64,000 bases of DNA from Chloroflexota bacterium (lineage in GTDB: Bacteria > Chloroflexota > Dehalococcoidia > GIF9 > JBFMDU01). The position numbers and the translations under genes were made by a program. The notes beneath the pieces are model-generated. The model worked only from the letters and a program-made list of their open reading frames with translations, ran no database searches and had not been told where the DNA came from. Positions 1 through 64,000 of the stretch are shown piece by piece; the first letter of the stretch is position 1, and each line of letters starts with the position of its first letter. The DNA is taken from positions 64,811 through 128,810 of the forward strand of contig JBFMDU010000016.1 in assembly GCA_040753815.1 (NCBI GenBank), given 5' to 3'.

Positions 1-2
1 AA

Positions 3-887
3 GTGATTCCAGCTACCGACGAGCAAATACTGAAGCGGCTAAATAAGGCGGAGAAGAAAGACGGAACTCTGCCAAAGCCGCTTCAGTTTTTTCGCGAACT
101 GGTAAGCACCCGCGCCGAAGTCAAAGACCGAATCGGCATCCTTAAACCGTCCATCAGCACTCCAGAGGCAAGCAAGCGTCTGGAGTTGGGAAGCCCGCTC
201 CTGGTTTTTGCCGAACTTAACGTTGATTGGAAATCGGTCCGCGACCTGTACCAGCAGGTAGCCAACCTGCTGGCCAAATACGCCGATGTCTTCGAGAATG
301 TCCCGCCCGCTGGGAAGGAGCCTTCCCTCGCCGACTTAATCGAAGCCGCCCGCGCCTGGTTCGAAGGCCATGCGCCGTCCCCAGATTCGGAAGTCGCACC
401 GGTAGTGCTTAGCGCCGCCATGCACCCGTTCCTCACCGCCTACCGCGAAGCGCTGGCCGGGCTCGTCAACCAGGAGCAATGGCTCCGCGGCTACTGCCCG
501 GTCTGCGGCGGCAACCCGGACCTCGCCTATATCGAACCCGACCGGGGAGAGCGGCGGCTCATCTGCTCCCGGTGTGACATGGAGTGGGCTTTCAAGCGGC
601 TGGAGTGCCCCTGTTGCGGTAACCAGGACGAGAAAACCCTCGCCTTCTACACCGATGACTCCGGACGCTACCGTCTTTATGTCTGCGAGAACTGCCGACA
701 CTACCTAAAGGCGGTTGACTTAAGGAAGGCCCCCCCGGATGTGCTCTTCCCCATTGAACGAGTGCTCACCGTCAATGTCGATGTCCAGGCGCGCGACGAC
801 GGGTATCTTCCTTGTACCGAGTGTCGGCGCGAGCAATGGTCAACTGGAGCCGCCGTGACATCTCCAGACGGCAACCAGTCAGAGTAG
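3..887 (+). CDS. fdhE: Formate dehydrogenase accessory protein FdhE-like
   Basis: 294-aa ORF. The C-terminal half has four CxxC pairs (CPVCGG, CSRCDMEW, CPCCGN, CENCRHYLK) in the arrangement typical of FdhE. The GTG start sits at the window edge, so the N-terminus may be incomplete. Tat genes follow. Confidence 0.75.
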   Translation: MIPATDEQILKRLNKAEKKDGTLPKPLQFFRELVSTRAEVKDRIGILKPSISTPEASKRLELGSPLLVFAELNVDWKSVRDLYQQVANLLAKYADVFENVPPAGKEPSLADLIEAARAWFEGHAPSPDSEVAPVVLSAAMHPFLTAYREALAGLVNQEQWLRGYCPVCGGNPDLAYIEPDRGERRLICSRCDMEWAFKRLECPCCGNQDEKTLAFYTDDSGRYRLYVCENCRHYLKAVDLRKAPPDVLFPIERVLTVNVDVQARDDGYLPCTECRREQWSTGAAVTSPDGNQSE

Positions 888-938
888 CCATTAGTATTAT
901 ACTCATATTCAGGATATAATTTCCCTCAGGAGGGAAAC

Positions 939-1139
939 ATGCCGTTCAAGATTGGACCATGGGAAATCGGGCTTCTCCTCTTGATAATCCTTATCATCTT
1001 CGGCGTCGGCAAGCTACCCCAGGTCGGCGGGGCCATTGGCAAGGGCTTGCGCGAGTTCCGCAAGGCACACAAGGGCGAAGAGACCGACGACGCAAACAAA
1101 GCGGAGAGCAAGGAACCCAAGGAAAATACTAAAAGCTAA
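939..1139 (+). CDS. tatA: Twin-arginine translocase subunit TatA/E
   Basis: 66 aa. N-terminal TM helix followed by the FG.GKLP hinge and an amphipathic helix ([25 protein letters not shown]). GGAGGGA ribosome-binding site upstream. Confidence 0.85.
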
Positions 1140-1253
1140 TCGTCTGTACTGACTTGAAGGGGATTCTCTTCGCGCACTCTGTGCGCTCGAGGATGACAAC
1201 AAGATGTTCCGTACCAGGCAGAAAACAGTGCTAAAAATGACGAGGCTGGCCTG

Positions 1254-1454
1254 ATGGATTTTTTCGGCATGGGCACCGGCGAGATATTGCTCATCCTCGT
1301 CGTCGCCCTGGTGCTCTGGGGACCAGGACGACTGGTGGAAATCAGCCGCACCATCGGCCGTACCATGCACAACCTGAGGAAGTCAACCGTTGACTTCACC
1401 GCCCAGATAACCAGGGAACTGGAAGACCAGGATAAGAAACCGCCGTCGAAATAG
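1254..1454 (+). CDS. TatA/TatB family protein (TatB-like)
   Basis: 66 aa. Sequence GEILLILVVALVLWGPGRLVEISRTIGRTM matches the TatA/B TM-hinge-amphipathic pattern (GP.RL as in TatB). Lies between tatA and tatC. Confidence 0.7.
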   Translation: MDFFGMGTGEILLILVVALVLWGPGRLVEISRTIGRTMHNLRKSTVDFTAQITRELEDQDKKPPSK

Positions 1455-1477
1455 GCGGATATAATTCATCCCACCAC

Positions 1478-2224
1478 ATGAGTACCGAAAAGAAACTAAC
1501 CGTCCTCGGCCATCTCGATGAACTGCGGCGAAGACTAACCCGGAGCGTCATCGCTGTCGCTATAGCCACTGTCATCGCTTTCGCCTTTGCCAACTACATC
1601 TTCTACTTCCTCAAGCTCCCCGCCGGCGATATTGAGCTTGTTTTTATCGAAATGACCGAGATGATCAGCACCTATATGAAGGTCTGTCTCGCCGCCGGCT
1701 TCGCCATCACGATGCCCTACCTCGTCTACCAGTTCTTCGCCTTTGTCGCCCCAGCCCTCACCCGCAAGGAGAAAAAATATATTTACATCATCCTGCCCTG
1801 GGTGACCTTTATGTTCCTGGGCGGGATAGCCTTCGCCTATTTCGTACTCCTGCCGCCGGCGATAAATATCCTGCTGACCTTCGGCGAGGACATCGCTACG
1901 CCCCAGATAAGAATTGGCAACTATATCTCCCTGGTGACACGGATATTACTTGTCACCGGTCTTATTTTTGAACTGCCGGTGGTCACCACCTTCCTGTCCC
2001 GCCTCGGCGTTCTGTCGCCAAAGTGGCTGGCCGGCAAACGCAAGGCCGCCATCCTTTTGTCATTCGTTATCGCCGCCGTCGTCACCCCGACCATGGACCC
2101 CATCAACCAGACACTCGTCGCCGGTACTCTGATTGTCCTGTTCGAGATGAGCATCTGGCTGGCCAAGATATTCCAGCGCCGGCAAGTGCCCCAGACAGCC
2201 CGCGCCGGGGCCTCTGAAAACTGA
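1478..2224 (+). CDS. tatC: Twin-arginine translocase subunit TatC
   Basis: 248 aa with six predicted TM segments. N-terminal LGHLDELRRRL motif is characteristic of TatC. Confidence 0.9.
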   Translation: MSTEKKLTVLGHLDELRRRLTRSVIAVAIATVIAFAFANYIFYFLKLPAGDIELVFIEMTEMISTYMKVCLAAGFAITMPYLVYQFFAFVAPALTRKEKKYIYIILPWVTFMFLGGIAFAYFVLLPPAINILLTFGEDIATPQIRIGNYISLVTRILLVTGLIFELPVVTTFLSRLGVLSPKWLAGKRKAAILLSFVIAAVVTPTMDPINQTLVAGTLIVLFEMSIWLAKIFQRRQVPQTARAGASEN

Positions 2225-2344
2225 CGGAAAGGAGGAAAGCCATGTACCAGTCACAGCAGACATGAGCCATCCTTTCCGTCGGAGCGTGTCTCTCCGACAA
2301 GATTGCCCGCATCCTGAAATTAAGAAAATCGAAAGGAGACCACG

Positions 2345-3403
2345 TTGAGGAGGTTCTTCGGTCCCAAGACCTGGATTCTCGCTGCCGGCCTCGTGCTTGG
2401 CGTACTCGGAGCCTTGCTCGTTAAGTTCGGCAACCCGCCCAACATGGGCGTCTGCGTCGCCTGTTTCTACCGCGACATCGCCGGGGCTCTCGGCCTCGAC
2501 CGCGCTACCACCGTCCAGTACCTGCGCCCCGAGATCATCGGCTTCGTGCTGGGCGGCTTCATATCAGCCTATGCCTTCAAGGAATTCCGCGCCCGCGGCG
2601 GTTCGACGCCACTGGTGCGCTTCCTGCTCGGCATGCTGATGATGATAGGTGCGCTGGTCTTTCTCGGATGTCCCATCCGCGCCACACTCAGGCTGGCTGG
2701 CGGCGACCTTAATGGCCTGACCGGGCTGGCCGGGCTGGCCGGCGGTGTAGCCATCGGCGTCATCATGCTCAAACGCGGCTTCAGCCTGGGTCGGGCAGTA
2801 AAGCAAAAGACGGTTGCCGGCTGGATAATGCCGGCCTTCATGGCCGTCCTGCTCGTTCTGGCCTTCGTCCTTCCACCGTTCATCTTCTCCAGCCAGAGCG
2901 GCCCTGGCTCAATGCACGCCCCAATTCTCATCTCACTCGGGGCAGGACTCCTGGTCGGCTTCCTCGCCCAGCGCGCCCGGATGTGCTTCGCCGGCGCCTT
3001 CCGCGACCTGATAATGGTCAAGGACGGCTACCTGATTACCGGTGTGGTTTCGGCACTACTGGCCGCCTTCGTCTTCAACCTTATCCTCGGCCAGTTCAAG
3101 CTCGGCTTTGAAGGTCAGCCAATTGCTCACAGCAGCCACCTATGGAACTTCCTGGGCATGATGCTCCTCGGCCTGGCGGCGGTCCTGGCCGGCGGTTGTC
3201 CCCTGCGCCAGACCATCCTTTCCGGCGAGGGCGATACCGATGCTGCCCTTACCGTCACCGGCCTGCTTGCTGGCGCCGCCTTTGCCCATAATTTCGGCCT
3301 GGCATCAAGTGCCGAAGGCCTTTCCGCCCTGGGGCCATGGGCAGTCATTGCCGGGCTGGCAATCTGCCTGGTCCTGGGCTTCACCATGAGAGAGCAGGCC
3401 TAA
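2345..3403 (+). CDS. yedE: YedE/FdhT family selenium/sulfur-compound transporter
   Basis: 352-aa polytopic membrane protein with two halves each carrying a conserved Cys (GVCVACFYRD and GGCPLRQT), as in YedE/YeeE. Sits in a selenium gene context. TTG start per the ORF track. Confidence 0.75.
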   Translation: MRRFFGPKTWILAAGLVLGVLGALLVKFGNPPNMGVCVACFYRDIAGALGLDRATTVQYLRPEIIGFVLGGFISAYAFKEFRARGGSTPLVRFLLGMLMMIGALVFLGCPIRATLRLAGGDLNGLTGLAGLAGGVAIGVIMLKRGFSLGRAVKQKTVAGWIMPAFMAVLLVLAFVLPPFIFSSQSGPGSMHAPILISLGAGLLVGFLAQRARMCFAGAFRDLIMVKDGYLITGVVSALLAAFVFNLILGQFKLGFEGQPIAHSSHLWNFLGMMLLGLAAVLAGGCPLRQTILSGEGDTDAALTVTGLLAGAAFAHNFGLASSAEGLSALGPWAVIAGLAICLVLGFTMREQA

Positions 3404-3413
3404 GGAGCAACCG

Positions 3414-3953
3414 ATGCCTCTATTCGGCAAGAAAGACCGTAAGCCAGCTTTCGACGGCATCATCATCTTCCTCGATGTCCACGAAGCCATGAAGGCCGAA
3501 AAGACGCTCCGGGAAGCCGACTACGAAGTGAAGCTGGTCGCACCGCCGCGGCATTTGCGCAAAGGCTGTGACCTGGCCCTCCAGGTCAATCTGGTAGAGC
3601 AGGCCGGCATCGCCCGGGCACTCGACCAGAACGACATCGGCTACGTCGAGATTACCCCGCTGAGCGAGGCCAGCTCGGAACTGCTCCAGGTCGTCAGGAC
3701 AACCGACTTCGGTAAATGGCTCATGGTAAAGGCTGGCAACATGAAACTGACTTTTGAAAAGGAGACCGGCCGCATCGTCAACACCTCCGGCGGCGGCTGT
3801 CCCGATATCCCATACCTCCACTCCATCATGATCGGGAAGACCATTACCGAAGCGCCGAGCCCGCGGCGTGAGGGATACACCCTGTGCGCCGTAATGCTCA
3901 ACAGGGCCCTGGAAGAAAGCCACAAGATTGCCGAAAGGGGGAGCTTACCATGA
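3414..3953 (+). CDS. DUF3343 (putative Se/S carrier-like) domain protein with an extra C-terminal domain
   Basis: The N-terminal ~80 aa (IIIFLDVHEAMKAEKTLREADYEVKLVAPPRHLRKGCDLAL) fit the DUF3343 pattern, including the conserved Cys. A C-terminal ~95 aa of unknown type contains GGGCPDIPY. Adjacent to yedE. Confidence 0.6.
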   Translation: MPLFGKKDRKPAFDGIIIFLDVHEAMKAEKTLREADYEVKLVAPPRHLRKGCDLALQVNLVEQAGIARALDQNDIGYVEITPLSEASSELLQVVRTTDFGKWLMVKAGNMKLTFEKETGRIVNTSGGGCPDIPYLHSIMIGKTITEAPSPRREGYTLCAVMLNRALEESHKIAERGSLP

Positions 3954-4828
3954 TGTTGCTGGCTGGGACTGTCCCTGTCCAGGACATGCCGCTGACGGCC
4001 GGCGAGGTCCGATTCGATGGTGACTGCACCAGAGTCGGCGACCACGCCATCCCATCGACCCAAGGGACCGGCGCTATGATCAGTGCCGCCCTGGCAGTTA
4101 CCAACTGCCTGCGCTTGCCGCCGCCATGGGCGCTCGTCGCCGGTGATATTGGACGAGGCGCCGGCAGTCGGGAAATGTACAATTACCTTATCAACGGCAT
4201 CCTTGAGATTTCCCCCAGGGTGCTGGCGCTCCACTACTGCGTTCCCGACATGGCCCTCATGCGGAGCTTGTGTCAGGCAGTCGACAAATGCGACCGGCGG
4301 CCGGTGATGATAGCCGATGCCGGCTCGATGTACGCCGCCAAGGCCGCCGGCCTCGCCCCGAAGTTTGACATCATGACCCCCGATACCAGCGAGATGGCTT
4401 TCCTGGCCGATCCCGAGGCGACTCATCCGGCCTATATCGCCCGGCACCTCTTCGATACCGAGAGCGCCCGGATACCGGAGCTGGTAACAGCGGCTTACAA
4501 GAACAACAATGCCGCCCGTTACCTCCTGGTCAAAGGCTCGACCGACTACATCGCCTGCGAAGGCAAGATTGTCAGCACCATCACCGGCCCCAACATCCCG
4601 GCGCTGGAGCCTATCGGCGGCACCGGCGACACCCTCACCGGCTTAGTAGCCGCTTTGACCTACTACAGGATGGACCCGGAAGGCGCCTTGGTCACCGCCG
4701 CCCGGGCCAACCGGATTGCCGGTGAGGCCGCTGGGGCGACTCCGGCTACTCTGGTAAACAGCATTATCGAGAAATTCCCGGTAGTGCTGACCCGATACCT
4801 CAAACTCAGACCCGCCCATGATAACTGA
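3950..4828 (+). CDS. YjeF_C / ribokinase-like fold protein (NAD(P)HX-dehydratase-like carbohydrate kinase family)
   Basis: The ATG overlaps the upstream stop (ATGA) with a GGGGGAG RBS. Motifs IMTPDTSEMAFL, LLVKGSTDYI and GGTGDTLTGLVAAL resemble the YjeF C-terminal/HK-like kinase family. The 3884 start in the ORF track is probably a spurious extension. Confidence 0.5.
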   Translation: MMLLAGTVPVQDMPLTAGEVRFDGDCTRVGDHAIPSTQGTGAMISAALAVTNCLRLPPPWALVAGDIGRGAGSREMYNYLINGILEISPRVLALHYCVPDMALMRSLCQAVDKCDRRPVMIADAGSMYAAKAAGLAPKFDIMTPDTSEMAFLADPEATHPAYIARHLFDTESARIPELVTAAYKNNNAARYLLVKGSTDYIACEGKIVSTITGPNIPALEPIGGTGDTLTGLVAALTYYRMDPEGALVTAARANRIAGEAAGATPATLVNSIIEKFPVVLTRYLKLRPAHDN

Positions 4829-4836
4829 AAGGCAAC

Positions 4837-5055
4837 ATGAAAATGATAGAAGTTGATGCCCGTGGTTTCTCTTGCCCGGTACCGGTCATGAAGGCCGATA
4901 AAGCTATTGGAAAGAACCCGAAACAAGCTATCACCGTCCTGGTGGACAACCCGGCTTCCAAGGACAACGTCAGCCGCCTTGCCAGGAGCAAAGGGTACCG
5001 GGTGGAAGTGAAAACATCTGAGGGGGGCTACTGCCTGACACTGACGCCAGCTTAA
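4837..5055 (+). CDS. TusA/SirA/YedF family sulfur(selenium)-carrier protein
   Basis: 72 aa. DARGFSCPVPVMKA contains the CPxP active-site motif of TusA-like proteins. Last gene of the yedE cluster. Confidence 0.8.
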   Translation: MKMIEVDARGFSCPVPVMKADKAIGKNPKQAITVLVDNPASKDNVSRLARSKGYRVEVKTSEGGYCLTLTPA

Positions 5056-5096
5056 TTAAGTATGTGTCATCCCGATGCCAGCATTCCTCTTCTTAT

Positions 5097-5177
5097 GTCA
5101 TTCTGAGGGAGCGAAGCGACCGTGAGAATCTGGCGGGTGACTGCCACCCCAGATTCCTCACATTCGTTCGGAATGAC
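5097..5177. repeat. REP-like dispersed palindromic element (full unit)
   Basis: Left arm GTCATTCTGAGGGAGCGAAGCGACCGTGAGAATCTGG and right arm CCAGATTCCTCACATTCGTTCGGAATGAC are imperfect reverse complements. The same family recurs at more than 10 intergenic sites in the window. Confidence 0.7.
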
Positions 5178-5202
5178 ATCGAGAAGCCGGTTCGGCTATA
5201 CT
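5174..5202 (+). promoter_or_regulatory. Candidate sigma70-type promoter for tRNA-Sec
   Basis: TGACAT, 17-nt spacer, TATACT, ending 13 nt before the tRNA 5' end. Confidence 0.35.
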
Positions 5203-5215
5203 AGTTCCATCATCC

Positions 5216-5312
5216 GGGAGCGCCTGGGTCCCGGTGGGCTTCGCGGACTTCAAATCCGTCGGGAGGCATTTCTGATGTCTCCGGTGGGTTCGACTCCCAT
5301 GCGCTCCCGCCA
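5216..5312 (+). tRNA. selC: tRNA-Sec (anticodon UCA)
   Basis: Hand-folded. 8-bp acceptor stem (GGGAGCGC/GCGCTCCC). 6-bp D stem with a 4-nt loop. Anticodon stem GCGGA/TCCGT with loop CTTCAAA (anticodon TCA). Long 8-bp variable arm (GGAGGCAT/ATGTCTCC). 5-bp T stem with a TTCGACT loop. Discriminator G and encoded CCA. This is the 8/5 architecture of bacterial tRNA-Sec. Confidence 0.9.
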
Positions 5313-5324
5313 CCCCGCATCCTT

Positions 5325-5357
5325 ACCATTTCGAGCGCAGCGAGAAATCTGGCGGGG
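5325..5357. repeat. REP-like element (half unit)
   Basis: ACCATTTCGAGCGCAGCGAGAAATCTGGCGGGG matches the left-arm consensus of the dispersed family. Confidence 0.6.
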
Positions 5358-5467
5358 TGATGCTCTCAAAGTCACCGCCCGGTGACGGGGACTGCTCAGC
5401 CAGGGGATTGCTACGGTCAGGCAGATGCGTTATATTGGTGGCTTAAATTACTCGTGTGAGAGAACAG

Positions 5468-6553
5468 ATGGTAAAAAGAAACGTCAATTTTAATCCCGGC
5501 CCGGCGGCGATACCCCTGGATGTCCTCAAGACGGTGCAGGAAGAGCTCCTTGATTACCGGAACAGCGGCATGTCAATACTCGAAAGCTCGCACCGCGCCA
5601 AGGAATTCGAAGCGGTCAATGACCAGACAATCGCGCTGGTGCGCGAACTGCTCGGGCTGGGCAACGATTACCAGGTGCTGTTCCTCGGCGGCGGCGCATC
5701 CACCCAGTTCGACCTGATACCGATGAACTTTATCGGCGACGGCCAGACGGCCGCCTATGTGGACACCGGCGAATTCGCCTCCAAGGCGCTCAAGGAATGC
5801 CAGATTGTGGCCAGGGCGCACGTGGCATTTTCCTCAAAAGAGGAGAAATACCGCCGCGTGCCGAAGATGAGCGAAATCAACTGCCCGGAGGATGCCGCCT
5901 ACCTGCACCTCTGCTCCAACAACACCATCGAAGGCACCCAGTTCCACGAGTTCCCGGATACCGGCAAGGTGCCGCTGGTCGCCGACATGTCCTCGGACAT
6001 CGCCTCGCGCCGGCTCGATTTCAAGAAGTTTTCCCTAATCTATGCCGGGGCGCAAAAAAACCTCGGCGCCGCCGGTGTGACGCTGGTTGTCATCCGCGAT
6101 GATTTCCTAGCCAGGGGCAAAAAAGGCCTGCCGACCATGTTTAGCTACAAGACCCACGCCGATAACAAGTCACTGTACAACACGCCTCCGGTGTTCGGGG
6201 TCTATATCATGAAGCTGGTGCTGGAGTGGCTCAAGGGCAAGGGCGGCCTGACAGGGATGGAGAAAATAAACGCGGCCAAGAAGGATCTGCTGTACGGCGC
6301 CATCGACGCCGCCCCGGATTTCTACAAAGGCACCGCCGAGAAGGCCAGCCGGAGCTGGATGAACGTCACCATGCGCCTGCCGACCGAAGACCTGGAGAAC
6401 CGGTTCATCGCTGACGCCGCAAAGGAAGGCTTGCTGGGAATTAAGGGGCACCGTTCTGTCGGCGGCATCCGCTTCTCGATTTACAACGCGGTGTCTCTCG
6501 AGGACATCCAGAAGACCGTTGACTTCATGGCCCGGTTCCGCAAGACGGTGTGA
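5468..6553 (+). CDS. serC: Phosphoserine aminotransferase
   Basis: N-terminus MVKRNVNFNPGPAAIPLDVL and downstream SILESSHRAKEFE, GGGASTQF and SNNTIEGT are typical SerC motifs. ATG at 5468 is preferred over the GTG at 5456. Confidence 0.9.
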   Translation: MVKRNVNFNPGPAAIPLDVLKTVQEELLDYRNSGMSILESSHRAKEFEAVNDQTIALVRELLGLGNDYQVLFLGGGASTQFDLIPMNFIGDGQTAAYVDTGEFASKALKECQIVARAHVAFSSKEEKYRRVPKMSEINCPEDAAYLHLCSNNTIEGTQFHEFPDTGKVPLVADMSSDIASRRLDFKKFSLIYAGAQKNLGAAGVTLVVIRDDFLARGKKGLPTMFSYKTHADNKSLYNTPPVFGVYIMKLVLEWLKGKGGLTGMEKINAAKKDLLYGAIDAAPDFYKGTAEKASRSWMNVTMRLPTEDLENRFIADAAKEGLLGIKGHRSVGGIRFSIYNAVSLEDIQKTVDFMARFRKTV

Positions 6554-6640
6554 AAGCGGTGATAACGCTGTTGACCTAGCTTTCAGACGCGCGCGACGTT
6601 TCTGGTATAATCAAGACATCTGGCAATCTGAAGGGAAGCG

Positions 6641-6907
6641 ATGAGAGTTAGGAAAGTACAGGGGAAACAGGTTTCAAGACCATTCCAGGTCATCAGGGAA
6701 GGTCTAGTGCTTGAACTTCAGCCTGAGCCTGAAGGCGGCTACACCATATCAGTCCCTTCTCTCCCTGGATGCATCTCTTACGGGGAGACATTCGAGAAAG
6801 CTATCGAAATGATAAAGGACGCCATGGAAGGGTGGCTGGCTGTAGCTGAGCAAGAAGGCATCCCATTACCTGACCAATTCAGGCATTTGAAGGTAGCCGC
6901 AATCTGA
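6641..6907 (+). CDS. hicB: HicB family antitoxin
   Basis: 88 aa. YTISVPSLPGCISYGETFEKAIEMIKDAMEGWL is the HicB N-terminal domain signature. A TGgTATAAT extended -10 lies at 6603-6611. Immediately precedes hicA. Confidence 0.8.
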   Translation: MRVRKVQGKQVSRPFQVIREGLVLELQPEPEGGYTISVPSLPGCISYGETFEKAIEMIKDAMEGWLAVAEQEGIPLPDQFRHLKVAAI

Positions 6908-6939
6908 AAGAGGAACTGCCGTCTCTAAAATCGAAGGAG

Positions 6940-7131
6940 GTGGTTGCCGCCCTGGAACGGGCAGGCTTCGAGGTGAAGAGGCAAACAGGCAGCCACGCGA
7001 TTCTCTACAAAACTGGCCTCCGGCGACCGATTACCGTTCCATTACACGCAAAAGACATCCCTACCGGCACACTCCGGGCTATTATCAGACAAGCCAGTCT
7101 TACAATCACTGACTTTCTTCAGCTCCTTTGA
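6940..7131 (+). CDS. hicA: HicA family mRNA-interferase toxin
   Basis: KEVVAALERAGFEVKRQTGSHAILYK is the HicA SH3-like signature including the catalytic His. The in-frame upstream sequence LPSLKSKE looks like the usual N-terminus, so the true start may be a CTG near 6916. Confidence 0.75.
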   Translation: MVAALERAGFEVKRQTGSHAILYKTGLRRPITVPLHAKDIPTGTLRAIIRQASLTITDFLQLL

Positions 7132-7149
7132 ATCTCAAGGGGAATAAAA

Positions 7150-7392
7150 ATGAGGGCTTATATCCATAAATTGGGAAACAGCCTCGCCCTGCGCATCCCA
7201 AAATCCTTCGCTGGTGAAATAGGACTTCAGCGAGAATCGCCTGTTGAAGTCTCGCTAGCGGATGGGAAACTGGTTATCACACCAGTAGCCAGACCAGAGT
7301 TTTCCCTTAAGCAACTGCTGGCTAAGGTCACCAGAGAAAACCTGCACCATGAGGTTGATACCGGCCTCGCCATAGGTAGCGAAACATGGTAA
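7150..7392 (+). CDS. mazE: AbrB/MazE/SpoVT family antitoxin (no intact cognate toxin downstream)
   Basis: 80 aa. KLGNSLALRIPKSFAGEIGL and VEVSLADGKLVITPV form the swapped-hairpin AbrB/MazE motif. Confidence 0.75.
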   Translation: MRAYIHKLGNSLALRIPKSFAGEIGLQRESPVEVSLADGKLVITPVARPEFSLKQLLAKVTRENLHHEVDTGLAIGSETW

Positions 7393-7609
7393 ATCCCCGG
7401 ATTTATCATCCTCAATTTGCCACCCGAACTAAGACTACTTATTCAAGGTCATAATACTTTCGGGTTTTCCTGTGTCAGGAGCAATCTTATCAGACCAGGT
7501 TAAAAGCTTGGGCTAGCGTGCTCAGAAAGGAAGAGTTGATATGTACTTTGCCGGCCGAAACGATCTCGGAGACGCTCCAGAAGCTGGCCACGTTGTTCTC
7601 GTAAGTTTA

Positions 7610-7676
7610 GCGGACCCTAAATCTGTCGGGGGCATTTCTGATGTCTCCAGTGGGCTCGATTCTCATGCGCTCCCGC
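7610..7676 (+). repeat. Decayed direct repeat of the 3' two-thirds of tRNA-Sec (putative att remnant)
   Basis: Aligns with tRNA-Sec positions 5244-5311, from the anticodon stem to the 3' acceptor. About 8 substitutions and one 1-nt gap over ~68 nt. The anticodon TCA is changed to CTA. The 5' third of the tRNA is absent. Confidence 0.7.
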
Positions 7677-7704
7677 TATCGGCGTGCTTGAAATCCTGAT
7701 TACA

Positions 7705-8439
7705 TCAACAGTCTTTGATAGCTTCCTTTGCACCCTCATAGAATCCATATATAAACGCACCAAGTCGAAAGAGGACTTCGCCACATCTGGGACTACTAGG
7801 GTCATAGCCAAGTCGTTCTGCTACTTTAGCAGCTAGTAATTTGACGGCGATGCAATCACCCCGCTTCATATCCACCATGAGTCGATTAGCCGCTCGGGCA
7901 ATACACTCAGCGTGTTCCTCATCATACTCTGTCAAACAAGTTGAATTAATGCCGGATTTCTTTACCCAGTCTTCGAATATCCCTGACCGCATATAGTTTG
8001 TGAAGGCTACTGATGCCCTTCCAGCCCGCCCGTCTTGCTGGTGACCATCCTTCGATACAACAGTGGATTGTGCCAGGATCCGATTGTATTCGTACCCGAT
8101 AACCCAAATTTCAAACCGTCCAGTTTCTCGCAGGTACCGATGCGTAAAAACAGTCTGCTGTATTGGAGCATCGCCCTGTTGGAACTTTAACATCCAGGCA
8201 AGCCCGAACAATTCAACGCGTACTGCTGTCATTTCTTCTTCAAACTTAGCTTGGCCTATTTTCTCGAATGATGGGTCAGCTTCTACCAGGGACTTGTAAT
8301 AAGGCTCTAGAATGATTTGGCCCACATTCTCATGTCCAAGTGACTGGGAAACCGGATTCGGACTAAATAGGTAGTCGTCGTAGTAGTGGCGACAGAATTC
8401 TTCAACACTAACCTTCGGTTTGCGATCAAATAAGCCCAT
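7705..8439 (-). CDS. Hypothetical protein (low-GC insert)
   Basis: 244 aa from the ATG preceded by a GAGGAGG RBS (MGLFDRKPK...). No family recognisable by eye. Markedly more AT-rich than the flanks. Confidence 0.55.
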   Translation of the reverse strand: MGLFDRKPKVSVEEFCRHYYDDYLFSPNPVSQSLGHENVGQIILEPYYKSLVEADPSFEKIGQAKFEEEMTAVRVELFGLAWMLKFQQGDAPIQQTVFTHRYLRETGRFEIWVIGYEYNRILAQSTVVSKDGHQQDGRAGRASVAFTNYMRSGIFEDWVKKSGINSTCLTEYDEEHAECIARAANRLMVDMKRGDCIAVKLLAAKVAERLGYDPSSPRCGEVLFRLGAFIYGFYEGAKEAIKDC

Positions 8440-8575
8440 ACTGATGTACCTCCTCAACCCAGAATACTTTATTCAAGAGCAAGGCTCAAGAATACTACGT
8501 TCATCGTAATTAATTCGGCTAGTTAGCCGAATTACCCAGCCATTAACAAAACAATATCCAACCACAGTTCCAACG

Positions 8576-9340
8576 TTACATTGTCTGAGGGTTGCACACT
8601 TCGAAATTTATTAAAGGGATCAGTATTATGCCCCTTTCTTCTGCTTTCTTTTTAGCTATATCAATCAGTGATAGCTGGCGTGGTCTCCTAAGAGCGGAGG
8701 AAATGTCAAACGAGAAATCCATCAAGACATACTTCAGTGGAGCGGGTGTACCACTAAGTTGCTTTTCCGCTTCTTCCAAAGTCTTAAGAACCTTACTAAG
8801 TAGCGGGTTCTTGGCAGGATCGTCATCGAGAAATCGTGTGTTGACTTCTCGTGCTTCAGTCTTAACACAGCATCTCCTGATATATTTTCTGAAATCATTT
8901 GATGTATGAATGCTTTTGCATTCCATCGCCGCAATCAGATTACCAGCATGCCCTCGTGCTATCAGGTCGGGTGTTGGCTGGTCGGTTGTTTGATTGAAGC
9001 TGATTACGGCTTGCTTATGTTTCTCACTCAACCAACCCCAACCAAGAATCTCAACGAGGGCATCCAAGAACTTATCATTGTATTCATTCTTAAACGAATC
9101 AGCGTTCTCGGGTATTATCATAGTGAATCGACGAATTAGCCATTCCCGATCGGCGACCGGCATATCAGTCACTATATTATCCAAGCGGGTCATTATTGAG
9201 GAAATAACCGGATGCGAGATACTAGTCTTTGCCTTGAATATCCAAGCATTTACGCCACCGATTTGCTTAGCCCTTGTCTCAAAACCAGAGGTAATCTGAT
9301 CTAGATTGAAATACGTCATCGTAAGTTCATTATCAAGCAC
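8576..9340 (-). CDS. Hypothetical protein with candidate PD-(D/E)xK nuclease motif (low-GC insert)
   Basis: 254 aa. TPDLIARGHAGNLIAAMECKSIH fits PD-x(n)-E-x-K spacing. Start is ambiguous (GTG 9340 or ATG 9319). AT-rich. Confidence 0.45.
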   Translation of the reverse strand: MLDNELTMTYFNLDQITSGFETRAKQIGGVNAWIFKAKTSISHPVISSIMTRLDNIVTDMPVADREWLIRRFTMIIPENADSFKNEYNDKFLDALVEILGWGWLSEKHKQAVISFNQTTDQPTPDLIARGHAGNLIAAMECKSIHTSNDFRKYIRRCCVKTEAREVNTRFLDDDPAKNPLLSKVLKTLEEAEKQLSGTPAPLKYVLMDFSFDISSALRRPRQLSLIDIAKKKAEERGIILIPLINFEVCNPQTM

Positions 9341-9477
9341 CGTATGAACATTCTACTAAAGACGCATGTCATACAATATCGGGACTTACGGTCATGGTTA
9401 ATAATCGCCTCAATTAACCCTTTACAACCCAACCTTACAATTTCCTCCACTGAGACATAAAGGTCTACGATCTATCC

Positions 9478-11331
9478 CTACCGCCCCAACACCCTCTCAT
9501 CCCCTACCCGCTTTGTCACCTTTTTCTCGTCGAGGTATTCCAAGAAGGCCTGGGCGTACTTGCGGCTGGTGGCGAACATGTCGCGGACTTCGGCCAGGGT
9601 GATTTTACCCTTGCTCCTGAGGTGCGCGGTGACCTTCTGCACCATCTCGTCATAGGCCGCGGCGGAAAAGACCACGCCCTCGGCTACCCTGACCACCTTG
9701 CGCTCCTCGATAAGCAGGTTCAGGAGGTCGCCTTCGGGGATAAGCTCGCCCGGTGGCGCGTAGGGCTTCTCTTTCAGCGCCTCGAGGAAGGCATCAACCT
9801 TCTTTTGCTGTTCCGGAGTCAGCTTAACCCGGTGCTCCGGCAGGCGCACCGATAGGCCAAGCTCCACCAACCATCCCTCAGTAGATAACCGTGAGATAAT
9901 ATCGTTGGTAAAGACGCCGGTCTTGAGGCGGCTGGTCAACTCCGCTTTAGGCATACCGGGCCGGGCCGGGAAACGCTTGTGGTACTCGCCCACTACCGCC
10001 ACTGCATTATCCGCCAGCCTCTGCCAGCCAGTCCCAGTATAAAGCTGGCGCCGCTCACCGGAACCGATAACCACTACCTTGCCGTCTTTGACCAGCGAGT
10101 CCAGCGCCGCCTGCGCTTCGGCCTCCGGCATGGTCAACTGTTTCAGGAAGGCGGCTAGCTCGACCGGCTGTTTCGACTCAAGCCGGGCCAGGATAACACC
10201 TTCCGGCGAGCCTTCCGTCCGCTTTTCCAGCCCTTCAATGACCCCGGCGCGAAAGCGCTTGAGACGCTTCGAACGGGCGCTGACCACCTCGCCGCCGCCA
10301 ACGGTCTCCATCGGGGTGCGGATGATAAAACGGTCGCCGTCAATCACCGCTACCGGCGATTCAAGGACCATCTGCGCCCATGACTCCTCGCCCGGCTTAA
10401 GCTCGTCCTTATCAAGCAGGCGCACCTTGCCCATCGCCTCGGCGGTGCCGGTGTGGACACTGACCTCGGCATTGTGCTTGAGCGGCGATTTGACATACGG
10501 CAGGAGCTTCAACCGGGCACTGAACATATTGGTCGGGACCAGCCAGCCCGGCCTGGTCAGGACATCGCCGCGCTTCAACTGCCCGGTCTCAACGCCCACG
10601 ATATTGGCGGCGACACGGCTCCCGGGCAGGGCTTTTTCCACCGCCGAGCGGTGGGTCTGCAGGCCGCGGAGGCGGCTCTTAATCCCGGCCGGGACTATCT
10701 CCACCTCCATGCCGACCGAGAGCGCGCCGTCAATCAGCGTGCCGGTGACCACTGTGCCGGCGCCGGCGATGGTGAAAACACGGTCGATAGGAAGACGGGG
10801 GCGGCCGAGGTCACGCCTCGGCTCGGTGGTCTTAAGAACGGCGTCAATGGTCGAAAGAAGCTCGGGAATGCCCTCACCGGTCACGGCGGAGACCGCCAGG
10901 ACCGGCGACCCTTTTAAGACAGTACCGGCAAGAAGCTCGGCAACTTCCATGCTGACCAGGGTGACCATATCGGCATCGACCAGGTCTTTCTTGGTGATGA
11001 CGGCGATGCCGCGCCGGACGCCGATGAGGTCGAGGATAGCCAGGTGCTCCCGGGTCTGCGGCATGATGCCCTCGTTGGCGGCGACGATAAGCAGGGCCAG
11101 GTCAATGCCGCCGACTCCGGCCAGCATATTCTTGATAAAACGTTCGTGGCCGGGGACATCGACGATGCCAACCTCGCGCCCGCCGGGGAGCTTGAGCCAG
11201 GCGAAGCCGAGGTCGATGGTCATGCCGCGCTCTTTCTCCTCGCGGAGGCGGTCGGGGTCGATGCCGGTCAGGGCGCGGATGAGCGCCGATTTACCGTGGT
11301 CGATGTGGCCGGCGGTGCCAAGGACATACAA
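9478..11331 (-). CDS. selB: Selenocysteine-specific translation elongation factor SelB
   Basis: 617 aa. N-terminal GTPase motifs AGHIDHGKS, DVPGHERF and TKKD. Long C-terminal winged-helix extension. TTG start. Confidence 0.95.
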   Translation of the reverse strand: MYVLGTAGHIDHGKSALIRALTGIDPDRLREEKERGMTIDLGFAWLKLPGGREVGIVDVPGHERFIKNMLAGVGGIDLALLIVAANEGIMPQTREHLAILDLIGVRRGIAVITKKDLVDADMVTLVSMEVAELLAGTVLKGSPVLAVSAVTGEGIPELLSTIDAVLKTTEPRRDLGRPRLPIDRVFTIAGAGTVVTGTLIDGALSVGMEVEIVPAGIKSRLRGLQTHRSAVEKALPGSRVAANIVGVETGQLKRGDVLTRPGWLVPTNMFSARLKLLPYVKSPLKHNAEVSVHTGTAEAMGKVRLLDKDELKPGEESWAQMVLESPVAVIDGDRFIIRTPMETVGGGEVVSARSKRLKRFRAGVIEGLEKRTEGSPEGVILARLESKQPVELAAFLKQLTMPEAEAQAALDSLVKDGKVVVIGSGERRQLYTGTGWQRLADNAVAVVGEYHKRFPARPGMPKAELTSRLKTGVFTNDIISRLSTEGWLVELGLSVRLPEHRVKLTPEQQKKVDAFLEALKEKPYAPPGELIPEGDLLNLLIEERKVVRVAEGVVFSAAAYDEMVQKVTAHLRSKGKITLAEVRDMFATSRKYAQAFLEYLDEKKVTKRVGDERVLGR

Positions 11332-11355
11332 AGGGGTTCACCCCTCCCTCTATGA

Positions 11356-11408
11356 CTCCCTCCCTCTAAGGGGAGGGAGGAGACTTTTCAAGAGGGCTGA
11401 CGCCCTCT
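11356..11408. repeat. Pair of GC-rich intercistronic hairpins (type A CTCCCTCCC/GGGAGGGAG; type B AGAGGGC/GCCCTCT)
   Basis: A 9-bp stem at 11356-11379 and a 7-bp stem at 11391-11408 lie between the selA stop and the selB start. The same two hairpin types recur at 60224-60277. Confidence 0.6.
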
Positions 11409-11440
11409 CGAACACCCGGGAGACGGACGGATACCATGCC

Positions 11441-11470
11441 CCGCCGGATCTCTCACTTCGTTCGAGATGG
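11441..11470. repeat. REP-like element (half unit, inverted orientation)
   Basis: CCGCCGGATCTCTCACTTCGTTCGAGATGG is the reverse complement of the GTCATCTCGAACGCAGTGAGAGATCCGGCGG arm seen at 12982. Confidence 0.6.
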
Positions 11471-11480
11471 TGGGATAGGT

Positions 11481-12866
11481 TCAAGATGACGGGATGGGTT
11501 CAACATGGTGTAAAGCCTCTATAACCAGCCTGTCCTCGTCGGGCAGGACGGTGCGCGGGTCGAGGAGAAGGCGGTCTTTCTCGACACGACCGATGACGGG
11601 CACGGGACAACTGCGTAAACTCTCCGATAGCTTCTTGCCGCCGGGGAGCGCTACCAGCTTCGTCGGCAGACTGCCGCCGGGGATACTGCCGCCGCCGACC
11701 ATGGTCCGACCGTCAATGACTTCAGCGCCGGCCGCTTTCGCCCATACCTTCGCCCGTTTTTCGATATCACTAAGGGGCATCGAAATCATCTGCCAGACAG
11801 GTATCTTCGCCACAGCCTCGCCTTTAAGATAATGGACGAGCGTCGCACGAAGCCCGGCCAGCCGGGTCTTATCAACACGAACCGCCCGCGCCAGGGGATG
11901 CTTCTTGAGCTTATCAACCAGCGTTTTCTTACCAACAATGATTCCAGCCTGTGGCCCGCCGACCAGCTTATCGCCGGAGAAGAAGACCAGCCCGGCGCCG
12001 CCGGCGATGCTTTCCTGCACGGTCGGCTCGTGCTCCAGGCCAAACGGCGCCGTATCAAGGAAACAGCCGCTGCCGAGATCATCGAGAACGACAAGACTAT
12101 GCTTCTTTGTCAGCGCAATCATCTCCTCAAGGGTGACGAAATGGGTAAAGCCGACGACGCGGAAGTTGCTGGAATGGACGCGCAGGAAGGCCGCAGTCCG
12201 GGGCGTGACGGCCTGCTCGTAGTCAGCGGTGTAGGTGCAGTTGGTGGTGCCAACCTCGACCAGTTTCGCCCCGCTCTGGCGCATGACATCTGGGACGCGG
12301 AAGCCGCCGCCGATTTCCACCGCCTGCCCGCGGGAGACGATGACCTCCTTACGCTTCGCCAGCGCCGTAAGGCCCAGCAGAACGGCCGAAGCGTTGTTAT
12401 TAACTACCAGCGCGGCTTCGGCGCCAGTCAACCGGCAGAGAATGGACTCGATATGGACGTTCCGGGAGCCGCGCTCGCCGGTGGCGACATCGAACTCAAG
12501 GTCGCAATTGCCAGCAGCCACGGCTTTCATGGCCTCGATGGCTTCGGCGCTCAAAGGAGCGCGACCGAGGTTAGTATGGATGATGACCCCGCTGGCGTTG
12601 ATGACGCGGCGCGGGGAAGGCCCGTCGAGCGCCAGGACATGCTGAGAGACAGTACTGGCGATAACCTCAACTGACGGAGGCGGCCTACCCGAGGCGATGC
12701 CTTTTCTGGCCGCATCCAGTTGGTCACGAACGAAGCCGACGAGCAGGTCATGAGGATAGCTCAGGCTGAGTTCCTTTACCCGCTCATGGGCAAGGACACG
12801 GTCAACGGATGGGAGGTCACGGTAAGCGAACATACTGGGAAATTCTACTATACGATTAGAGGACAA
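11481..12866 (-). CDS. selA: L-seryl-tRNA(Sec) selenium transferase SelA
   Basis: 461 aa. YRDLPSVDRVL N-terminal motif, NLGRAPL, PLP-enzyme core, and a FSGDKLVGGPQAGII lysine region. Start may instead be the ATG at 12833. Confidence 0.93.
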   Translation of the reverse strand: MSSNRIVEFPSMFAYRDLPSVDRVLAHERVKELSLSYPHDLLVGFVRDQLDAARKGIASGRPPPSVEVIASTVSQHVLALDGPSPRRVINASGVIIHTNLGRAPLSAEAIEAMKAVAAGNCDLEFDVATGERGSRNVHIESILCRLTGAEAALVVNNNASAVLLGLTALAKRKEVIVSRGQAVEIGGGFRVPDVMRQSGAKLVEVGTTNCTYTADYEQAVTPRTAAFLRVHSSNFRVVGFTHFVTLEEMIALTKKHSLVVLDDLGSGCFLDTAPFGLEHEPTVQESIAGGAGLVFFSGDKLVGGPQAGIIVGKKTLVDKLKKHPLARAVRVDKTRLAGLRATLVHYLKGEAVAKIPVWQMISMPLSDIEKRAKVWAKAAGAEVIDGRTMVGGGSIPGGSLPTKLVALPGGKKLSESLRSCPVPVIGRVEKDRLLLDPRTVLPDEDRLVIEALHHVEPIPSS

Positions 12867-12894
12867 ACAAACGGACTGGGGTGAATCTTAAATA

Positions 12895-12975
12895 TCATTC
12901 CGAGCGAAGCGAGGAATCTGGGGAGGAATGACCCATCCTCCAGATTCCTCAGTCGCTGTGGCTCCTTCGGAATGG
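12895..12975. repeat. REP-like dispersed palindromic element (full unit)
   Basis: TCATTCCGAGCGAAGCGAGGAATCTGG ... CCAGATTCCTCAGTCGCTGTGGCTCCTTCGGAATGG. The arms are reverse-complementary. Confidence 0.7.
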
Positions 12976-12981
12976 CATAGT

Positions 12982-13069
12982 GTCATCTCGAACGCAGTGA
13001 GAGATCCGGCGGGGCGGGGCTTAATTTGCCACCACCCCAGATTTCTCGGCCCATAAAGCCTCGAAATGG
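12982..13069. repeat. REP-like dispersed palindromic element (full unit, variant)
   Basis: GTCATCTCGAACGCAGTGAGAGATCCGGCGGGG ... CCCCAGATTTCTCGGCCCATAAAGCCTCGAAATGG. In tandem with the preceding unit. Confidence 0.7.
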
Positions 13070-13085
13070 TTGGCCTGTCCAGCCA

Positions 13086-13094
13086 TGCTATAAT
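13086..13094 (+). promoter_or_regulatory. Candidate extended -10 promoter element upstream of selD
   Basis: TGcTATAAT lies 34 nt upstream of the selD ATG, and a GGAGAC RBS follows. No convincing -35. Confidence 0.3.
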
Positions 13095-13127
13095 GCGGCA
13101 TACCCATCGAACCGCTGGAAGGAGACT

Positions 13128-14174
13128 ATGACCAAGAAGCCCCTCCGCTTGACCGAAGCCGTCCGTGCCTCGGGTTGAGCTTCCAAGTTAAGTCCAGGGG
13201 ACCTGGACAAAGCCCTGTGCGGCCTGCCGTTCGTCTCTGACGACAACGTCCTGCGCGGCATGACCGACCTGGACAACGCCGGCGTCTATAAGCTGAGCGA
13301 TGACACCGCCATCATTCAGACGCTCGACTTCTTCACGCCGGTAGTTGACGACCCGTACGCCTTCGGTAAGATTGCCGCAGCCAACGCCCTGAGTGACGTT
13401 TACGCCATGGGCGGTCGGCCGCTCACGGCCATGAATATCGCCGGGTTTCCATCGAAGTCGCTCGATATCTCAATACTGCGCGAAATCCTGCGCGGCGGCG
13501 CCGAGAAGCTCATGGAGGCAGGTGTGGTGCTCATTGGTGGCCACACTGTCGACGACAACGAACTCAAGTACGGCCTTTCAGTCACCGGAGTGGTGCATCC
13601 TGAACGGCTTATCACCAATGGCGGTGCCAAGCCCGGCGACGGGTTAATTCTCACCAAACCACTTGGCCTCGGCATCATGACCACGGCGCTCAAGGCGGGC
13701 AGGTTGGATAAGACCGCCACAGCCCGCATCACTTCGGTCATGGCAGCGCTCAATGATAAGGCTTCCCAGCTAATGCAGGAAGCCGGCGTCCATGCCGGCA
13801 CCGATATCACCGGCTTCGGCCTGGCCGGCCACGCCATCAGTATGGCCCAGAACAGCGGCGCTGGAATCAGAATCGATTCATCAGCCCTGCCGGTATTCCC
13901 CGAGGCTCCGAAACTCGCCGCTCAGGGTCTATGCCCTGGCGGTCTCCACAAGAACCGGGAGTTCTATTCGCCCATGGTCAGGCTGGCCAGGGGACTGCCC
14001 GACTGGGTTTCCGACATCATCTACGACCCGCAGACATCCGGGGGACTGCTCATTTCAGTACCTTCAAGCAAAACGGCAGACCTGCTCCGGAGTCTCAAGA
14101 AGGCCGAAATCACCGATGCCGCCGTCATTGGTGAAGTAGTGAAAAGCCCCCGGGGCATCCTGACCGTAAGGTGA
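13128..14174 (+). CDS. selD: Selenide, water dikinase SelD, selenocysteine-containing (in-frame TGA at 13176-13178)
   Basis: The ORF track reports only 13260-14174. Reading upstream in frame gives MTKKPLRLTEAVRASG-U-ASKLSPGDLDKAL, the canonical SelD N-terminus G(C/U)xxK with TGA at the catalytic position. An RBS precedes the ATG at 13128. Confidence 0.88.
13192..13208 (+). promoter_or_regulatory. Candidate bacterial SECIS hairpin for the selD UGA
   Basis: Perfect inverted repeat GTCCAGG-gga-CCTGGAC starts 14 nt 3' of the TGA. GCTT/AAGC could form a lower stem. Confidence 0.5.
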
Positions 14175-14854
14175 AGCTGGTCTTCATCCACGGAAGCGGC
14201 GGCTTCGGCGGCGTCTGGCACAAACAGCTTGCCCATTTCAAAGACGCCGACGCCATAACCCGGCCCGGCCATCCCGAGGACAAGCCGCTTGGTAGCATGG
14301 AAGTTGTAGTTGACTGGCTTCATAACTACATTTCTAGCCGGAGCTACCGGGAAATCGTACTATGCGGCCACTCGATGGGCGGCGGCATTGCTCTGGCATA
14401 CACGCTGAAATATCCGGATGATGTCATCGGGCTGGTGCTGGCGGACTCAACTTCGCGGATGGGCATGCCGCCGGCCTTCTATAACGACCCGGAAGCCTTT
14501 GTCAACGACATTGACGGCTACCTGAAACGTCTCAAGGAGCAGTTCAAGCGGCTCCCTGTCCACGAACGGGACAGCCTGATTATGCGGATGCTGGGGGTCG
14601 GGACCTCAGGACGGCTCGCAGACATGACGGCCATGAGGGATTTTGATGTTTCCGGCCGTCTGAAAGAAATCAAGGTGCCGGTCCAGGTCATTATCGGCGC
14701 TGAGGACGCGATACCGAGGGCTTCTTTCGAACGGCTTGTTGCCGGTATCCCGGATGCCCGTCTTGAGGTCATCGAGAATGCCGGACACTACGTAATGCTG
14801 GACCAGCCGGATAAGTTCAACCGGATGCTGGGTGAATTCCTAGGCTCTCTTTAG
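14171..14854 (+). CDS. Alpha/beta-fold hydrolase
   Basis: 227 aa. The nucleophile elbow GHSMGG, the HGSGG oxyanion region and a C-terminal GH motif are present. The GTG start overlaps the selD stop. Confidence 0.75.
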   Translation: MKLVFIHGSGGFGGVWHKQLAHFKDADAITRPGHPEDKPLGSMEVVVDWLHNYISSRSYREIVLCGHSMGGGIALAYTLKYPDDVIGLVLADSTSRMGMPPAFYNDPEAFVNDIDGYLKRLKEQFKRLPVHERDSLIMRMLGVGTSGRLADMTAMRDFDVSGRLKEIKVPVQVIIGAEDAIPRASFERLVAGIPDARLEVIENAGHYVMLDQPDKFNRMLGEFLGSL

Positions 14855-14865
14855 AAAAGATTACC

Positions 14866-16788
14866 CTATCCCGGGAAGACCTTCTTCGGCCAGTCACTGC
14901 CGCGTCTGGGTGGCATGGGAGGAGGTGGCGGCTCCGGAGACTCAGATGATTCATCCGCAGGGAGCGGCGACTTCTTCGATTTCTGCCCATTCTGCTCGTC
15001 GGCCTCTTTTACCGCACCACGCAGAGCATCAATGGACGCATCAAGCGTTTCGTCATCGGACGCAGGCACGGCCTGAGCAGACCGTTTCCTGGAAGAAGAC
15101 GCCCTTGGCGGCGCTACCGGCTTGTAGCCGGCCAGTGGCTCGCCCGGTGCCGGCCGGACCAGGTCGTCTGCGGCTTTGTTAGCGGCGCGCGATGTTTGTT
15201 CCTCGCGATTCACGTCCTCATGAGAGGCACGGCTGACCGGCTGCGAGGCTTCCTTTACGGCCTCAACCGCACTTTCCGAGGCCGCTTTAGCGGTACGCCC
15301 GATTTCCTCAGCCTTGAGCACGTACTGTTTTAACGACTCAACCGCACGGTCAACCGCCTCTTTAGCGGCGCGATTGGACGCCTCGGCTGCGGTCTTTGCT
15401 TCCTGTGCCGCTTTTTCAACGGCGGCTACTGCTTCACGGGACGCCTCCTGGGAAAGCCGGGCAGCTTCACGACTGCTCTGCTCGGCATCATCGGCGATTT
15501 CACGCACGGCGCGTATCGCGGCATCAGCCGCTTCTTTAGCTGATTTCCCGGTCAATTCCACCCGGCGCACCGCCTCCTGCGAAGCACGTGTCGCGGCCTC
15601 AGCGGCCTCCTTTATCGCCTTGCCTATCACATCAGCCTGTTCCCGGGCTGCGGCTGAGGCCGCCTGTGTGCTTTCCCGGGCGGTCATTTCCACCTGCCGG
15701 AGCCTGCCCAGGGCCTCATCAACCGCCCCACGGGACTTGTCCTCGACTTCACGTGCGGCACGGACAGCGTCTTCAACAGCGTTCTTGGCCGTTGTAACCG
15801 CCGCTATGGCAGATTCCTTTGCCGACTTCACCATAGTCTGGACCCGGGCAATAGCCTCCTGACAGGCTTCCTCCGGTGCCTGGATGGCCTCCTTGACGGA
15901 GTCAACCGCGTTCCGGGCTGTCTCCTTGACCGCGGCTGTGGACTCTTCCGTTGACGCCCTGGCGGCGCTCGCCGCTTCTTCTACCCGCTCAATAGCGTCT
16001 TTAGAGATATCGCTGACCTTTTCCACCACGTCTTTAAGCGAGTGGACCGCCTCAGTAGATGTCTCCGTGGCCTTCCGGCTCGCTTCCTCCACCTTAAAGA
16101 TAGCGTCTTCAGAAGTCCTTGAGGCTGAATCGGCGGCATCCTTCAACTGGTCAAGCGCCGACTCTGCGGTGTTCTCAACAGCCTTTACTTTCTCTTCGAC
16201 CTGCCCGACTGCCGCCTTGAAAGCGGCGTCAAGCTCCTGCGCCTGCTTCCTCATTTCGCGGTCAAGTTCCTCAATTCTTGCGACAGCTTCACGGGAGGCC
16301 TGGGTCATGTCCTGGGCGACCTCACGAGCCGTCCGGGCAGCCTCATCCGCCGCTTCCTTGGCTTCAGCGGCGGCGGCCTTGGCCTGCTCTATGGCTTGCC
16401 GGGAAGCATCCTGGGCTGACCTGGCGGCCTCCTTAGCGGCGGCGACTGCCTCATTGGTCGCTTCATGGCTCAAGGCCGCAGCTTCTTTAACCGCGTTCTG
16501 AAGTTCACGGATAGCTTCGTCAGCCTTCTCTCCCGCGGTCTTGGCCATCTCCAGCGCCTTGCGCGCCGTCTCGGTGGTCGACCTATCCAGAGCTTCGGCC
16601 CGGCTCATCGCTTTCTGCGCCGACTTGGTCGCCTCAAGGGCCGCTGACTTGGTATCCCTGGCAATCTGTTCGAGACGGCTGACAACATCCTCGGCCTTCT
16701 GCGCCGCCATTACCGCATCGGATGCGGCAGATTCAGCTTTTTCCTCAGCCTGTAGTGCGTCTCTCTCGAAACTTCTTCTGGTAGTCAT
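14866..16788 (-). CDS. Ala/Glu-rich repetitive helical protein with Pro-rich C-terminal tail
   Basis: 640 aa. About 520 aa of degenerate A/E/K/S/T-rich helical repeats (e.g. EAVxxAxEAAxxA) are followed by a basic/Pro-rich tail ending PPPPMPPRRGSDWPKKVFPG. No signal peptide or TM segment. Confidence 0.6.
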   Translation of the reverse strand: MTTRRSFERDALQAEEKAESAASDAVMAAQKAEDVVSRLEQIARDTKSAALEATKSAQKAMSRAEALDRSTTETARKALEMAKTAGEKADEAIRELQNAVKEAAALSHEATNEAVAAAKEAARSAQDASRQAIEQAKAAAAEAKEAADEAARTAREVAQDMTQASREAVARIEELDREMRKQAQELDAAFKAAVGQVEEKVKAVENTAESALDQLKDAADSASRTSEDAIFKVEEASRKATETSTEAVHSLKDVVEKVSDISKDAIERVEEAASAARASTEESTAAVKETARNAVDSVKEAIQAPEEACQEAIARVQTMVKSAKESAIAAVTTAKNAVEDAVRAAREVEDKSRGAVDEALGRLRQVEMTARESTQAASAAAREQADVIGKAIKEAAEAATRASQEAVRRVELTGKSAKEAADAAIRAVREIADDAEQSSREAARLSQEASREAVAAVEKAAQEAKTAAEASNRAAKEAVDRAVESLKQYVLKAEEIGRTAKAASESAVEAVKEASQPVSRASHEDVNREEQTSRAANKAADDLVRPAPGEPLAGYKPVAPPRASSSRKRSAQAVPASDDETLDASIDALRGAVKEADEQNGQKSKKSPLPADESSESPEPPPPPMPPRRGSDWPKKVFPG

Positions 16789-16963
16789 AGCCGTCTCTCC
16801 CGCCGGACAACCGGCATGATGTCGTTGAGGCAGTTGAAGTTATTCTATGCCCGCAAGCCGGGGTTTTCAATGGGGGAAAGATTCGTGGTGGGTAATACCA
16901 ACCGCTCCAAAGACATGATAGACTAATCGCATTGCGCCAGCGACTTGAGAGGAGGTCCAGCCC

Positions 16964-17410
16964 GTGGATATCAAGGAGATTTTCCGCAAGAAATTTGAGA
17001 CTTACCGTAAGGTGACGGACCAGTCCGGCGAGCAGAAGGCATGGGAGACGCTCTTTCAGGGTTATCCGGAACGGCAGAAGGCCAACATGGGAAGGATGAT
17101 TGATAACTGTAGCCTCGCTGAAGGCTTCGCTAAAGGCATCCCGCTCTACAAGCAGATGGGCATGGATATGCAGGTAATCGACCTTTCCAGCGACAAGGTC
17201 GATGCCGTCCTCGAAATCCAGCGCACCTGCCCGGCGCTGGCCGGTGGCCTTCACAAGGAGTTCGGCTTCGAAAAGCCGTGCAAAATAATATGCGACATGG
17301 ACATCGCCGCCACTCAGGCGGCGTTCCCGGGCATGAAAGGCGAGCGCCTTGCCGCTATGGGTGAAGGCGATGTTGTCTGCCTCTTTAAATATGAGCGGCC
17401 GAAGAAATAA
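16964..17410 (+). CDS. Hypothetical protein (possibly ATC-hydrolase-like family)
   Basis: 148 aa. The Cys pattern RTCPAL...PCKIICDMD...GDVVCLFKYE resembles the L-2-amino-thiazoline-4-carboxylate hydrolase family (PF14196). This is a weak call by eye. Confidence 0.4.
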   Translation: MDIKEIFRKKFETYRKVTDQSGEQKAWETLFQGYPERQKANMGRMIDNCSLAEGFAKGIPLYKQMGMDMQVIDLSSDKVDAVLEIQRTCPALAGGLHKEFGFEKPCKIICDMDIAATQAAFPGMKGERLAAMGEGDVVCLFKYERPKK

Positions 17411-17425
17411 TGGCAGGATGGAACC

Positions 17426-20347
17426 ATGAGCAGACGGCTCAAGATCACATTCATATTTGTCTGCGTCGCGCTTCTGGTGGGCCTTGTCCAATGCATACCA
17501 GCCGGCGCACCACCGCCATCCACATTACCTGTCACTACCCCCTCAAATACAGCCACACCAGCACCGTCAACCAGCCAGGGGCCAGCCCCCACACCAAACG
17601 AGATCCGCTTCGAAAGCTATGGCTGGGCCGAGTACGGCGACTGGTGGGCCGAGGCTGCCGTCAGCCCTGCCGTCTGGCGACCCGGCATTCCAATCAAGGT
17701 CACATCCACCCTGAGGGTCCCGGACAGATTCTTTGAAGCCTTCTATACCGCTGGCCAGAAAGCCGATGGCTTTGTACTTCTGGTCACCGCAGAACGGACC
17801 TTCGATGCCGAGGGTCATTTCCGACAGGCCAGCGATGAGCGCATGTCAACGCTGGTGACACCGACCGGCCTGGCCATCGAGGGCGGCATCCAGGGTGCTG
17901 TTACCAACCGCTTCGGCTATGCGTTCAAGACTCCGGTTGACCAGCTCGTCACCATTCCCTTCAACCCACAGCAGACCACCAAGGGCGGCCGCGAGGTCGT
18001 CTTCAATGTCCAGACAACCCTGCCACAGGACCTGCCGCCGGGCATCTACCGGGTCCGCCTCGATTACGGCTTCACCCAGGGCAAGAGCTTCAAAAGTCTT
18101 AGCTGTGAAGGCTTCGCCCGGAGACCCTTTTTCAAAGGCCGGCCAACCGAATCACATTTATTCTCGCCGCCAATTCCGGCCAGCGGCAAAAACATCAGCG
18201 GCAAAGCGGTCGATGCTTCCAAGATACAGCCGCGTATCCCATGGGTAATCCTGGGCGACTACAACTCAAATGGCTACAGGGGCGTTGTCGCTGAAGAGGA
18301 CAAACCCTATTTTGTCCTGTCTAACCGCAACATCATCCAGGACGACGTCATTCTACCGCTCTATAAAGACGATAATAAGACGAAGCTGTCCTATAACCTC
18401 GAGCCTCAGCTCCCGACCGATATTATCGAGACCCGCTCCAACATTCCCTGGGACTATACCAGGGGGGAACTATCTATCGAGGTCACCGGCCCCGATGGAA
18501 AGACAGTCAACCTGGGAAAGTTTCCATTCGTTGGCAAGCGCGGCATGTGGCCAACTACCCGCAAGGCTGAATTCACGGCATGGAAGCCACCGGCTTACGG
18601 CCAGTACACGGTCAAGGCCACCGGCTGGATTGCCGATATCTGGGGCAACCGCTATGAGGGCGGCGGCACCTACAAGTTCTGGATTGCCAAGCGCATGACT
18701 CTGGCCACCGCTACCTTCCAGGGCCAGCCATACCCGGTCGGCAACCGCTACGGCCGTGATATCGGATTCGCTCCGGCAGTACCGGCTGATGTCACTATTA
18801 CCGCCACTCTGTACCCCTACTCCGACCCGAAGCAGGCGAAGACAGTCATCTCCACCGGCAAAGCATCGGCCTCCGGTATTTTTGGTGCGGCGCAAGGGAT
18901 GAAACCGCTTCCTTTTGATGCACCCGGCGAGTACATCGGCCATGTCCTGGCTACTTACACCGACAAAGACAGCCACCTCTGGGTATCCACCATGCGCCAT
19001 GCCAGCGTTGTTTACCCCGAGGACTCACCCATCGAGGCCCACGGCAAGAAAATCTGGCTCAACGGTAAGTTCTATGAGCGCGTTGAGACCCACCGTGAGG
19101 GCTGGGCCGACCGCACCAGGGATGTCCAGTTCCTCGACCACATCAACTTCCCCTATAACCAGGGCGATGTCCTGCTCATCGCCAGCGAACAGGAAGGCGC
19201 CAACAAGATTGAGCCAGTGCTCAACTGGGAATACAAAGGGCAGAAGGTGCCGGATGATGCCCGAATGCGCTCCCACGGCGTCGGCGCTTCAAGTACCAGG
19301 TTGAGGACTTCAAACGGTCTCTCGCCGCACATGTTCCCGGAATACATTGTCGACTGGGAGTATTACTATGCAGGCGCGCCGCGCTCCGGTTTCATGGGGC
19401 GGTTCATCGTTGGCGATGACGGCATCCGCGCCCCTTACTGGCCAACCAGCCCAAACAGCTTCGGCGGCCAGTACAACGCATCTTATAACGGCGACCTGCC
19501 CGGTGATATCTACCGTCTTCTCGGCGGCGTGGTCGTAAGAAAACAGGGCCAGACACCGATGTATGCCGGCTATATGGCCAGCGCCTTCATTTTACCCAAG
19601 GACACGAATAACAATGCGGTCGTCGCCCCGGGTGCTCAAGACATTATCGGCTCAGACGGCTCAAAAGCCCGCTTTTTCATCGTTAGCACCCGCCCCGGCA
19701 TGATGTACGAGGTTGGAACAGTTCTCAGTGTAGTTGCCCAGATAGACCCAATGCTCCCGATCAACGCCAAGGCGACGATGAAATACCCGGACGGCCGCGT
19801 TCTGACCACAGAGGGCACGGCTGATAAGATGGGTTATGTGGTCGGCAAAGACCGCTTCACTCTGGATGTTCCAGGGGTCTATCAGTTCAGCATCGAGGGT
19901 GAGTGGAACGGCTACAAAGGCTACATGCCCGGCCTGCCGCGCGATGGCGGCTATATCTACGTGGTCGAAAAAGAGCGTCCGGCTGGCGTGCCCGACCTCA
20001 AGCTGAACCTGCCACTTACTTCCTACTTCTCACCGGACCGGCCTTTCACCATCTCCGGCACCAGCACCGACAAGGAGGTCTACTACGCCGCGGTTATCCC
20101 CGGCGCTGTCATCGACCAGGGCATAGCTCAGGTAAAGAACGGCAAGTTCGAATACGTCTTCGACCCGGTTTCTATCAGCCAGAAATTCCCGACCTACGAC
20201 ATTATCAATTTAACTACCGGCAAGCCTGAAATCCGGGATGTCGTCCACCTGACCTTCTTCTCTAAAGAGACCGGCCCCGGCGGCGCCACCGGGCATTCCA
20301 TGGTGCGGCTAATTATGCGCGGCACCCAGGTGCTGTACACGAAGTAG
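17426..20347 (+). CDS. Large secreted/cell-surface protein of unknown function
   Basis: 973 aa. N-terminal signal-like hydrophobic segment (ITFIFVCVALLVGLVQC), then a Pro/Thr/Ser-rich linker. The rest has beta-rich composition with no recognisable catalytic motif. Confidence 0.65.
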   Translation: MSRRLKITFIFVCVALLVGLVQCIPAGAPPPSTLPVTTPSNTATPAPSTSQGPAPTPNEIRFESYGWAEYGDWWAEAAVSPAVWRPGIPIKVTSTLRVPDRFFEAFYTAGQKADGFVLLVTAERTFDAEGHFRQASDERMSTLVTPTGLAIEGGIQGAVTNRFGYAFKTPVDQLVTIPFNPQQTTKGGREVVFNVQTTLPQDLPPGIYRVRLDYGFTQGKSFKSLSCEGFARRPFFKGRPTESHLFSPPIPASGKNISGKAVDASKIQPRIPWVILGDYNSNGYRGVVAEEDKPYFVLSNRNIIQDDVILPLYKDDNKTKLSYNLEPQLPTDIIETRSNIPWDYTRGELSIEVTGPDGKTVNLGKFPFVGKRGMWPTTRKAEFTAWKPPAYGQYTVKATGWIADIWGNRYEGGGTYKFWIAKRMTLATATFQGQPYPVGNRYGRDIGFAPAVPADVTITATLYPYSDPKQAKTVISTGKASASGIFGAAQGMKPLPFDAPGEYIGHVLATYTDKDSHLWVSTMRHASVVYPEDSPIEAHGKKIWLNGKFYERVETHREGWADRTRDVQFLDHINFPYNQGDVLLIASEQEGANKIEPVLNWEYKGQKVPDDARMRSHGVGASSTRLRTSNGLSPHMFPEYIVDWEYYYAGAPRSGFMGRFIVGDDGIRAPYWPTSPNSFGGQYNASYNGDLPGDIYRLLGGVVVRKQGQTPMYAGYMASAFILPKDTNNNAVVAPGAQDIIGSDGSKARFFIVSTRPGMMYEVGTVLSVVAQIDPMLPINAKATMKYPDGRVLTTEGTADKMGYVVGKDRFTLDVPGVYQFSIEGEWNGYKGYMPGLPRDGGYIYVVEKERPAGVPDLKLNLPLTSYFSPDRPFTISGTSTDKEVYYAAVIPGAVIDQGIAQVKNGKFEYVFDPVSISQKFPTYDIINLTTGKPEIRDVVHLTFFSKETGPGGATGHSMVRLIMRGTQVLYTK

Positions 20348-20402
20348 CGATTACTTCGTTTTTTGGACCGCCCCATTGCCACCTTACTGAAGAGCGCCAG
20401 GC

Positions 20403-21722
20403 TCAGCTAGCTTTTTGACCATCTGCCATAACACCGCTGCTGACCAGCTTTTCGTAAAGTTGCGGGCGGTCCTTCTTAATGATGCCGACATTCCTGGCAA
20501 GCATCATGGCAGGATAACCTATCCTACCTGCAAAGAGTCCATATACGTAGTCAACGTCTTCATCAGTAGCATGTTTAATCCAGTGATACGCGACGCGGTG
20601 CTGTCCACTCCAGAAGGATGGAACCGCGAAAGTAGCGAAGGCCTTTTGTCGCCATTCTACGTATTCATTATAGCCGGGCTGACCTCCAAGCTCTCTCACA
20701 ATGGCCTTTGCAGCCTTGTATCCCTGGGCGACGGCACCCTGGACCCACGACTCCCCTAGTCCAGCATCGCCAGCGAGAACGACATTGCCAACAACACAGT
20801 CTTTAATCGGGGCCTTAAGCTGCAAAGGCGGCGTACCCATGCGCCGGATTACTTTAACCTTGTGGAACATCGGCGCATACCTGGGGTCTCGCATGAACTT
20901 GTCCAGAATTACCGTCACAGGCATATCTTTGGTTCCCGTAGCACCCACGAGGTTCGTACCGTCCTTCCACATCCCGATCATAAGCGTTGTAAACGGATTA
21001 ATGCTGGGCACGGTAAAGCTAACCCATGAGTTCGGCACATACGGACTCTCAAGCCCCTCAACAATATATTGCATATACGTAGCACCATAGTAGGTTTTGA
21101 CCTCCCTCTTCTCCTCCAACCCAAGGCTCTCCATAATCTTCGACTCGAGACCATCAGCGGCTATTACGGCTCTACCCTCAATTACTTCAGTATTACTCTT
21201 AGACTGCACCTGAACGCGAACACCGCCAGCTACGTTCTCGGCCGCAATGCCAGTGGTCTCAGTTCGTACGGTTGCGCCGGCTTTCTCAACATCTTTTGAA
21301 AGCTGCCCTAAGAAGGTCGCTTTGTCGAAGTAGAAGCCCCAGGGCCAGCAGTCAGGCTTGTAGCGGTAGACAACGTGACCAGACGGAGACACCTGCACCC
21401 AGTTGAGATAAGGTCTAAGCTGTCCCTCATAGTCTACATTAAAGCCAGGACCCCAGAGGTGAAAACGCGTCTTGTTAAGATCCGGCATACACTCAACAGA
21501 TACTGGCTCAATATAGGCGTCAAGATGTTCTTTAACCCCTGACTCAGTTTCGTAGCTGGAACTCATCTTGCACGTGTAGAAGATGGAAGCGCAACCGCGC
21601 GATATCTCCCCCAGATTGCTCTTCTTATCAATGAGGAGTACCTTCAAACCATCTTCGGCAGCCGTCTTGGCTGCCATTAACCCTGCTGGACCACCACCAA
21701 CAATTACTAAGTCATACTTCAC
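20403..21722 (-). CDS. FAD-dependent oxidoreductase (geranylgeranyl-reductase-like family), paralogue 1
   Basis: 439 aa. N-terminal MKYDLVIVGGGPAGLMAAKTAAEDGLKVLLIDKK Rossmann dinucleotide motif and an internal GDAG motif. Paralogous to the 28699-30012 gene. Confidence 0.8.
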   Translation of the reverse strand: MKYDLVIVGGGPAGLMAAKTAAEDGLKVLLIDKKSNLGEISRGCASIFYTCKMSSSYETESGVKEHLDAYIEPVSVECMPDLNKTRFHLWGPGFNVDYEGQLRPYLNWVQVSPSGHVVYRYKPDCWPWGFYFDKATFLGQLSKDVEKAGATVRTETTGIAAENVAGGVRVQVQSKSNTEVIEGRAVIAADGLESKIMESLGLEEKREVKTYYGATYMQYIVEGLESPYVPNSWVSFTVPSINPFTTLMIGMWKDGTNLVGATGTKDMPVTVILDKFMRDPRYAPMFHKVKVIRRMGTPPLQLKAPIKDCVVGNVVLAGDAGLGESWVQGAVAQGYKAAKAIVRELGGQPGYNEYVEWRQKAFATFAVPSFWSGQHRVAYHWIKHATDEDVDYVYGLFAGRIGYPAMMLARNVGIIKKDRPQLYEKLVSSGVMADGQKAS

Positions 21723-21890
21723 AGGTAGTCTCCTTCATAATTATTTGGCATGTATATTAGGACGGAGAGTGTTCGAATAGACCAGTAGACATCCCCTCTC
21801 GAGCCCATCCAAATTTAGAATCCAAAGCGGATTTGACGCTATTGAGTGATTAGGGAGGCTAAATGATACACTCACATAAGATAGCATATA

Positions 21891-21910
21891 TTACCTGACT
21901 AGTCAAGTAA
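21891..21910. promoter_or_regulatory. Near-perfect 20-bp palindrome in divergent promoter region (candidate MarR operator)
   Basis: TTACCTGACTAGTCAAGTAA has 9 of 10 paired positions and a core TGACTAGTCA. It lies in the 300-bp AT-rich gap between the FAD oxidoreductase (-) and marR (+). A second inverted repeat, TAATTCCG...CGGAATTA, follows. Confidence 0.4.
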
Positions 21911-22025
21911 TTCCGTAGCTAATTACTCCGGAATTAATAATCGTATATGACTATAAATACTTGTTCTAACTTTGGCCGTATAGTAATATTGACTCGATTT
22001 ATTAAGCCGATCGAGGCCTTCACAG

Positions 22026-22514
22026 ATGAGAAGAACAATCTCTTGGGAAGAGGGGCAACAACTATGGGTGATGTTCGATACCACATACTATGCCTTGCTT
22101 AAAGCTCGAGACCAGGAGTTAAAGGATGAAGGTATCCTCCTGATGCAGAGCGGCATACTGGCTCTCGTAGTAATGCTTGGGGACAATGCCTTCCCTGCGG
22201 AAATGGCCAGAAGATTGGTAAGAGAGCCTCATTCCGTTTCGCAAATTCTCACACGAATGGAGAGGAAAGGATTGGTGCGGAGGGTGCCCGACCCACGACG
22301 AAGGAATGGGATCAGGATCGAGGCAACCAGGAAAGGGCTGGAAGTCTTTCACTCGGCAAGGAAACGAGGCTCTTTCAACCGTATCATGATACGTATTTCA
22401 CCACGAAAGCGAACGCGGTTGATGCAACTTCTCGATGAGGTCAAACGAAGCGCTCTGCTTGAAACTGGCGGCACGGCCACGTCGGCTCCACCGAGCACTC
22501 GATGGCCCAGCTAA
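22026..22514 (+). CDS. MarR family transcriptional regulator
   Basis: 162 aa. Winged-helix region PAEMARRLVREPHSVSQILTRMERKGLVRRVPDPRRRNGIRIEATRKG is typical of MarR. Confidence 0.8.
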   Translation: MRRTISWEEGQQLWVMFDTTYYALLKARDQELKDEGILLMQSGILALVVMLGDNAFPAEMARRLVREPHSVSQILTRMERKGLVRRVPDPRRRNGIRIEATRKGLEVFHSARKRGSFNRIMIRISPRKRTRLMQLLDEVKRSALLETGGTATSAPPSTRWPS

Positions 22515-22566
22515 TTATTCGTGAAACACTATTGTTGTATACGAAGAAAGAGGTGTGGAAATTCCC

Positions 22567-23610
22567 TTACCACCTCTTGTGTTTAAGTGACCACTCCCTC
22601 GCTTCATCAGCATTCTTCGGCAGGTAATCGGCGAGCATACTGGGCGGGAACTGGCCGGGATGCTGGGTCAGCACCGGCGCGTAGATTTCTGTCCGAATGT
22701 TAGGGATAGTATGCGTCTTGCGGTGGAGGGCAATGGGGATTTGCCAGGAGACTATTTCTTCACGCGAGTCAGTGGCCTCCTGGAGTATCTGGCCATGAGG
22801 GCCGACAATCATCGAGCCGCCGCCACCATAATTGACATCGGGATGGCCGAAGCTTATACCTTGGAGCGTTTCACCGGAGCCGCCATTTGAATAGATGCCA
22901 TAAAGCATGCTGGCGGCACAGTCAGAGCGGAAGATAGTGCGGTAACGCCCATGTCGGAGTCCCTCACCAGCACCGCCGATACAGCGGCACAGGATTTCCG
23001 CCCCGTTGAAGGCAAAGGCCCGGGCAGTTTCCGGCGCGAACCCTTCTGAGCAGATATAAACAGCAATATTGCCAATGGGCGTTTTTGCCACCTGCCAAAC
23101 GGCATCCCACCCATACTTAGCTACATATTTATCAAGGACATCGTGAGCGCAGGTCGAGTACTCCAGACCCATCCCGGGAAAACCGCCGTAGGCTTTCCAG
23201 TGCACATGGATGACACCCTCTTTCGGGCCAATCAGGATTGCCGAGTTGAAGAAGTGACCAGGCCATTCCCGGTCCTGCGTGTGGCTTCCGAAGGCGATGT
23301 AGCAGTTCCACTCTTTTGCCTTTTGCGCCAGAGCTTCGGTTTCCGGACCCGGAACCATGATAGCGACTTTCAGCCACTCATCCCTCGTCCATCGCTCGCT
23401 GAATCCGGTTAGAGTAAACTCGGGAAAAACGAGCAGTTGCTTTCGACCTATAGGCCACTGCTGGGCAACATCGCACAAATAGAGCATGTGCTCCAGGTTA
23501 CGCTTACGGTCGCTGGCGAGGTTCTCCAGCGTCACCGGCCTCGGGTTCATCTGTACCGTGGCCACGGTGATTTCATCATATTCAAGTGGTACTGTTCCGT
23601 ATCCCGACAT
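22567..23610 (-). CDS. Carbon-nitrogen hydrolase family amidase (aliphatic amidase/formamidase-like)
   Basis: 347 aa. Glu in VFPEFTLTGF, catalytic Cys in VYICSEGFAPE, and AEILCRC as in AmiE/AmiF (AELIVRC). Length fits the amidase branch. Confidence 0.75.
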   Translation of the reverse strand: MSGYGTVPLEYDEITVATVQMNPRPVTLENLASDRKRNLEHMLYLCDVAQQWPIGRKQLLVFPEFTLTGFSERWTRDEWLKVAIMVPGPETEALAQKAKEWNCYIAFGSHTQDREWPGHFFNSAILIGPKEGVIHVHWKAYGGFPGMGLEYSTCAHDVLDKYVAKYGWDAVWQVAKTPIGNIAVYICSEGFAPETARAFAFNGAEILCRCIGGAGEGLRHGRYRTIFRSDCAASMLYGIYSNGGSGETLQGISFGHPDVNYGGGGSMIVGPHGQILQEATDSREEIVSWQIPIALHRKTHTIPNIRTEIYAPVLTQHPGQFPPSMLADYLPKNADEAREWSLKHKRW

Positions 23611-23918
23611 GTTTCCTCCTTATAGCATCCCCTGCATACGTAATAGTATTGAAACGCCTACACGGTCAATGGACGATCTTTATCTTGCCACGCTATGGTC
23701 ACACCCACAGGCGGACTATATCATAGACATTGCACCGCCGCCAGAATACCAATCCACATAACAGTTCACGCCGAATCAACAGTATGGTCGTTTTGTCCGG
23801 GGCGGCTAATCCAGTAAAATTACACTAGGCTAATTTTACTACCGCATGCACTTGCCGGCATCGCCCGATGCCTGCTTACGGATTGATGGCTAACTCTCAA
23901 GGAAAGGAGCCTGGAACC

Positions 23919-25511
23919 GTGAACAAACTGTTGATTATCTACTGGACTCAAACCGGACATGTTGAAAGCATGGCCAAAGCCTGCGAAGAAGGCGCCAAGA
24001 CGGCCGGGGCCACTGATGTACGGTGCATCAAGGTGACCGAGCTGACTAAGGCGGACCTGGAAAACTATGAGGTCTTCATCTGGGGGACCGGCAACTACTT
24101 CCAGACCATGGCCGGCATGATCTGGGACTTCTTCTGCAGATACCACTACGACTTGCTGAAAATGCCCAAGGCGAAAAATAAGGTCTATTCTTGCGTCGTC
24201 AGCGCCGGCATCGGTGGGGCAATGTGCCTCGACGGTCTCAACCACCGCCTCCAGGAGCTGAAGTGGAAGCGGGCGTTCGACACGGTGGTGGCCTTCGAAG
24301 AGCCCAAGCCGGAGATTCTGGAGAAGTGCCGCGAACTAGGCAAGAAAATGGCAGAGGTAAACCCGGCGGAGGCCGCCGACCTCAACCCACCCCGAAAGCC
24401 ACGATTTGAATGGCCGGAGTACTTCCGCATGATCGCCTGGAGCGGCGTCGGCGTCGAAGTATCCAAGTCCTGGACAAAGTTCCTGGCCGAAGATACCAAG
24501 ATGAAAATCATCATCACACCGGAGAGCAACACCGTCAACCGCTTCAAATGGACCGGCCTGAAAATGTACCAGCTTACCGCCGGCGGCACTACCGAGACCA
24601 GCCAGATGCTGATGGCCGACCACAAGTACGCCTCCCGTGACACCGGCCCGTGGCCAATCCGCGCTATCTGGGCACAGTCCAAGTCATGCTCTGGTATGTT
24701 CGTCCGCGGCGATTCCCCAATCAAGACCGTCTATGACATCAAGCCTGGCACACGAGTTGCCGATATGCTCCCCTATGCCGCCAGCACCCGCATCGTTGAT
24801 GCCTACCTTGCCTGGGGCAAGATTGATAAGAAGGACGTTACCTGGGTCCCCGGCAAGAACTACCCGGAGAACGTAAAATCGGTTATCGAAGGCAAGTGCG
24901 ATGTCTGCTTCGGCATACCTACCTCACCATCAGTCGAGGAGGCTGAGAAGAACCCTCACGGCATACGCTGGCTGGAATTTAATCCCAACGAGGACCCGGA
25001 AGGATACAAGCGGTTCATCGCTCACGACCCGCTGGTCACTTTCGGTAAAATGCACGCCGGTGTGCCTTCATGCCTCGGCGTCTGGTCCAACGTCGGTGTC
25101 AGCCTCTATACCTGCCATGCCGAAATCAGCGCTATGATGACCACTCGCCTCTGCCGCTGGTTCGATGAGAACTATGAAAAATACAAGAGCGCCCATCCAT
25201 GGAACCAGTGGATGAGCCTCGATACACTGCTCGAAGAGATGGAGCACACCTTCATCCCGGCCCATGAAGGACTGGTACGCTTCCTCACCGAGAAAGGCAT
25301 CTGGACGCCGGTCCACGCCGACCGTCAGAAGCAGAACGTCGAGCTGATTGACCGCTATGTCCGCGCCTATCAGGAGGCCAAAGATATGGCCGATACTAAA
25401 GGCCTAGCCATCCAGCCGGAAAACCAGCAGTGGATTGAGCTCTGGGAAAATTATAAAAAGGAGAAGAACCTCCCGCCTTTCTACCTGTTCAAATCACTTA
25501 AGGAGGCTTAG
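23919..25511 (+). CDS. Fusion protein: WrbA/flavodoxin-like domain + leaderless TAXI-type solute-receptor-like domain
   Basis: A GTG start lies 9 nt after AAGGAG. The N-terminal ~165 aa (KLLIIYWTQTGHVESMAKACEEGAKTAGA) are flavodoxin-like. From FEWPEYFRMIAWSG onward the sequence is colinear with the four other paralogues (NTVNRFKW, ETSQMLMADHKYASRD, YDIKPG, EAEKNPHG, HEGLVRFLTEKGIW). Confidence 0.7.
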   Translation: MNKLLIIYWTQTGHVESMAKACEEGAKTAGATDVRCIKVTELTKADLENYEVFIWGTGNYFQTMAGMIWDFFCRYHYDLLKMPKAKNKVYSCVVSAGIGGAMCLDGLNHRLQELKWKRAFDTVVAFEEPKPEILEKCRELGKKMAEVNPAEAADLNPPRKPRFEWPEYFRMIAWSGVGVEVSKSWTKFLAEDTKMKIIITPESNTVNRFKWTGLKMYQLTAGGTTETSQMLMADHKYASRDTGPWPIRAIWAQSKSCSGMFVRGDSPIKTVYDIKPGTRVADMLPYAASTRIVDAYLAWGKIDKKDVTWVPGKNYPENVKSVIEGKCDVCFGIPTSPSVEEAEKNPHGIRWLEFNPNEDPEGYKRFIAHDPLVTFGKMHAGVPSCLGVWSNVGVSLYTCHAEISAMMTTRLCRWFDENYEKYKSAHPWNQWMSLDTLLEEMEHTFIPAHEGLVRFLTEKGIWTPVHADRQKQNVELIDRYVRAYQEAKDMADTKGLAIQPENQQWIELWENYKKEKNLPPFYLFKSLKEA

Positions 25512-25513
25512 TC

Positions 25514-26635
25514 ATGCCCGCTTACCCCGATTTCAAATGGCCCAGGCGCTTCAATGTCATCAACTGGGCCGGCATGGGCTACGAATCGACGAAAAGCTGG
25601 TCGGAACTGTTCGAGGCCGACACCGGCTGTAAGGTCCACGTCGCCCCCGAGTTCGATACCGTCAACCGCTTCCGCTGGCTGGGCATGGGCATGTTCCAGC
25701 TTACCGGCGGCAACCATAGCGAGACCAGCCAGATGCTTATGGCCGACCGCAAGTACGCTACTCGCGACGGGGGGCCAATTCAGGTTAGGTCGGTCTGGGT
25801 GCATTCCAAAAACAACAGCGGCTTCTTCATGCGCGGCGACTGCAAGATGGTCACACCCTATGATATCAAGCCCGGCACCAAGATGGTCCATATGACCTAC
25901 GTGGCCAACACACGCGTCGTCGAAGGCCTGCTCGCCTGGGCCAAGGTGAAGAAGGAAGACATTGACTGGATACCCGCCAACAACTCAATCGAAAACTATA
26001 AGCTGGTACTTGAGGGCAAGGCGGAAATCGGCTTCAGCTTCCCTAACTCGCCGACGATGCGCGAGGCGGAGAAGAACCCTTACGGCATCAAGTGGCTGGT
26101 GCTCGACGCTGCTAAGGACCCTGAAGGGGCAAAGCGTTTTCAGACAATCGACCCGCTCATCCGCTTCGGCATTATCCCTGAGGGCGGTGTGAAATCAGCC
26201 GCCAATGTACCCAGCACCGAAGGCATCGTTTACGAGGTCACGCTGGAAAGCACCGACCCGGCTTTCGTCTACAACCTGGCCAAATGGTTCGACCTTAACT
26301 TCAAACGGTTTCAGAAGCGCCACCCGGACAACACCTTCAAGAACCGGGAGACCCTTGCCAGAGGACTGCGCTACACCTACATCCCCTGCCACGAGGGTCT
26401 GATTGAATACCTCAAAGAGCTTGGAATCTGGACCAAGGCGCACGACATCCGGCAGAAGAAAAACACTGCGCTTATCAACCGCTATTGCGAGGCCTACCCG
26501 AAGGCGATTGAAGAAGCCGACGACCGCCAGATTGTCGTCGACCCCAAGAACCCGGACTGGCAGACATACTGGGCGGACTACAAGAATAAGCTGGGCATAC
26601 CGGAGTTCAAGCTGTTTGACGACCTGCCTAAGTAG
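25514..26635 (+). CDS. Leaderless TAXI-type (TRAP solute-receptor-like) protein, paralogue 2
   Basis: 373 aa. Starts MPAYPDFKWPRRFNVINWAGMG with no signal peptide and has an AAGGAGG RBS. The C-terminal CHEGLIEYLKELGIW corresponds to the TAXI HpGA..Y motif. Confidence 0.7.
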   Translation: MPAYPDFKWPRRFNVINWAGMGYESTKSWSELFEADTGCKVHVAPEFDTVNRFRWLGMGMFQLTGGNHSETSQMLMADRKYATRDGGPIQVRSVWVHSKNNSGFFMRGDCKMVTPYDIKPGTKMVHMTYVANTRVVEGLLAWAKVKKEDIDWIPANNSIENYKLVLEGKAEIGFSFPNSPTMREAEKNPYGIKWLVLDAAKDPEGAKRFQTIDPLIRFGIIPEGGVKSAANVPSTEGIVYEVTLESTDPAFVYNLAKWFDLNFKRFQKRHPDNTFKNRETLARGLRYTYIPCHEGLIEYLKELGIWTKAHDIRQKKNTALINRYCEAYPKAIEEADDRQIVVDPKNPDWQTYWADYKNKLGIPEFKLFDDLPK

Positions 26636-26655
26636 TACAATAGTAAACCTGACCC

Positions 26656-27894
26656 TTGAACACACACGCCAGCGCACAGGCATCTCCGACGCCTGACCTC
26701 GAAGCCGCGCAGAAACGCCAACGGCTTGTCCGGGGCTTCCCTATTGTTGCCTTTTCCATCTTTGCCGCAATGCTCGGTCTTGGCGTTGTTGCGCCGATCC
26801 TGCCGTTGTATGCCAGAGACATGGGGGCTTCCGGACTGTGGATAGGGGTTATCTTCGGCGGGTATTCGGCTTCACGGGCCGCTCTTATGCCGCTCTTCGG
26901 CTGGCTGTCAGACCGCCGCGGCCGGAAGATATTCCTGAGCATCGGCCTGGTAGCGTGCGGCGTCGTTTCCTTTGGATACGTTTTCGCCACCGACCCTCTC
27001 CTTCTCACCATGGTCCGCATCCTCCACGGTGCGGCCTCAGCCCTTGTGGTGCCCATCGCCAACGCCTGGGTCGGCGAAATGTCGCCGCGCGGCGAAGAGG
27101 GTAAATGGATGGGCTACTTCAACACCGCTTTTTTTGTTGGCTTCGGCGTCGGCCCGCTTCTCGGCGGTGTTCTCGCCGATTATTTCGGCATGGATTCCGC
27201 CTTCATTGCCATGGGCATCATTACCCTGGTGGGTTTTATCGTTGTCGTATCTTTCCTACCCGAATCTTACAAAATCCAATCGAAAAGACGCGCCGGCGGA
27301 TCTTTCAAAGAGATGGGCAAAAGCGACCCGATGAAAGGCCTCTTTGCCTACCGCATGATGTTCGAGTTGTGCATGGGCGCCTTCATGGCCTTCCTCCCGA
27401 TTTTCGCCGGCGTCCAGCTTGGCATTGACCCGACCTTCATCGGCCTTCTCGTGGCCATGAACCTATTGCTCACTTCATTCCTGCAAATATACACCGGCCG
27501 GTTGGCCGACCGCTTCAACCGGAGGCTCTTACTTATCGGCGGCAGTGTTTTTAACTTCCTCATCCTGGCGCTGATTCCGACAGCCACCGGCTTCTGGTAC
27601 CTCATGGTTATCTTGCTTATACGGGTGGCCGGTGCAACCATCACCATGCCGACCCTAGCCGCGCTGACGATTGAAGAGGGGCGCAAGTTCGGCATGGGCA
27701 CGGCTACTTCCATCCTGGCTACCGCCACCAGCATCGGCATGGCTCTGGGGCCCATCTTAGGAGGCGCCGTCAACGACATGTCAAACGTGAGCATGGTCTT
27801 TATTTTCTCGGCGGTCATGGGTACTATCGGCACTGTCATTTATGCCTGGTTCAGTCGCAAACGGCAAACGCCAGTTACACAAGGAGGAAACTGA
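26656..27894 (+). CDS. MFS transporter (12-TM type)
   Basis: 412 aa and polytopic. The loop 2-3 motif GWLSDRRGRK is typical of MFS. TTG start per the ORF track. Confidence 0.85.
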   Translation: MNTHASAQASPTPDLEAAQKRQRLVRGFPIVAFSIFAAMLGLGVVAPILPLYARDMGASGLWIGVIFGGYSASRAALMPLFGWLSDRRGRKIFLSIGLVACGVVSFGYVFATDPLLLTMVRILHGAASALVVPIANAWVGEMSPRGEEGKWMGYFNTAFFVGFGVGPLLGGVLADYFGMDSAFIAMGIITLVGFIVVVSFLPESYKIQSKRRAGGSFKEMGKSDPMKGLFAYRMMFELCMGAFMAFLPIFAGVQLGIDPTFIGLLVAMNLLLTSFLQIYTGRLADRFNRRLLLIGGSVFNFLILALIPTATGFWYLMVILLIRVAGATITMPTLAALTIEEGRKFGMGTATSILATATSIGMALGPILGGAVNDMSNVSMVFIFSAVMGTIGTVIYAWFSRKRQTPVTQGGN

Positions 27895-27897
27895 AAG

Positions 27898-28680
27898 ATG
27901 ACGGCAATTAAACCAGTAATCGTTATTGCTGCCTACGGCACCGGAGACAAAGCTGCCCAGCAGAGTCTGGAGGCTATCGATACCCTGGTCTGCAACCGCT
28001 TCCCCGGTTACGAGGTATACTGGGCCTTTACCGGGCGTGTTATCCTCCAGCGCGTCCGCGCCGCCGGCCAGATGACCCTGTTCGCCCGGAAACTTCCAAT
28101 AAGGAGCCTTGAAGAACTTTATGCCCACCTTAATATGGAAGGCAAGACAAAAGCCGCCGTCCAGTGTTTGCTGGTCCACGAAGGCAGTGAGAGCGATATG
28201 GTACTTAAGACACCAGCGCCAGGGATTAGAATAGAGTACGGCACACCACTGCTCTCCGATCCGGCCAATATCGAGCCAACACTAAAGGCCATGGCAGCGC
28301 AGTTCGGCGGCCCGACTACGGCCAACATTCTCGTCGGCCACGGTAGTGATCACGAAGCACGAGCTAATGCCCCGTTTCTCAAAATGGAAGACCTGGCTAA
28401 AAAGTACTACCGCAATGTCTTCATGGGAACGATTCACGGACTGCCCGGGACCAGCTCTTTTACCGATTTTAAGAAGGCCGACTTCAAAGATGTCCTCTTC
28501 ATCCCGCTAATGATTACCACCAGCGAGCACATCCTGAATGACGTCATGGGTGAGAAGCCGGACTCGTGGAAGAACCAGCTTGGCCTGCCCGCCAGAGTTG
28601 GCGCCAGCTTTGCCGAAACCCCGGCAGTAATGGACGTCTTCCTAAAAAGCCTGGAGCGGGTGATATCAAGGTTCCAGTAA
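27898..28680 (+). CDS. CbiK-like (class II anaerobic cobalt/sirohydrochlorin chelatase family) protein
   Basis: 260 aa. VIVIAAYGTGD, YWAFTGRVI, LVGHGSDHEA and LMITTSEHILNDV are colinear with CbiK, including both conserved His positions. Confidence 0.6.
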   Translation: MTAIKPVIVIAAYGTGDKAAQQSLEAIDTLVCNRFPGYEVYWAFTGRVILQRVRAAGQMTLFARKLPIRSLEELYAHLNMEGKTKAAVQCLLVHEGSESDMVLKTPAPGIRIEYGTPLLSDPANIEPTLKAMAAQFGGPTTANILVGHGSDHEARANAPFLKMEDLAKKYYRNVFMGTIHGLPGTSSFTDFKKADFKDVLFIPLMITTSEHILNDVMGEKPDSWKNQLGLPARVGASFAETPAVMDVFLKSLERVISRFQ

Positions 28681-28698
28681 CAAAATAGGGGTGAGCCG

Positions 28699-30012
28699 AT
28701 GAAATACGACGTGATTATCGCCGGCGCCGGCATGGCCGGTCTGATTGCCGCAAGAACCGCAGCGCGGGACGGCCTGAAGACGCTGGTGCTAGAGTCAAAG
28801 AAAAACATATCCGAAATTAACCGCGCTTGCAGTGCGGTTGTCCGTATGAGCCGTGAAGGCTTCATGACCGCCAAGAAGCCTACGGACAAGACCGTCCAGC
28901 CGGTAGAGATAACACTGGAGATGGATGCCGACAAGGCCCAGTTCCACTTTTTCCAGCTCGGTTTCTCCGTGGACTACACCGGCCCTATTCGCGTCTATCA
29001 CAATAAGGTCAACCTCTCACCATCCGGCTACGAAATCTGGAACTACCCGGACAACAACCGCTTCTGGGCTTTCCAGCTCGACAAGGAAATATTCACGGCC
29101 GACCTATTTAAAGCCGCAACCGAGGCAGGAGCCGAAATCCGGACGGAGACATCTGTCCTTACCGCCGAGAATGTTCCCGGCGGCGTCATGGTACCGGTGC
29201 AGACCAGGACCGGACAGGAAACGCTCGAGGCCAGGGCACTGGTCGCCGCCGATGGCGTCATGTCCCGCATCGTTGATACCATGGGGCTGAACGCCAAGCG
29301 ACGTCCCCTTGGCGAAAGCCGCGTCCTGATGTACATCCTCGAAGGCGTTGAAACCGGCTACCCGGAATCGACCTTTGTCACCATCGCCATTCCCAGCCTT
29401 AACAGTTACATGCTTTTCGCCCTCGGTCTGTGGCCTGGTGATACTTTCCAGCTTCATACCAGCACCACACCGGGGATCAACCTGCCAGCGGCGCTCGATG
29501 GCTTTATGAAACATCCACGCTATGCCGGCTGGTTCAAAAAAGCCAGAGTAGTCAAACGGCTCGGATGTGCCCGCATGCTGAGAATGTCGCTAGCCGAGCC
29601 GGTGGCGGGTAACATCTTTTTCGCCGGCGATGCGGTGTCTTTCGTGGAATGCTCCATCAAGGGAGCGCTGGCTGCCGGCTTCAAAGCGGCCAGGTGTGCC
29701 GCCAAACAGATGGAAGGTAAAGATGGACGGGCCGAGTTCACCGACTGGTGGCAGCACTCGTTCAACTTCAACAGCCCGCAGTACATCGCTGCCGGCCGCT
29801 CCGTTCCACGGCCAACTCAAGTACTGACTGATGAAGAGGTTAACGACCTTTACCGGATATGTAAAGGCAAGTGGGGCGTCCTCAACGACGTCATTGGTGA
29901 TAATTTGGAACTGGTCAAGAAAGAGAAACCAGCAATCTACGAGAAACTGACGGCGCCGCCAGACACAGGCGGACGGCCGGACGGGGCCGGGTTCCGCCCG
30001 ACGACACAATAG
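28699..30012 (+). CDS. FAD-dependent oxidoreductase (geranylgeranyl-reductase-like family), paralogue 2
   Basis: 437 aa. MKYDVIIAGAGMAGLIAARTAARDGLKTLVLESKK. Shares FM(R/K).PRYA, GDA and KK(D/E)(R/K)P.(L/I)YEKL blocks with the 20403-21722 gene. Confidence 0.8.
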   Translation: MKYDVIIAGAGMAGLIAARTAARDGLKTLVLESKKNISEINRACSAVVRMSREGFMTAKKPTDKTVQPVEITLEMDADKAQFHFFQLGFSVDYTGPIRVYHNKVNLSPSGYEIWNYPDNNRFWAFQLDKEIFTADLFKAATEAGAEIRTETSVLTAENVPGGVMVPVQTRTGQETLEARALVAADGVMSRIVDTMGLNAKRRPLGESRVLMYILEGVETGYPESTFVTIAIPSLNSYMLFALGLWPGDTFQLHTSTTPGINLPAALDGFMKHPRYAGWFKKARVVKRLGCARMLRMSLAEPVAGNIFFAGDAVSFVECSIKGALAAGFKAARCAAKQMEGKDGRAEFTDWWQHSFNFNSPQYIAAGRSVPRPTQVLTDEEVNDLYRICKGKWGVLNDVIGDNLELVKKEKPAIYEKLTAPPDTGGRPDGAGFRPTTQ

Positions 30013-30018
30013 TGAGGT

Positions 30019-30053
30019 GTCATCTCGAACGCAGTGAGCGCTCTGACGGGGCG
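30019..30053. repeat. REP-like element (half unit)
   Basis: GTCATCTCGAACGCAGTGAGCGCTCTGACGGGGCG matches the left-arm variant at 12982. Confidence 0.6.
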
Positions 30054-30103
30054 ACGGCAGACAGGAATCTCACCCGGCACAGTCTCTGACCTGCAGGCAG
30101 ACA

Positions 30104-30598
30104 CTACTGGTCGCTATCCGGCAAATGAGGGTTCACGGGGGAAAGCCCTAACTCCTGCAACGCTACCTTCCTCAACTCCCCGAGGTCTGCCCTCAGTCTC
30201 TGAATCTGGCCGTTATCCAACTGCGACATTATCCGTTTGATTGACTCTCGCTGTCTGGAGTCTCTCAGAGCACGCTCTCCAGCTCTGGTCAGCACCACCT
30301 TTATCTGCCCCCGGCGCCTTCTATCTTCGATACGTTTCACCAGCCCCTGCTGTTCCATGCGTATCAACAGATTGGAAACGGTCGTGGTCTCGCGAAACAG
30401 TGCTCTGGCAATATTAGCCGGCGTGGCCCTTTCGCCATAGGCATTTACCATGTATAAGGCCGCCGACTGCATAACTGTCAGCCCGTATTGGCTTAACTCC
30501 CGGTCCCTGATTTTACCAATTAGATGGCTAATGTTCCGTATCAGAGTCCAGAGATAGAAATATTCAATGTTCTTGTTACCAGACATTCGTGTTACCAC
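30104..30598 (-). CDS. MarR family transcriptional regulator
   Basis: 164 aa. PANIARALFRETTTVSNLLIRMEQQGLVKRIEDRRRRGQIKVVLTRAG winged helix. Paralogous to the 22026-22514 gene. Confidence 0.85.
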   Translation of the reverse strand: MVTRMSGNKNIEYFYLWTLIRNISHLIGKIRDRELSQYGLTVMQSAALYMVNAYGERATPANIARALFRETTTVSNLLIRMEQQGLVKRIEDRRRRGQIKVVLTRAGERALRDSRQRESIKRIMSQLDNGQIQRLRADLGELRKVALQELGLSPVNPHLPDSDQ

Positions 30599-30745
30599 CT
30601 AACGTTCTTAATGAGACTTCAAGCCTTACAAACTTACATATACCCGACGATTGGAAGCAATTATGGCAATAAGCGCCAACGATGTAAACATTTAATTGCG
30701 GTTACCTCTTGACAAAACCACCGGCATACTGCTATCCTTAAATAT

Positions 30746-30761
30746 ACGGAGTATACTCCGT
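30746..30761. promoter_or_regulatory. Perfect 16-bp palindrome (candidate MarR operator)
   Basis: ACGGAGTATACTCCGT is self-complementary. The half-site GTATACTCC is repeated again at 30762-30770. It lies in the AT-rich divergent region between marR (-) and the lipoprotein/TAXI-TRAP genes (+). Confidence 0.45.
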
Positions 30762-30859
30762 GTATACTCCATTATATCAGAGATGGCAAGACTTCGATAC
30801 CCACTTCCGGCACCTTATCTTAATAGCCGCTAGAATGTTATTATTTTAAGGAGGTTGAT

Positions 30860-31348
30860 GTGGTTAAAACAATTGGGATGTCCTGTCTCATCGTCATGAG
30901 CCTCATCGTTCTAATGCTGGCCGCCGGCTGTCCCGCCCCCGCGACAACGCCAGCAGCTAAGACTCCATCATCACCGGTAACCACTCCGCCTGCGACACCG
31001 CCAGCAGTCAAAACCCCACCAACGACCACCCCACCGGCTACTTCACCAGGCGCCCTAACCCTTGACTTCGTTTCCGCCACCGAGACCACCCCGCAGGGCG
31101 GCCCGATGAAGGTCACGGTCAAGACCGCGCCCGGCGCGAAGTGCGTTCTAACCTTTATCAACCCGGATACTGGCACTCGGAGCGCGCACCCCGCAGACAA
31201 AGAACGAATCGCCGATAGCAGCGGTCTGGCTACCTGGGAATGGGAGATAAGTAAACGGACCCACGAAGGCCAGGCTACAATCGAGGTCGTGGCCACGCTG
31301 GGAGACAAGAGTATCACCAAAACGCGGCCGTGCACGGTTAAAAACTAA
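30860..31348 (+). CDS. Small lipoprotein with Pro/Thr-rich linker, unknown function
   Basis: 162 aa. Signal peptide with lipobox LAAGC, a PATTPAAKTPSSPVTTPPATPP linker, and a ~90-aa beta-rich domain. AAGGAGG RBS before the GTG. Confidence 0.6.
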   Translation: MVKTIGMSCLIVMSLIVLMLAAGCPAPATTPAAKTPSSPVTTPPATPPAVKTPPTTTPPATSPGALTLDFVSATETTPQGGPMKVTVKTAPGAKCVLTFINPDTGTRSAHPADKERIADSSGLATWEWEISKRTHEGQATIEVVATLGDKSITKTRPCTVKN

Positions 31349-31403
31349 TACGTAGTTTATACGGCAACCATGAACAGACATGATTATGGGAGGATAAGGT
31401 AGA

Positions 31404-32693
31404 ATGAAACTAACTAATTTAAAGCTAGCTTCATGGTTCCTGATTTTCTCACTCCTTTGTACGGCTTTCTTATCGGGATGCGCACCCACCAAAGGCTCTG
31501 ATTGGAGCACCGCTGGCACAACAGGGAATGACGCCGCCGGGCCCGACCCGAACTGGAAATGGCCTGATAAGATACCCGTCGTTGCGGCGGGCACGGCAGG
31601 AGTAACCGCGCTCGTTGCCTGGTGTTCCATGCTTGAAAAAGACAGCGGCATGGCCATTATGGTGGTACCTGAGGGCAATGCCAACAAAAGGTTCTACGTC
31701 GTCAAAGACGGCGATATGTTCATCCACGAGGCCGGAAAGTCCGGTGTAAGAAACCATGCCGAAGCCATAGGAGAGGCCGCCGAGCGACAGGGCGGCGGTT
31801 TTCAGGCCAAGATTGTTTGGGTTGCCGGTAATTCCCACTCGGCGGTATTTGTCCGCGGCGACTCCAATATTAACTCTCTGTACGATATCAAACCCGGTAT
31901 CCGATGGTCGGTCTGGTCAACCGAGCCGAGCATTGTCAAGGTCCCAAAGGCGATACTCGATTGGGTGAAGATGCCTCATGACCAGGTCAAGTGGGTTATT
32001 TCAGGTTCCACTGAAGGCGCTGTCAGAGCCGTGTCTGAAGGCCGCGCCGACATCATGTGGTTTTTCCCGACATCGGAGTACATCTACGAGGCGGCGGCGG
32101 CGCCATTCGGCATCAAGTTTATCGACCTGAATTCAAAAGCTGACCCTGAGGGAGCCGCCAGGTTCCGGCTCTCTGACCCGATGTACACTTTCGGTATAAT
32201 GGGCGAGACGGTAGTCCCTGAGGCCCGCGGTCACTGGGGCACCGTCGGAGAGAAATACTACATTACCCGTGAGCAGACCGACCCCAATCTCGTCTATAAC
32301 GTCGCTAAATGGCTCGACAATAGTTATGACAAATTCAAGGACCGTCATCGTGGCCTGACCGATATGACCCGTCAAGTGCTCATGCAGGGGTTAGAAACAA
32401 CCTACGTCCCGGCCCATACCGGGCTTATCTGGTACCTGAAAGAAATAGGCCTCTGGAATGCCGACCTCGAGCGGCGCCAGAAACAGAACATCAAGATACT
32501 GCAGGTCTATATCGACGCATATGCCGAGGCCATCGCCCTCGCGGACAAAAAGGGAATTGAAGTAGTTCCAAACAACAAAGCATGGATCGAACTCTGGGAA
32601 AACTATAAAAAGGAAAAGAACCTGCCGCCAATTGCCATGCACCAAAGTCTCAAAGTCGATGCACCCTGGGTTGCTGAACTCGGATTGAAATAG
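31404..32693 (+). CDS. TAXI-family TRAP transporter solute receptor (lipoprotein)
   Basis: 429 aa. Signal peptide plus lipobox FLSGC, then WKWPDKIPVVAAGTAG and the C-terminal AHTGLIWYLKEIGLW block shared with the paralogues. Directly upstream of the fused TRAP permease. Confidence 0.75.
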   Translation: MKLTNLKLASWFLIFSLLCTAFLSGCAPTKGSDWSTAGTTGNDAAGPDPNWKWPDKIPVVAAGTAGVTALVAWCSMLEKDSGMAIMVVPEGNANKRFYVVKDGDMFIHEAGKSGVRNHAEAIGEAAERQGGGFQAKIVWVAGNSHSAVFVRGDSNINSLYDIKPGIRWSVWSTEPSIVKVPKAILDWVKMPHDQVKWVISGSTEGAVRAVSEGRADIMWFFPTSEYIYEAAAAPFGIKFIDLNSKADPEGAARFRLSDPMYTFGIMGETVVPEARGHWGTVGEKYYITREQTDPNLVYNVAKWLDNSYDKFKDRHRGLTDMTRQVLMQGLETTYVPAHTGLIWYLKEIGLWNADLERRQKQNIKILQVYIDAYAEAIALADKKGIEVVPNNKAWIELWENYKKEKNLPPIAMHQSLKVDAPWVAELGLK

Positions 32694-32742
32694 TTTTAAG
32701 ATAGTATAGAGAACCCATTCCATCCGCTCAGAAGCCGGACGG

Positions 32743-34734
32743 ATGGGTAGCAACACGATGAATCCATTACCCAAAAACGTCCGGCCTCAAAGCGACGCCG
32801 CTGGCGAGGAACAACGCAAGGGTGGCTTAAGCCGCTACTGGCTTATGCCCCTTCCGTTCAAGATTATCTTCATAACTTCCTCTCTCGCCGCACTGGTCAT
32901 TTTCATTCTTTTTTGGTTTTCCATCCCCGTTTTCGGTAACGTCCTGACCGGTGTCTGGTATTACTACATCCTGTATGCCACCCTCGGCTTTAACATCTTC
33001 CTGGGGGTCGGCGCTACGAAGGCACAGAAACGCGTGGCGCCGCGATGGTATGACTACCTGCTCGGGGCCATTCTCTGGGGAATTATCATCTACTGTCTTA
33101 TCAATCATGAAGCTATTGGCAATAATGTTTGGATCAATAACCCGACCCCACTGCAGTTTACCCTGGGGTGTATTCTCGCGTTACTGGCGCTGGAATGCGG
33201 GCGACGGGTGGGCGGCTGGGGTTTTGTTGGCATGCTGGCTTTCGCTATCATCTATCCGCTGGTTTGCGGTTATATCCCAACACAGTGGCCGATTTCTGGA
33301 TTTCCGTTGAGCTTTCAGGGCCTAATCACCGACTATGCCTTTGGCGATAACGGGATGCTGGGACTGCCCGCCCGGATTCTCGGGCACCTTGTCATTGGCT
33401 TCTATTTCTTTGCCGGCATGATGATGGGTATGGGCGGCGGAGAGTTCTTTCTTAAGTTAGCGGTGGCGCTAGCTGGCAAATACCGGGGCGGCCCCGCTAA
33501 GGTAGCTGTTATCTCCAGTGCCTTCTTCGGCAGTCTCTCCGGCAGCGTGATTGCCAATATCGCCGGCACCGGAGGCTTTACCATCCCGGCGATGAAGCGC
33601 ATGGGCTATGAACCTGAATACGCCGCTGCCGTCGAAGCATGCGCTTCTACCGGCGGCGACACTATGCCCCCCATCATGGGAGGCATATTCATCATGATCA
33701 TTATCGCCCAGGTAGAGTACGCCGATGTCCTGGTTGCCGCCATAATACCGTCGCTTCTGTATTTCTACGGCCTTCTTGTCCAGGTGGATGGTTATGCGGC
33801 GACCCACGGCCTTCGAGGCCTACCTAAGAACGAAATACCTCCTATAGGTAAAACCTTAAAGGACGGGTGGCTCTATCTGCTCATCATCGCTTTTCTTGTA
33901 TTCGGGCTGGTCTATATGCGCTGGGGTGTTATCGTCCCGGTCTATGCGGTGTTCCTGGTACTTATCCTTTCCTTCTTCACAAAAAGGACCCGATTGACAT
34001 GGCGGACCGTGGAAGGAGGCCTTGCCCAGTATGCCGGCCTACTCAATTTCGGTACCGCTATCTTCCTTCCAATGGGATTCTTCATGGTCGGCCTGCTCAA
34101 GACTGGCATGGCTGGGCGTCTTACCGCTTGGATTGTTGGCTTTGGCGGCGAGAATGTTTATCTGATACTGCTAATCGGTGTCCTCTTCAGCTTAGCTATG
34201 GGCACAGTCGGCCTTGACCGTACATCCTATCTCTTCCTGGCGGTCACCATGGCCCCGGCGGTTATCAAGATGACCGGTCTGCCGACGATCGCCGTACACC
34301 TGTTCCTCATCATGTATGGAGGAATGGGCGGGCTGACCCCACCGGTGGCCATCCATGCCTATATTGCCGCGGGAATTGCCGGCGCTGACCCAGTCAAAAC
34401 GTCCTACCGTACCGTCCGCCTTGGGATTATTCTAGCTATTTTCCCATTCTTCTTTCTTTTACAACCAGCACTAATCATCTTAAATAGCTCTCCCCTGGAT
34501 ATACTGAAGTATCTCTCGATTGCTATGGTGGGACTGGGGTTACTTGCGTCGGGACTCGAAGGTCATCTATTCAAAGTTGGCCGGCTAAGTTTGTGGCAGC
34601 GGTGTCTCCTCATCCCGGGAGGATTCTTGTTTGCCTTCCCCGATTGGTCATCAACGATAGTAGGTGTAGTTATGTGCGCGGCCGCGATTACACCTGCACT
34701 GGTGCGTAAAAGATTAACCGTTAAAACGGGATAA
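32743..34734 (+). CDS. TRAP transporter fused 4TM/12TM permease (TAXI-associated type)
   Basis: 663-aa polytopic protein. GGPAKVAVISSAFFGSLSGSVIANIAGTGGFTIPAMKRMGY and ASTGGDTMPPIMG are hallmark DctM-like motifs. Confidence 0.9.
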   Translation: MGSNTMNPLPKNVRPQSDAAGEEQRKGGLSRYWLMPLPFKIIFITSSLAALVIFILFWFSIPVFGNVLTGVWYYYILYATLGFNIFLGVGATKAQKRVAPRWYDYLLGAILWGIIIYCLINHEAIGNNVWINNPTPLQFTLGCILALLALECGRRVGGWGFVGMLAFAIIYPLVCGYIPTQWPISGFPLSFQGLITDYAFGDNGMLGLPARILGHLVIGFYFFAGMMMGMGGGEFFLKLAVALAGKYRGGPAKVAVISSAFFGSLSGSVIANIAGTGGFTIPAMKRMGYEPEYAAAVEACASTGGDTMPPIMGGIFIMIIIAQVEYADVLVAAIIPSLLYFYGLLVQVDGYAATHGLRGLPKNEIPPIGKTLKDGWLYLLIIAFLVFGLVYMRWGVIVPVYAVFLVLILSFFTKRTRLTWRTVEGGLAQYAGLLNFGTAIFLPMGFFMVGLLKTGMAGRLTAWIVGFGGENVYLILLIGVLFSLAMGTVGLDRTSYLFLAVTMAPAVIKMTGLPTIAVHLFLIMYGGMGGLTPPVAIHAYIAAGIAGADPVKTSYRTVRLGIILAIFPFFFLLQPALIILNSSPLDILKYLSIAMVGLGLLASGLEGHLFKVGRLSLWQRCLLIPGGFLFAFPDWSSTIVGVVMCAAAITPALVRKRLTVKTG

Positions 34735-34800
34735 GCTTTCCCAGCGAATTAGTTGCCTATTATCAAACTACAATTTTTTCTAGAGGGGGTAAATCAATAA

Positions 34801-35949
34801 ATGGCTAAAAAAAACTTCCGCTGGCCCGACAGTATCCGGGTCATCGGCTGGACGGGACTCGGAGTCAACATCTACAACGCCTGGGTGCCGAAGATATGCA
34901 AAGACACCGGCATGAGACAGCGCATCGCCAACACCAAGGACAGCCTGGAGCGATTCAAGTACACCAAGCTGGGGCTGTTCGATATGACCGCCGGCGGCAC
35001 CACCGAAACCAGCCTGATGATGGAGGGCGATCGCCGCTTCGCCGACCGCGACACCGGGCCTTACCAGATAAGAGTGGTCTGGGTGCAATCTCGCGGCAAC
35101 TCCGGAATCGTGGTCAGGGGCGATTCCCACATCAAGAACATTTACGACATCAAACCCGGGGTACGCGTGGTGGACATGCGTCACTATGTCGCCAGTCAGC
35201 GTATCCAGGAAGCCTGCCTTGCCTGGGCAGGTCTCAAGGACATCGAAAAAGAAGTCCAGTGGGTGCCGGCATACAGTTCCGAGGAGAAAGTGAAACTGAT
35301 TGTTGACGGCAAAGCCGATATGACCCACATCGTCTCATCAACTGTCGCCGTGGTGGAAGCCGAAAAGAACCCGCACGGCCTGCGCTGGATAGACCTGAAC
35401 GAAGAGAAGGACCCGGTGGGCGCCGCATGGTTCCGCGCCCATGACCCGCTGGTCGCCTTCGGCCCAATGTTCAACGGACCGCCATCTTGCATCGGCGTCT
35501 GGGGCACCATCGGCACCAGCCTCTACATCACCAACGAAAAAAGCGACGCTGAATACGTATACCACCTGGCGAAGTGGATGGATGAGAACTGGTCCCGCTA
35601 CAAAGACGGGCATCCCTGGTGCAAATACATGACCCGTGATAACTTGATGGACGAGCTTAATCATACTTTCTACCCCTGCCACGAGGGCCTGATTGCCTAT
35701 TTGAAAGAGCTCGGCCTGTGGACGGCTGACCACGACCGGCGTCAGAAATTCAACGTTGGCATGGTCACCCGCTACTGTGAGGCTAACACCGCCGCCATCG
35801 CCAAAGCCGACGAGATGAACCTGTGGGTAAACCACCAGAACCCGAAGTGGATTGAGTTCTGGGAGAACTACAAGAAGGAAATAAACCTGCCCAAGTTCCG
35901 CATGTTCCGCAACATTAAGACCGATGAATTCGCCGCTGGAAGGAGATAA
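34801..35949 (+). CDS. Leaderless TAXI-type protein, paralogue 4
   Basis: 382 aa. Starts MAKKNFRWPDSIRVIGWTGLG with no signal peptide. Contains GGTTETSLMMEGDRRFADRDTGP, YDIKPG, EAEKNPHG and CHEGLIAYLKELGLW. Confidence 0.7.
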   Translation: MAKKNFRWPDSIRVIGWTGLGVNIYNAWVPKICKDTGMRQRIANTKDSLERFKYTKLGLFDMTAGGTTETSLMMEGDRRFADRDTGPYQIRVVWVQSRGNSGIVVRGDSHIKNIYDIKPGVRVVDMRHYVASQRIQEACLAWAGLKDIEKEVQWVPAYSSEEKVKLIVDGKADMTHIVSSTVAVVEAEKNPHGLRWIDLNEEKDPVGAAWFRAHDPLVAFGPMFNGPPSCIGVWGTIGTSLYITNEKSDAEYVYHLAKWMDENWSRYKDGHPWCKYMTRDNLMDELNHTFYPCHEGLIAYLKELGLWTADHDRRQKFNVGMVTRYCEANTAAIAKADEMNLWVNHQNPKWIEFWENYKKEINLPKFRMFRNIKTDEFAAGRR

Positions 35950-35952
35950 CCC

Positions 35953-37101
35953 ATGCCTGCTAAGAAAAGCTACAAATGGCCTGAAAAACACCGCATCCTG
36001 ACCTGGTCCGGCGTCGCTGTTGATGGCGCCCATAGCTGGGCCGACCTGCTTCAGCAGGATACCGGCATGAAATTCCAGATTGGCGGCGACTACAACACGG
36101 TCAACCGCTTCCGCTGGCTGGGACGGGTCGGGCTGTCCGACCAGACTATCGGCGCTCCTAGCGAGACCAGCCAGATGGTCATGGCTGACCGCAAATATGC
36201 TGTCCGCGACGGCGGGCCTTTCCAGGTAAGGGTCGTATGGATGCAGTCCAAAGGGAACGCCGCTTTCTTCACCCGCGGCGATTCAAAAATCAAGACACCT
36301 TACGATATCAAGCCCGGTACACGCATTACCGATATGAACCCCTACGCTGCCGCCACCCGCGTCGTCGAAGGCCTGCTGGCCTGGGCCAAGGTCGATCCCA
36401 AGGAAATCCAGTGGGTGCCGGTCCACAATCCAGAAGAGAACATCGGGGCCGTTGTTTCAGGCAAGGCCGATATCTGCTTCAGCTTTCCTATCAACCCGCT
36501 TATCCACGAAGCCGCTAAGAACCCGCTCGGCCTGGGCATTGTAGAGACCAACGCTGAGAAGGACCCTGAGGGCGCCAGACGCTTTCGCGAAAAGGACCCG
36601 CTGGTCAATTTCGGCATCATTCCTGAAGAAAGCCTCAAGGCCGCCGGTGGCAAATGGGGCACGCAGGGCCTCAACCTGGAACTGACCAACGAACGTGTTG
36701 ACGCCGAACTCATCTACCACATCGCCAAATGGCTCGATGAGAACTACGACCGCTACAAGGACCGCCATAGAGAGAACCGATTCCGCACCCGTTTCTGGTT
36801 GATGAAAGCGCTGGAGCAGACTTTTGTCCCCGCCCATGAGGGCCTTATCGCCTACTTAAAGGACCTCAAGCTCTGGACCGACAAGCACGAGCGGCGCCAG
36901 CAAAAGAACCTGGAACTGCTAACCCGCTACTGTGACGATTATCAGAAACTTATCTGGGCGGCTGATGACGCCAACATCGAGGTCACCCCCATTAACGAGA
37001 AGTGGGTGCGTCTCTGGACGGAATACCGCGACGCGGTACTGCCGCCAATCAAGCTTTTCACCAGCCTCGATGACGAACAGATGGTTGGCGACATTGGTTA
37101 A
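35953..37101 (+). CDS. Leaderless TAXI-type protein, paralogue 5
   Basis: 382 aa. Starts MPAKKSYKWPEKHRILTWSG with no signal peptide. Contains NTVNRFRWLG, ETSQMVMADRKYAVRDGGP, YDIKPG and AHEGLIAYLKDLKLW. GGAAGGAG RBS. Confidence 0.7.
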   Translation: MPAKKSYKWPEKHRILTWSGVAVDGAHSWADLLQQDTGMKFQIGGDYNTVNRFRWLGRVGLSDQTIGAPSETSQMVMADRKYAVRDGGPFQVRVVWMQSKGNAAFFTRGDSKIKTPYDIKPGTRITDMNPYAAATRVVEGLLAWAKVDPKEIQWVPVHNPEENIGAVVSGKADICFSFPINPLIHEAAKNPLGLGIVETNAEKDPEGARRFREKDPLVNFGIIPEESLKAAGGKWGTQGLNLELTNERVDAELIYHIAKWLDENYDRYKDRHRENRFRTRFWLMKALEQTFVPAHEGLIAYLKDLKLWTDKHERRQQKNLELLTRYCDDYQKLIWAADDANIEVTPINEKWVRLWTEYRDAVLPPIKLFTSLDDEQMVGDIG

Positions 37102-37111
37102 GGAGGTCTTA

Positions 37112-38152
37112 ATGAACGATACCTTTCTAAGAGCTTGTCGTGGCGAGCCGGTTACCTATACGCCGGTCTGGGTAATGCGGCAGGCAGGACGCAGTCTGCC
37201 CAGGTTCCGCAAAATCTATGACCGCCTCGGCTTCATGAAGATGATTCTCGACCCGGATATATGCGCCGAGGCGACCGTCATGCCCGTTGATGAACTCGGC
37301 GTTGATGCCGCCATTCTCTTTTCCGACATGCTCAACCCGGTAATGCCGATGGGCATGAATCTTGTCTACGAGGTCGGCAAAGGCCCCAAGTACGAACCGC
37401 TAATCAGGAGTAAAGCTGAGGTTGACCGCCTGCGCGTACCTGATGCTGAAAAAAGCCTGGACTATGTGATGAAAAGCATCAAGCTGGCTTCAAAAGCCCT
37501 AAGAAACAAGGTGCCGCTTATCGGGTTTTCCGGCGCGCCGTTTACCCTTGCTGGCTACATGATTGAAGGCGGCCAGTCAATGCGCTACTTCTACACCAAA
37601 CGGATGCTCTTTGAGGAGCCCAAGACTTTCCACGCTTTGATGACCAAGCTGACCGACTTCACCTGCGATTACGTCAATGCCCAGGTCAAGGCCGGCGTTG
37701 ACGCCATGATGCTGTTCGAAAACTGGGCGGTGATTCTGAACCGGCGCGACTATGCAGAATTCGCCCTGCCCTACGTCAAACAAGTGGTGTCATCGCTGAG
37801 AAGAAACGGCGCCAGAGCGGTTCCGATAATCATCTTCTTCAACGGCTTCTCCGCACTCGCCGACGAAATTAAGGCTACTGGCGCCGACGTTATCGGCATT
37901 GATTACCGAACCAACCTTGACCAGGCCATCAAGAAACTCGGACCGCGTTTCGCCGTCCAGGGCAACATCGACCCCTTTTGCCTCTTCTTGCCTCAGAAGC
38001 AGATGGAGACACGGGTCAAAGAAATCCTGCGCATGGGCGCTAAGGCTAAAGGGTTCATCTTCAACCTCGGCGAAACCGTCCAGCCTGAGACGCCCAAAGA
38101 GCGAATTGTTGCCCTGGTAGATGCGGTCCATCGCCTGGGCAAGGCCCATTAG
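37112..38152 (+). CDS. Uroporphyrinogen decarboxylase (URO-D) family protein, HemE-like
   Basis: 346 aa from the ATG after AAGGAGG. FLRACRGEPVTYTPVWVMRQAGRSLPRF, LFSDML, GFSGAPFTLAGYM, QGNIDP and FNLGETVQPETP are colinear with HemE. The usual GHG reads GET. The ORF-track start at 36932 overlaps the upstream gene and is rejected. Confidence 0.75.
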   Translation: MNDTFLRACRGEPVTYTPVWVMRQAGRSLPRFRKIYDRLGFMKMILDPDICAEATVMPVDELGVDAAILFSDMLNPVMPMGMNLVYEVGKGPKYEPLIRSKAEVDRLRVPDAEKSLDYVMKSIKLASKALRNKVPLIGFSGAPFTLAGYMIEGGQSMRYFYTKRMLFEEPKTFHALMTKLTDFTCDYVNAQVKAGVDAMMLFENWAVILNRRDYAEFALPYVKQVVSSLRRNGARAVPIIIFFNGFSALADEIKATGADVIGIDYRTNLDQAIKKLGPRFAVQGNIDPFCLFLPQKQMETRVKEILRMGAKAKGFIFNLGETVQPETPKERIVALVDAVHRLGKAH

Positions 38153-38240
38153 TGACCAGCCACTCATTGCCCGTCTGCCATCTCTCACGTCGTCTGGTTA
38201 TCGACGGCATCTGCTTCAATGCGAGGCGGGAGAAAAACTG

Positions 38241-39512
38241 ATGGTCATGGTAAATGGCAGGTCTCTGCCTCAGGATGAATGGCATCGGAAGTATTACTGG
38301 GACCTCCGGAAAAACGCATGGAACTGCGCCCGCTGCTCTATCTGCAAGTGGGTTGATTCCTGGGAGGTTAAAGACCCCCGGTTTGCCAAAGTCTGTCCCT
38401 CCAGCCAGTACTACTTGTTCGATGCCTATTCCTGCCAGGGGCGTATGGATATCTCGCTAGCTCTGATTGACGGGCGGCTGAAGTACGACGATTCCCCCGG
38501 GCTTCTCAATATTTACTACCGGTGTAACACCTGCGGCGGTTGTGACGCCGCCTGCAAACGTGTTCAGGACATGGAGCCTCTCCGAGTCATGATTGAGATG
38601 AGAACTCGCCTCGTCGCCGATGGCCAGCTCCTGCCACAGCATATTCCCCTGATTGAGAACCTCCGGCGAGAAGATAACATGCTGATGGAGAAGAAAGCCG
38701 GTCGTGGCCGGTGGGCGGATGGGCTCGCCGTCAAAGACCTGACTCGTGACAAAGCTGAATATGCTTTCCATGCCGGCTGTCGTTCTAGCTTCGACCATGA
38801 TTCACGGGAGGCGACGCGGGCTGCTGTTTCTCTTTTAACCGGCGCCGACCTTGACATCGGCATCATGGGTAGTGACGAAGCCTGTTGCGGCGGACGGGCT
38901 TACTCCATGGGCTACCACGGCGAGTTCACCAAGTATGCCGAGCATAATATCGAATCCTGGAGCAGGGCTGGCGTCAAGACGGTGGTCACCAGCTGTGCTG
39001 ACTGCTACTACGCTATCAAGCGCCTCTATCCTGATCTAGGAGCGAAGTTCGAAGTCCTCCATGTTATTGAGTTTATTGACCGCCTGCTTCAGCAGGGTAA
39101 GATAACGTACAGAAAAAGTCTTCCGGCAAGGGTAACCTACCATGACCCCTGCCATATTGGGCGCCGTCTATCTCAGGCGCCCGGTTTCTATATCCCGGGA
39201 CAGCCTATCATGGGTCTCTATGAGGAGCCAAGACACATCATCTCCAGCATTCCAGGTATCGAGTTGGTCGAGATGGCCCGCATCAAGGAATACGCCTGGT
39301 GCTGCGGTGCCGGCGGCGGCGTTCTAGAAGCCTATCCCGAATTCAACCACTTCACCGCCACCGAGAGGATTCGTGAAGCCGTCGAAACTGGCGCCAGCGC
39401 CCTAGTTACTGCTTGCCCCTGGTGTAAGAGGAGTCTCAGCGATGCCGCGACCAGCCTGTCCGCGAGGCTCGAAGTCCTGGACATAGTCGAAGTACTGCAA
39501 CGGGTCATCTAG
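38241..39512 (+). CDS. Fe-S oxidoreductase with two CCG domains (HdrD/GlcF/LutA-like)
   Basis: 423 aa from the ATG at 38241. Cys clusters [10 protein letters not shown] and [11 protein letters not shown]. Two CCG motifs ([14 protein letters not shown]) and YHDPCH. Confidence 0.8.
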
Positions 39513-39559
39513 TTCTTTATCAAGCGAGAGTAAAGAGCAAATCAAAAACGGAGACGCTA

Positions 39560-41137
39560 ATGCCGCACGGCGATGAAAAGCACACCGTCATATTGAGAGA
39601 GCTCCAGGCCATGCTTGGTACGGAATTTGTCTCAGACGACCCGGCTATGCTGGAGGCCTATAGCCGGGAATCCCAAACTCCCTCATTCCAGACTCGCGGC
39701 CGGTACGAGTTCGTCGTCCTGCCGGGGAACACCGAAGATGTCCGGCAAGTGGTCAGGCTGGCTAACCGCCTCCGCTTCCCTTACTCTGCGTTCAGCACCG
39801 GGTTGTACTTCGTAACCGCTTCTGCGGTGCGGCCTTACTGGTGCCTCCTCGATCTGAAACGTATGGACCGTCTCGATATAGAAGAGAAGAATATGTACGC
39901 TCTCGTGGAGCCATATGTCACACACGCCCAGGTTTCGGCTGCCGCCATGCGGAAAGGCCTCTTAAATGGTACCCCTGAAGCTGGTTCCCAGTCGTCCAGT
40001 CTGGCCAATCATATCGCCTTCGGCTTTCAGGGCACGGCTTATCGCAGCGGCTTTGCGGCGCGAAATGTGCTTGGTGTCGAGTGGGTGCTACCCTCCGGAG
40101 ACGTCTTGAAGACCGGGGCCTTATCGACGGCTAGCACGGAGTATTTTTGGGGTGAAGGTCCCGGGCCGGACCTCAGGGCTGTCTTAAGAGGACTAATTGG
40201 CAGTGTTGGGGCACTGGGCGTTATCACCAGAATGGCCATCAAGCTATATCCCTGGCCGGGGCCAACACAACTACCCACCTCAGGCGTGGCTCCGGAGCGA
40301 CGCTGTGACCTGCCCCCAGACCGCTTTCGCTGGCATCTGTTCCAGTACCCGGACATGCCGCAAATGATTGAGGCCGCGCGTGAAATCAGCCGCTCTGAAA
40401 TTGGAGGCATGGTCCATTGCTGGCCGCCTACCTATTACAACTGGTGGTGGTCTAAATCGCGTGAGGAGTACTGGCGCACCTGGATCGATAGCTATTGGCA
40501 GAAAAATGTTAGCAACTGCATTGCGGTCTGCCTCTGGGCTTACGCTTCGGAAAAGCAGCTTCAGTACGAAGAACGCGTCCTGGCCGGGATCATCGCTGAA
40601 ACTGGCGGCACCCCGGTGTCGACCGAAGTGTACGATAAATGGGTCCCCTATGCGGCCAACAACTGGGTGCGCGATGCCAATGCCTGCCGCCTCATGCGTA
40701 TCGGCGGTGGCTATGCCCTTACCGGCGTTACTTTCGACTCTCTGGATGATGCCCTACGTAGTGTGGTTGCCTGCTGGTGGGTTGCGGACAAGTACACCCC
40801 ACCCCTCCTCGATAACGAGCACAAAGCCTGGATTGTTCCTTATGATCTGGGCCATTTCGCCATCGCGGAAACGGAGTGTCCCCGTGAGAAAACGGATGAT
40901 AATGACGCGTCCCTCGGACAGGCCACACGGGACGCCACAACCCGCATGATCGAGGAGGAGGCAGTGAACGTCTTCGCCAACCTTGGCCCGCAAGGCCCGG
41001 TGTGGAGGGCTTTTCCCCGAAACCGAGAGATACTGGAAAAAATCAAGAGAGCACTGGACCCGAACAATCTGGCCAATCCGACCCGGTTGGTCGACATCGA
41101 CGCTATCGAAAGAGCCCGCCAAAAGCCTTCGCCCTAA
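39560..41137 (+). CDS. FAD-binding (PCMH/FAD_binding_4 type) oxidoreductase, GlcD-like
   Basis: 525 aa. [20 protein letters not shown] and [30 protein letters not shown] are typical of the vanillyl-alcohol-oxidase/GlcD family. Adjacent to the HdrD-like partner. Confidence 0.75.
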
Positions 41138-41148
41138 AAATGTCCTCG

Positions 41149-41244
41149 TTATCATCCCGTGGGTACCCGATGAATCTGGCTAGACGAAGACCTCTCCGTG
41201 TCATACTGGAGCAAAGCGAAGCATCTGGTGACGGATGCCACCCC
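41149..41244. repeat. REP-like elements (two degenerate half units)
   Basis: TTATCATCCCGTGGGTACCCGATGAATCTGGC and GTCATACTGGAGCAAAGCGAAGCATCTGGTGACGG both match the left-arm consensus. Confidence 0.55.
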
Positions 41245-41300
41245 TTTTAACCTCCCGACAGTGCTATAATGCAGCCACCAGCGTTGTTCGGAGGTGAAAC

Positions 41301-41687
41301 ATGTCCCGAGTCCTGCTTTCCGTGATTGCCCTGACTCTAGCTGTCGCGCTGCTTGCCGGATGCGCCGCCGGTGCTCCACCAGAGTACACCGATGATAAAG
41401 TACCGATCACCGCTAGCGTGGGCAAACCTTTCGTGATTGCCCTTGCCTCAAACCCGACTACCGGCTTTTCCTGGCAGCTCAACTACGACACAATGATACT
41501 TACTCTCACGAATAAGGACTATGTCCAGGACCCCGGCGCAGCCGGTAGAGTCGGCGCCGGCGGTACCGAAAAGTTCACTTTTCAGGGCGTCAAGACAGGC
41601 ACCACCAAAGTGACTCTAACTTATCAGCGCCCCTGGGAGAGTGTTCCCCCCACCGAGACCAAGACTTTCAGCGTAACTATTAGATAG
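41301..41687 (+). CDS. Chagasin-family (I42) cysteine-peptidase inhibitor lipoprotein
   Basis: 128 aa. Lipobox LLAGC. The NPTTGFSW motif plus the GTEKFTFQG and LTYQRPWE beta-strand motifs are typical of chagasin/ICP. Confidence 0.75.
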   Translation: MSRVLLSVIALTLAVALLAGCAAGAPPEYTDDKVPITASVGKPFVIALASNPTTGFSWQLNYDTMILTLTNKDYVQDPGAAGRVGAGGTEKFTFQGVKTGTTKVTLTYQRPWESVPPTETKTFSVTIR

Positions 41688-41717
41688 CACACTCTATCTA
41701 CTATTTGACACAATTGG

Positions 41718-42515
41718 ATGGCCAATCCGAGACGCCACGTTACGAGACAGAACGCTGACTTCTTCATCGGAGTTGATTTGTCCGATTTGGGGAGAGAAGC
41801 CCCGCGCCCATGTACTGTAGCTATTCTCGACAAGAACCTTCGTTGCCACTTTAACGAATGGGCGCGATTCGAAGATCCGGCTTCAATCATACCTCCCGAA
41901 GTTCTTAGCCAAGACTGGGTTCTAGCAATTGACGGACCACAAGGGCTTGCAGAGCACCGAGGGGCCCGGATGCGAATCTGCGAAAGAAAACTTGGGGCCC
42001 AAGCCAAATCGCCATACGTGATACGCAAAGGCCAGTTCATGGCTAATTTCGTGAGTGGCTCTATAAGACTCTTCCAATCACTATACATCGCAGGCATTTT
42101 TCACCTATTTGGTCTTCCGGATGTGGGATATTCACAAGCTAATCTCATCGAAGTCTACCCGGCCAGAATCTGGTGCGAGCTAATGAGTAGCGTAGATACC
42201 ATGCCTAAAAAGACGACCTTAAATGGTCGAAGACAACGTTACCGTCTTTTGATCGACCGTAGCCTAGAGTTTCCAAGCTTCTCAATGAAGAAACCACCAT
42301 CCCACGACGAGCTTGACGCAGCAGTTGCTGCATACTCGGCATATCTTTTCAAGCATAGAAAGACACGATACATTGGCACACAGCCACGCTATGACGAACG
42401 AAGTCGACACTTCAGAGGCGGCTTTATAGTGCTCCCTGCAATAGTGCCCCATAAATACTACAATACCAGCAACTCCCTGATCAGAGCACACTCGAATCCG
42501 GAAACAAAAGCCTGA
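41718..42515 (+). CDS. DUF429 family protein (predicted RNase H-like fold)
   Basis: 265 aa. IGVDLS, LAIDGPQGL, RICERKLG, LIEVYPARIW, KKTTLNGRRQRYRLL and HDELDAAVAAYSA are colinear with DUF429. Lower GC than the flanks. Confidence 0.55.
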   Translation: MANPRRHVTRQNADFFIGVDLSDLGREAPRPCTVAILDKNLRCHFNEWARFEDPASIIPPEVLSQDWVLAIDGPQGLAEHRGARMRICERKLGAQAKSPYVIRKGQFMANFVSGSIRLFQSLYIAGIFHLFGLPDVGYSQANLIEVYPARIWCELMSSVDTMPKKTTLNGRRQRYRLLIDRSLEFPSFSMKKPPSHDELDAAVAAYSAYLFKHRKTRYIGTQPRYDERSRHFRGGFIVLPAIVPHKYYNTSNSLIRAHSNPETKA

Positions 42516-42622
42516 TTGGGCCGCTTCACACAATGTTTCCGCTTGCCATATCTTGACATATTAGTTCCTATACGCTATCATTTAGATAGTTAATAGCTAG
42601 TTAAGTGATAGGAGAGTCGGAC

Positions 42623-43156
42623 ATGAATGCTAGTGTAATCTATGCTAGAGTTCCGAGAGAATTGAAGAGCGAACTCCTCGGCTTCGCAAAGATGGCAGGT
42701 AAACCACAGTCGGAGGCAATATCGGTTCTGATTCAACGCGGTCTCCAATCTGAACGGGTTCAGAAGGAGCTTGCCGATATACGCACGAAGCTTGAACAAG
42801 CTAACAGAGACCGCGAAACACTACGTGGGGAGAAACAGCAACTAGAATCAGAACTTACGATTGCTCGGCAATCCATGGAGAGTGCACACCGCGCCAAGGG
42901 ACACTTGGAGAGAATACTAAACACTGTCGTAGGCAAATGTTCAGTACCCGGGTGTGGAATGCCAATCAACCTCTATGGATTTGCCTATCAGCAATGTCCT
43001 AGAGGCCACTCAAAGAGTATCGACCTTCTTGAAGCTTACAAGAAGATGCCGGGGGTCGGCGAGGCTTTGGTAGCTGGTCTTGCCGTCTTCGGTGGGATCG
43101 CACTCGCGTCAGAACTACTCGGCCCGAGCAGAGCCGTGGACACACCCAAGAGATAG
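42623..43156 (+). CDS. Ribbon-helix-helix / coiled-coil / zinc-ribbon / C-terminal TM protein
   Basis: 177 aa from the ATG after AGGAGAG. The N-terminal VIYARVPRELKSELLGFAKMAGKPQSEAISVLIQRGL is CopG/Arc-like. About 60 aa of heptad-like coiled coil follow, then CSVPGCG...CPRGH, then a hydrophobic segment ALVAGLAVFGGIALA. Confidence 0.5.
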   Translation: MNASVIYARVPRELKSELLGFAKMAGKPQSEAISVLIQRGLQSERVQKELADIRTKLEQANRDRETLRGEKQQLESELTIARQSMESAHRAKGHLERILNTVVGKCSVPGCGMPINLYGFAYQQCPRGHSKSIDLLEAYKKMPGVGEALVAGLAVFGGIALASELLGPSRAVDTPKR

Positions 43157-43200
43157 GCAAGTCACAAGCCCGAGACAACACGGAAGGAAGTAAGACAACG

Positions 43201-43578
43201 ATGGATAATGCGAAAGATATTCCATACGACGAGATGTTCGAGACCCGCATACGCCAAGTTGCCGAGAGTCTGAGAGCCGCAATAGATGGCCTTAGCATGC
43301 TGCTCAGTGGGCTCGTGGATATTATAGAGTCACCCGGGGTCACCGAATACCTGAGTGATGAAGTCAAGGAAGCACTAGCCAGCACCGACGTTGGAGAATT
43401 GAAGGACAGAGTGACAAGACTACAAGTTGCTTCAGAAGTCCTGTCATGGTTACAATCCGACGAAGCGCTAACGCTTTTGTCTACTGTTCAGAATGATAAA
43501 CTGGCAACTGGCTACCAAAAGATCGGCGTAGGGATTTATAAACTACAGAAATTTCTCGGTGGCCGAAGTACACTGTAG
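43201..43578 (+). CDS. Hypothetical small acidic helical protein
   Basis: 125-aa ORF on the same strand as the two preceding low-GC genes. No recognisable motif. Confidence 0.4.
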   Translation: MDNAKDIPYDEMFETRIRQVAESLRAAIDGLSMLLSGLVDIIESPGVTEYLSDEVKEALASTDVGELKDRVTRLQVASEVLSWLQSDEALTLLSTVQNDKLATGYQKIGVGIYKLQKFLGGRSTL

Positions 43579-43634
43579 ACTACTTCTCGATCACCATCTT
43601 CCACATCAAATCCCTCTAGATAAGAAAGGACCAA

Positions 43635-45995
43635 GTGGACCAGCACAGTCTTGAGATGCTCGAGTTCCCCAGGGTCAGGGAGATACTGGCCTCGCTGACC
43701 TCGTTTTCGGCCAGCCGGGAGCTGGCGCTCGGGCTGATGCCGTCGTCTGACCTGGAAGTAATAACAGGCCTGCTAAAGCATTCAAGAGAAGCACGGCGCG
43801 TCCTTGCCCTGAAGCCGGACTTCTCAATCGGATATGCTTCCGATGTCCGCGAAGCCGCTCGGATGGCGTCTAAAGGCAGTAGCCTAGAACCACTTGTACT
43901 ACTGGACATCGGCAGGACTCTGGCCTCGGCACGGGTAGCCCGATCCGGCATCGAAAAGCTGAAAGCCGAAGTCCCAACTCTCTGGAGCATAGCCAGTAAA
44001 ATCACTCCCATACCTGACCTCGAAAGCGAAATCAACCGGTGCATCTCGCCCGATGGCGAGGTCATGGACAGCGCCTCGGAAAAATTAGCTAACCTGCGGC
44101 GCCGTCTGCGCGCCGCCCGCCAGGAACTAGTGGAACGTCTTGAAGCCATCACCCGCTCACGTCGCGGCCAGCGGTTACTGCAGGAACCCATCGTTACCGA
44201 GCGCGATGGCCGCTTCGTCATCCCGGTCAAATCAGAACTGCGCACCCAGGTCAAGGGCATCGTCCACGACGTTTCCAACACCGGTGCCACAGTTTTCATC
44301 GAACCCTGGGCAACAGTCGATCTGGGCAACGAACTTCGCGAGCTAATCGCCCAGGAAAAGTATGAGGTCGAGCGTATAATGGCCGAGCTCAGCGCCATGG
44401 TCGGCGAGAATGAACGTGCTGTCAGCACCAGCGTCACGTACCTGGCTGAACTCGACCTCGCCCTGGCCAAAGCCCGCTATGCCCAGCGACTTAAAGCAAC
44501 CGAAGCCAGCATCACTTTCCCTCAGCCCGAAAAGCCCGAAAGCAAATGGAACGTCCTCCGTCTGGTCAACGCCCGCCACCCGCTCCTCAAGGGCAAGCCG
44601 GTACCGATGTCAGTAGAAATCGGAAAGGACTTCTCAACACTCGTCATCACCGGCCCCAACACCGGCGGCAAAACAGTCGCTCTCAAGACCATCGGCCTGC
44701 TCACCATGATGACTCAGGCCGGTCTGCCAATACCTGCCGCCGAGGAAAGCTCAATACCGGTCTTCGATAGTGTCTTCGCCGATATCGGTGATGAGCAGAG
44801 CATCGAGCGCACCCTTTCCACTTTTAGCTGGCACATCGGTAATATCAACCGCATCATCGGCGAATCAACCGCCTCCAGCCTGGTATTGCTCGACGAGCTC
44901 GGCACCAGCACCGACCCTCTAGAGGGGGTCGCTCTGGCCCAGGCCATCCTGCTCCATTTCCTGTCACGCGGCACTATTGTCGTAGCCACCACCCACTTCA
45001 GCGACCTCAAGGTCTTCGCCCATACCACGCAGGGCGTCGAGAATGCCTCTTTGGCCTTTGATCCGGTGACCCTCTCGCCCACCTATTACCTGACGGTCGG
45101 CACTCCCGGTGGAAGCAACGCGCTGGCGATTGCCGCCAGGCTCGGCCTACCGCGAGAAATCATCGAAAATGCCCGCGGGGTCATGGCCAGAGGCCCTCAG
45201 CAGGTCGAAGTCATGCTTACCGACCTGGCCAGCGAAAAAGAAAAGGCCGAAAAGCTGACCAAATCGCTGACCGACCAGAGAGCTGCGGCCGAGACGATGC
45301 GCCGCCGTCTCCAGGAAGACCTGGCCCGCATCCACGAAGAAGAGCGCACCCTGCTCCGGGAAACACGCGACGGCCTGCTCCAGGAAGCCGCTGACCTCCA
45401 GCGCCAGCTCCGCGAGGCCGAAGCCGAACTAAAAAAGAGCCGTTCCAAGGATAGCGTCGAGCACGCCCGGAAGTCCCTGGCCGAACTTCACCAGCGGCTT
45501 GAGGGAGAGGCATGGCGGACTAAAGCTGGAAAGACAGCACCCGCCGAGGCTCTGTCCGTCGGCGATAAAGTGCGTCTTATCAACACCAACCTCGATGGGA
45601 CTATCGTACGCGTACTGAATGAGGGACGTCAGGTAGAGGTCCAGGCGGGACAGACACGAATCACCCTGGGTATTGACGGGGTGGAGAAGATACCGCCGCT
45701 AGCCGCCAAACTGCCGGATTCAGTCTCGGTCAAGCCGCGGTTCACATCACGCGCCATGTCCTTCGAGCTTGACCTGCGCGGCAAAAGGGCCGATGATGTT
45801 TACCCGGCGCTCGACGGCTATCTCAACGACGCTTTCATGGCTAATCTCAGCCAGGTACGCATCATCCACGGCTTTGCTACCGGCACCGTCCGGAGTGTCG
45901 TCAGGGAAATTCTGGGCCAGCACCCGCTGGTCAAGTCCTTCCGTCCCGGCACACGCGAGGAAGGCGGCGACGGCGTAACCATGGTAAGCTTGTAA
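43635..45995 (+). CDS. mutS2: Endonuclease MutS2 (MutS domain + C-terminal Smr domain; RqcU-type)
   Basis: 786 aa. Walker A ITGPNTGGKTVALKT, DELGTSTDP, a long coiled-coil and C-terminal Smr (LDLRGKRADD...IIHGFATG). Confidence 0.95.
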   Translation: MDQHSLEMLEFPRVREILASLTSFSASRELALGLMPSSDLEVITGLLKHSREARRVLALKPDFSIGYASDVREAARMASKGSSLEPLVLLDIGRTLASARVARSGIEKLKAEVPTLWSIASKITPIPDLESEINRCISPDGEVMDSASEKLANLRRRLRAARQELVERLEAITRSRRGQRLLQEPIVTERDGRFVIPVKSELRTQVKGIVHDVSNTGATVFIEPWATVDLGNELRELIAQEKYEVERIMAELSAMVGENERAVSTSVTYLAELDLALAKARYAQRLKATEASITFPQPEKPESKWNVLRLVNARHPLLKGKPVPMSVEIGKDFSTLVITGPNTGGKTVALKTIGLLTMMTQAGLPIPAAEESSIPVFDSVFADIGDEQSIERTLSTFSWHIGNINRIIGESTASSLVLLDELGTSTDPLEGVALAQAILLHFLSRGTIVVATTHFSDLKVFAHTTQGVENASLAFDPVTLSPTYYLTVGTPGGSNALAIAARLGLPREIIENARGVMARGPQQVEVMLTDLASEKEKAEKLTKSLTDQRAAAETMRRRLQEDLARIHEEERTLLRETRDGLLQEAADLQRQLREAEAELKKSRSKDSVEHARKSLAELHQRLEGEAWRTKAGKTAPAEALSVGDKVRLINTNLDGTIVRVLNEGRQVEVQAGQTRITLGIDGVEKIPPLAAKLPDSVSVKPRFTSRAMSFELDLRGKRADDVYPALDGYLNDAFMANLSQVRIIHGFATGTVRSVVREILGQHPLVKSFRPGTREEGGDGVTMVSL

Positions 45996-46015
45996 AGGGA
46001 AGGAGGGCAGTTACC

Positions 46016-46768
46016 TTGCTCTCACTAACGGAGTCCCGGCTCAGGCGGAAACAGGCGCTCGATTGGCTAACCGAACTCGAAAACAGACCAGGTCCGGCGG
46101 CATCCGTTTATATATCTCCTGGCACACTTCTGCCCGAGGTCGAGAAGCTAACGGCCAGCTCCGCTGTCGCTGGTGAACTGCCAGCCGGCCTTGCCGAAAT
46201 TATCGCCGCATCCCCTACCGGTGGAGTCGTCTTCCGCGGCGAGCACACCGGTGACCTGCTTGTCCCGCCATTCCCGGTCACGGACAAACACATCTTCCTC
46301 AATCTGTACTCGGGACCGCTTCGGGAGGTGCTTTCCCGCGACCTGACCGTGGCAGTTATACTGCTCAGGCTCGGGATGTATGCCATCGGCCTCTTCCGGG
46401 GAGAACGCCTGCTGGCCAGCCGGGTCGGCACCGGCAACATCCACTCCCGGCACCGCCAGGGAGGCTCTTCTGCACGCCGCTTCGAGCGCCACCGCGACAA
46501 GCAAATTGAAGAGTTCTTTGCCCGCGTCTGCCTTCAGGTACGCGACCGGCTCGACCAGTACATGAACGAGATCGACTGGTTAATTTATGGTGGCACGGAG
46601 GAAACGGTCCTTGAGTTCCGTAAACAATGCCAGTATCTCGCCCGGCTCGACGACCACGTCATCGACCGTCTGCTCAACGTCCGGGAGCCAAAGCAAGCCA
46701 GTCTCGAAGCCACCATAGAAGATATCTGGTCAAGCCGGGTCATCCACTGGGAGGAGACACGGCTCTAG
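46016..46768 (+). CDS. Bacterial eRF1/Pelota/Vms1(VLRF1)-superfamily protein, GGQ position reads GGS
   Basis: 250 aa. SRHRQGGSSARRFERHRDKQIEEFFARVCLQVRDRL...IDWLIYGGTEETVLEF aligns by eye with the eRF1 central domain [30 protein letters not shown]...VAGLVLAGSADFKTEL. Starts 20 nt after the mutS2 stop. Confidence 0.6.
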   Translation: MLSLTESRLRRKQALDWLTELENRPGPAASVYISPGTLLPEVEKLTASSAVAGELPAGLAEIIAASPTGGVVFRGEHTGDLLVPPFPVTDKHIFLNLYSGPLREVLSRDLTVAVILLRLGMYAIGLFRGERLLASRVGTGNIHSRHRQGGSSARRFERHRDKQIEEFFARVCLQVRDRLDQYMNEIDWLIYGGTEETVLEFRKQCQYLARLDDHVIDRLLNVREPKQASLEATIEDIWSSRVIHWEETRL

Positions 46769-47126
46769 CTGCATATCCGAAGCCTATGGTAAACACCGGG
46801 TAAACTAGGTAGTTGAGACCGATATCAGTCATGTAATCAAGAAGCGGCATTTGCATCGGCCCCCACGTAAACATCAGCAGGTCCATAAGCAGGCTGATGG
46901 CAAGCCAGAGCACTCCAAGGAGAACACCTTCACGCACCGTGAACAATCTTGCCTTACGGAAATAAAATATCGCCAGGGGCGCCACGCAGAGGGCCAGCAC
47001 CACCGTCATGATGGCTTCAAAGAACGCCAGGTGTGAAGCCCTCAACGGAAACACCAGAAACGAAATCAGGAACGGGACGAACCAAAGCAAGAAACCAAGA
47101 CCAAGCGCCAGCCGGTACCTTTTCAT
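46740..47126 (-). CDS. Small integral membrane protein (4 TM)
   Basis: 128 aa with four hydrophobic segments. 4-nt overlap with the upstream gene. Confidence 0.55.
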   Translation of the reverse strand: MKRYRLALGLGFLLWFVPFLISFLVFPLRASHLAFFEAIMTVVLALCVAPLAIFYFRKARLFTVREGVLLGVLWLAISLLMDLLMFTWGPMQMPLLDYMTDIGLNYLVYPVFTIGFGYAARAVSPPSG

Positions 47127-47734
47127 TCGATCGCCTCCTTATCGTACTTAGCATGCTCGCGCTTTAACACCGGCACGAACTCCCACCCCGCCTCCCTGAC
47201 CACCTTTATCACCGGGTCGCGCACCCACCGGACATCGAACCGGTACTCGTAAGCCTTACCGGGAGTGCCGTCATCCCTGATATCGTATCGTGCCCCCCAT
47301 GACTTACGGAAAAGGACGCGCCCTCGTATAAATTCCTTGCGCCAGCTCACCTGGGGCAGACCAGCTACCACTGTAGTCCAATCCACCCTCCCCATAATCT
47401 CCCAGTAACGCGCCGCATGCCGCGTCTCATCGAGCAACAGGAAGGCCAGGTATGTCTCCTTCACCTGCTCCCGGGATAGGACCTCATGCCAGTCGGCATC
47501 GACGATTTTCCATTCTATGACGATATCGGTGGACTTGCCGCGCCTTACCTGGTACGGCAGACCCGGGCAATTTACCGCCAGCAGTCTGGCCAGTAGCTTA
47601 TCCTTAGGCTCAGGTGAAGGCCCGGCACGCTTGCCACCGAGGTACTCGAAGGCGCCGGTTGCGCATACCGCGACGGCGATCGCCGCCACGGCAACGATGA
47701 AAGCAACGATACCAACTACCAGCTCGATGCTCAT
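47123..47734 (-). CDS. Hypothetical membrane-anchored protein
   Basis: 203 aa with a single N-terminal TM segment (ELVVGIVAFIVAVAAIAVAV). Translationally coupled on both sides. Confidence 0.5.
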   Translation of the reverse strand: MSIELVVGIVAFIVAVAAIAVAVCATGAFEYLGGKRAGPSPEPKDKLLARLLAVNCPGLPYQVRRGKSTDIVIEWKIVDADWHEVLSREQVKETYLAFLLLDETRHAARYWEIMGRVDWTTVVAGLPQVSWRKEFIRGRVLFRKSWGARYDIRDDGTPGKAYEYRFDVRWVRDPVIKVVREAGWEFVPVLKREHAKYDKEAIE

Positions 47735-48321
47735 TCCTTGCTATCCTCAACCGCAACTACTTTGTTTTTCAGAGAACCCACTTCCTCAACACCGACCTCT
47801 ACAGTATCCCCGGCTTTCATCGGGCCAATGCCCGACGGCGTACCGGTGGCAATAACATCGCCGGGTAAAAGCGTCATCACCCCGGAGATAAAGCTGACCA
47901 GCTTTGCTACGGAGAAGATGCCGAAGACATATTTCAGCGCATCACCCTGGAGCGCATTCCTGGCTTTCCGCCCGATGACTACCCCTAATTCAGCCTCGTA
48001 GTCAACACGCCGTGAGTTTGGAGGCAGGACAATCGCTCCACCCGGATCAAGCACTGCCGATGGCGGCTTTAGAAAGAGCAACGGTGCTAGCGGCAGCGGC
48101 TGGTTAAGCTCAAGCGCATGGGTACGGTAGTTCAGTCCGATACATACCAGCTTCGATGGCCGGCACGGCGCCAGTAGCTTCACATCGGCAAGGCGGTAAT
48201 CCGGGCCATCGGCCTTCTTCCCACCCAAATTAAACGGACTGCGTTTAAAAGCCCGGATGCTCTCCCCCGATAGCTCACCGTACCGGACCGTGCCATCAGC
48301 TTTGAACCGCACTATCCTCAT
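47731..48321 (-). CDS. Fumarylacetoacetate hydrolase (FAH) family protein with apparent in-frame internal deletion
   Basis: 196 aa. KLVCIGLNYRTHA, DYEAELGVVIG and LLPGDVIATGTPSGIG are FAH motifs. The ~55-60 aa normally between YV.G(Y) and the (L)I.Y(I/M)S segment are missing (reads YVFGIFSVAKLVSFISG). Confidence 0.7.
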   Translation of the reverse strand: MRIVRFKADGTVRYGELSGESIRAFKRSPFNLGGKKADGPDYRLADVKLLAPCRPSKLVCIGLNYRTHALELNQPLPLAPLLFLKPPSAVLDPGGAIVLPPNSRRVDYEAELGVVIGRKARNALQGDALKYVFGIFSVAKLVSFISGVMTLLPGDVIATGTPSGIGPMKAGDTVEVGVEEVGSLKNKVVAVEDSKE

Positions 48322-48383
48322 GGCGATAAATTATAACAGTGATGGGGGCTGGCCTCTACCAATAAACTTTCCCTACCAAACGT

Positions 48384-48414
48384 TTGACGTACTACTCCGG
48401 TCATATGTTATAAT
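48384..48414 (+). promoter_or_regulatory. Candidate promoter upstream of aor
   Basis: TTGACG, then a 19-nt spacer ending in TGt, then TATAAT (extended -10), 47 nt upstream of the aor ATG. Confidence 0.35.
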
Positions 48415-48461
48415 CACGAATCCCAAATGTATGAGGGACAATCCCTACAAAGGAGTAACTT

Positions 48462-50303
48462 ATGGGCGGCTATAAGAACAAAATTCTCCGTGTTGACCTC
48501 ACCACCCGCAAGTTCGAAGAGCAAACACTGGATGACAACCTCATCCATGACTATATCGGGGGCCGCGGCTTTGGCGTCAAGCTCCTCTATGACAACCTCA
48601 AGCCGGGCATCGACCCGATGGGCCCGGACAACGAACTTGTCTTCTTGGCTGGCCCGCTGGCTGATAGCACCGCTCAGTCATTCCACCGCTGGAAAGTTTT
48701 CTTCAAGTCTCCCCTCACCGGCGGCTACTTCAAGTCCTGCGGCGGCGCCCACTGGGGCTCGGAACTTAAAGCCACCGGGCTCGATGCTATCATCATCAGA
48801 GGAATCTCCGAAAAACCGGTTTACCTCTGGATTAAAGAGGGCCAGTACGAGTTCCGTGATGCCTATTATCTTACCGGGCTCGACTGCGACGATACCCATG
48901 AGCTTATCCGCGAGGAGCTCCGCGACCCGTTAATCCGCATCGCCTGCATCGGACCCGCCGGTGAGAATAAGGTCAAATACGCCGGCATCTTTAGCGACCG
49001 GCGCTGTGCTGGGCGCGGCGGCGGCGGCGCGGTAATGGGCGCTAAGAACCTCAAAGCCATCGCCCTTCGTGGCAAACAGCCCATGGAATACTCCGACCCG
49101 GCTGGCTTCGCTGAGGCATCGAAAGCCTGGATAGAGGCCATCCGCACCGACCGCGGCTATCCCTTTTTCTCGGAGACCGGCACCCAGGGCACTGCGGCTA
49201 CCACCAACACCCTGGGCATGTACCCGACGAAGAACTTCCGTGAAGGTATGCTTCAAGGCTGGGAAGCTCTTGACGGTGCGGAGTTCAAAAAGGTGCGCGT
49301 CCGTAAGACCGCCTGCCACAACTGCATGATCCACTGCGGGAGCATCATCCACATCAACTCAGGCAAGTGGGCCGGCGAGTGGTCGGAGGGCCCCGAGTAC
49401 GAGACCATCTGGGGCTTCAGCGGGCCTATCGGTGTCGCCGACCTCGGCCTGACGGTGGCGGCCGACCATCTTTGCGACCGGCTCGGCGTTGACACCATCT
49501 CCGCCGCCGGTGCTATCGGCATGGCCTACGAGCTTTACGAAAAAGGTCTCATCACCAGGTCGGACACCGGCGGCCTTGAACTGAGCTACGGAAACGGCTC
49601 AGCCGCTATATCGCTGGTCGAGCAGATTGCTTACCGCAAGGGCGTCGGCGACCTCCTCGCCGAAGGCGTTCGGTTCATGGCAAAGAAACTGGACCGCGGC
49701 AGTGAGCAATACGCCATGCATGTCAAAGGCCTTGAGTTCCCGGCCTACGACCCGCGCGGTGCCAAGGCCCATGGGTTAAGCTTGATGACCCTGCCCATCG
49801 GCGCCGACCACAATTCCGGCTACTCCTTCCAGGAGATTTTCGGCACCCGCTATAAGGGACAGAAGATTGACCGCTTCGCCGTCGAGCAGAAAGGCGAAAT
49901 CACCAAATGGAACCAGGACTTTGTTGCCGCACAGGAGACCGGTATCCTGTGCAACTTTGCCGGCGGATATCTGAGGGGCAATCTCCAGATGTTTGCCAGA
50001 CTTCTGTACACTGCTACCGGCGTTAAAGACTTCGAGGATGAAGCCTATTTGTGGAAGGTTGGCGAGCGTATTTACAATCTGGAGCAGTTGTTTAATGTCC
50101 GCGAGGGCTTCAATCGGAAAGACGATATCATGCCGGACAGGATTACAAAGGAGACCTTACCAGCCGGCGCGTCCGCCGGCAAGACCTTCGAAGCTGAAAC
50201 ACTACTCGACGATTACTACAAACAGCGCGGCTGGGACACCAGCGGCATCCCGACTGCAGAAAAGTTGCAAGAGTTAGGACTGGGATTTACGATTAAGCAA
50301 TAG
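48462..50303 (+). CDS. aor: Aldehyde:ferredoxin oxidoreductase (tungstopterin AOR family)
   Basis: 613 aa. The N-terminal ILRVDLTTRKFEEQTL...GGRGFGVKLLYD and internal Cys motif (CHNCMIHC region) are typical of AOR. Confidence 0.93.
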   Translation: MGGYKNKILRVDLTTRKFEEQTLDDNLIHDYIGGRGFGVKLLYDNLKPGIDPMGPDNELVFLAGPLADSTAQSFHRWKVFFKSPLTGGYFKSCGGAHWGSELKATGLDAIIIRGISEKPVYLWIKEGQYEFRDAYYLTGLDCDDTHELIREELRDPLIRIACIGPAGENKVKYAGIFSDRRCAGRGGGGAVMGAKNLKAIALRGKQPMEYSDPAGFAEASKAWIEAIRTDRGYPFFSETGTQGTAATTNTLGMYPTKNFREGMLQGWEALDGAEFKKVRVRKTACHNCMIHCGSIIHINSGKWAGEWSEGPEYETIWGFSGPIGVADLGLTVAADHLCDRLGVDTISAAGAIGMAYELYEKGLITRSDTGGLELSYGNGSAAISLVEQIAYRKGVGDLLAEGVRFMAKKLDRGSEQYAMHVKGLEFPAYDPRGAKAHGLSLMTLPIGADHNSGYSFQEIFGTRYKGQKIDRFAVEQKGEITKWNQDFVAAQETGILCNFAGGYLRGNLQMFARLLYTATGVKDFEDEAYLWKVGERIYNLEQLFNVREGFNRKDDIMPDRITKETLPAGASAGKTFEAETLLDDYYKQRGWDTSGIPTAEKLQELGLGFTIKQ

Positions 50304-50349
50304 AAGAGGCCTTGCCCCTTCATAAAACAACCTCCTGAATAAACCGCAA

Positions 50350-50619
50350 ATGAAAGTTGAAGCTGTCTTTTTCGCCCAGCTCCGTGAAATGGTCGGAGTA
50401 CGGCAGAAGCATGTCGAACTGCCTGCCGGCGCCAGGGTCAGAGACCTGGTTGATTTGCTCGCCCGCCAGCACGGCGATAACTTCCGCGATGAAATCAAGA
50501 ACCTGGAAGGCACCCGCATCCTCATCGGCGACCGCGAGTATTTTCCCGATGAGGTTATGGATACCAGGCTTAAGGATGGCGATCAGGTTGTTTTCCTGCC
50601 GCCGATTTTCGGCGGGTAG
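50350..50619 (+). CDS. MoaD/ThiS family ubiquitin-like sulfur carrier (C-terminal GG)
   Basis: 89 aa. FAQLREMVG start and C-terminal VVFLPPIFGG. Confidence 0.8.
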   Translation: MKVEAVFFAQLREMVGVRQKHVELPAGARVRDLVDLLARQHGDNFRDEIKNLEGTRILIGDREYFPDEVMDTRLKDGDQVVFLPPIFGG

Positions 50620-50647
50620 ACGAAGCACAGGCAGGGCCACCCCGCTA

Positions 50648-50717
50648 CCAGACCTCTCGCTGATGCTCGAGATGGTTAACCATTTCGAGGCAACTGCCGA
50701 GAAATCTGGCGTGGTGG
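50648..50717. repeat. REP-like element (right half then left half) between the two moaD-like genes
   Basis: CCAGACCTCTCGCTGATGCTCGAGATGG followed by CCATTTCGAGGCAACTGCCGAGAAATCTGGCGTGGTGG. The end abuts a TGgTATAAT extended -10-like sequence. Confidence 0.55.
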
Positions 50718-50737
50718 TATAATTTCCCTTCTGTAAC

Positions 50738-51007
50738 ATGTCTAATATCAAAATTGAAGTCCTCCTCTTCGCCCAGCTCCGCGAACTGACCGGCGTCAAG
50801 CAGAAGACCTATGACCTGCCCGCCGGCACACTCTTTAGCGCCCTGCTCGACCGCATGACCTCGGACTTCGGCGCCACCTTCCGCACCGAGGTGAACGACC
50901 TGCACGTTATCTTCCCTGACCGCGAGTGTTTGCTCAGGGAGGCCCTAACCGTCCCACTAACCGATAACGCCACTATCGTCTTCTTACCGCCCATTGCCGG
51001 CGGCTAG
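50738..51007 (+). CDS. MoaD/ThiS family ubiquitin-like sulfur carrier (C-terminal GG), tandem paralogue
   Basis: 89 aa. FAQLRELTG and C-terminal IVFLPPIAGG. Confidence 0.8.
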   Translation: MSNIKIEVLLFAQLRELTGVKQKTYDLPAGTLFSALLDRMTSDFGATFRTEVNDLHVIFPDRECLLREALTVPLTDNATIVFLPPIAGG

Positions 51008-51016
51008 GTTAAACCC

Positions 51017-52417
51017 GTGCGTCGCTACTTCGCCTTCTTCGGCGTCAGTCTTGCCCTCTTCCTGGGCTCGGTCAATGTCACCGCTATTACCGTAGCCTTC
51101 CCCATCATTATCGACGAACTGCATATTTCTGTGGTGCTCGGCGGCTGGATTCTCAATGCTTTCCAGCTCACTCAGATCGCTCTGATGCCGGTGGCGGGAC
51201 GCCTCAGTGAGACCATGGGCCGCCGGTCGTCGTTTCTTCTGTTCACCGGCATCTTTACCTTCGGCTCGGCCCTGTGCACGGTAGCGCCGGACGCCTACTC
51301 CCTCATCCTGTTCCGCATCATCCAGGCCGCCGGCGGCGCCGGCTTCCTGCCCTCGGCCGCGGGTATTGTCAGCGACGAGTTCCCGCAGTCGCGGCAAAAG
51401 GCCATCGGGCTCTTCAGCAGTGTCTTCCCCGTCGGTATGATTATCGGCCCCAACCTCGGCGCTCTGCTCATTGAAGCTTTCAACTGGCGCGCTACCTTCG
51501 GCGTCACCGCCGTTATCGGCATTCTCGTCATCATCATAGCCCGCTTCCTGCTGCGGAATGACCCGGCAACCTCCGCCAGCTTCAGGCCCTGGCGTGGACT
51601 CGACTTCGTCGGTGCCGGCTGGCTGGCTGGCTTTCTCTTCGCCTTCATGTTCGGCCTGACCCAGCTTTCAAAAGTAGGTGACTGGCAGTCCTGGGCTGCT
51701 GCCTTGCCCTGCTTCCTGGCCGGCGGCGGTTTTCTCTACGGTTTTATCCAGCGCGAGCGCTCTTCTCAAAACCCCATCCTTGACCTGACCATCCTTCGTG
51801 ACCGGCCTTTTATGGCCGCAAATATCTTCAACATGGTGTACGGTCTGTGCGCCTTCGGCATATTCACCCTCATCCCCCTTTATGCCATCACTACCTACAA
51901 CCTCACCGTCATCGAGGCCGGCCTGGCCCTGACTCCGCGCTTCTTCGGTATGATGGCCGCCTCGGCGGTCACCAGCCTCCTTATCAACCGGTGGGGCTAC
52001 CGCGGGCCGATGCTCATCGGCTCGATAATAATCGCCCTGTGCCTGGGCGCACTCTCACTGCGTCTGTCCGGGGCGGGCCTGTTCAGTCCTACCACTACCC
52101 TCATGATAATCATGCTCTTCACCGGCCTCGGCGCCGGCATTTCCGCCCCGGCGGCCAACAACGCCTGCATCGAGCTCATGCCGGAGCGCATCCCCACGAT
52201 TACCGCCCTGCGCACCATGTTCCGCCAGATGGGCGGCGCCACCGGCATCGCCATCAGCACCGTCATTATCCAGGGTATGGGCGAGACCGGCCTGTCCTAT
52301 ACCGTCGTCTTTGCTCTTTGGGGTGTGGTGATGCTGGCTACCATACCTGCCATATTTGCTATGCCGGCCAGCCCTGATTCGTCCGGAGCGACCAGGCCGC
52401 ACGAGACCGATATTTAG
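51017..52417 (+). CDS. MFS transporter (14-TM DHA2/EmrB-like)
   Basis: 466 aa. About 14 hydrophobic segments and the loop motif GRLSETMGRR. Confidence 0.85.
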   Translation: MRRYFAFFGVSLALFLGSVNVTAITVAFPIIIDELHISVVLGGWILNAFQLTQIALMPVAGRLSETMGRRSSFLLFTGIFTFGSALCTVAPDAYSLILFRIIQAAGGAGFLPSAAGIVSDEFPQSRQKAIGLFSSVFPVGMIIGPNLGALLIEAFNWRATFGVTAVIGILVIIIARFLLRNDPATSASFRPWRGLDFVGAGWLAGFLFAFMFGLTQLSKVGDWQSWAAALPCFLAGGGFLYGFIQRERSSQNPILDLTILRDRPFMAANIFNMVYGLCAFGIFTLIPLYAITTYNLTVIEAGLALTPRFFGMMAASAVTSLLINRWGYRGPMLIGSIIIALCLGALSLRLSGAGLFSPTTTLMIIMLFTGLGAGISAPAANNACIELMPERIPTITALRTMFRQMGGATGIAISTVIIQGMGETGLSYTVVFALWGVVMLATIPAIFAMPASPDSSGATRPHETDI

Positions 52418-52454
52418 CAAGCTGTGCTCACCAGGGCACACGCCCGCTTTGGCG

Positions 52455-52575
52455 GTCATTACGAGGGCGCGTCAGCGCCCGTAGCAACCCCCTGGCTCAC
52501 TCTGCAGACTGGCATTTTCTTACAATGTCATTCCGAAGCCAGCATAAGGGCGGCTGAGGAATCTGGCGGGGCGGG
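52455..52575. repeat. REP-like elements (two units)
   Basis: GTCATTACGAGGGCGCGTCAGCGCCCGTAGCAACCCCCTGG and GTCATTCCGAAGCCAGCATAAGGGCGGCTGAGGAATCTGGCGGGGCGGG. Confidence 0.6.
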
Positions 52576-52593
52576 TTCAGTCTGCTCCTCGTA

Positions 52594-52622
52594 TTGACGA
52601 AATATAACATTATTGTTATAAT
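52594..52622 (+). promoter_or_regulatory. Near-consensus sigma70 promoter, probably giving a leaderless higB-like transcript
   Basis: TTGACG, an exactly 17-nt spacer, then TATAAT. The GTG at 52630 lies 7 nt after the -10 and there is no RBS. Confidence 0.5.
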
Positions 52623-52629
52623 CATCGTT

Positions 52630-52797
52630 GTGTGGGAAATTAGCTACTACGAGTCGCCCGATGGCAAACACCCGGTCAAAGACTATATCGATTCGCTTGA
52701 TGCTAAGTCGCAGGCCAAGGTCGCCCGCACCATCGACCTGCTTGAGGAATTCGGCATCAAACTGGGGATGCCCTATGCTAAGGAAGAAATAACATGA
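52630..52797 (+). pseudogene. Truncated HigB/RelE-like (Gp49/DUF891-type) toxin gene
   Basis: (M)WEISYYESPDGKHPVKDYIDSLDAKSQAKVARTIDLLEEFGIKLGMPYAKE matches the N-terminal half of Gp49-like HigB toxins. The ORF stops after ~55 aa, and the expected C-terminal half (LWELR...) is absent. The stop overlaps the antitoxin ATG. Confidence 0.55.
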
Positions 52798-53069
52798 CCT
52801 GGAAAGAGCACAAGAAACAGCTTCTGAAGAATCCCGAATTCCGAAAAGAATATATGGCACTTGAACCGGAATACCGCGTAGCCGCATCGGTTATTAAACT
52901 ACGCCTTTTAAGAGGTCTTACTCAAGAACAGCTAGCCAGACCGATTAAGACCAAGCAGTCAAGTATAGCCCGTCTTGAGAGCGGGACCTCACTCCCATCC
53001 CTGTCAATGCTTAGACGTGTTGCTGATGCGCTGGATGCAAAAGTCGAGGTAGAGCTTCAGCCTCGGTAA
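52794..53069 (+). CDS. XRE-family HTH antitoxin (HigA-like)
   Basis: 91 aa. IKLRLLRGLTQEQLARPIKTKQSSIARLESG is a classic Cro/C1 HTH. Confidence 0.8.
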   Translation: MTWKEHKKQLLKNPEFRKEYMALEPEYRVAASVIKLRLLRGLTQEQLARPIKTKQSSIARLESGTSLPSLSMLRRVADALDAKVEVELQPR

Positions 53070-53083
53070 CCGCCGAATGCTCC

Positions 53084-53236
53084 ATGTTCCAGCAGATGGG
53101 CGGCATCGGTCTGTCTTATACCGTCGTCTTCGCCATCTGGAGCGTGGTGATGCTGGCGACCATCCCCACGATATTCGCCATGCTGAAAAGCCCGAATGCA
53201 CCTGTAGCGGCCCGACCGCAGGTGACAGATACCTAA
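53084..53236 (+). pseudogene. Remnant copy of the 3' end of the upstream MFS gene
   Basis: It translates to MFQQMGGIGLSYTVVFAIWSVVMLATIPTIFAMLKSPNAPVAARPQVTDT. The end of the 51017-52417 gene reads MFRQMGG...GLSYTVVFALWGVVMLATIPAIFAMPASPDS. DNA similarity is obvious, with an internal ~50-nt gap. Confidence 0.7.
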
Positions 53237-53352
53237 TGTAGTGAACGATCTATAACGTCTCTACTCTTGAAAATAATTCGCCAAGCGAACTCTCTTTTGC
53301 TCGAAAACACGTACCGTGATTTCTTACATGAGTAGTTACATCGTAAAGTGCT

Positions 53353-54816
53353 ATGATGTCCTCAGAAGCATGGCCTCAGATTAACATAGGGGCAAGGCGT
53401 GAGATAATAATGAATAGTTCAGCGTTTGAGCAATTCTTGGAGCAACTAGCCAGATACCCATCAATGTGGGATTGTTTAGAGCTGAAAGCTGTTGGAGCCA
53501 CCAAGGGGGAATCTCTATTCTTGTTGGCCTTGTCATGCACTCTTTCCGTAGCGCTCCATCCAAGCCGGGAGGTACTTCTTGAGACACCAGAACTAATTAT
53601 GGTCAAGGAGATTAAGCCCTTGACTGAATTACGGAGCGTCCTAAATGGCTTGACTAGCGGGAGTGTGCTCATATCGGATAGACCGTTTGTGGCTGATGGC
53701 TTCACCGCATTTGAGTGCAGAATGTGGGGTGGTGGCGGTCAAGGATGGGTTGACACTACATACCCGTATGTTTTGCTTTACTCAACTGGGAAATCTGTGA
53801 GAGAACTTGTTGACGACTCTGCGATATATCGTAGTCTTGAGCAGTGGGGTTATCGCTACTTATGGGATGTCAGTCAAGAGAAGGTTGGCTTCCCAGTGGG
53901 CGGAGCCCATGTGAGCCACATCCGTTTCATAGCACCCATATATCTGGAAGCGAATGCAGCGTTTGTCGACAACCACCTGCGAATTGTACTGAAATGCTCG
54001 CCTTCTTTGAAGACGGAAGACCTGTCAGCGGGATACGAAATCACGCTGAACTATCTTGGGAATAGGCAAGTACAGCGTGGCAAGCTGGATTTCCTAGACG
54101 CTTCACGTCTTGAGGATGCTGTTAGCTTTACCCTAGTGAAAGAATTAGACCTTTTGCCTCAGGCAGAGTCGGTGTTTATTTGGCTCTTCCATAGCACCCA
54201 AAAAGACCCTCTATATGCGCTACGTGTCCTAAAGCCCACTACAGCAAAGACTAACCCGGTTTGGGGCGCTATGAATGTGGTGCTATCAAAACGCGAAGGA
54301 GGCCAGATACTCTATGCAGAAGAATTATTACGGAGGTCGCTTGGCCTTACTGCCAAGGGCACAGATTCAGGAAGGTTCGAGAGTGCAGTGCACAATCTGT
54401 TTGGTTGTCTAGGCTACAGTTGCATTTTTACCGGGCGGGAGTGGGGGACTGAGGGGATTGATACTTTGGCTTTTGGGCCTGGGCTGGATGATAAGGTACT
54501 GGCCGTAAGCGTCACAACTTCGAATAATATTGCTGAGAAAATCCGGACGATGCTGTTACAGTTAGAAAACCTCAAGCGCGGCATTGGGAACATCGCTGTA
54601 ATTCCTGTCATATGCGCCTCAATTACCTCTGATTGTGTGCTGCATAGCGACTGGGTAAATCTCAAAGCCCATAACATAAGCCTGTTGCTGTTACCACAGC
54701 TTCAACAAATACTGGATGATATTCTCAGGTTACCATTGCCGGAAGTGAGGAGGAAATGGGAATCAATGCTGGGGGACATGGAAACGCTTCACGGTAAACA
54801 TGACGAAGGAGCCTGA
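53353..54816 (+). CDS. Hypothetical protein with C-terminal degenerate Mrr/restriction-endonuclease-like domain
   Basis: 487 aa. The N-terminal ~340 aa are unrecognisable. The C-terminal FESAVHNLFGCLGYSCIFTGREWGTEGIDTLAF...VLAVSVTTSNN follows the Mrr_cat pattern (FE..v..ll..lGy...D.GiD...QxK), but the (E/Q)xK position reads SVT. Low GC. Confidence 0.5.
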   Translation: MMSSEAWPQINIGARREIIMNSSAFEQFLEQLARYPSMWDCLELKAVGATKGESLFLLALSCTLSVALHPSREVLLETPELIMVKEIKPLTELRSVLNGLTSGSVLISDRPFVADGFTAFECRMWGGGGQGWVDTTYPYVLLYSTGKSVRELVDDSAIYRSLEQWGYRYLWDVSQEKVGFPVGGAHVSHIRFIAPIYLEANAAFVDNHLRIVLKCSPSLKTEDLSAGYEITLNYLGNRQVQRGKLDFLDASRLEDAVSFTLVKELDLLPQAESVFIWLFHSTQKDPLYALRVLKPTTAKTNPVWGAMNVVLSKREGGQILYAEELLRRSLGLTAKGTDSGRFESAVHNLFGCLGYSCIFTGREWGTEGIDTLAFGPGLDDKVLAVSVTTSNNIAEKIRTMLLQLENLKRGIGNIAVIPVICASITSDCVLHSDWVNLKAHNISLLLLPQLQQILDDILRLPLPEVRRKWESMLGDMETLHGKHDEGA

Positions 54817-54821
54817 TAGCT

Positions 54822-55391
54822 ATGGGGGAAGAAACACATCTCGAAGAACTCATACGTAAAGGCGAAAATCAAACGCTTGAATTCAAGAAATCGCTAAGCC
54901 TCCAGCGTGAAGGTCTAGAGGCATTATGCGCGATGGTGAATTCTGATTCAGCTCGCGGGACAGTAATTTTTGGAATTGAGCCAGATGGAACCATCTGTGG
55001 AATTGAGCGGGGCAACCTCGGTACAGCCCAACGTTCGTTGTCGCAAGCCATTAGAAACAGAATCGAGCCTGCACTAGCCGCACAAATAGAGGTCAGAGAA
55101 CTGGATGGTCGGTATGTTCTAGTGCTTAGCGCGGTAAGACATCGGGGTATTCCTTACCACGAATATGATGGTCGAGCTTGGATACGGCAGGGTTCAGAGA
55201 ATCGTAAGCTGGACCTCGCTGAAAAACAGCGCCTTATGAAGAGTAGGGACCGGAATAATCATTCGGGACCGTGGAGATGCGACCGGTGTGGAAGTTGGGT
55301 CGGAGTATTGCACAGCTTTGAGCTGTCAGCCGAAGGAATGAAGAAGAATTACAAATGTCACTGTGGTGGTGAATTCTGGCCAGCCACATGA
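54822..55391 (+). CDS. AlbA_2 (Schlafen-type) domain protein with C-terminal zinc ribbon
   Basis: 189 aa. ENQTLEFKKSLSLQREGLEALCAMVNSDSARGTVIFGIEPDGTICGI matches the AlbA_2 signature. The C-terminus has CDRCGSW...CHCGG. Starts 5 nt after the upstream stop. Confidence 0.6.
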   Translation: MGEETHLEELIRKGENQTLEFKKSLSLQREGLEALCAMVNSDSARGTVIFGIEPDGTICGIERGNLGTAQRSLSQAIRNRIEPALAAQIEVRELDGRYVLVLSAVRHRGIPYHEYDGRAWIRQGSENRKLDLAEKQRLMKSRDRNNHSGPWRCDRCGSWVGVLHSFELSAEGMKKNYKCHCGGEFWPAT

Positions 55392-55416
55392 GCAGGAACT
55401 CTGATTACGACAAACT

Positions 55417-56427
55417 CTACTCTAGTTGTTCGGCAAATTCATACGAAATCAATTCGCCGTTCTTGGTCGCCAGGTAGCCAGCTTCCTTATGCGAGTATTC
55501 CGTAATCTGACTCGCATTAAGCTTGCTGAAGCGCTCGGCAACCCCCGCCATAATGCGAAGCTCGCTATTCGAGAATAATTTCAGGTCAGGCTGTTGTTTA
55601 GCCTTGACTATCTCGCCAATATAGCCGTTCGGATAAGGCTCTTCAAGAAGCTCAATCGCCCCACTGACTTGGAGAGAACCAAGGTACATTTCCCACTTGT
55701 CCGGCGCCGGGCCGAATGGCACGTGAGCGTACCTTGCGCCTGTTACCGGCAAAGCATATTCCTTAAAGTGCTTGAAATCAGCATAAAACAAAAGCTTGTT
55801 CAGCTTGGTCTTGAGAACCCCCTCGCGGCTGAAGAACAAAATCATGTTATAAAGCTTATGAAGATCAAGCTTCCTAAACCCGCTGAACTTATCCGGACTA
55901 TAGTCGCCGAAGTTAAGCAGAATGGCATTATCAATAGAGCATGTACCTGCAAGCGATTCCTGCAGGGATTGGAGCAGTCTGGCTTTCCTTTCCTGACTGA
56001 ATATACCCTCCGACTTTCGGACCAGCTCTGCCAGGTTTTCAGATTTCATAGCAAGCCGGAGCAGTTTATCATGGGACTCTTCCTGCAGTGACCCATTCTC
56101 ATAGCGGCTCAAAGTGGCGGTGCCAATGCCTGTTAATTTGGAAAGCTCACTCTGGGATAAATCAACGGCTTTGCGCCACGCACGTATTTCCTCGGGTTTG
56201 AGAAGACCGTGTTCTGCCCGGTACTGATTGTAGGCCAGGTTGAATGGGTCTCCAGCGGTTGACGGGTCCAAGACTTCATCACCACATTCTTTGCACTTGA
56301 GATATGGTACCTGGACTCTAAGTTGGTCTCTCTTTACCGTGATAACTTCTTCCTTGGACAGAACCTCGAATTCGGCTTTCTTCTCGCAATTCGAGCAGAG
56401 ACGGCGGATTTTCTTTCTATTTTCCAT
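55417..56427 (-). CDS. MqsA-like antitoxin (Zn-ribbon + HTH) fused to a DUF4065/Panacea (SocA/GepA-like) domain
   Basis: 336 aa. CSNCEKK...CKECGDE zinc ribbon and LSQSELSKLTGIGTATLSRYENG HTH, as in MqsA. The C-terminal half has LNKLLFYADFKHFKEYALPVTGARYAHVPFGPAP, typical of DUF4065. AGGAAG RBS. Confidence 0.7.
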   Translation of the reverse strand: MENRKKIRRLCSNCEKKAEFEVLSKEEVITVKRDQLRVQVPYLKCKECGDEVLDPSTAGDPFNLAYNQYRAEHGLLKPEEIRAWRKAVDLSQSELSKLTGIGTATLSRYENGSLQEESHDKLLRLAMKSENLAELVRKSEGIFSQERKARLLQSLQESLAGTCSIDNAILLNFGDYSPDKFSGFRKLDLHKLYNMILFFSREGVLKTKLNKLLFYADFKHFKEYALPVTGARYAHVPFGPAPDKWEMYLGSLQVSGAIELLEEPYPNGYIGEIVKAKQQPDLKLFSNSELRIMAGVAERFSKLNASQITEYSHKEAGYLATKNGELISYEFAEQLE

Positions 56428-56462
56428 CTTAATCTTCCTGCTGCTGATATTGCCGCCGCAGT

Positions 56463-56831
56463 CTATTTGAAAGGGTGCTTAAGCACTTGCTCGGCTTCAT
56501 GAAATGAGACGACTCTGACGGACCTGAGTTTGTCAAGAGTGGCGAGCTTCAGTTTTATATATGCCTCCTTGCCTGATATCGTCTTCCCGAAAATCCAGAC
56601 ATAGCCCTGCTGGTCGCGGTCGTCAACCGGACCCTCACAATAGTCCTCAATGGAAAGACCAAGGACCGTATCTTTAACATCGTCATAGTTGAACCCAAGC
56701 TGAGCGATGAACCGCAGGTTCTTCTCACGCTTCACAACTACCCATGAAACTAAACTACCTGGAGGGCTGGTAAGTACATCCTTCACTTCCTGAAGAAACC
56801 GGCGTACATCTTCTCGATTGGGATGTGTCAA
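56463..56831 (-). CDS. MqsR-family toxin
   Basis: DYCEGPVDD...YVWIFGKTISGKEAYIKLKL...VRVVSFHEAE aligns with E. coli MqsR (DFYKSMTTY...WQDVYRP...GQVYLKITV...LIVSFKEK). A TTG start at 56831 is preceded by GGAGGAG at 8-nt spacing. The longer ORF-track version (to 57071) runs through a REP-like repeat. Confidence 0.65.
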   Translation of the reverse strand: MTHPNREDVRRFLQEVKDVLTSPPGSLVSWVVVKREKNLRFIAQLGFNYDDVKDTVLGLSIEDYCEGPVDDRDQQGYVWIFGKTISGKEAYIKLKLATLDKLRSVRVVSFHEAEQVLKHPFK

Positions 56832-56967
56832 AACATGGCTCCTCCACCCTCCATATGATATAAGTATATCATTTGATATGTCAATGTCAAGATGACGCAT
56901 CGAATGATTTATTTCACGGATATGAGGTTGCCACGCTTCGCTCATATGACCGGGCGTGACTTCACTT

Positions 56968-57004
56968 CCACCCCACCAGATGCTTCGCTTCGCTCCAGCA
57001 TGAC
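56968..57004. repeat. REP-like element (half unit, inverted)
   Basis: CCACCCCACCAGATGCTTCGCTTCGCTCCAGCATGAC is the reverse complement of the GTCATGCTGGAGCGAAGCGAAGCATCTGGTGGGGTGG-type arm. Confidence 0.6.
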
Positions 57005-57098
57005 ATAAATACAACCCTTGTTGCCCATTCCTTCGTAAGCTATAATCACCTTGATTCACGAGCGGGCACACTCGCTATCTGAAAACGAAGGACTTGAC

Positions 57099-59540
57099 AT
57101 GGCTTCACCTTACAACCCTGTCGAAATCGAAAAGAAGTGGCAGGAACGCTGGGCGGCGGACCGGCTTTACGAGGTCTCCGAGGACTCGCCGAAACCGAAG
57201 TACTATGCCCTTACGATGTTCCCATACACTTCCGGGGACCTCCACATAGGGCACTGGTACGCCATGGCGCCTTCGGACGTCCAGGCGCGCTTCAAGCGGA
57301 TGCAGGGCTATAATGTCCTTCACCCGATGGGCTTCGACGCCTTCGGCCTGCCCGCTGAAAACGCCGCCATCAAGCACGGTATTCACCCGTATAAGTGGAC
57401 CATGGACAACGTCGAGAATATGCGGCGCCAGCTAAAAACAACAGGCGCCGTCTATGACTGGCGGCGTGAGGTCATCACCTGCCTCCCCGACTACTATAAA
57501 TGGACCCAGTGGCTCTTCCTCAAGCTCTATCACGTCGGGCTGGCTTACCGCGCCAATGCGCCGGTCAACTGGTGCCCGAAGTGCCAGACCGCCCTGGCCA
57601 ATGAGCAGGTGGCCGGAGAAGGCGTCTGCGACCGCTGTGAAACGCCGGTAATCAAGAAAGACCTGGAGCAGTGGTTCTTCCGCATTACAAGATATGCCGA
57701 AGAACTGCTCGATATGTCGCATATCGACTGGCCGGAAAAAATCAAGCTGATGCAGACCAACTGGATCGGTCGCTCCACCGGCGCCGATATCGATTTCCCG
57801 ATGGAGAAGCCAACGGCTGGCCAGAAGGCTATCCGCATATTCACCACCCGGCCGGATACCACCTTCGGCGTCACCTTCATGGTACTGGCACCGGAGCACG
57901 CACTTGTCCCCTATCTGACCACGCCGGAGCAGAAAGCCGAAGTCGAAGCCTACATTGCTAAGGCGCGCCGTGCCACCGAGGTCGAACGCACCACCGCCGA
58001 GCGTGAGAAGACCGGCGTCTTCACCGGCAGCTACTGCATCAACCCGGTCAACGGCGCGAAGGTGCCGGTATTTATCGCCGACTACGTCCTGCCCACTTAC
58101 GGCTACGGCGCAATTATGGCCGTACCCGCCCACGATACCCGCGACTTCGCCTTCGCTAAGAAGTTTAACCTGCCGATACCGGTGGTCATCTCTCCCCTAG
58201 ACTGGGACGGCCAGCCGCTGGCCGGGGCCTATACCGAAGAAGGCGTCATGGTCAACTCCGGCCCCTTCAACGGCATGCCCAGCCTGGAATGCCTTAAGAA
58301 AATACCCGCCTGGCTGGAAGAGAAGGGCTGGGGCAAGTATGCCGTCACCTACCGCCTGCGCGACTGGCTCGTTTCCCGCCAGCGCTACTGGGGCGCACCC
58401 ATTCCCATCGTCTATTGCGAAAAATGCGGCACGGTGCCGGTACCGGAGAAAGACCTGCCGGTGCTCCTGCCGCCGGATGCTGAGTTCAAGCCGACCGGCG
58501 AATCACCGCTCAAGTACCATAACGCCTTCGTCAACACCAGATGCCCGCAGTGCGGTGGGGCGGCCAGACGCGAGACCGATACTATGGATACTCACATGTG
58601 CTCGGCCTGGTACTACCTGCGCTATACCAGCCCCAAATACGACAAAGGCCCATTTGACCCCAAAGCCGGGAAATACTGGCTTCCAGTTGACCTCTATACC
58701 GGCGGTGCCGAGCACGCCGTAATGCACCTGCTCTACGCTCGCTTCTTCGCCCGGGCGCTCCGCGACCTCGGCCTGCTCGACTTTTCCGAACCATTCAAGA
58801 AGCTCTTCAACCAGGGCACCATCATCTACCAGAAGGCCAAGATGTCCAAGAGCAAGGGCAACGTGGTCAATCCCGATGACTACGTGAACACTATGGGCGC
58901 GGACACTATCAGGACTTACCTCATGTTTGTCGGCCCCTGGGAGCAGGGCGGCGAGTGGATGGACAACGGCATTATCGGCATGAACCGCTGGCTCCACCGC
59001 GTCTGGAACTTGATCGAGGAGCCTTACGCTGAAAAAGCCGTCAGTCCCGAAGCCGAAAAAGAGCTTCTACACCGGACCCACCAGACAATCAAGAAGGTCA
59101 GCGGCGATATCGAGCGCTTCCGCTTCAATACCATGCTGGCCTGCCTGATGGAGTTTACCAACCACCTGGCCGATGTCCGGGAGGCGGGAAGCGTGGCGCA
59201 GGCGTCATGGAAAAACGCTATCAGCACATTGCTCAAACTGCTGGCGCCGACAGCGCCGCACCTGACCGAAGAGCTGTGGCAGAGATTCGGCGGCCCGTAC
59301 AGCATCCATAACCAACCGTGGCCGTCCTGGGACGAAGGACTGGCCAGAGAAGAGGAAATCACCCTGGTGGTCCAGGTTAACGGCAAAGTGCGCGACCGCA
59401 TTAGTGTCCCGGCCACCGTCACCGAAGATGCCGCTACCGGACTCGCCATGGCCAGCGACCGCATCAAGCCCTATCTCAACAACCGGAAACCGAAGAAGGT
59501 CATTTACGTACCCGGAAAGCTGGTCAATATCGTCGTGTAA
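57099..59540 (+). CDS. leuS: Leucine--tRNA ligase
   Basis: 813 aa from MASPYNPVEIEKKWQERW. HIGH motif (SGDLHIGH), KMSKS motif and a CP1 editing domain. The ORF-track start at 57051 is an upstream extension. Confidence 0.97.
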   Translation: MASPYNPVEIEKKWQERWAADRLYEVSEDSPKPKYYALTMFPYTSGDLHIGHWYAMAPSDVQARFKRMQGYNVLHPMGFDAFGLPAENAAIKHGIHPYKWTMDNVENMRRQLKTTGAVYDWRREVITCLPDYYKWTQWLFLKLYHVGLAYRANAPVNWCPKCQTALANEQVAGEGVCDRCETPVIKKDLEQWFFRITRYAEELLDMSHIDWPEKIKLMQTNWIGRSTGADIDFPMEKPTAGQKAIRIFTTRPDTTFGVTFMVLAPEHALVPYLTTPEQKAEVEAYIAKARRATEVERTTAEREKTGVFTGSYCINPVNGAKVPVFIADYVLPTYGYGAIMAVPAHDTRDFAFAKKFNLPIPVVISPLDWDGQPLAGAYTEEGVMVNSGPFNGMPSLECLKKIPAWLEEKGWGKYAVTYRLRDWLVSRQRYWGAPIPIVYCEKCGTVPVPEKDLPVLLPPDAEFKPTGESPLKYHNAFVNTRCPQCGGAARRETDTMDTHMCSAWYYLRYTSPKYDKGPFDPKAGKYWLPVDLYTGGAEHAVMHLLYARFFARALRDLGLLDFSEPFKKLFNQGTIIYQKAKMSKSKGNVVNPDDYVNTMGADTIRTYLMFVGPWEQGGEWMDNGIIGMNRWLHRVWNLIEEPYAEKAVSPEAEKELLHRTHQTIKKVSGDIERFRFNTMLACLMEFTNHLADVREAGSVAQASWKNAISTLLKLLAPTAPHLTEELWQRFGGPYSIHNQPWPSWDEGLAREEEITLVVQVNGKVRDRISVPATVTEDAATGLAMASDRIKPYLNNRKPKKVIYVPGKLVNIVV

Positions 59541-60217
59541 TGATGCCAGGTGTGATGAATATCACGGCTAATCTGGCCCGGCTTAACGAGCGTGTTGCCC
59601 GGGCATGCGGCCGGTGCGGTCGTTCACCTTCGGAAGTCACCGTGGTGGCGGTCACCAAGACAGTGCCGGTGCCGGAGATACGGGCGGCGTTTAGCGCCGG
59701 AATAAGGCAGTTTGGTGAGAACAGAGTGCAGGAAGCCGAGACCAAGTTTGGCAGGCTAACCGACCTCAGAAAGGAAATCACCTGGCACATGGTCGGGCGG
59801 CTCCAGATGAACAAGGCGCGCAAGGCAGTAGAAATGTTCGACACCATCCAGAGCGTTGACTCGGCGCGCCTGGCCGAAGTTTTAAACCGGCGGGCGGGGG
59901 AAAGACTGCCCATCTTCCTGGAAGTAAATGTGTCCGGCGAGGCGACCAAGGGCGGTTTTGAGCCACATGATGTCGCCAAAGCGGTCAAAATCATCAACAC
60001 ACTGCCGAACCTGAAACTGCGCGGGCTGATGACCATCGCACCAATCGTCAGCGAGCCTGGAGAGGCACGTCCCTATTTCCGCCGTTTGCGGCAGTTACGG
60101 GACGACCTCGGCTTAAAAGAGCTGTCCATGGGCATGACCGACGATTTCGAGGCGGCCATTGAAGAAGGTGCTACCATAATACGAATCGGCCGCGCGATAT
60201 TTGGCGAACGCACTTAG
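59540..60217 (+). CDS. yggS: YggS family pyridoxal-phosphate homeostasis protein
   Basis: 225 aa. VVAVTKTVPV, FGENRVQEA and SMGMTDDFEAAIEEGATIIRIGRAIFG are YggS/PROSC hallmarks. The ATG overlaps the leuS stop (TAATG). Confidence 0.9.
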   Translation: MMPGVMNITANLARLNERVARACGRCGRSPSEVTVVAVTKTVPVPEIRAAFSAGIRQFGENRVQEAETKFGRLTDLRKEITWHMVGRLQMNKARKAVEMFDTIQSVDSARLAEVLNRRAGERLPIFLEVNVSGEATKGGFEPHDVAKAVKIINTLPNLKLRGLMTIAPIVSEPGEARPYFRRLRQLRDDLGLKELSMGMTDDFEAAIEEGATIIRIGRAIFGERT

Positions 60218-60223
60218 GGAGTC

Positions 60224-60277
60224 CGAGAGGGTGGTGCCCTCTCGAAAAATTATTTCCCCTTCCCTCGAGGGAAGGGG
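60224..60277. repeat. Pair of GC-rich intercistronic hairpins (type B CGAGAGGG/CCCTCTCG then type A CCCCTTCCCTC/GAGGGAAGGGG)
   Basis: An 8-bp stem at 60224-60244 and a perfect 22-nt palindrome at 60256-60277 lie between yggS and proC. The motif types match those at 11356-11408, in swapped order. Confidence 0.6.
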
Positions 60278-60293
60278 CAGGGGATAGGTGACT

Positions 60294-61097
60294 ATGAAAA
60301 TAGCTTTCATCGGAGCCGGGACCATGGGCGAAGCCATGATTAGAGGCCTTATCCGCAAGAAAGTATGCGCCCCCGGCGACATCACCATCTACGATGTAAA
60401 ACAGGCGCGACTGGATGCAGTCACCAAGAAGCACAAGGTGAAAGCCGCTGGGGCGGCAGAGAGAGCCATCGCCGGCGCTGACATCATTATCATTGCGGTG
60501 AAGCCGCAGGACATTAAGGGACTGCTTTCTGAGCTTAAAGACGAAATATCGCGGAGAGCTTTAGTCCTATCCATCGCCGCCGGTGTCACCCTTGACACTT
60601 TGACACAGGGACTGCGCCACCGTGCCGTGGTGCGCGCTATGCCGAATATGCCGGCGCAAATCGGCGAAGGCATGACTGTCTGGACAGCGACACCGGAGGT
60701 AACCAGAGAACAGAAGGAAGCAGTCTCCAAACTGCTCGGAGCGCTGGGCGAAGAACTCTATGTGGCCGGTGAGGACTATGTGGACATGGCCACGGCGCTA
60801 TCGGGGAGCGGACCAGCGTTCATTTTCCTGATGATTGAAGCGCTGACCGATGCCGGTGTCCATATCGGCCTGCCGCGGGCGGCTTCGGAGAAGTTGACCC
60901 TGCAAACGATAATCGGCTCCGCCGACGCGGTGAAGAAGACCGGTCGCCACCCGGCGGAACTGAAAAACCTGGTGACATCGCCCGGCGGCACGACTACCGA
61001 GGGGCTGAAACAGCTCGAAGGCGGCGGCATCCGGCATTTACTGTTACAGGCAGTAACGGCGGCCTATGAAAAGGCAAAGCATTTAGGGAAGAGGTAA
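60294..61097 (+). CDS. proC: Pyrroline-5-carboxylate reductase
   Basis: MKIAFIGAGTMGEAMI NADP-binding start, VKPQD, and C-terminal SPGGTT...L motifs. Confidence 0.9.
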   Translation: MKIAFIGAGTMGEAMIRGLIRKKVCAPGDITIYDVKQARLDAVTKKHKVKAAGAAERAIAGADIIIIAVKPQDIKGLLSELKDEISRRALVLSIAAGVTLDTLTQGLRHRAVVRAMPNMPAQIGEGMTVWTATPEVTREQKEAVSKLLGALGEELYVAGEDYVDMATALSGSGPAFIFLMIEALTDAGVHIGLPRAASEKLTLQTIIGSADAVKKTGRHPAELKNLVTSPGGTTTEGLKQLEGGGIRHLLLQAVTAAYEKAKHLGKR

Positions 61098-61107
61098 AGC
61101 CCCCCAA

Positions 61108-61260
61108 CCAGATTCCTCGGCAACGGCCTCGGAATGACATTCAGGATATTATGTCATCCCGAAATGCTTCTGCGTGTTATCCCGAACGTATGTGAGGGAT
61201 CTGGCGATGGGGCTTTTACCACCACACCAGATTCCGCTGGGGCGGTCTGCGGAAGGACAC
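61108..61260. repeat. REP-like elements (one right half + one full unit)
   Basis: CCAGATTCCTCGGCAACGGCCTCGGAATGAC, then GTCATCCCGAAATGC...GAGGGATCTGGCGATGGGG...CCAGATTCCGCTGGGGCGGTCTGCGGAAGGACAC. Confidence 0.65.
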
Positions 61261-61272
61261 ATGATAGGCGCT

Positions 61273-63228
61273 TTACACTGCCATCCCCGCCAGGAACCCT
61301 TCCTCGACCGCGTCTTTGACCTTACGGGGCTTGACGCAGTCGCCGACGACTTTCAGCAACGGCACCTTGCCCTCCAGTTGTTGTGCCAGTGAATTACGCG
61401 GCTTCATCCCGGTGGCTATGACCACGGTATCGGCCTCGAAGAAAATTGTCCGCTGGCCGTTAATGCCAGTCCAGGCGCCTCTTTCGATTATTTCAACCAC
61501 CGGTGACAGCGGCTCCAGCTTAACACCGGCCTCGATAAGCCGGTCAATTAAAAGCCAGCGGTTGTGCTCACCAACGTCCTCGCCGACCACCGGAAGAGCT
61601 TCGAGGACCGTCACTTTCCTGCCCGTGACTGCCAGAAACTCAGCCGTTTCCAGCCCGACACTGCCGCCGCCAACTACGACCACGCGGTTTCCCGCCTTGC
61701 GGCTTCCATCCAGGATTTCCAGCGCACCCACCACGTTGCCGCCCTTCGCGCCAGGTATTCCCGGTACCAGCGGCACGGCGCCGGTGGCGACAATGACGGC
61801 ATCCGGCCGCTCTTTCACAACATCATCGGCACCGGCATCATATCCAGTCCTGACCTGAACCCCCAGAGTGGCCATTTGCGAAGTGAGGTACTTCAGGAAA
61901 CCAAGCCACTCATCCTTGTAAGGCGGGCGAGCGGCGTAATGGAGTTGGCCGCCAGGCCGGACCGAACGCTCAAACAGGACAACCCGATGCCCCCTTCCAG
62001 CCGCGGTTACCGCCACCTGCATGCCGGCCGGGCCGCCGCCGATGACAACAACTTTCTTCTTACCGTGCGCTGGTTTAATGACCGTCTTGCTCTCGCAGCC
62101 AAGAAGCGGGTTGACGGAGCACTGGAGCAGAACGCCCCGGGGCAAACACTCATAACAGTAACAGCACCGGGTGCAGGTGCGAATTTCGTCGAGTCGTCCG
62201 CTTTTTGCCTTCACCGGCAATTCCGGGTCGGCCAGAAGCGGCCGGCCCATGGTGACCATGTCGGCCTTACCCGAAGCGATGATGCTCTCGGCCAGTACCG
62301 GGTCAGTGATATTGTTACCAGCGGCAACGGGTATCCCGACCGCCTCCTTGAACCCGGCGGCGAGATGGACAAACCGGTCATGGGGTACGCACATCTGGGT
62401 CCGGGCGGCACGCGTTTCGTGCCAGCCGGGCAAGATAGTGATGGCATCAGCGCCGGCCTTCTCGAGCAGGACTGCCACCTGCTTCCAGTACTCGGTCCCC
62501 TCGCCCCATGGCAGCATGTCATCACCACACAGCCGGCAGATTACCGGGAAGCTCTTACCCAGCTTGTTCTTAATTCCGTCCACGATCTCGCAGGCGAACC
62601 GGACACGGTTCTCAATACTACCGCCGTACTCATCAGTGCGACGGTTGGTAAAGGGGTTGATGAAGCGGTTGACCAGGTTGCCGCCGACTATCTGGACTTC
62701 AATAGCGTCAAAACCGGCCTGGCGTGCTCGCTCTGCGGCGCAGATGACCTGCGCCTGAATCAGGTGAATCTCGTCAACCGCCAGCGCCCGCACCTTTGGT
62801 AAAAAGTCGGCCGTCATGTAGCGCGGGTGCAGGCCGTCTCTGGGTATTTCGACCTCGGATGGCCCGATATCTTCCGGAGTTGTGCCTTCACCGCTTTTGG
62901 CCCAGAAGTCGTAAGTGGCTAACTGCGCCGCCGCTTTAGCTCCGCCTTCATGAATGGCCTCGGTGACCTTCTCCAAGCGCGGAATCTGCCAGTCACTGTT
63001 CAAGCTGGCGGTCATCGGATGTTGCTGGCGGCGGCTGGGATAGATGGACTGAAGAGCGCCGACAATTATCAAGCCAACCCCACCACGCGCCCTCACTGCG
63101 TAAAACGCCCGCCACTGAGCCTCATCATCAAGCTCATACCTTGTGGTAATGGCCGGCATGATGATGCGGTTAGAAAGCTCCAGCGTACCCAGCTTAATCG
63201 GTTCAAATAATCTCTGGAGAACGGTCAT
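61273..63228 (-). CDS. Old-yellow-enzyme/2,4-dienoyl-CoA reductase-like NADH:flavin oxidoreductase with C-terminal FAD/NAD(P) domain
   Basis: 651 aa. N-terminal LFEPIKLGTLELSNRIIMPAITT (OYE TIM barrel), a Cys cluster CTRCCYCYEC, and then a VVVIGGGPAGM Rossmann domain. Confidence 0.85.
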   Translation of the reverse strand: MTVLQRLFEPIKLGTLELSNRIIMPAITTRYELDDEAQWRAFYAVRARGGVGLIIVGALQSIYPSRRQQHPMTASLNSDWQIPRLEKVTEAIHEGGAKAAAQLATYDFWAKSGEGTTPEDIGPSEVEIPRDGLHPRYMTADFLPKVRALAVDEIHLIQAQVICAAERARQAGFDAIEVQIVGGNLVNRFINPFTNRRTDEYGGSIENRVRFACEIVDGIKNKLGKSFPVICRLCGDDMLPWGEGTEYWKQVAVLLEKAGADAITILPGWHETRAARTQMCVPHDRFVHLAAGFKEAVGIPVAAGNNITDPVLAESIIASGKADMVTMGRPLLADPELPVKAKSGRLDEIRTCTRCCYCYECLPRGVLLQCSVNPLLGCESKTVIKPAHGKKKVVVIGGGPAGMQVAVTAAGRGHRVVLFERSVRPGGQLHYAARPPYKDEWLGFLKYLTSQMATLGVQVRTGYDAGADDVVKERPDAVIVATGAVPLVPGIPGAKGGNVVGALEILDGSRKAGNRVVVVGGGSVGLETAEFLAVTGRKVTVLEALPVVGEDVGEHNRWLLIDRLIEAGVKLEPLSPVVEIIERGAWTGINGQRTIFFEADTVVIATGMKPRNSLAQQLEGKVPLLKVVGDCVKPRKVKDAVEEGFLAGMAV

Positions 63229-63381
63229 TACAGTACCTCTGCTAAGCGGCTTGTAATTGCACCCGATGGGCCACCATTATAGAATAATTCACTACAATAA
63301 TCGCCGATTACCTTTAGCGGGCCTGAGATCGGACATTCTCTGGCTTTAAGACAACGAACACCAGAGGTTAAATAGCATACT

Positions 63382-64000
63382 TTGAGCAGGACAACCCACA
63401 CAAACATAATACCGACCAGTGACTGCCACGACTGCGGCGGACGGTGCGTCCTTAACATGCATATCGAAGCCGGGCGAATAAAGCGTATCGAGACCGATAG
63501 CAGCCGATTGCCGCAGTACCGGGCATGCGCTAAAGGCCGTGCTTACCGGCAGATGGTTTACGCGCCGGAGCGCCTCAAGTATCCGATGAAACGCGCTGGC
63601 AAACGCGGTTCCGGTCAGTTCACCCGCATCTCCTGGGATGAAGCGCTGGATACTTTGGCCGGCGAAATCAAACGTGTTCGGGAGAGGTACGGCCCGGCTT
63701 CTGTTCTCTTCCTCCAGGGCAGTGGCAGCCTTGGTGCAATCAACGGTGGAGGTGAACCTGTCCGCCACGTTTTGGTGAAATCAGGAGGCTGTACCACCCG
63801 CTGGGGAAGCCCCTCGGCAGAAGGCTCGCGCTTCGCCTCACGGGCGACTTATGGGACCCTGGCCACCGCTCATTCCCGGGATGATATTCTCAACTCCCGG
63901 CTCATCCTGATGTGGGGATGGAACCCGGCGGTGTCTTTACATGGTGTCAACACCAAAGTCTACCTGGCGCGCGCTAAAGAGGCCGGGGCAAGAATAATCT
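63382..64000 (+). CDS. Molybdopterin (bis-MGD) oxidoreductase catalytic subunit, 5' part (runs off window)
   Basis: Not in the ORF track because it has no stop in the window. From the TTG at 63382 it reads (M)SRTTHTNIIPTSDCHDCGGRCVLNMHIEAGRIKRIETD...ISWDEALDTLAGEIKRVRERYGP...LILMWGWNP. That is the N-terminal Cys-cluster and MopB domain signature of the DMSO-reductase family. Confidence 0.8.
   Translation, partial: MSRTTHTNIIPTSDCHDCGGRCVLNMHIEAGRIKRIETDSSRLPQYRACAKGRAYRQMVYAPERLKYPMKRAGKRGSGQFTRISWDEALDTLAGEIKRVRERYGPASVLFLQGSGSLGAINGGGEPVRHVLVKSGGCTTRWGSPSAEGSRFASRATYGTLATAHSRDDILNSRLILMWGWNPAVSLHGVNTKVYLARAKEAGARII

Follow-up and report, generated by a model that had tools for sequence, protein, structure and literature searches.

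A mosaic Chloroflexota gene cluster that may acquire and process a haem-precursor tetrapyrrole

Introduction

The conserved core of a gene cluster in a Dehalococcoidia-type member of the Chloroflexota may be a system that acquires and processes an anionic tetrapyrrole of the haem-precursor class, a reading to which we give about even chances. The tetrapyrrole link of the cluster is itself well supported. The cluster is little known, and its TAXI proteins, transporter binding proteins of a rare type, occur largely as intracellular copies. It lies in a window of 64,000 nucleotides (the whole stretch of DNA that was analysed), in which an earlier note had seen a single enzyme-rich locus of 20 kb and had suggested uptake and stepwise modification of a tetrapyrrole-like polycarboxylate. 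That suggestion gains real support from the co-conservation of a recurring gene subset and from six tetrapyrrole families, although its deamidation step is uncertain and the role that it gave to geranylgeranyl-reductase (GGR) relatives is unsupported. If the reading is true, the bacteria would complete scavenged haem precursors along a route not described so far.

A conserved core between strain-specific segments

All of the gene content listed earlier was found again by profile matches: two GGR flavoproteins, two MarR regulators, an amidase, an MFS protein, a TAXI-TRAP importer, leaderless TAXI copies, and CbiK-like, HemE-like, CCG and FAD_binding_4 proteins. Alignment to close relatives nevertheless shows a mosaic instead of one conserved block. 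The core, at ~23.7–38.1 kb, is made of two modules. The first comprises a flavodoxin–TAXI fusion, a leaderless TAXI protein, the MFS transporter, the CbiK-like chelatase and GGR_B, while the second comprises MarR_B, a small lipoprotein, the TAXI lipoprotein, a fused DctQM permease, two leaderless TAXI proteins and the HemE-like enzyme.

The first strain-specific segment (17410..23748, 6.3 kb, no strand assigned) is missing from the close relatives L002 and L036, the blastn alignment jumping from window position 17409 to 23749, and GC content is 0.50 at 20-22 kb vs ~0.57 in the flanks. It holds a 973-aa ORF (17426-20347) with no Pfam or NCBIfam match, GGR_A, MarR_A and an AmiE/AmiF-like CN_hydrolase. 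GGR_A (20403..21722, minus strand, 439 aa) is a distant FAD protein of the geranylgeranyl-reductase superfamily; it is 36% identical over its full length (E 4e-99) to GGR_B (28699..30012, plus strand, 437 aa), an FAD protein encoded by the final gene of the chelatase operon. With 81.5 and 82.6 bits on TIGR02032 against a cutoff of 158.8, these proteins give no support to the idea of isoprenoid-tail reduction, as on chlorophylls. MarR_A (22026..22514, plus strand, 162 aa; Pfam MarR_2 38.6 bits, cutoff 27) is 40% identical to MarR_B. An AT-rich divergent region with a palindrome had been described for both GGR/MarR pairs, and it holds for pair A, whose palindromes at 21890..21936 (ATTACCTGACTAGTCAAGTAAT; TAATTCCGTAG..CTCCGGAATTA; no strand assigned) overlap weak promoter-like sites on both strands and form a candidate MarR_A operator. 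Pair B, however, is convergent, and its 91-bp spacer contains no inverted repeat.

The CN_hydrolase (22567..23610, minus strand, 347 aa; Pfam CN_hydrolase 103.7 bits) has formamidases as its top PDB matches and formamidase as its top NCBIfam match (65 bits vs a cutoff of 406). Deamidation is left uncertain, this amidase being strain-specific while another CN_hydrolase subfamily is a regular cluster member elsewhere. It is hard to see what the recurrent CN_hydrolase would do in haem chemistry, which counts against tetrapyrrole salvage. GGR, MarR_A and AmiE show no co-conservation with the core: GGR_A, MarR_A and the amidase are strain-specific additions, and GGR_B is common to close relatives only (at 90% in L002 and L112), GGR-like genes near this TAXI family occurring in just one other lineage, L104. 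The duplicated MarR and GGR modules, formerly the headline of the locus, belong outside the conserved core.

The second segment (38131..41251, 3.1 kb, no strand assigned) is missing from L050 (alignment jump from 38130 to 41252) and from L112 and L113, where an Inhibitor_I42 gene lies directly 3′ of HemE. Its HdrD/GlcF-like Fe-S protein (38241..39512, plus strand), with two CCG domains (100 bits) and a 4Fe-4S dicluster (Fer4_8 match), is encoded in an ORF that opens at 38121, with Met41 as the likely start; the top NCBIfam match is TfrB, at 157 bits vs a cutoff of 385. The accompanying FAD_binding_4 flavoprotein (39560..41137, plus strand, 525 aa; Pfam 61 bits) comes from a large paralogous Chloroflexota family with 667 homologues at E<1e-20, of which L116 carries three tandem copies without TAXI or HemE neighbours. 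A flavoprotein is indeed present, but its description as GlcD-like needs qualifying, since the sequence resembles VAO/PCMH-type enzymes no less than it does GlcD; these enzymes are its top PDB matches, GlcD and D-lactate dehydrogenase being weaker. Orthologues of both proteins occur in L115, the Fe-S protein as a 421-aa form at 64% identity and the flavoprotein at 65%. GGR_A, GGR_B, MarR_A, the amidase and the FAD/CCG genes might each take part in the pathway.

TAXI proteins and the TRAP importer

The window encodes four leaderless TAXI copies. One is the C-terminal part (c1) of a 547-aa fusion (23868..25511, plus strand; Flavodoxin_1 and NMT1_3/TRAP_TAXI matches) that the earlier note missed, in which a flavodoxin occupies residues ~19-165 with an FMN loop, WTQTGH, at residue 26; similar fusions exist in L006 and as proteins P0031, P0049, P0065 and P0071. 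The start codon of the second, c2 (25514..26635, plus strand, 373 aa, no signal peptide), lies 3 nt past the stop of the fusion gene. Named 'hypothetical protein' by NCBI, c2 yields an AlphaFold2 model of pLDDT 95 whose top PDB matches are TAXI solute-binding proteins (SBPs). The other two are c3 (34801..35949, plus strand, 382 aa; NMT1_3 53 bits, no signal peptide) and c4 (35953..37101, plus strand, 382 aa; NMT1_3 32.7 bits), with L115 orthologues at 65% and 74%, the latter immediately 5′ of HemE.

The secreted member is a solute-binding lipoprotein (31404..32693, plus strand, 429 aa; NMT1_3 38.9 bits, cutoff 27) with a signal peptide and the lipobox LSGC, which retains 17 of the 19 subfamily-invariant residue positions. 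It is followed by a fused TRAP permease DctQM (32743..34734, plus strand, 663 aa; TIGR02123 445.6 bits, cutoff 320.65; Pfam DctM 251 bits); in L036 the SBP/DctQM allele is replaced. Upstream, a small lipoprotein with a Pro/Thr-rich linker (30860..31348, plus strand, 162 aa) has no Pfam match, and its C-terminal domain recurs beside the cluster in L006, L008 (as DUF4382), L048 and L057, and in L115 an SBP_bac_5 protein carries it as a fusion at its end. Two points weigh against tetrapyrrole salvage: to our knowledge no ligand has been assigned to any member of this TAXI subfamily, and the characterised TRAP substrates that we know of are small carboxylates, so that a macrocycle of 650-830 Da would be unprecedented.

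The HemE-like enzyme, the chelatase and the MFS protein

The HemE-like uroporphyrinogen decarboxylase (37112..38152, plus strand, 346 aa), whose start has been moved from 36932 to 37112 with GGAGG just before it, scores 378 bits on TIGR01464 (cutoff 303) and 300 bits to PDB 3cyv, and is ~53% identical to ordinary Nitrospirota HemE. The motifs MRQAGR, FSD and GYMIEGG are retained, as are the equivalents of Arg37/Arg41, Asp86 and Tyr164, whereas NLGHG has become NLGETV. Glu321 stands at the position of human His339, a substrate-binding residue whose equivalent is Asp or Glu in the cluster-linked HemE clade.

The CbiK-like class II chelatase (27898..28680, plus strand, 260 aa; Pfam CbiK 102.7 bits) has as nearest PDB entries the Desulfovibrio vulgaris CbiK(P) 2xvx and the Porphyromonas gingivalis FetB 9b86. 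Both metal-ligand histidines are retained (GHG at residue 147, SEH at 209), the third position being His, not Glu. A HemE score above the equivalog cutoff and the two kept ligands are signs of enzyme integrity, and we count them in favour of tetrapyrrole acquisition and processing. Equally similar CbiK homologues (44-45%) in the ordinary cobalamin clusters L010 and L012 count against it. Precedents for handling such compounds exist: FetB, of the CbiK family, puts metal into the porphyrin that a haem auxotroph salvages (PMC13065792), a protein of the flavodoxin superfamily works in anaerobic haem trafficking (PMC10404700), and complete de novo corrinoid synthesis was absent from the Dehalococcoidia genomes of one survey, which apparently scavenge (PMC7506110).

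The MFS transporter (26656..27894, plus strand, 412 aa; MFS_1 201 bits) is most like drug/siderophore-efflux-type MFS proteins, its top NCBIfam matches, Tet(A)-class and a bacillibactin exporter, all being under cutoff; orthologues at 41-47% identity adjoin HemE in L008 and L114. A scan of ORFs of at least 150 aa found no further tetrapyrrole gene in the window, as had been stated before. The window contains neither genes for coproporphyrinogen oxidase, HemH, ChdC or AhbD nor a cobalamin riboswitch, and both results tell against salvage.

A conserved operator next to MarR_B

MarR_B (30104..30598, minus strand, 164 aa; Pfam MarR_2 match) has a convergent neighbour in GGR_B and a divergent one in the TRAP-HemE operon. 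On its 5′ side, a promoter-like site and an operator-like palindrome (30709..30776, plus strand) read TTGACA-18-TATCCT, then ATATACGGAGTA|TACTCCGTGTAT, then a further GTATACTCC repeat; the palindrome (30742-30765) lies just past the promoter-like site, which faces the small-lipoprotein/TRAP/HemE operon. Promoter and GGAGTATACTCC palindrome are conserved in the relatives L112 and L050, and MarR_B orthologues (57-64% identity) are divergent from a binding-protein/TAXI/TAXI/HemE operon in L115 and L057. From this arrangement, the apparent target of MarR_B is the TRAP-HemE operon and not GGR_B.

Recurrence across Chloroflexota

Does the gene set hold together elsewhere? A subset does: leaderless TAXI, CbiK-like, HemE, MFS, TAXI-TRAP and flavodoxin/FMN genes recur in independent lineages in differing orders, but GGR_A, MarR_A and AmiE do not. 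Leaderless TAXI and CbiK-like genes are adjacent in eight independent groups, with HemE at most 10 kb away in six (the window genus, L008, L035, L042, L114 and L115); if each of 25 groups had a 1% chance of this, six such groups would be expected with a probability of roughly 1.5e-7. Within three genes of a leaderless TAXI, CbiK is found in 7/23 groups and HemE in 4/23. The secreted TAXI SBP, by the same distance, has a CbiK or HemE neighbour in 0/28 groups and DctQM in 17/28.

Leaderless members of this rare subfamily recur, in shuffled orders, beside CbiK, CbiX, HemE, HEM4, nitrilase-superfamily hydrolases and FMN proteins. Six of the families adjoining the subfamily have characterised members that act on tetrapyrroles: URO-D, CbiK, CbiX (in L015), HEM4, AhbC-like and AhbD-like. 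HEM4 appears both as a HEM4-TAXI fusion and as a second protein, at 57-65 bits vs HemD cutoffs of ~250. In L061, L088 and L063, the TAXI SBP and DctQM share operons with AhbC/NirJ1-like (531-547 bits) and AhbD-like (460 bits, cutoff 500) radical SAM enzymes, and the SBP of the L061 operon is the one most similar to that of the window (46% identity). Further fusions are flavodoxin-TAXI, flavodoxin-CbiK (L006) and TAXI-TAXI (763 aa).

Individual loci show how freely the parts move. L008 has two HemE, MFS, CbiK, a double-TAXI fusion, CN_hydrolase, an SBP and two DctQM, and L035 has FMN_red and HemE next to TAXI, TAXI, CN_hydrolase and CbiK. The uptake part can be swapped and the cytoplasmic part kept, an orphan SBP_bac_5 replacing TRAP-TAXI in L115 and L057. 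In L115 the FAD_binding_4 and CCG (64-65%) and MarR_B (57%) orthologues again flank TAXI-TAXI-HemE, in a different arrangement. The loci repeatedly carry genes for efflux-type MFS proteins and for CDF metal efflux; none has any of the upstream genes hemA/L/B/C or cobA.

A proposed route and its rivals

Gene content, co-occurrence, the kept catalytic and ligand residues and the conserved operator are direct observations, whereas we infer the substrate, the way in which each step runs and the part of the leaderless TAXI proteins as carriers. In favour of the tetrapyrrole reading stand the co-occurrence despite rearrangement, its specificity for leaderless copies, the fusions, the exchangeable uptake part, the MarR_B promoter and operator kept in relatives, and the published precedents. 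Candidate substrates are uro- or coproporphyrin(ogen), possibly as metal complexes. The TAXI lipoprotein and fused DctQM permease would import the compound, and the leaderless paralogues, in pairs, may keep the macrocycle, which is labile and polyanionic, bound in the cytoplasm and hand it on to enzymes. As to pairing, one copy is joined to flavodoxin, and elsewhere a fusion unites two TAXI copies. The variant HemE would take off acetate carboxyl groups; FMN/flavodoxin proteins, and in some strains the FAD_binding_4/CCG pair, could interconvert porphyrin and porphyrinogen; the chelatase would insert (or remove) a metal, and the MFS protein might move the product or metal chelate. MarR_B would repress the importer-HemE operon through the palindrome just downstream of the promoter-like site.

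The cluster might instead be biosynthetic, an anaerobic coproporphyrin-dependent-like branch to haem or another metallo-coproporphyrin cofactor, which we consider unlikely but worth weighing. HemE would be followed by an O2-independent porphyrinogen dehydrogenase (the flavodoxin-TAXI protein and/or FAD_binding_4 with CCG), a CbiK-like coproporphyrin chelatase and an AhbD encoded elsewhere, with leaderless TAXI proteins channelling intermediates and the transporters exporting or re-importing, for example, a porphyrin metallophore. The logic of Bacillus hemEHY is a combination of HemE, chelatase and flavoprotein, and the cluster's own trio resembles it; the metal ligands of the chelatase are preserved, the same TAXI subfamily occurs with AhbD-like genes, efflux-type MFS and CDF genes recur, and the L006 flavodoxin-CbiK fusion would couple oxidation to metalation. 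Against such a branch stand an SBP-dependent TRAP importer probably co-transcribed with HemE, or the orphan SBP_bac_5 in its place, MarR or two-component control typical of substrate-inducible systems, duplicated and variable modules, and the lack of hemA/L/B/C and cobA in all the loci.

Somewhat more doubtful still is a system that takes up or breaks down aromatic or heteroaromatic (poly)carboxylates and amides other than tetrapyrroles. In it, proteins with URO-D, CbiK and HEM4 folds would have taken on new chemistry, such as aryl-/pyrrolyl-acetate decarboxylation, with leaderless TAXI proteins as substrate-binding subunits. The wider TAXI subfamily also adjoins UbiD, AMP-ligase (AMP-dependent), family III CoA-transferase, AOR, GGR-like, CrtI-like and AmiE-like genes, a set that looks like anaerobic aromatic-acid catabolism and so counts against tetrapyrrole salvage. 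Salvage is also disfavoured by the several paralogues at one locus: TAXI genes in four or five copies, a pair of HemE genes in L008 and a double set in L114 are easier to reconcile with a range of substrates than with one cofactor pathway. The closeness of the FAD_binding_4 protein to 4-alkylphenol-oxidising VAO/PCMH enzymes, the lost His339 equivalent, the low HEM4 scores and the small size of known TRAP substrates point to this catabolic reading. What opposes it is a HemE above the equivalog cutoff, close to its Nitrospirota counterpart and with the Arg, Asp and Tyr residues kept, a chelatase with both His ligands, AhbC/AhbD-like scores near equivalog cutoffs, and six separate tetrapyrrole families on one TAXI subfamily, hard to explain otherwise.

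That the region has no single function, a flexible 20 kb gathering unrelated accessory genes whose theme is coincidence and shared ancestry, is improbable: both segments come and go among close relatives, the L036 SBP/DctQM allele is replaced, most members of the large FAD_binding_4 family have no link to HemE, and GGR, MarR_A and AmiE do not follow the core, yet the core co-occurrence outlasts rearrangement in six to eight independent groups, FAD_binding_4, CCG and MarR_B flank TAXI-TAXI-HemE once more in L115, and fusions join TAXI to flavodoxin and HEM4, and flavodoxin to CbiK.

Organization of the locus

What makes this locus interesting is a rare TAXI subfamily, the leaderless members of which accompany enzymes of the haem pathway. 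ORF calling together with Pfam/NCBIfam scans confirmed all the genes named in the earlier note, in what is a public metagenome-assembled genome (MAG) labelled "Chloroflexota bacterium" (NCBI proteins MEW6142438–MEW6142450, on a contig of 151,992 nt). The NCBI names of the five proteins checked are generic ("hypothetical protein," "TAXI family ... subunit," "uroporphyrinogen decarboxylase," "NAD(P)/FAD-dependent oxidoreductase," and "FAD-binding oxidoreductase"), and homologs of the window's unusual proteins are nearly confined to MAGs of Dehalococcoidia, Dehalococcoidales, and Chloroflexota. The start of the HemE-like gene, previously placed at 36932, is corrected to 37112, and the 547-residue product of 23868–25511 is a fusion between a flavodoxin and a leaderless TAXI domain. 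No further tetrapyrrole-family gene was found among the scanned ORFs of at least 150 residues across the window.

Comparison by blastn with two sets of close relatives (81–84% nucleotide identity) reveals a mosaic. The stretch from 23.7 to 38.1 kb is common to close relatives and consists of two transcription units. Module 1 is made of flavodoxin-TAXIc1 (23868–25511), TAXIc2 (25514–26635), an MFS transporter (26656–27894), a CbiK-like chelatase (27898–28680), and the geranylgeranyl-reductase-like (GGR) flavoprotein GGR_B (28699–30012, + strand), with intergenic gaps of 2–20 nt. Module 2, divergent from MarR_B (30104–30598, − strand), comprises a small lipoprotein, the TAXI lipoprotein that serves as solute-binding protein (SBP, 31404–32693), a fused DctQM TRAP permease (32743–34734), TAXIc3 (34801–35949), TAXIc4 (35953–37101), and the HemE-like gene (37112–38152). 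Segment 17410–23748 is missing from the relatives L002/L036 (L numbers designate comparison loci from other genomes and metagenomes), and 38131–41251 from L050 and L112/L113. The first carries a 973-residue ORF, GGR_A (20403–21722, − strand), MarR_A (22026–22514, + strand), and an AmiE-like amidase (22567–23610, − strand). The second contains a CCG Fe-S protein (38241–39512) and a FAD_binding_4 protein (39560–41137); in the relatives without it, HemE is directly followed by an Inhibitor_I42 gene (window position 41301). The duplicated MarR and GGR modules, around which the earlier note had organized the locus, are not the conserved feature, GGR_A, MarR_A, and the amidase being absent from L002/L036. 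The 973-residue ORF (17426–20347), which has no Pfam or NCBIfam match, fills half of the strain-specific 6.3-kb segment.

The SBP and DctQM genes (31404–34734 in the window, 15377–18684 in L036, 760–4100 in L050) occur as two alleles. That of L036/L002 shows 53/59% identity to the window's and that of L050 91–92%, while the flanking genes are 90–97% identical in L036/L002 and L050. This looks like cassette replacement by recombination and, with flanks staying above 90% in L036, the uptake front end is interchangeable and the cytoplasmic part constant.

Each GGR gene was thought to face its MarR gene across an AT-rich divergent region with a palindrome. This holds for pair A, whose divergent 303-bp intergenic region contains two palindromes at 21890–21936, but not for pair B, which is convergent, with a 91-bp spacer in which no inverted repeat was found. 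The palindrome near MarR_B (30742–30765, ATATACGGAGTA/TACTCCGTGTAT) does not lie between MarR_B and GGR_B and sits instead on the 5′ side of MarR_B, immediately downstream of the region's best promoter-like site (30709–30738, + strand, TTGACA-18-TATCCT), which faces the small-lipoprotein/TRAP/TAXI/HemE operon. Both this promoter and the GGAGTATACTCC core are kept in the related contigs L112 and L050. The two MarR proteins, 40% identical to one another, match the winged-helix MarR_2 model at about 38.7 bits (cutoff 27), and the adjoining palindromes are putative operators. GGR_A and GGR_B share 36% identity (E = 4e-99) and are, on sequence grounds, true but old paralogs.

A rare TAXI subfamily, largely without export signals

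Among the five TAXI copies, an export signal (a lipobox) and a DctQM partner are found only for 31404–32693. In each of the other four, the ORF begins at the first start codon that follows an in-frame stop, which leaves no space for a signal peptide; lacking an export signal, these copies are thus no transporter subunits of the ordinary kind. PF16868 scores above its cutoff of 27 in four of the five copies (29–53 bits), the exception being 25514–26635, and TIGR02122 stays below its own (26–54 bits, cutoff 84.35). The subfamily is rare, with 555 representatives at E ≤ 1e-3 and 130 at E ≤ 1e-30 among 1.84 billion. In the predicted structure of TAXIc2 (pLDDT 95), the TAXI fold is prolonged by an extra C-terminal helical extension of about 60 residues. 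Foldseek confirms the fold, with TM scores of 0.6–0.73 to 4ddd, 9ibo, 8u79, and 1us4 and 14–16% identity to solved TAXI proteins, and the next matches after the TAXI SBPs are Thi5-type enzymes. The window SBP is closest to that of L061 (46% identity). Of the 19 subfamily-invariant residues, it retains 17 and the leaderless copies 18–19; these residues include six Trp as well as Arg107, Asp117, His293, and Arg313 (c2 numbering).

Recurrence with CbiK- and HemE-like genes

To follow the family outside the window, 116 loci were gathered: some came from proteins found by homology search, others from scanning a genome collection with an alignment of CbiK or metagenomes with one of TAXI. The ORFs of these loci were called and clustered, and de-replication left 79 groups. 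Leaderless TAXI genes adjoin CbiK-like genes in eight independent groups, and HemE lies within 10 kb in six, with gene orders that are all different. One of these six is the window's own genus. In L008 are found an SBP, two DctQM, a 763-residue TAXI-TAXI fusion, a CN_hydrolase, a DUF4382 lipoprotein, TAXI, CbiK, MFS, and two tandem HemE genes. L035 has FMN_red and HemE divergent from two TAXI, a CN_hydrolase, an 87-residue ORF, and CbiK, and L042 the order HemE, CDF, TAXI, TAXI, CN_hydrolase. L114 carries CbiK, a CN_hydrolase, and two TAXI, then a CDF gene, a response regulator with its histidine kinase, and finally HemE, MFS, TAXI, CN_hydrolase, TAXI, and a PNPOx-like protein. In L115, two FAD_binding_4 genes, CCG, and a MarR_B ortholog are divergent from SBP_bac_5, TAXIc3, TAXIc4, and HemE; identity to the window is 65% for the orthologous FAD_binding_4 protein, 64% for CCG, 57% for MarR_B, 65% for TAXIc3, 74% for TAXIc4, and 55% for HemE. 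L006 combines a flavodoxin-TAXI, two TAXI, DctQM, a flavodoxin-CbiK fusion, and a ferredoxin, and more CbiK/TAXI pairs occur in L004, L015, L083, and L103 with a ferredoxin, AOR, free flavodoxin, or SBP_bac_5 protein.

The linkage to CbiK and HemE is specific to the leaderless form. Within three genes of leaderless TAXI genes (23 groups), CbiK is present in seven and HemE in four; around the secreted SBPs (28 groups) neither occurs at that distance, and DctQM is a neighbor in 17. In a genome of ~2 Mb, a single-copy gene has a chance near 1% of lying no more than 20 kb from a given gene, and the probability of 6 out of 25 groups is then about 1.5e-7, a rough figure of our own that ignores phylogeny.

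An orphan SBP_bac_5 lipoprotein takes the place of the TRAP uptake genes in L115 (5291–7492), L057, and L048; its C-terminus carries the domain of the window's small lipoprotein (30860–31348), and in this other Dehalococcoidia lineage no ABC permease genes lie nearby. A CDF gene (Cation_efflux + ZT_dimer) adjoins the TAXI/CbiK/HemE cluster in three loci (L008 18444–19400, L114 4740–5714, L042 421–1434), which hints at metal handling. Tungsten-type AOR genes, often with a small ferredoxin or ThiS-like gene, are found within a few kb of the cluster in the window (48462–50303), L006, L015, L035, and L112. This may reflect a functional tie, or merely the many AOR paralogs per genome.

Other tetrapyrrole families also neighbor the subfamily. 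In L001, a HEM4 protein (uroporphyrinogen-III-synthase fold) adjoins a HEM4-TAXI fusion; HEM4-like genes follow DctQM in L079 and occur in L081, and a CbiX-like protein adjoins a leaderless TAXI gene in L015. Most telling are the radical SAM/SPASM enzymes that share operons with the secreted SBP and DctQM, and for which the best NCBIfam models are those of late steps in haem synthesis. The L061 operon, in which start and stop codons overlap, encodes an AhbC/NirJ1-like enzyme (531–547 bits, cutoff 650), an AhbD-like enzyme (460 bits, cutoff 500), SBP, and DctQM; L088 has AhbD-like, DctQM, and SBP genes; and in L063 an AhbD-like fragment and a second AhbD/NirJ-family enzyme accompany an SBP and an FMN_red protein of the same family as that beside HemE in L035. 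The tetrapyrrole reading, offered as speculation when the locus was first described, is strengthened by these neighbors and by the recurrence of leaderless TAXI with CbiK and HemE.

The HemE-like and CbiK-like proteins

The HemE-like protein is about 53% identical to an ordinary Nitrospirota HemE, scores 378.3 bits on TIGR01464 (equivalog cutoff 302.95) and 300 bits against Shigella HemE (3cyv), and aligns end to end with solved HemE structures. It keeps the equivalents of Arg37 and Arg41 (MRQAGR), Asp86 (FSD), and Tyr164 in human numbering. Human His339 (NLGHG), named a substrate-binding residue together with Arg37 and Arg41 (PMC3510221), corresponds to Glu321 (NLGETV), and the position is Asp in HemE of L008, L013/L035, L114, and L115. 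The histidine is kept by 107 of the 120 best homologs; the 11 without it include all the closest. Because Glu or Asp replaces this residue, the cluster-linked HemE genes form a variant clade, in which side-chain recognition is possibly altered and activity on uroporphyrinogen is putative.

The CbiK-like protein belongs to PF06180 (102.7 bits, cutoff 26.2) and scores 72.6 bits on the equivalog NF047852, whose cutoff is 400. Its closest solved relatives are the periplasmic CbiK(P) of D. vulgaris (2xvx, E = 3e-18) and P. gingivalis FetB (9b86, E = 3e-14), which inserts metal into a salvaged porphyrin in a haem auxotroph (PMC13065792). His148 (GHG) and His211 (SEH) align with the ligand histidines of 2xvx, and the third ligand, Glu in CbiK(P) and FetB, is His180 here. 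Contrary to these two secreted proteins, the window's chelatase is predicted to be cytoplasmic (no signal peptide) and is co-transcribed with the MFS and flavodoxin-TAXI genes. Homologs of equal similarity (44–45%) lie in the cobalamin clusters of L010 and L012, with CbiD, CbiX-CbiC, CbiP, a tetrapyrrole methylase, and BtuF/FecCD-type genes; the family is therefore one of genuine chelatases, of which the window's copy has moved to a different context. The homolog of L010, a Dehalococcoidales MAG (8960–9835), has an N-terminal lipoprotein-type signal and precedes a CbiX-CbiC fusion and BtuF/FecCD-type transport genes. Desulfobacterota homologs (24–34% identity) have no TAXI, HemE, or MFS neighbors and are thus uninformative on this cluster.

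Variable enzymes

GGR-like genes near the TAXI family are limited to the window's genus and L104, which has three of them with UbiD, two SBPs, two DctQM, and a leaderless TAXI. On TIGR02032, GGR_A and GGR_B score 81.5 and 82.6 bits, under the cutoff of 158.8, and the PDB matches span only the FAD-binding N-terminus. L104 also encodes, between its leaderless TAXI and two GGR-like genes, a tandem-duplicated AsnC/Lrp protein of 296 residues (5100–5990). The fused siroheme decarboxylases (AhbA/B, NirDL) have the same two-module architecture; when the L104 protein was tried as one of them, only generic AsnC domains matched.

The window amidase can be placed in the nitrilase superfamily only (PF00795, 103.7 bits), with 65 bits on the formamidase model (cutoff 406) and 38 on that of aliphatic amidase (cutoff 427). 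AmiE-like hydrolases recur beside leaderless TAXI in L045 and L047, and as three copies in L081, together with an SBP, DctQM, a HEM4-like gene, a CrtI-like FAD protein, an AMP-ligase, and UbiD. A different CN_hydrolase of ~290 residues is regular in the TAXI-TAXI-hydrolase-CbiK unit of L008, L035, L042, L083, and L114, and is missing from the window; the L042 enzyme is of this 290-residue type, not AmiE-like.

Orthologs of the FAD_binding_4/CCG pair recur in the independent L115 in a different arrangement, and this recurrence argues for a functional tie to module 2. The window pair scores far below cutoff on GlcD (62 bits, cutoff 568) and GlcF (22, cutoff 333). The FAD_binding_4 family is large, paralogous in Chloroflexota, and elsewhere not linked to HemE, three tandem copies in L116 having neither TAXI nor HemE neighbors. 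This weakens the idea of a dedicated coproporphyrinogen dehydrogenase, which is possible for the orthologous pair common to the window and L115.

Comparison with known systems

The TAXI-type TRAP transporters (Thermus TtGluBP; Vibrio cholerae VcGluP/VC0430, with fused DctQM) share with the window the binding-protein fold, the fused DctQM, and the lipoprotein SBP. Most of the window's copies differ in having no signal peptide and in being fused to or adjoining enzymes. The ligands known for TAXI proteins are small acids such as glutamate, with no tetrapyrrole among them.

As in the coproporphyrin-dependent haem pathway (HemE-CgoX/HemY-CpfC/HemH-ChdC), the gene of a HemE-type decarboxylase lies together with those of a class II chelatase and of flavoproteins, and AhbC- and AhbD-like enzymes of the late siroheme-dependent steps join the same TAXI subfamily in other lineages. 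However, the chelatase resembles CbiK and not HemH, and HemE carries Glu or Asp in place of His339; importers, MarR, and leaderless binding proteins belong integrally to the cluster, which has no early pathway genes nearby. No CgoX, CpfC, or ChdC (or AhbD) was found among the scanned window ORFs.

Anaerobic haem uptake operons (Fusobacterium HmuF with HmuW; E. coli ChuW/ChuY) likewise encode, along with uptake genes, a flavodoxin-superfamily protein devoted to the handling or reduction of a tetrapyrrole in an anaerobe, and such a protein acts in anaerobic haem trafficking in Fusobacterium (PMC10404700). Here, in contrast, the flavodoxin forms a fusion with a TAXI domain, a ring-opening radical SAM enzyme is lacking, and the enzymes present point to porphyrinogen-level chemistry (HemE) rather than to haem degradation. 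Finally, GlcDEF/LutABC-type dehydrogenases and TcuA/TcuB also have a FAD_binding_4 flavoprotein beside a soluble two-CCG-domain protein, and L115 has the full two-flavoprotein and CCG layout; the window's flavoprotein is nearer to VAO/PCMH enzymes, and its pair is strain-variable.

A possible salvage of haem precursors

What then would be the substrate? In the simplest account, an anionic tetrapyrrole of the haem-precursor class would be taken up and processed in the cytoplasm. This account is drawn from the co-transcription of the importer with HemE; from cytoplasmic binding-protein copies that are paired, or fused to flavodoxin, HEM4, or each other; from a ligand-competent chelatase sometimes fused to flavodoxin; from the FMN proteins, ferredoxins, and CDF metal-efflux genes that recur nearby; from the AhbC/AhbD operons attached to the same SBP subfamily; and from regulators that are MarR proteins or two-component systems. 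That the core is linked to tetrapyrroles at all is likely. For salvage and processing as just set out the odds seem to us even, and individual assignments, for instance that of flavodoxin-TAXI to the role of porphyrin/porphyrinogen oxidoreductase, stand well below that.

The main doubts come from the hydrolase, which has no explained role, and from the neighbors of the wider subfamily, where UbiD, CoA ligases/transferases, AOR, and a VAO-like flavoprotein make up an "aromatic-acid catabolism" set. We also know of no precedent in TRAP systems for a substrate the size of a tetrapyrrole. A corrinoid is less favored as the substrate, since HemE and AhbC/D belong to the haem branch. No cbi genes were found among the scanned ORFs of the window, in contrast to the surroundings of the CbiK homologs of L010 and L012. 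No cobalamin riboswitch was detected in the window or in seven related loci (the sole Rfam family being tRNA-Sec), which led us to reject a cobalamin link for the cluster. Reading the URO-D gene as an MtaA-type methyltransferase fails on the scores, the MtaA/CmuA models reaching 50–80 bits against 378 for HemE. When a HemG-type role was considered for the flavodoxin domain, it matched just the generic Flavodoxin_1 and short-chain flavodoxin models, a result that speaks neither for nor against such a role.

Sediments and aquifers are rich in Dehalococcoidia and their relatives, bacteria known to rely on the cofactors of others; to our knowledge, the tetrapyrrole economy of this group is largely unknown apart from corrinoid salvage. 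The surveyed Dehalococcoidia genomes have no complete de novo corrinoid pathway, and scavenging is inferred (PMC7506110); together with the haem-trafficking flavodoxin of Fusobacterium, this makes salvage plausible, though it is no test of it. Our literature search found no description of the cluster nor any paper linking its components, and nothing relevant on Dehalococcoidia uroporphyrinogen decarboxylase, on TAXI with CbiK, or on coproporphyrin with TRAP transporters.

A bolder proposal, which we regard as rather doubtful, sees in the leaderless TAXI proteins a new class, acting in the cytoplasm as carriers of tetrapyrroles or as subunits of enzymes. With the TAXI-TRAP importer, they would make up the first TRAP-based haem-precursor salvage pathway, in which flavodoxin would drive porphyrin/porphyrinogen interconversion and a HemE variant would recognize side chains differently, and by which Dehalococcoidia-type anaerobes would make haem-class cofactors from porphyrins excreted by their neighbors. 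If true, TRAP transporters would extend to macrocyclic substrates, and solute-binding proteins would be re-used inside the cell to carry reactive pathway intermediates. Missing anaerobic haem steps would gain candidates, a porphyrinogen/porphyrin redox enzyme that needs no O2 and a porphyrin chelatase of the CbiK type, and porphyrin cross-feeding would be an ecological link. Even with another substrate, a rare protein subfamily has been defined, with unusual cytoplasmic paralogs and testable partners.

Surroundings of the locus

The locus is surrounded by selenocysteine machinery, MutS2, AOR, LeuRS, and a toxin-antitoxin islet. The selenocysteine cluster, directly upstream (1–17400), contains tRNA-Sec (5216–5308), SelB (9478–11331, − strand), SelA (11481–12866, − strand), and a SelD-like gene (13260–14174), as well as FdhE-like, TatC, sulphur-transport-family, Se/S carrier-like, and class-V aminotransferase proteins. 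The islet (53353–57071) is low in GC (0.48–0.53) and missing from the relative L050; it encodes a 487-residue ORF without family match, a Schlafen/AlbA_2 protein, an MqsA/SocA-Panacea-type antitoxin, and an MqsR-like toxin. Further on, 61273–63228 (− strand) encodes an Old-Yellow-Enzyme and Pyr_redox_2 flavoprotein with the architecture of 2,4-dienoyl-CoA reductase, which is also that of the bilirubin reductase BilR.

Follow-up and report, generated by a model that had tools for sequence, protein, structure and literature searches.

The closest described relatives of the proteins reported here are the TAXI solute receptors, with solved examples in VcGluP (VC0430; 8s4j, 9ibo), Thermus TtGluBP (1us4/8u79) and an Ehrlichia protein (4ddd); the ligands characterised for this family are small acids, e.g., glutamate. 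The binding-protein fold has been turned into a cytoplasmic enzyme in Thi5/NMT1 HMP-P synthase, DszB, MqnA/MqnD and HisG, which offer a precedent for the locus described here; to our knowledge, none of them is TAXI-derived, heteromeric or fused to a flavodoxin. Porphobilinogen deaminase (HemC) and uroporphyrinogen synthase (HemD), both of them two-lobe alpha/beta proteins, bind polycarboxylate (oligo)pyrroles in a cleft rich in Arg.

Results

The original prediction had recognised five colinear TAXI-type paralogues, four of them without an export signal, in the window, that is, the whole 64,000-nucleotide stretch of DNA analysed. All five open reading frames are present on the forward strand, here named A (23919..25511), B (25514..26635), C (31404..32693), D (34801..35949) and E (35953..37101), and align colinearly over about 372–380 residues with pairwise identities of 35–50%. 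A joins an FMN flavodoxin domain (approximately residues 1–150; PF00258, 35.8 bits) to a leaderless TAXI-like domain of the alpha type defined below and is followed, 2 nt past its stop, by B, a leaderless protein of the beta type; C is an exported lipoprotein receptor, and D and E are leaderless proteins of the alpha and beta types, respectively. The Pfam model NMT1_3 (cut-off, 27 bits) matched A to E at 29.4, 17.0, 38.9, 53.4 and 32.7 bits, such that B alone falls under the cut-off, and TIGR02122 (TAXI) matched all five at 26–68 bits, under its cut-off of 84. All five carry the W-P start, YDIKPG, the H(E/T)GL block and, at the C-terminus, the RQ..N...Y helices. Two other motifs proposed as shared vary: in place of EAEKNP, C has EAAAAP and E has EAAKNP, and D has DPVG in place of DPEG. 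The motifs NTVNRF(R/K)W and ETSQM...RD.GP occur in A, B and E, are diverged in D and are absent from C, as anticipated. Position 294 of the alignment of A–E is Cys or Ala, and no cysteine is universally conserved.

The family profile matched the solved TAXI receptors 8s4j/9ibo (E 5e-11). When E was modelled with AlphaFold (pLDDT 95, pTM 0.91), seven TAXI structures were its top Foldseek matches in the PDB (E ~1e-14, TM 0.61–0.71), followed by Thi5 and ThiY/SsuA/PhnD, and the TAXI fold of the leaderless copies is therefore significant. They share with TAXI receptors the two lobes and the C-terminal H-x-G-(L/A)-x-x-Y-L motif, but carry a helical C-terminal extension of about 75 residues, common to the exported 'long TAXI' group, and are just 15–17% identical to the solved proteins. 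The Thi5/NMT1 enzymes belong to different families; PF09084 matches E at 16.5 bits, under its cut-off.

The sole lipoprotein signal, as predicted, is that of C, whose hydrophobic N-terminus ends in the lipobox FLSGC. This gene lies directly upstream of a fused TRAP permease of the DctQ/DctM type (32743..34734, forward strand; TIGR02123, 446 bits against a cut-off of 321; PF06808, 251 bits), also as described before. When alternative upstream starts were examined, in-frame stops were found 12, 0 and 3 nt before the ATG of B, D and E, which exclude longer N-termini and make a hidden signal peptide impossible there. The Shine-Dalgarno (SD) sites of these genes are AAGGAGG (B), AGAGGGGG (D) and GGAAGGAG (E). 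The longest reading frame of A runs from 23868, and its start is most likely the GTG at 23919, preceded by the SD AAGGAAAGGAG, in agreement with the earlier assignment; P0045, an orthologue of A, opens with MNKLLIIYW. The calls of leaderless proteins combined stop codons, fusions to cytoplasmic domains at the N-terminus, alignment with the mature domain, and checks of hydropathy and lipobox. On this basis, the 264 homologues split cleanly into those that start at the mature 'WP' segment and those with a signal peptide/lipobox plus linker, and the same leaderless N-terminus recurs across independent assemblies, with more than 80 homologues showing it. The dN/dS values (A 0.07, B 0.05, D 0.04, E 0.03) indicate functional genes, and this strong purifying selection, together with the N-terminal flavodoxin and HemD fusions described below, reinforces a cytoplasmic location. 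The stops, the fold, the fusions and the selection thus support the proposal of a cytoplasmic set recruited away from transport, be it as enzymes, substrate chaperones or sensors; none of A, B, D and E is a transport receptor.

The phylogeny of leaderless and exported copies, a neighbour-joining tree of 243 domains, placed all leaderless proteins in one clade of 94 tips with no exported member, and C falls among the 17 members of the exported clade that is sister to it, such that the leaderless state has a single origin. The clade divides deeply into alpha (34 tips, among them A, D and domain 1 of a natural alpha-beta fusion) and beta (60 tips, with B, E and domain 2 of the fusion). An alpha gene followed in tandem by a beta gene is the order in nearly all loci, and the in-frame fusion of 765 aa was found in two assemblies whose DNA is 93% identical; P0121 is also an alpha-beta fusion. 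The family is rare and restricted to Dehalococcoidia. Neither the curated families (Pfam, NCBIfam) nor the literature searched describes the leaderless clade, in keeping with the earlier remark that no function was known for such a set.

A flavodoxin domain is fused to the N-terminus of A and of P0045, P0060, P0069, P0071, P0307 and P0314; in the AlphaFold model of A (pLDDT 88.8, pTM 0.69), its orientation relative to the alpha domain is only moderately defined. Flavodoxins of this type are elsewhere fused to a CbiK-like chelatase instead, and the loci L003, L005 and L034 carry CbiK-like proteins joined to flavodoxin/FMN_red. In P0122, a HemD domain (HEM4, 126 bits) lies N-terminal to alpha, and L033 holds a free HemD besides the HemD::alpha fusion; the HemD domains score 57–65 against NCBIfam equivalog cut-offs of at least 246.

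Within a neighbourhood census of 16 distinct loci, the most constant partner of the pairs is the CbiK-like gene (9 loci), represented in the window by a class II chelatase homologue at 27898..28680 (forward strand; PF06180, 103 bits). It aligns end to end with Desulfovibrio vulgaris CbiK(P) (2xvx), heme-binding FetB (9b86) and Salmonella CbiK (1qgo), with the metal-site histidines kept, but scores 72.6 bits against the CbiK equivalog cut-off of 400. Its group is small, with 40 matches, all in Dehalococcoidia; His148 is present in 39 and His211 in all 40; position 180 is His in 25 and Glu in 14, and His often stands in for the acidic metal ligand. HemE paralogues, members of the uroporphyrinogen decarboxylase family, adjoin the pairs at 7 of the 16 loci, with two in tandem in L012 and at least three copies in one MAG; they pass the hemE equivalog cut-off, and all have NLG(D/E)G instead of NLGHG. 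The one in the window (37112..38152, forward strand; TIGR01464, 379 bits against a cut-off of 303) begins 10 nt past the stop of E behind the SD AAGGAGG and matches Shigella HemE (3cyv) at 300 bits; a longer reading frame from 36932 was rejected as a spurious extension. MarR genes, also at 7 of the 16 loci, are represented by 30104..30598 (reverse strand; PF12802, 38.8 bits), divergent from the transporter operon. Most pair loci have no permease; in L005, the leaderless genes sit between an exported receptor gene and a permease gene. Other recurrent neighbours are Nit-type CN hydrolases, family III CoA-transferases, aldehyde:ferredoxin oxidoreductase (AFOR), PNPOx-like proteins and acetolactate decarboxylase. 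The alpha/beta pairs, their natural fusion, the single origin and the conserved partners (CbiK-like chelatase, HemE/HemD paralogues) are additions to the original prediction.

Several further genes of the window are classed as accessory. The carbon-nitrogen hydrolase at 22567..23610 (reverse strand; PF00795, 104 bits), a possible member of this class, has formamidases as closest PDB relatives and belongs to another subfamily than the ~290-aa hydrolases beside pairs elsewhere (Nit/PH0642-like). An MFS transporter (26656..27894, forward strand; PF07690, 201 bits) has counterparts adjoining pairs in L012, L034 and L036. The FAD oxidoreductase of the geranylgeranyl-reductase family (28699..30012, forward strand; TIGR02032, 82.6 bits, below cut-off; Pfam FAD_binding_3, DAO) is conserved in no loci but the orthologous L001, L016 and L018, and has a paralogue at 20403-21722 (reverse strand). 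On the forward strand downstream of HemE are an Fe-S protein with two CCG domains (38241..39512; PF02754, 100 bits; Fer4_8) and a FAD_binding_4 (GlcD-like) flavoprotein (39560..41137; PF01565, 61 bits), with orthologues of 65% and 67% identity, respectively, in L008, the former near a D/E pair; the start of the Fe-S protein is taken from its L008 orthologue.

Discussion

The reading that we prefer, with a probability of about one half, is that the leaderless proteins form an alpha/beta module that binds a ligand in the cytoplasm, as part of a pathway that depends on flavodoxin and most likely handles a polycarboxylate of the tetrapyrrole type. The family, which has a single origin, would have arisen from an exported receptor of the kind of C by loss of the lipoprotein signal, with duplication into alpha and beta coming afterwards. 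The two would make up one cytoplasmic unit, presumably a physical heteromer, whose partners are a CbiK-type chelatase, HemE/HemD paralogues and an FMN flavodoxin domain borne by alpha or by the chelatase. C or a recurrent family-5 lipoprotein may capture an anionic tetrapyrrole-type polycarboxylate outside (perhaps a uro- or coproporphyrin(ogen)-like compound or a metallated relative), the TRAP permease would import it, and alpha/beta would hold it in the cytoplasm while the CbiK-like (de)chelatase, the HemE-like decarboxylase and electrons from the flavodoxin act on it. The leaderless state, the single origin, the pairing and fusion of alpha and beta, the partners, the selection and the altered pocket are observed; the heteromer, the ligand, the way in which the redox and metal steps run, and a catalytic or carrier role of alpha/beta are inferred.

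The clade-specific motifs of the leaderless proteins map onto the ligand-contacting segments of VcGluP, marked by S75, Q93 and H123/E125 (PMC11574862). In these segments, the leaderless proteins have R52, R54, R80, K/R81, K/R100, R136 and K189, at places that are neutral or acidic in the exported sister clade, and VcGluP uses no Arg or Lys in its pocket; the inter-lobe pocket of the leaderless proteins has thus been remodelled with extra conserved Arg/Lys. These basic residues would suit any polyanionic ligand, which is a caveat on a tetrapyrrole. The coupling of an FMN flavodoxin to tetrapyrrole-related partners resembles HemG (the flavodoxin-like protoporphyrinogen oxidase) and flavodoxin-dependent corrinoid reduction, but the flavodoxin domain of A matches Flavodoxin_1/WrbA-like models and not HemG. 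Against the tetrapyrrole model also count that some half of the loci, as far as their available DNA extends, lack HemE/HemD, that the HemD domains score low, that the flavodoxin-alpha orientation in A is only moderately defined, that a genome can have several paralogous sets, and that no cobalamin or other riboswitch is present, which was looked for. TRAP systems, moreover, are known for small acids and not for porphyrin-sized molecules, which argues against tetrapyrrole import.

The Nit-type hydrolases and the other recurrent neighbours listed with them point equally to organic-acid catabolism, and it is possible, though only about half as probable as the module acting on a tetrapyrrole, that alpha and beta are cytoplasmic binding or enzyme subunits for a TRAP-imported non-tetrapyrrole carboxylate, e.g., an aromatic, keto- or amido-dicarboxylic acid, with the HemE-like proteins as cofactor-free decarboxylases of aryl-/heteroaryl-acetates and the CbiK-like protein in a non-chelatase role. 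The small-acid ligands of TAXI receptors fit this, as do the MarR regulators, often sensors of aromatic acids, a Nit-type amidase lying between two TAXI-like genes with stop and start abutting (L036), three family III CoA-transferases downstream in L005, and AFOR, a 4HBT thioesterase and an AMP-ligase nearby; it leaves unexplained, however, why three tetrapyrrole-enzyme families (HemE at equivalog score, HemD as a fusion, CbiK with an intact metal site) should be specific recurrent partners, and why a flavodoxin is fused to the CbiK-like protein. Tetrapyrroles return in the unlikely alternative that the pairs are a non-orthologous replacement of a housekeeping step of anaerobic heme/siroheme synthesis, either an oxygen-independent porphyrinogen oxidase (flavodoxin-dependent, with HemG-like logic) or a HemC-like polymerase feeding HemD and HemE. 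The gene order alpha, beta, HemE with spacers of 3–10 nt, the HemD::alpha fusion, the fusion to flavodoxin, for which homologues give faint Flavodoxin_5 (HemG family) matches, and the binding-protein-like fold of HemC speak for it; the leaderless proteins, however, show no recognisable sequence similarity to HemC and lack a universally conserved cysteine for its covalent cofactor, the window holds no hem gene besides the HemE paralogue, and importers, MarR regulators and amidases accompany the pairs. At least four pair loci and at least three HemE paralogues per genome likewise argue against a simple housekeeping role.

Less likely still, the pairs could be cytoplasmic sensors that leave the ligand unaltered and tune the transporter or the MarR or response regulators encoded alongside. 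MarR or GerE-type response regulators do adjoin many loci and the distant homologue P0219 has an N-terminal HTH-like segment, but alpha and beta carry no DNA-binding or signalling domain, their fusion partners are redox and biosynthetic domains, and two to three copies per operon under very low dN/dS better suit stoichiometric metabolic components. It is very improbable that the proteins are ordinary extracytoplasmic receptors with mis-called starts or non-classical export (e.g., piggy-back on a partner), a reading largely refuted by the upstream stop codons; the N-terminus repeated across assemblies, the flavodoxin and HemD fusions without signals and the loci lacking a permease disagree with it too. 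In its favour, the permease gene is followed directly by D and E, which PGAP labels 'TAXI family TRAP transporter solute-binding subunit'; public records that name leaderless proteins as transporter subunits are probably wrong. The NCBI record of B (MEW6142438) reads 'hypothetical protein'.

Five TAXI-like paralogues and their fold

The five colinear TAXI-like paralogues of the original prediction are all present as open reading frames, and they align at 35-50% identity. Paralogue A (23919-25511), a flavodoxin fused to a TAXI-like domain, is followed by the TAXI-like B (25514-26635), an MFS transporter gene, a CbiK-like gene (27898-28680), a FAD oxidoreductase gene and, on the other strand, a MarR gene that runs divergently. 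Then come C (31404-32693), a TAXI receptor with a lipoprotein signal, a fused TRAP permease, the TAXI-like D (34801-35949) and E (35953-37101) and a HemE paralogue (37112-38152, forward strand), downstream of which lie a CCG iron-sulfur protein and then a FAD_binding_4 protein.

In the HMM searches both family models matched all five proteins. PF16868 (NMT1_3, cut-off 27) scored 29.4 bits for A, 17.0 for B, 38.9 for C, 53.4 for D and 32.7 for E, so that four of the five exceed its cut-off, and none of the five reached the cut-off of TIGR02122 (84.35), with scores of 26-68 bits. The predicted binding-protein fold was borne out, as a profile of the family matched the solved TAXI receptor 8s4j (E 5e-11), and when the AlphaFold model of E (pLDDT 95, pTM 0.91) was ranked against the PDB with Foldseek, the best seven matches were all TAXI proteins, followed by ThiY, SsuA, Thi5 and PhnD. 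According to this model, E has a two-lobe type II binding-protein fold closest to the solved TAXI receptors, and two long helices in the last ~75 residues form an addition to the TAXI core. The NMT1/THI5-like family PF09084 was matched by E only, below the cut-off (16.5 against 20.5 bits), and Thi5 structures ranked under every TAXI structure. The N-terminus of A is a predicted FMN flavodoxin domain (PF00258, 35.8 bits against a cut-off of 25, residues 23-157 of the 547-aa ORF) that scores under the cut-off of the flavodoxin equivalog models.

Loss of export and a single leaderless clade

We then considered whether four of the copies really lack an export signal, with starts read from the maximal ORFs and the positions of stops and Shine-Dalgarno sites. 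Ahead of its ATG, B has an in-frame stop at 12 nt, D at 0 nt and E at 3 nt, which rules out hidden signal peptides further upstream; each of these ATGs has its own Shine-Dalgarno site. The N-termini of these three proteins are hydrophilic and lead directly into strand 1 of the fold, and A begins with its flavodoxin domain instead of a signal. Neither a hydrophobic segment nor a lipobox was found at the N-terminus of A, B, D or E; C, with a classical lipoprotein signal and the lipobox FLSGC, is the sole signal-bearing copy of the five. A Tat-like motif in B, PRRFNVI, was rejected, being strand 1 of the mature fold in alignment with C and the other paralogues. The absence of a signal in four copies was therefore upheld, and from their sequences the usual export would not be possible for A, B, D and E. 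The same two-way split was seen among 264 collected homologues, which start either at the 'WP' segment or with a signal peptide or lipobox, the latter often followed by a Glu/Pro-rich linker.

In a neighbour-joining tree of 243 domains, leaderless and exported proteins separated as had been anticipated: all the leaderless domains (82 plain, 6 fused and 6 unclassified) fell in one clade containing no exported protein, and its sister was a 17-member exported clade that includes C. The leaderless clade divides into two subtypes, alpha (A, D) and beta (B, E), which are adjacent in ten non-redundant loci, alpha nearly always first and at times with a second beta. In L012/L022 and L023, homologous loci from different assemblies with 93% identical DNA, alpha and beta form a single 765-aa frame (8828-11125 in each), and the collected protein P0121 is a third such one-frame protein; these fusion loci also carry two fused TRAP permeases in tandem. 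Every flavodoxin fusion to a TAXI-like domain, and the HemD fusion, is of the alpha type. Against orthologues, A, B, D and E have dN/dS values of 0.03-0.07, equal to or lower than those of C, HemE and the CbiK-like gene, and all four are under purifying selection. Together, these data establish the loss of export, its single origin and the pairing and fusion of alpha with beta; we infer that the two form a physical heteromer.

A remodelled ligand pocket

The published ligand contacts of the TAXI receptor VcGluP are S75, Q93, H123, E125, G156, D157, Y200 and M201 (PMC11574862), so that neither Arg nor Lys is used in its pocket. When these positions were transferred by profile alignment, the motifs originally noted in the leaderless copies fell on the ligand-contacting segments, NTVNRFRW over S75, ETSQM after Q93 and SK.N over H123/E125. 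The leaderless clade conserves R52, R54, R80, K/R81, K/R100, R136 and K189; the residues found there in the exported sister clade are Cys/Ala, Glu, Asp, Leu, Asn and Ala, with Asp at 99. The pocket of the leaderless clade is thus remodelled as judged from the alignment, and its conserved Arg and Lys, compared with the exported sister clade, point to a ligand more anionic than those of the exported relatives.

Genomic partners

Partners were counted over 16 distinct loci. The CbiK-like gene and a flavodoxin domain were each found in 9, the HemE paralogue in 7, CN hydrolase in 6-7, SBP_bac_5 lipoproteins of a single orthologous group in 6, MFS in 4-5 and the TRAP permease in 3. The flavodoxin domain changes partner: in L003, L005 and L034 it is fused to the CbiK-like protein, in certain other loci to alpha. 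The CN hydrolase of the window was downgraded as a core partner, since it is formamidase-like and a ~290-aa Nit-type enzyme is the one that recurs at other loci. The TRAP permease is flanked by C and by D/E in the window and by their counterparts in L001, L005 and L012, and in L005 the leaderless genes have the exported receptor gene on one side and the permease gene on the other. For most leaderless pairs, those of L003, L004, L007, L008, L014, L034 and L036, no permease occurs within the DNA examined. The SBP_bac_5 lipoproteins (54-60% identical; L003 12448-14175, L008 4881-7082, L017 1525-3222 and 7010-9193, L020, and L033 1400-3574) have only distant similarity to DppA, NikA and CntA, and no ABC permease was found near their genes. 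A further SBP_bac_5 gene, identified by its Pfam match only, is present in L038 (3152-4642).

The HemE paralogues score 379-406 bits against TIGR01464 (cut-off 303; the window gene, 379) and 300 bits against Shigella HemE. The window protein keeps the MRQAGR and LFSD motifs, and NLGHG reads NLGET in it and NLGDG in the paralogues, the His of this motif being replaced by Asp or Glu in all of them (NLG(D/E)G; window, L012, L007, L008, L014 and L036). One MAG carries at least three HemE paralogues, and L012 has a tandem pair (16953-17984 and 17998-19038). This copy number and the loss of the NLGHG His are unusual for a housekeeping enzyme and suggest altered substrates. The window gene starts at the ATG at 37112, with the Shine-Dalgarno site AAGGAGG and the canonical N-terminus MNDTFL...; the longer frame 36932-38152 overlaps the end of E, and its first 60 codons (36932-37111) were discarded as spurious. 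After HemE, a CCG-domain Fe-S protein and a GlcD-like FAD_binding_4 protein occupy 38241-41137. A similar set, the CCG protein with one or two FAD_binding_4 flavoproteins, lies near a D/E pair in L008 (1-4147); in L018, a close relative, it is missing downstream of HemE.

In L033 (3645-6397), a free HemD-family gene precedes, with overlapping stop and start, the gene of P0122, a 649-aa protein with a HemD domain (HEM4, 126 bits) fused to alpha; a 724-aa SBP_bac_5 lipoprotein is encoded upstream. These HemD domains score well under the NCBIfam equivalog cut-offs. The CbiK-like protein of the window is above the Pfam cut-off of PF06180 (103 bits) and below that of the equivalog NF047852 (72.6 against 400), and aligns over its full length with Desulfovibrio vulgaris CbiK, the heme-binding FetB and Salmonella CbiK. 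Throughout its family (P0341-P0380) the metal-site residues His148 and His211 are kept in 39-40 of the 40 members. Position 180, where we place the acidic residue that the metal site of CbiK has in the D. vulgaris and Salmonella structures, is His in 25 of the 40 (GTIHG in the window) and Glu in 14.

Proposed role and alternatives

Our preferred explanation, to which we give a probability of about one half, is that alpha and beta form a cytoplasmic module for a tetrapyrrole-type polycarboxylate, with flavodoxin, HemE-like and CbiK-like partners. C and the permease, or else the family-5 (SBP_bac_5) lipoprotein, would take up the ligand, and the alpha/beta heteromer would hold it; the flavodoxin would give or take electrons, and the HemE-like and CbiK-like enzymes would work on the ligand. 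The fusions to flavodoxin and HemD and the recurring CbiK-like and HemE partners are firm observations. Several points count against this explanation. HemE and HemD are absent at half of the loci, the orientation of flavodoxin and alpha is only moderately defined in the AlphaFold model of A (pTM 0.69), and the only Rfam match in the window and 11 loci was tRNA-Sec, with no riboswitch. Moreover, we know of no TRAP transport of porphyrin-sized substrates. The amidase, CoA-transferase and AFOR neighbours suit organic-acid catabolism, and a cytoplasmic role with a ligand other than a tetrapyrrole is a considerably less probable alternative that has the HemD fusion and the HemE partners to account for.

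That the set replaces a housekeeping heme step seems unlikely, the number of HemE paralogues per genome counting against it. A HemC-like covalent cofactor was rejected, as no cysteine is conserved throughout. A sensor role appears more unlikely still; a MarR gene accompanies 7 of the 16 loci, and the fusions seen in the clade are to flavodoxin and HemD domains. Finally, it is very improbable that the four copies are ordinary exported receptors, given their N-termini and the upstream stops of B, D and E.

Extending the cytoplasmic module reading, we tentatively propose, at odds well short of even, a new anaerobic pathway of tetrapyrrole salvage, remodelling or redox cycling in subsurface Dehalococcoidia, with a previously undescribed receptor-derived cytoplasmic heteromer, its fused flavodoxin or HemD, HemE paralogues and a CbiK-type (de)chelatase. 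In it, for example, imported porphyrins may be reduced to porphyrinogens, and metal may be removed or inserted. The leaderless set has real potential as a component of a new pathway. Dehalococcoidia, abundant anaerobes of the subsurface and for the most part uncultured, rely on scavenged tetrapyrrole cofactors, and dedicated tetrapyrrole uptake and processing, if true, would bear on their heme and corrinoid supply and on what becomes of porphyrins in sediments.

Comparison with known proteins and public annotation

By fold and descent the leaderless copies belong to the TAXI family, but they differ from TAXI receptors in having no extracytoplasmic hallmark and in falling below the TIGR02122 cut-off. 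The same fold occurs in cytoplasmic enzymes of other families (Thi5, DszB, MqnA/D, HisG and HemC), and to our knowledge TAXI proteins have otherwise been described solely as receptors that work outside the cell for TRAP-type and related transporters. If our reading is true, this would be the first switch of the TAXI family to an intracellular job, with loss of export, a two-subunit module and redox and tetrapyrrole fusions. Full-text literature searches found neither leaderless TAXI proteins nor this gene set, and the curated family libraries and searched papers held no TAXI-derived cytoplasmic, heteromeric or flavodoxin-fused example.

At NCBI, where the window lies on a 151,992-bp contig of a Chloroflexota MAG, D and E (MEW6142446 and MEW6142447) are named 'TAXI family TRAP transporter solute-binding subunit' and B (MEW6142438) 'hypothetical protein'. 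Filing the leaderless copies as transporter subunits is unwarranted, since they have no extracytoplasmic feature and score below TIGR02122; the naming of D and E is inconsistent with that of B and probably functionally wrong, a systematic mis-annotation that our reading would put right. An exact look-up of E and of P0341, identical to the CbiK-like protein of the window, returned no annotated context on record.

The leaderless family is small and limited to the Chloroflexota class Dehalococcoidia. Cluster searches found 156 clusters with E as query and 104 with D, all of metagenome or MAG origin and labelled either 'hypothetical' or 'TAXI family...'. Motif patterns drawn from a close 8-sequence alignment, which pick up motif-bearing members only and so give lower bounds, matched at least 3 of 185,579 species genomes and at least 15 metagenome loci; a 20-sequence alignment had no conserved stretch fit for a pattern. 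When the profile was searched exhaustively, about six representatives at 50% identity stood for the whole leaderless clade, and ~200 strong matches were exported 'long TAXI' proteins sharing the C-terminal extension.

Other features of the window and loci

Directly upstream of the cluster, 17426-20347 (forward strand) encodes a predicted 973-aa lipoprotein, with a Cys-containing signal followed by a Pro/Thr-rich linker, that had no Pfam match and no relative among the other loci. Two FAD paralogues of the geranylgeranyl-reductase family lie within 10 kb (20403-21722, reverse strand, 439 aa; 28699-30012, forward strand, 437 aa), the best named models for both being well under cut-off. Small proteins of L017 (4110-5030) and L013 (1-683, reverse strand) have a common N-terminal 'MEW(D/E).EAA.E(F/I)VK(I/M)P'; in that of L017, a 4Fe-4S ferredoxin domain is accompanied by a borderline match to a siroheme-type nitrite/sulfite-reductase domain (27.8 bits, cut-off 27). 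A tRNA-Sec (Rfam, 72.5 bits; 5216-5308, forward strand) lies beside likely genes for SelB (9478-11331, reverse strand), named by its N-terminal GTPase motif only, and SelA (11481-12866, reverse strand) and SelD (13260-14174, forward strand), named by synteny with the Pfam-annotated L001, and the organism therefore appears to use selenocysteine.

Follow-up and report, generated by a model that had tools for sequence, protein, structure and literature searches.

A conserved mutS2-acVLRF1 gene pair in Chloroflexota as a candidate ribosome-rescue operon

In bacterial ribosome quality control (RQC), the sensor and splitter MutS2 and the taggers RqcH and RqcP/YlmH are known, but no dedicated release (i.e. 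termination) factor is, and Pth is thought to serve in that role in B. subtilis (PMC11317155). The 64,000-nt stretch of DNA analysed here (the window), from an uncultured member of the Dehalococcoidia (Chloroflexota), carries a mutS2 gene that is followed almost immediately by a gene for an eRF1-like protein, which raises the question whether the two genes belong to one ribosome-rescue pathway, and whether the second of them could free the nascent chain although its loop does not have the usual glutamine.

The gene pair and its MutS2

A sequence-only reading of the locus had described mutS2 and a 250-aa eRF1-like ORF as lying on the same strand, 20 nt apart, and a check of the ORF coordinates in the window confirmed this layout. 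The features of mutS2 and of the spacer are as follows:

43635..45995, + strand: mutS2, RqcU-type ribosome-collision ATPase, 786 aa, GTG start (TIGR01069; match to B. subtilis MutS2)
44640..45185, + strand: ABC-type ATPase domain MutS_V of MutS2, residues 336-517 (Pfam PF00488, 3.3e-33)
45558..45674, + strand: KOW-like/MSSS SH3 domain of MutS2, residues 642-680 (Pfam PF20297, 1.7e-06, 28 bits with a GA of 26.8)
45768..45992, + strand: Smr domain of MutS2, with DLR (not DxH) and HGFATG motifs (Pfam PF01713, 7e-22; translation)
45996..46015, + strand: intergenic spacer of 20 nt with the Shine-Dalgarno site GGAAGGAGGG at 45998-46007 (read from the sequence)

The two genes are probably co-transcribed, in view of the 20-nt gap, the Shine-Dalgarno site and the fact that no terminator-like site was found in the gap between them. 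The Shine-Dalgarno site is a strong one and lies ~9 nt ahead of the TTG of the second gene, a start that agrees with the N-termini of 28 aligned homologues. An anti-phage defence system was considered as well and rejected, since PADLOC models give no match for either protein.

Judged by homology, the window MutS2 is orthologous to the ribosome splitter of B. subtilis. It scores 802.8 bits against the MutS2 equivalog TIGR01069 (cut-off 400) and aligns over its full length with the B. subtilis MutS2 structures 8qpp/7qv3 (E 2e-148); MutS_V, MSSS and Smr are all present, as in MutS2/RqcU, which lacks the MutS I/II domains. The ATPase motifs are intact (Walker A PNTGGKT, Walker B LVLLDELG), and the MSSS region aligns with the KOW region of B. 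subtilis MutS2. The Smr motif reads ELDLRGKR and is thus of the DLR type, which 91 of the 98 partner MutS2 sequences share; this type is non-nucleolytic, as in B. subtilis MutS2, in contrast to the DxH type of SmrB (PMC10897456). In its full-length MutS2 and in the DLR, KOW-like and Walker motifs, the locus therefore resembles the RQC system of B. subtilis (MutS2/RqcU, RqcH, RqcP/YlmH, Pth). It differs from that system in what stands beside mutS2: in B. subtilis there is no eRF1-like gene at this place and the nascent chain is released after splitting by the housekeeping Pth (PMC11317155, PMC10897456), whereas the putative operon in the window encodes a dedicated candidate.

An acVLRF1 protein with an invariant GGSS loop

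The features of the second gene are:

46016..46768, + strand: acVLRF1, Vms1-like eRF1-superfamily protein, 250 aa, TTG start (PF18859; AF2 model)
46016..46300, + strand: N-terminal domain, approximately residues 1-95 (HMMER alignment to aRF1 3agk)
46337..46756, + strand: eRF1 M-type (RNase H-fold) domain, approximately residues 108-247 (Pfam acVLRF1 and eRF1_2; Foldseek)
46442..46504, + strand: loop and following helix, HSRHRQGGSSARRFERHRDKQ (translation)
46457-46459, + strand: Q148 (translation)
46460-46471, + strand: GGSS of the loop (translation)
46472-46474, + strand: A153, the position of the family Gln (translation)

That this ORF belongs to the eRF1 superfamily, as had been proposed from its central-domain pattern, was borne out by profile searches and by the predicted structure alike. 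Its best Pfam match is acVLRF1 (PF18859; 2.5e-25, 89.6 bits with a GA of 27.1), which spans residues 111-242 and profile positions 2-129 of 130, with further matches to baeRF_family10 (weaker) and eRF1_2 (residues 112-236). A profile match to aRF1 3agk was obtained with HMMER at 2.8e-15. The AF2 model (pLDDT 90.3) has a confident eRF1-like fold, for which Foldseek returns aRF1/eRF1 on top (4af1, 2e-10), then Balon on the 70S ribosome (8v9j and 8rdv, E 4e-7 to 8e-7), Pelota and Vms1 (6r84, a moderate match with E 1.3e-4); the M domain alone matches 8hku_ARF1 with an rmsd of 2.9 and 4crm_X with one of 3.6. The observation lies far beyond chance, the family comprising 186 clusters (50% identity, E<=1e-30). 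By these profile and fold matches the ORF is an acVLRF1 and falls, within the eRF1 superfamily, into the Vms1-like clade; its family (PF18859) is an already defined one, described by Burroughs and Aravind in 2019 (PMC6514570) and named 'Vms1/Ankzf1 family peptidyl-tRNA hydrolase' by NCBI. It does stay below the cut-off of NCBIfam NF041024 (91.8 bits, cut-off 125), a model that seems to be fitted to a different branch, and far below that of the aRF1/eRF1 equivalog TIGR03676 (53.4 bits versus 234.7).

The architecture is that of the acVLRF-1 family, i.e. an RF-PH (M) domain preceded by a short N-terminal stretch, neither a functional stop-codon-binding domain nor a Pelota-type C domain, a GG..S loop and an Arg-rich helix, in a member of the Chloroflexota. 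No Pfam match to eRF1_1 or eRF1_3 was found in the ORF, which stops after the M domain, and no codon-reading motif was found in the alignment to 3agk. In that alignment (HMMER), residues 6-82 pair with 3agk residues 9-111 and the 'TDNIK' segment of aRF1 falls in a gap; as far as this alignment tells, the N-terminal domain is what is left of an eRF1/aRF1 N domain after deletion of the NIKS-bearing segment. What was described for the family as a 'short N-terminal extension' thus pairs, in the window protein, with a truncated N domain of the aRF1 kind. The domain is closed by a PPFP linker (P84-P87, invariant in 28 homologues) that aligns to PPEPI of aRF1.

Among the known systems, aRF1/eRF1 gives the best sequence and structure matches and has an ungapped loop, with the H-x-x-GG and RF-R-R helix residues in common, but it differs by GGQ in place of GGS, by its NIKS/YxCxxxF decoding elements and C domain, and by its length (~410-440 aa in the matched structures, 373 aa in 3agk, versus 250 aa). 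Vms1/ANKZF1, the eukaryotic RQC release factor or tRNA CCA endonuclease, belongs to the same VLRF-1 clade, but its Zn-finger, ankyrin and VIM domains are absent from acVLRF1 according to Pfam, and the window protein has GGSSA instead of GxuQ.

The catalytic Gln of GGQ had been said to be replaced by Ser. This is correct in the aRF1/eRF1 register, in which GGS aligns ungapped with GGQ of 3agk, 4af1 and 3e20 (HMMER), but the Gln of the acVLRF-1 family sits two residues further on, in the motif GGxSQ (PMC6514570), and it is this residue that is Ala in the window protein, where the loop reads QGGSSA. GGxSQ is found in 98 of 143 readable loops from 150 family representatives, and within the window's own clade the family Gln position is often A, S or E. 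The protein consequently has Gln at neither candidate position (S151, A153) and only Q148 directly before GG. In 198 close homologues, Gln flanks GGSS as Qx in 86 cases, as xQ in 58, on both sides in 5 and on neither side in 49, and its state changed ~17-18 times on their tree. Simulated independent evolution on this tree gives P ~0.01 for the complementarity of Gln before and after GGSS and ~0.08 for the rarity of QQ, which makes the complementarity suggestive only; the idea that the Gln has simply moved (QGGSS[A/S] versus KGGSSQ) was not relied on, as one quarter of the 198 homologues have no Gln at all. With Gln absent from S151 and A153, and from both flanks in these 49 homologues, any hydrolysis would be Gln-independent, and since Gln is dispensable in the clade, catalysis would need the loop backbone and other residues.

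The remainder of the loop does not vary in this way. Its length is fixed, and from H143 to K162, in and around the loop, 12 residues never vary among 28 homologues (H143, R145, H146, G149, G150, S151, S152, R155, F156, R158, R160 and K162). These include R155, R158, R160 and K162 of the Arg helix associated with rRNA binding, in which R154 is present as well.

Conservation of the linkage to mutS2

The sequence-only reading had named two outcomes that would speak against it, i.e. no eRF1-superfamily match and an adjacency to mutS2 confined to this genome; both were tested, and neither was observed. In the subfamily of the window (G1), mutS2 lies directly upstream of acVLRF1 in 100 of 111 informative loci, mostly with a gap of 0-200 nt. 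Among the genome loci this arrangement, on the same strand, is seen in 61 of 80 (11 are informative negatives and 8 too short), which by species-representative genomes amounts to 61 of 72 informative ones, while the metagenome loci show it in 39 of 39. A deeper subfamily has the inverted but equally co-directional order, VLRF and then mutS2 at 28-140 nt, in 7 loci (L100, L105, L112, L119, L129, L161 and L162), the MutS2 proteins of which are 36-41% identical to that of the window. When sampled from the MutS2 side, acVLRF1 is linked in 6 of 6 loci, within 440 nt downstream in five of them and 4.3 kb downstream in the sixth, beyond an inserted Mrr/MazE-PIN block. Interrupted pairs are separated by a mobile gene, an IS200-like Y1 transposase.

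Clustering of the flanking ORFs of 81 loci shows that only mutS2 and acVLRF1 are conserved (in 60 and 81 loci, respectively), the next family occurring in at most 8, and the linkage is therefore specific instead of a matter of general synteny. In the same clustering no rqcH, rqcP, pth or hibernation factor was found as a conserved neighbour, and three protein searches gave no MutS2-VLRF gene fusion among the matches listed.

All linked loci are from Chloroflexota and 11 loci of the same subfamily are without the linkage, which, together with the DNA role that titles in the older literature give to MutS2, would fit an inherited synteny in one lineage between genes of unrelated processes (MutS2 acting, for example, in suppressing recombination). 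Such an absence of any functional link is nevertheless very improbable: the pair is conserved where its flanking genes are not, it persists down to protein identities of 40-60% and in either gene order, its interruptions are insertions of mobile elements, and both proteins come from families with ribosome-rescue roles.

Not every member of the family has this partner. In a third, SAR202-like subfamily mutS2 is nearby in none of 14 informative loci, the neighbours being metabolic genes only, and three G2b loci are likewise without it. The few NCBI names obtained for the distant subfamilies are Chloroflexi and SAR202. The family is also reported from Actinobacteria (PMC6514570), and mutS2 was found in 0 of 3213 Actinobacteriota genomes (PMC11633108). 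The function of acVLRF1 can therefore not depend strictly on MutS2.

The pairing had been thought not to be experimentally described. Both families are known, acVLRF1 having been named and described computationally, whereas a description of a VLRF1-MutS2 linkage in bacteria was not found in a search of the openly accessible literature. The 2019 description treats prokaryotic VLRF-1 proteins as stand-alone and leaves MutS2/Smr unmentioned, in contrast to the operonic arrangement of the window's subfamily (PMC6514570).

A candidate rescue pathway and its alternatives

Gene linkage and homology suggest, with a likelihood that we put just short of an even chance, that mutS2 and acVLRF1 form a two-gene ribosome-rescue operon, in which MutS2 splits the ribosome and acVLRF1, in the A site, frees the nascent chain. 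By analogy with B. subtilis, MutS2 would recognise collided ribosomes and split the stalled one, upon which acVLRF1 (an M domain with an N-domain stump, lacking the C domain that a GTPase or ABCE1 would bind) would enter the vacant A site, most likely that of the 50S-peptidyl-tRNA product of splitting. There it would place its invariant GGSS loop beside the peptidyl-transferase centre and separate nascent chain and tRNA, through hydrolysis of the ester bond or, as reported for Vms1/ANKZF1, through a cut at the tRNA 3' end. It would thereby be a bacterial counterpart of Vms1, the proposed job being likewise to release nascent chains from large subunits once an ATPase has split the collided ribosome. 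Family membership, domain layout, conservation of the loop and the co-directional linkage in two gene orders are shown by the sequences, whereas co-transcription, binding to the ribosome, the substrate (50S or 70S) and any catalysis are what we infer. It counts against a catalytic acVLRF1 lacking Gln that Vms1 needs its own (the Q295L mutant was used for structure 6r84), and against the pathway as a whole that the family also exists without mutS2 nearby and that B. subtilis, where MutS2 splits disomes in vitro with no such partner, leaves the release to Pth.

The tight operon linkage fits two physically associated partners no less well than two consecutive steps of a pathway, and acVLRF1 could instead be a non-catalytic A-site cofactor which, like Pelota/Dom34, helps MutS2 to pry the subunits apart or marks the ribosome, with no cut of the peptidyl-tRNA. 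MutS-family ATPases are of the ABC type, and ABCE1 requires an eRF1/Pelota-type A-site factor; the pairing of a Gln-lacking eRF1-superfamily protein with an ABC-type splitting ATPase would be common to both systems, the Gln is unconserved among the 198 homologues, and the Foldseek matches include Pelota/Dom34 as well as Balon, which is non-catalytic. What makes such a cofactor unlikely is the loop, which with its flanks is invariant and of fixed length, while the loops of inactive Dom34/baeRF-1 proteins are poorly conserved and of variable length, a difference by which Burroughs and Aravind tell active from inactive families (PMC6514570). Moreover, acVLRF1 has no Sm-like N domain, no C domain by which Pelota and eRF1 touch ABCE1, no Pelota match in Pfam and a weaker Foldseek match to Pelota than to eRF1, and ABCE1 and MutS2 are unrelated beyond the ABC fold, MutS2 binding collided disomes. 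B. subtilis MutS2 alone, i.e. without an acVLRF1-like partner, splits disomes in vitro (PMC10897456), and some subfamilies are without an adjacent mutS2.

This last point, with the lack of codon-reading motifs, would equally suit a stand-alone release factor that, similar to ArfB, acts on stalled 70S ribosomes whatever the codon and is merely co-expressed with MutS2 in a rescue regulon; prokaryotic VLRF-1 proteins have in fact been proposed to be single-component release factors independent of RQC components (PMC6514570), and the SAR202-like and Actinobacteria-type members live without mutS2. However, an adjacency that is kept in two gene orders amid scrambled flanks suggests more than loose co-regulation, and acVLRF1 has neither a tail like that of ArfB nor any other part by which it would evidently sense an empty mRNA channel, so that we regard this as decidedly unlikely. 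Extremely unlikely, finally, is a hibernation or occupancy factor that under stress fills the A site when ribosomes are idle and is linked to mutS2 through shared stress regulation, although acVLRF1 matches Balon in Foldseek and, like Balon and the baeRF-1 families, is a bacterial eRF1-superfamily member without the catalytic Gln. These three-domain proteins form part of another clade, and their links are to hibernation factors or EF-Tu instead of mutS2: Balon uses EF-Tu via the C domain that acVLRF1 lacks, the best Pfam match is acVLRF1 and not a baeRF family, and no hibernation-factor gene is linked here, in contrast to the linkage that Burroughs and Aravind report for the baeRF-1 families (PMC6514570).

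Dehalococcoidia and related Chloroflexota may possess a self-contained MutS2-based RQC module with a dedicated Vms1-like release factor that works without the canonical catalytic Gln, a proposal that we make tentatively and hold to be rather less than evenly probable. The conserved operon of MutS2 and a Vms1-clade protein offers a concrete, testable candidate for the missing release step in a major environmental phylum. Its second gene would, if the proposal is true, encode the first dedicated bacterial RQC termination factor, and the splitter-plus-VLRF logic of eukaryotic RQC would be present in a bacterial operon; the link to the eukaryotic pathway (splitting, then Vms1) bears on the recruitment of the VLRF-1 clade to quality control. 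The free variation of Gln in an otherwise invariant GGSS loop is, in addition, a natural experiment on the need for a Gln side chain in release-factor-type loops, and touches the debate on whether Vms1 is a hydrolase or a tRNA nuclease.

The mutS2-acVLRF1 unit and its surroundings

Both co-directional ORFs described in the sequence-only reading were recovered at the same positions, mutS2 followed by a 250-aa ORF (hereafter acVLRF1):

Two-gene unit of the window
43635..45995, +, mutS2 (786 aa, GTG start)
46016..46768, +, acVLRF1 gene (250 aa, TTG start)

The 20-nt spacer carries GGAAGGAGGG ~9 nt 5' of the TTG, at which the N-termini of 28 homologues line up, and no terminator-like hairpin was found between the two genes. 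The unit goes no further than the 250-aa ORF, since the next gene runs in the opposite direction and shares 29 nt with the 3' end of acVLRF1. This convergent ORF (46740-47126, -, 128 aa; overlap 46740-46768) encodes a hydrophobic, membrane-protein-like product with no Pfam match. Just 5' of mutS2 lie two ORFs with no convincing Pfam match (42605-43156, a coiled-coil protein, and 43201-43578), which were found beside mutS2 in no related locus. GC content is 0.50 in 42000-44000 versus ~0.56-0.60 around it, the best promoter-like site (TTGACA-17-TATCAT) is found at 42553-42581, and this low-GC segment may have been inserted recently and now provide the promoter. Elsewhere in the window, a selenocysteine tRNA (5216-5312; ARAGORN; Rfam RF01852, 72.5 bits) lies near genes for the SelB elongation factor (9478-11331, -) and a class-V aminotransferase (5456-6553), and the organism therefore uses selenoproteins. 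No significant Pfam domain was found in the ORFs at 17426-20347 (+, 973 aa), 14866-16788 (-, 640 aa) and 53353-54816 (+, 487 aa).

The window MutS2 reaches 802.8 bits against the TIGR01069 equivalog (cut-off 400), has MutS_V, KOW-like MSSS and Smr domains (Pfam), and aligns end to end (1-786 with 1-784, E 2e-148) with the B. subtilis MutS2 of the collided-ribosome structures 8qpp and 7qv3. Its Walker A (PNTGGKT) and Walker B (LVLLDELG) motifs are both intact and its Smr domain carries DLR, not the nuclease-type DxH; the MutS2 partners in linked loci retain DLR and the Walker motifs. The Smr HGxG motif, which contributes to ribosome binding in B. subtilis, reads HGFATG (45864-45881), i.e. with the second Gly replaced by Ala, as in 10 of 106 aligned partner MutS2 proteins (exactly HGFAT in just one). 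In B. subtilis, a MutS2 of this kind attaches to disomes via its KOW and Smr domains and uses ATP hydrolysis to split them, leaving the mRNA uncut (PMC10897456).

The eRF1-like identity that had been proposed for the 250-aa ORF was borne out by Pfam (acVLRF1, PF18859; 2.5e-25, 89.6 bits, GA 27.1), with weaker matches to baeRF_family10 and eRF1_2; on the NCBI acVLRF1 model the protein scores 91.8 bits, under the cut-off of 125. Burroughs and Aravind delineated this family by computational analysis (PMC6514570), and its members carry the NCBI name 'Vms1/Ankzf1 family peptidyl-tRNA hydrolase'. A profile built from the 28 homologues matches solved structures of aRF1 (3agk, 2.8e-15; 4af1, 1.3e-13) and eRF1. 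AlphaFold gave a confident model (pLDDT 90.3, pTM 0.85; low only in loop 141-160), which matches the structures of aRF1/eRF1 best (2e-10), followed by Balon, Pelota/Dom34 and Vms1 (6r84, 1.3e-4). Because HMMER pairs residues 6-82 with aRF1 residues 9-111 (retaining the SLYIPPG strand and the PP-P linker, with the NIKS-bearing segment deleted), the 'N-terminal extension' of acVLRF1 seems to be what is left of an eRF1 N domain, an origin that would refine the published description (PMC6514570). The C domain is missing.

Conservation of the pairing

The adjacency noted in the sequence-only reading extends beyond the window genome, being conserved across related loci in two gene orders. A scan with one genome per species gave 314 relatives of acVLRF1, the best 80 of which were analysed, all from Chloroflexota/Dehalococcoidia and 40-86% identical. 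Of these best 80, 61 have mutS2 as the immediate upstream neighbour in the same orientation, upstream DNA is too short in 8, and 11 have no mutS2 in at least 2.5 kb of upstream DNA. Both genes, with products 86% and 80.5% identical to the window's, are likewise paired in the closest genome record (locus L001, a Dehalococcoidia MAG), which places the window in an uncultured member of the Dehalococcoidia (Chloroflexota). When flanking ORFs were clustered, only mutS2 and acVLRF1 were common to the loci, the next family occurring in at most 8 of 81. When metagenomes were scanned with the more distant half of the family as seed, 39 more loci of the window's subfamily came up, with mutS2 upstream in all informative ones. 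From the MutS2 side, acVLRF1 is at most 440 nt downstream in five of six homologues sampled, and in the sixth it is 4.3 kb downstream, past an inserted Mrr/MazE-PIN/GNAT block.

Gaps between the two genes are mostly 0-200 nt; those of ~620-710 nt hold an IS200-like Y1 transposase, and one of 1.5 kb holds a 506-aa insert. In several species a ~190-aa IS200-like/RAYT-type Y1 transposase gene lies precisely between mutS2 and acVLRF1, and insertion seems to have recurred at this intergenic site:

Y1 transposase inserts in related loci
L007, 1723-2292
L008, 1302-1892
L011, 5428-5991
L018, 2166-2633
L045, 2545-3135
L005 and L013, also with the insert

At locus L172, whose MutS2 is the nearest non-trivial relative of the window's (64% identity), an Mrr restriction endonuclease, a MazE/PIN toxin-antitoxin, GNAT and PHO4 (7272-10919) keep mutS2 and acVLRF1 4.3 kb apart; upstream Inhibitor_I42 (chagasin) genes are common to L172 and the window.

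In a second subfamily the order is reversed, with a full-length MutS2, 36-41% identical to the window's, encoded immediately downstream of the VLRF gene; the taxonomic hint here consists of Chloroflexota names on related proteins only.

Reverse-order loci
L100, L105, L112, L119, L129: metagenome scan
L161, L162: direct look-ups

Directly upstream on the same strand in two of these (L161, 4600-5943; L162, 3589-4899) is a radical-SAM/HHH_3 gene of ~440 aa, which could be a third operon member. In a third subfamily, which is SAR202-like, mutS2 was found within 6 kb in none of 14 informative loci, and the VLRF genes neighbour ordinary metabolic genes. Across 15,259 surveyed genomes, mutS2 is present in 35 of 41 Chloroflexota and 0 of 3213 Actinobacteriota (PMC11633108). 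Linkage is thus a trait of Chloroflexota, and elsewhere the acVLRF1 family also works without MutS2.

The GGSS loop and its variable glutamine

The acVLRF1 loop (HSRHRQGGSSARRFERHRDKQ) aligns without gaps to those of aRF1 (KMGGQSQRRYER) and eRF1, so the earlier statement that GGQ reads GGS is right in that register. The conserved Gln of the VLRF-1 clade, however, sits two residues further on (GGxSQ, in 98 of the 143 family representatives with a readable loop, out of 150 surveyed), where the window protein has Ala153. Invariant in the 28 homologues are G138, G140, H143, R145, H146, G149, G150, S151, S152, R155, F156, R158, R160 and K162, while the family Gln position is A, S, E or Q in the window's own clade. 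Among 198 close homologues, Gln is found only before GG in 86, only after GGSS in 58, on both sides in 5 and on neither in 49 (about a quarter). Loops with Gln before GG read RQGGSS followed by A, S or E, and those with Gln after GGSS read K-KGGSSQ (window 46457-46474; loci L001-L160). Each Gln character changed ~17-18 times on the tree, and the anticorrelation of the two positions exceeds a phylogeny-aware null only modestly (P ~0.01 and 0.08). The Gln may have been relocated, or constraint on it may just be relaxed. It is safe to conclude that the whole loop is strongly constrained and that the Gln side chain is dispensable in the window's clade. Since Gln-to-Ala mutants of bacterial release factors keep substantial hydrolysis, to which the loop backbone contributes a large part, a loop without Gln need not be dead; linkage to mutS2 is found with both Gln-containing and Gln-less variants.

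A possible role in ribosome rescue

The conserved unit encodes a collision-splitting ATPase of the B. subtilis type and a VLRF-1-clade protein that retains from eRF1 the parts directed at the A site and PTC (its loop and Arg-rich helix), without codon reading and without the GTPase/ABCE1-binding domain. As the most likely reading, we infer that acVLRF1 is a bacterial analogue of Vms1: MutS2 would first split the stalled ribosome, after which acVLRF1 would bind in the vacant A site of the resulting 50S-peptidyl-tRNA complex, detaching the chain either by hydrolysis or by a Vms1-like cut at the tRNA 3' end.

Instead, acVLRF1 could be a Pelota-like, non-catalytic wedge that helps the ABC-type MutS2, as the variable Gln would favour, but this is disfavoured by its invariant loop, by its lack of a C domain and by the ability of MutS2 to split disomes unaided in vitro. 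It could also be an ArfB-like stand-alone rescue factor of 70S ribosomes that is merely co-expressed with MutS2, or a Balon-like hibernation factor, or the two genes could be without any functional link. Adjacency that is kept in either gene order, while the flanks are scrambled and MutS2 identity is 36-60%, is the signature of a functional pair.

Both gene families are already known and annotated, and the 2019 description of the acVLRF1 family came before the discovery of MutS2's ribosomal role. Prokaryotic VLRF-1 proteins were described there as stand-alone, independent of other RQC components, and without mention of MutS2 or Smr (PMC6514570), whereas here acVLRF1 is linked to mutS2. No VLRF1-MutS2 connection was found in the literature searched, subscription-only papers being outside the search. 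What is new, as a candidate from gene linkage and homology, is a MutS2-based rescue module having its own eRF1-type factor.
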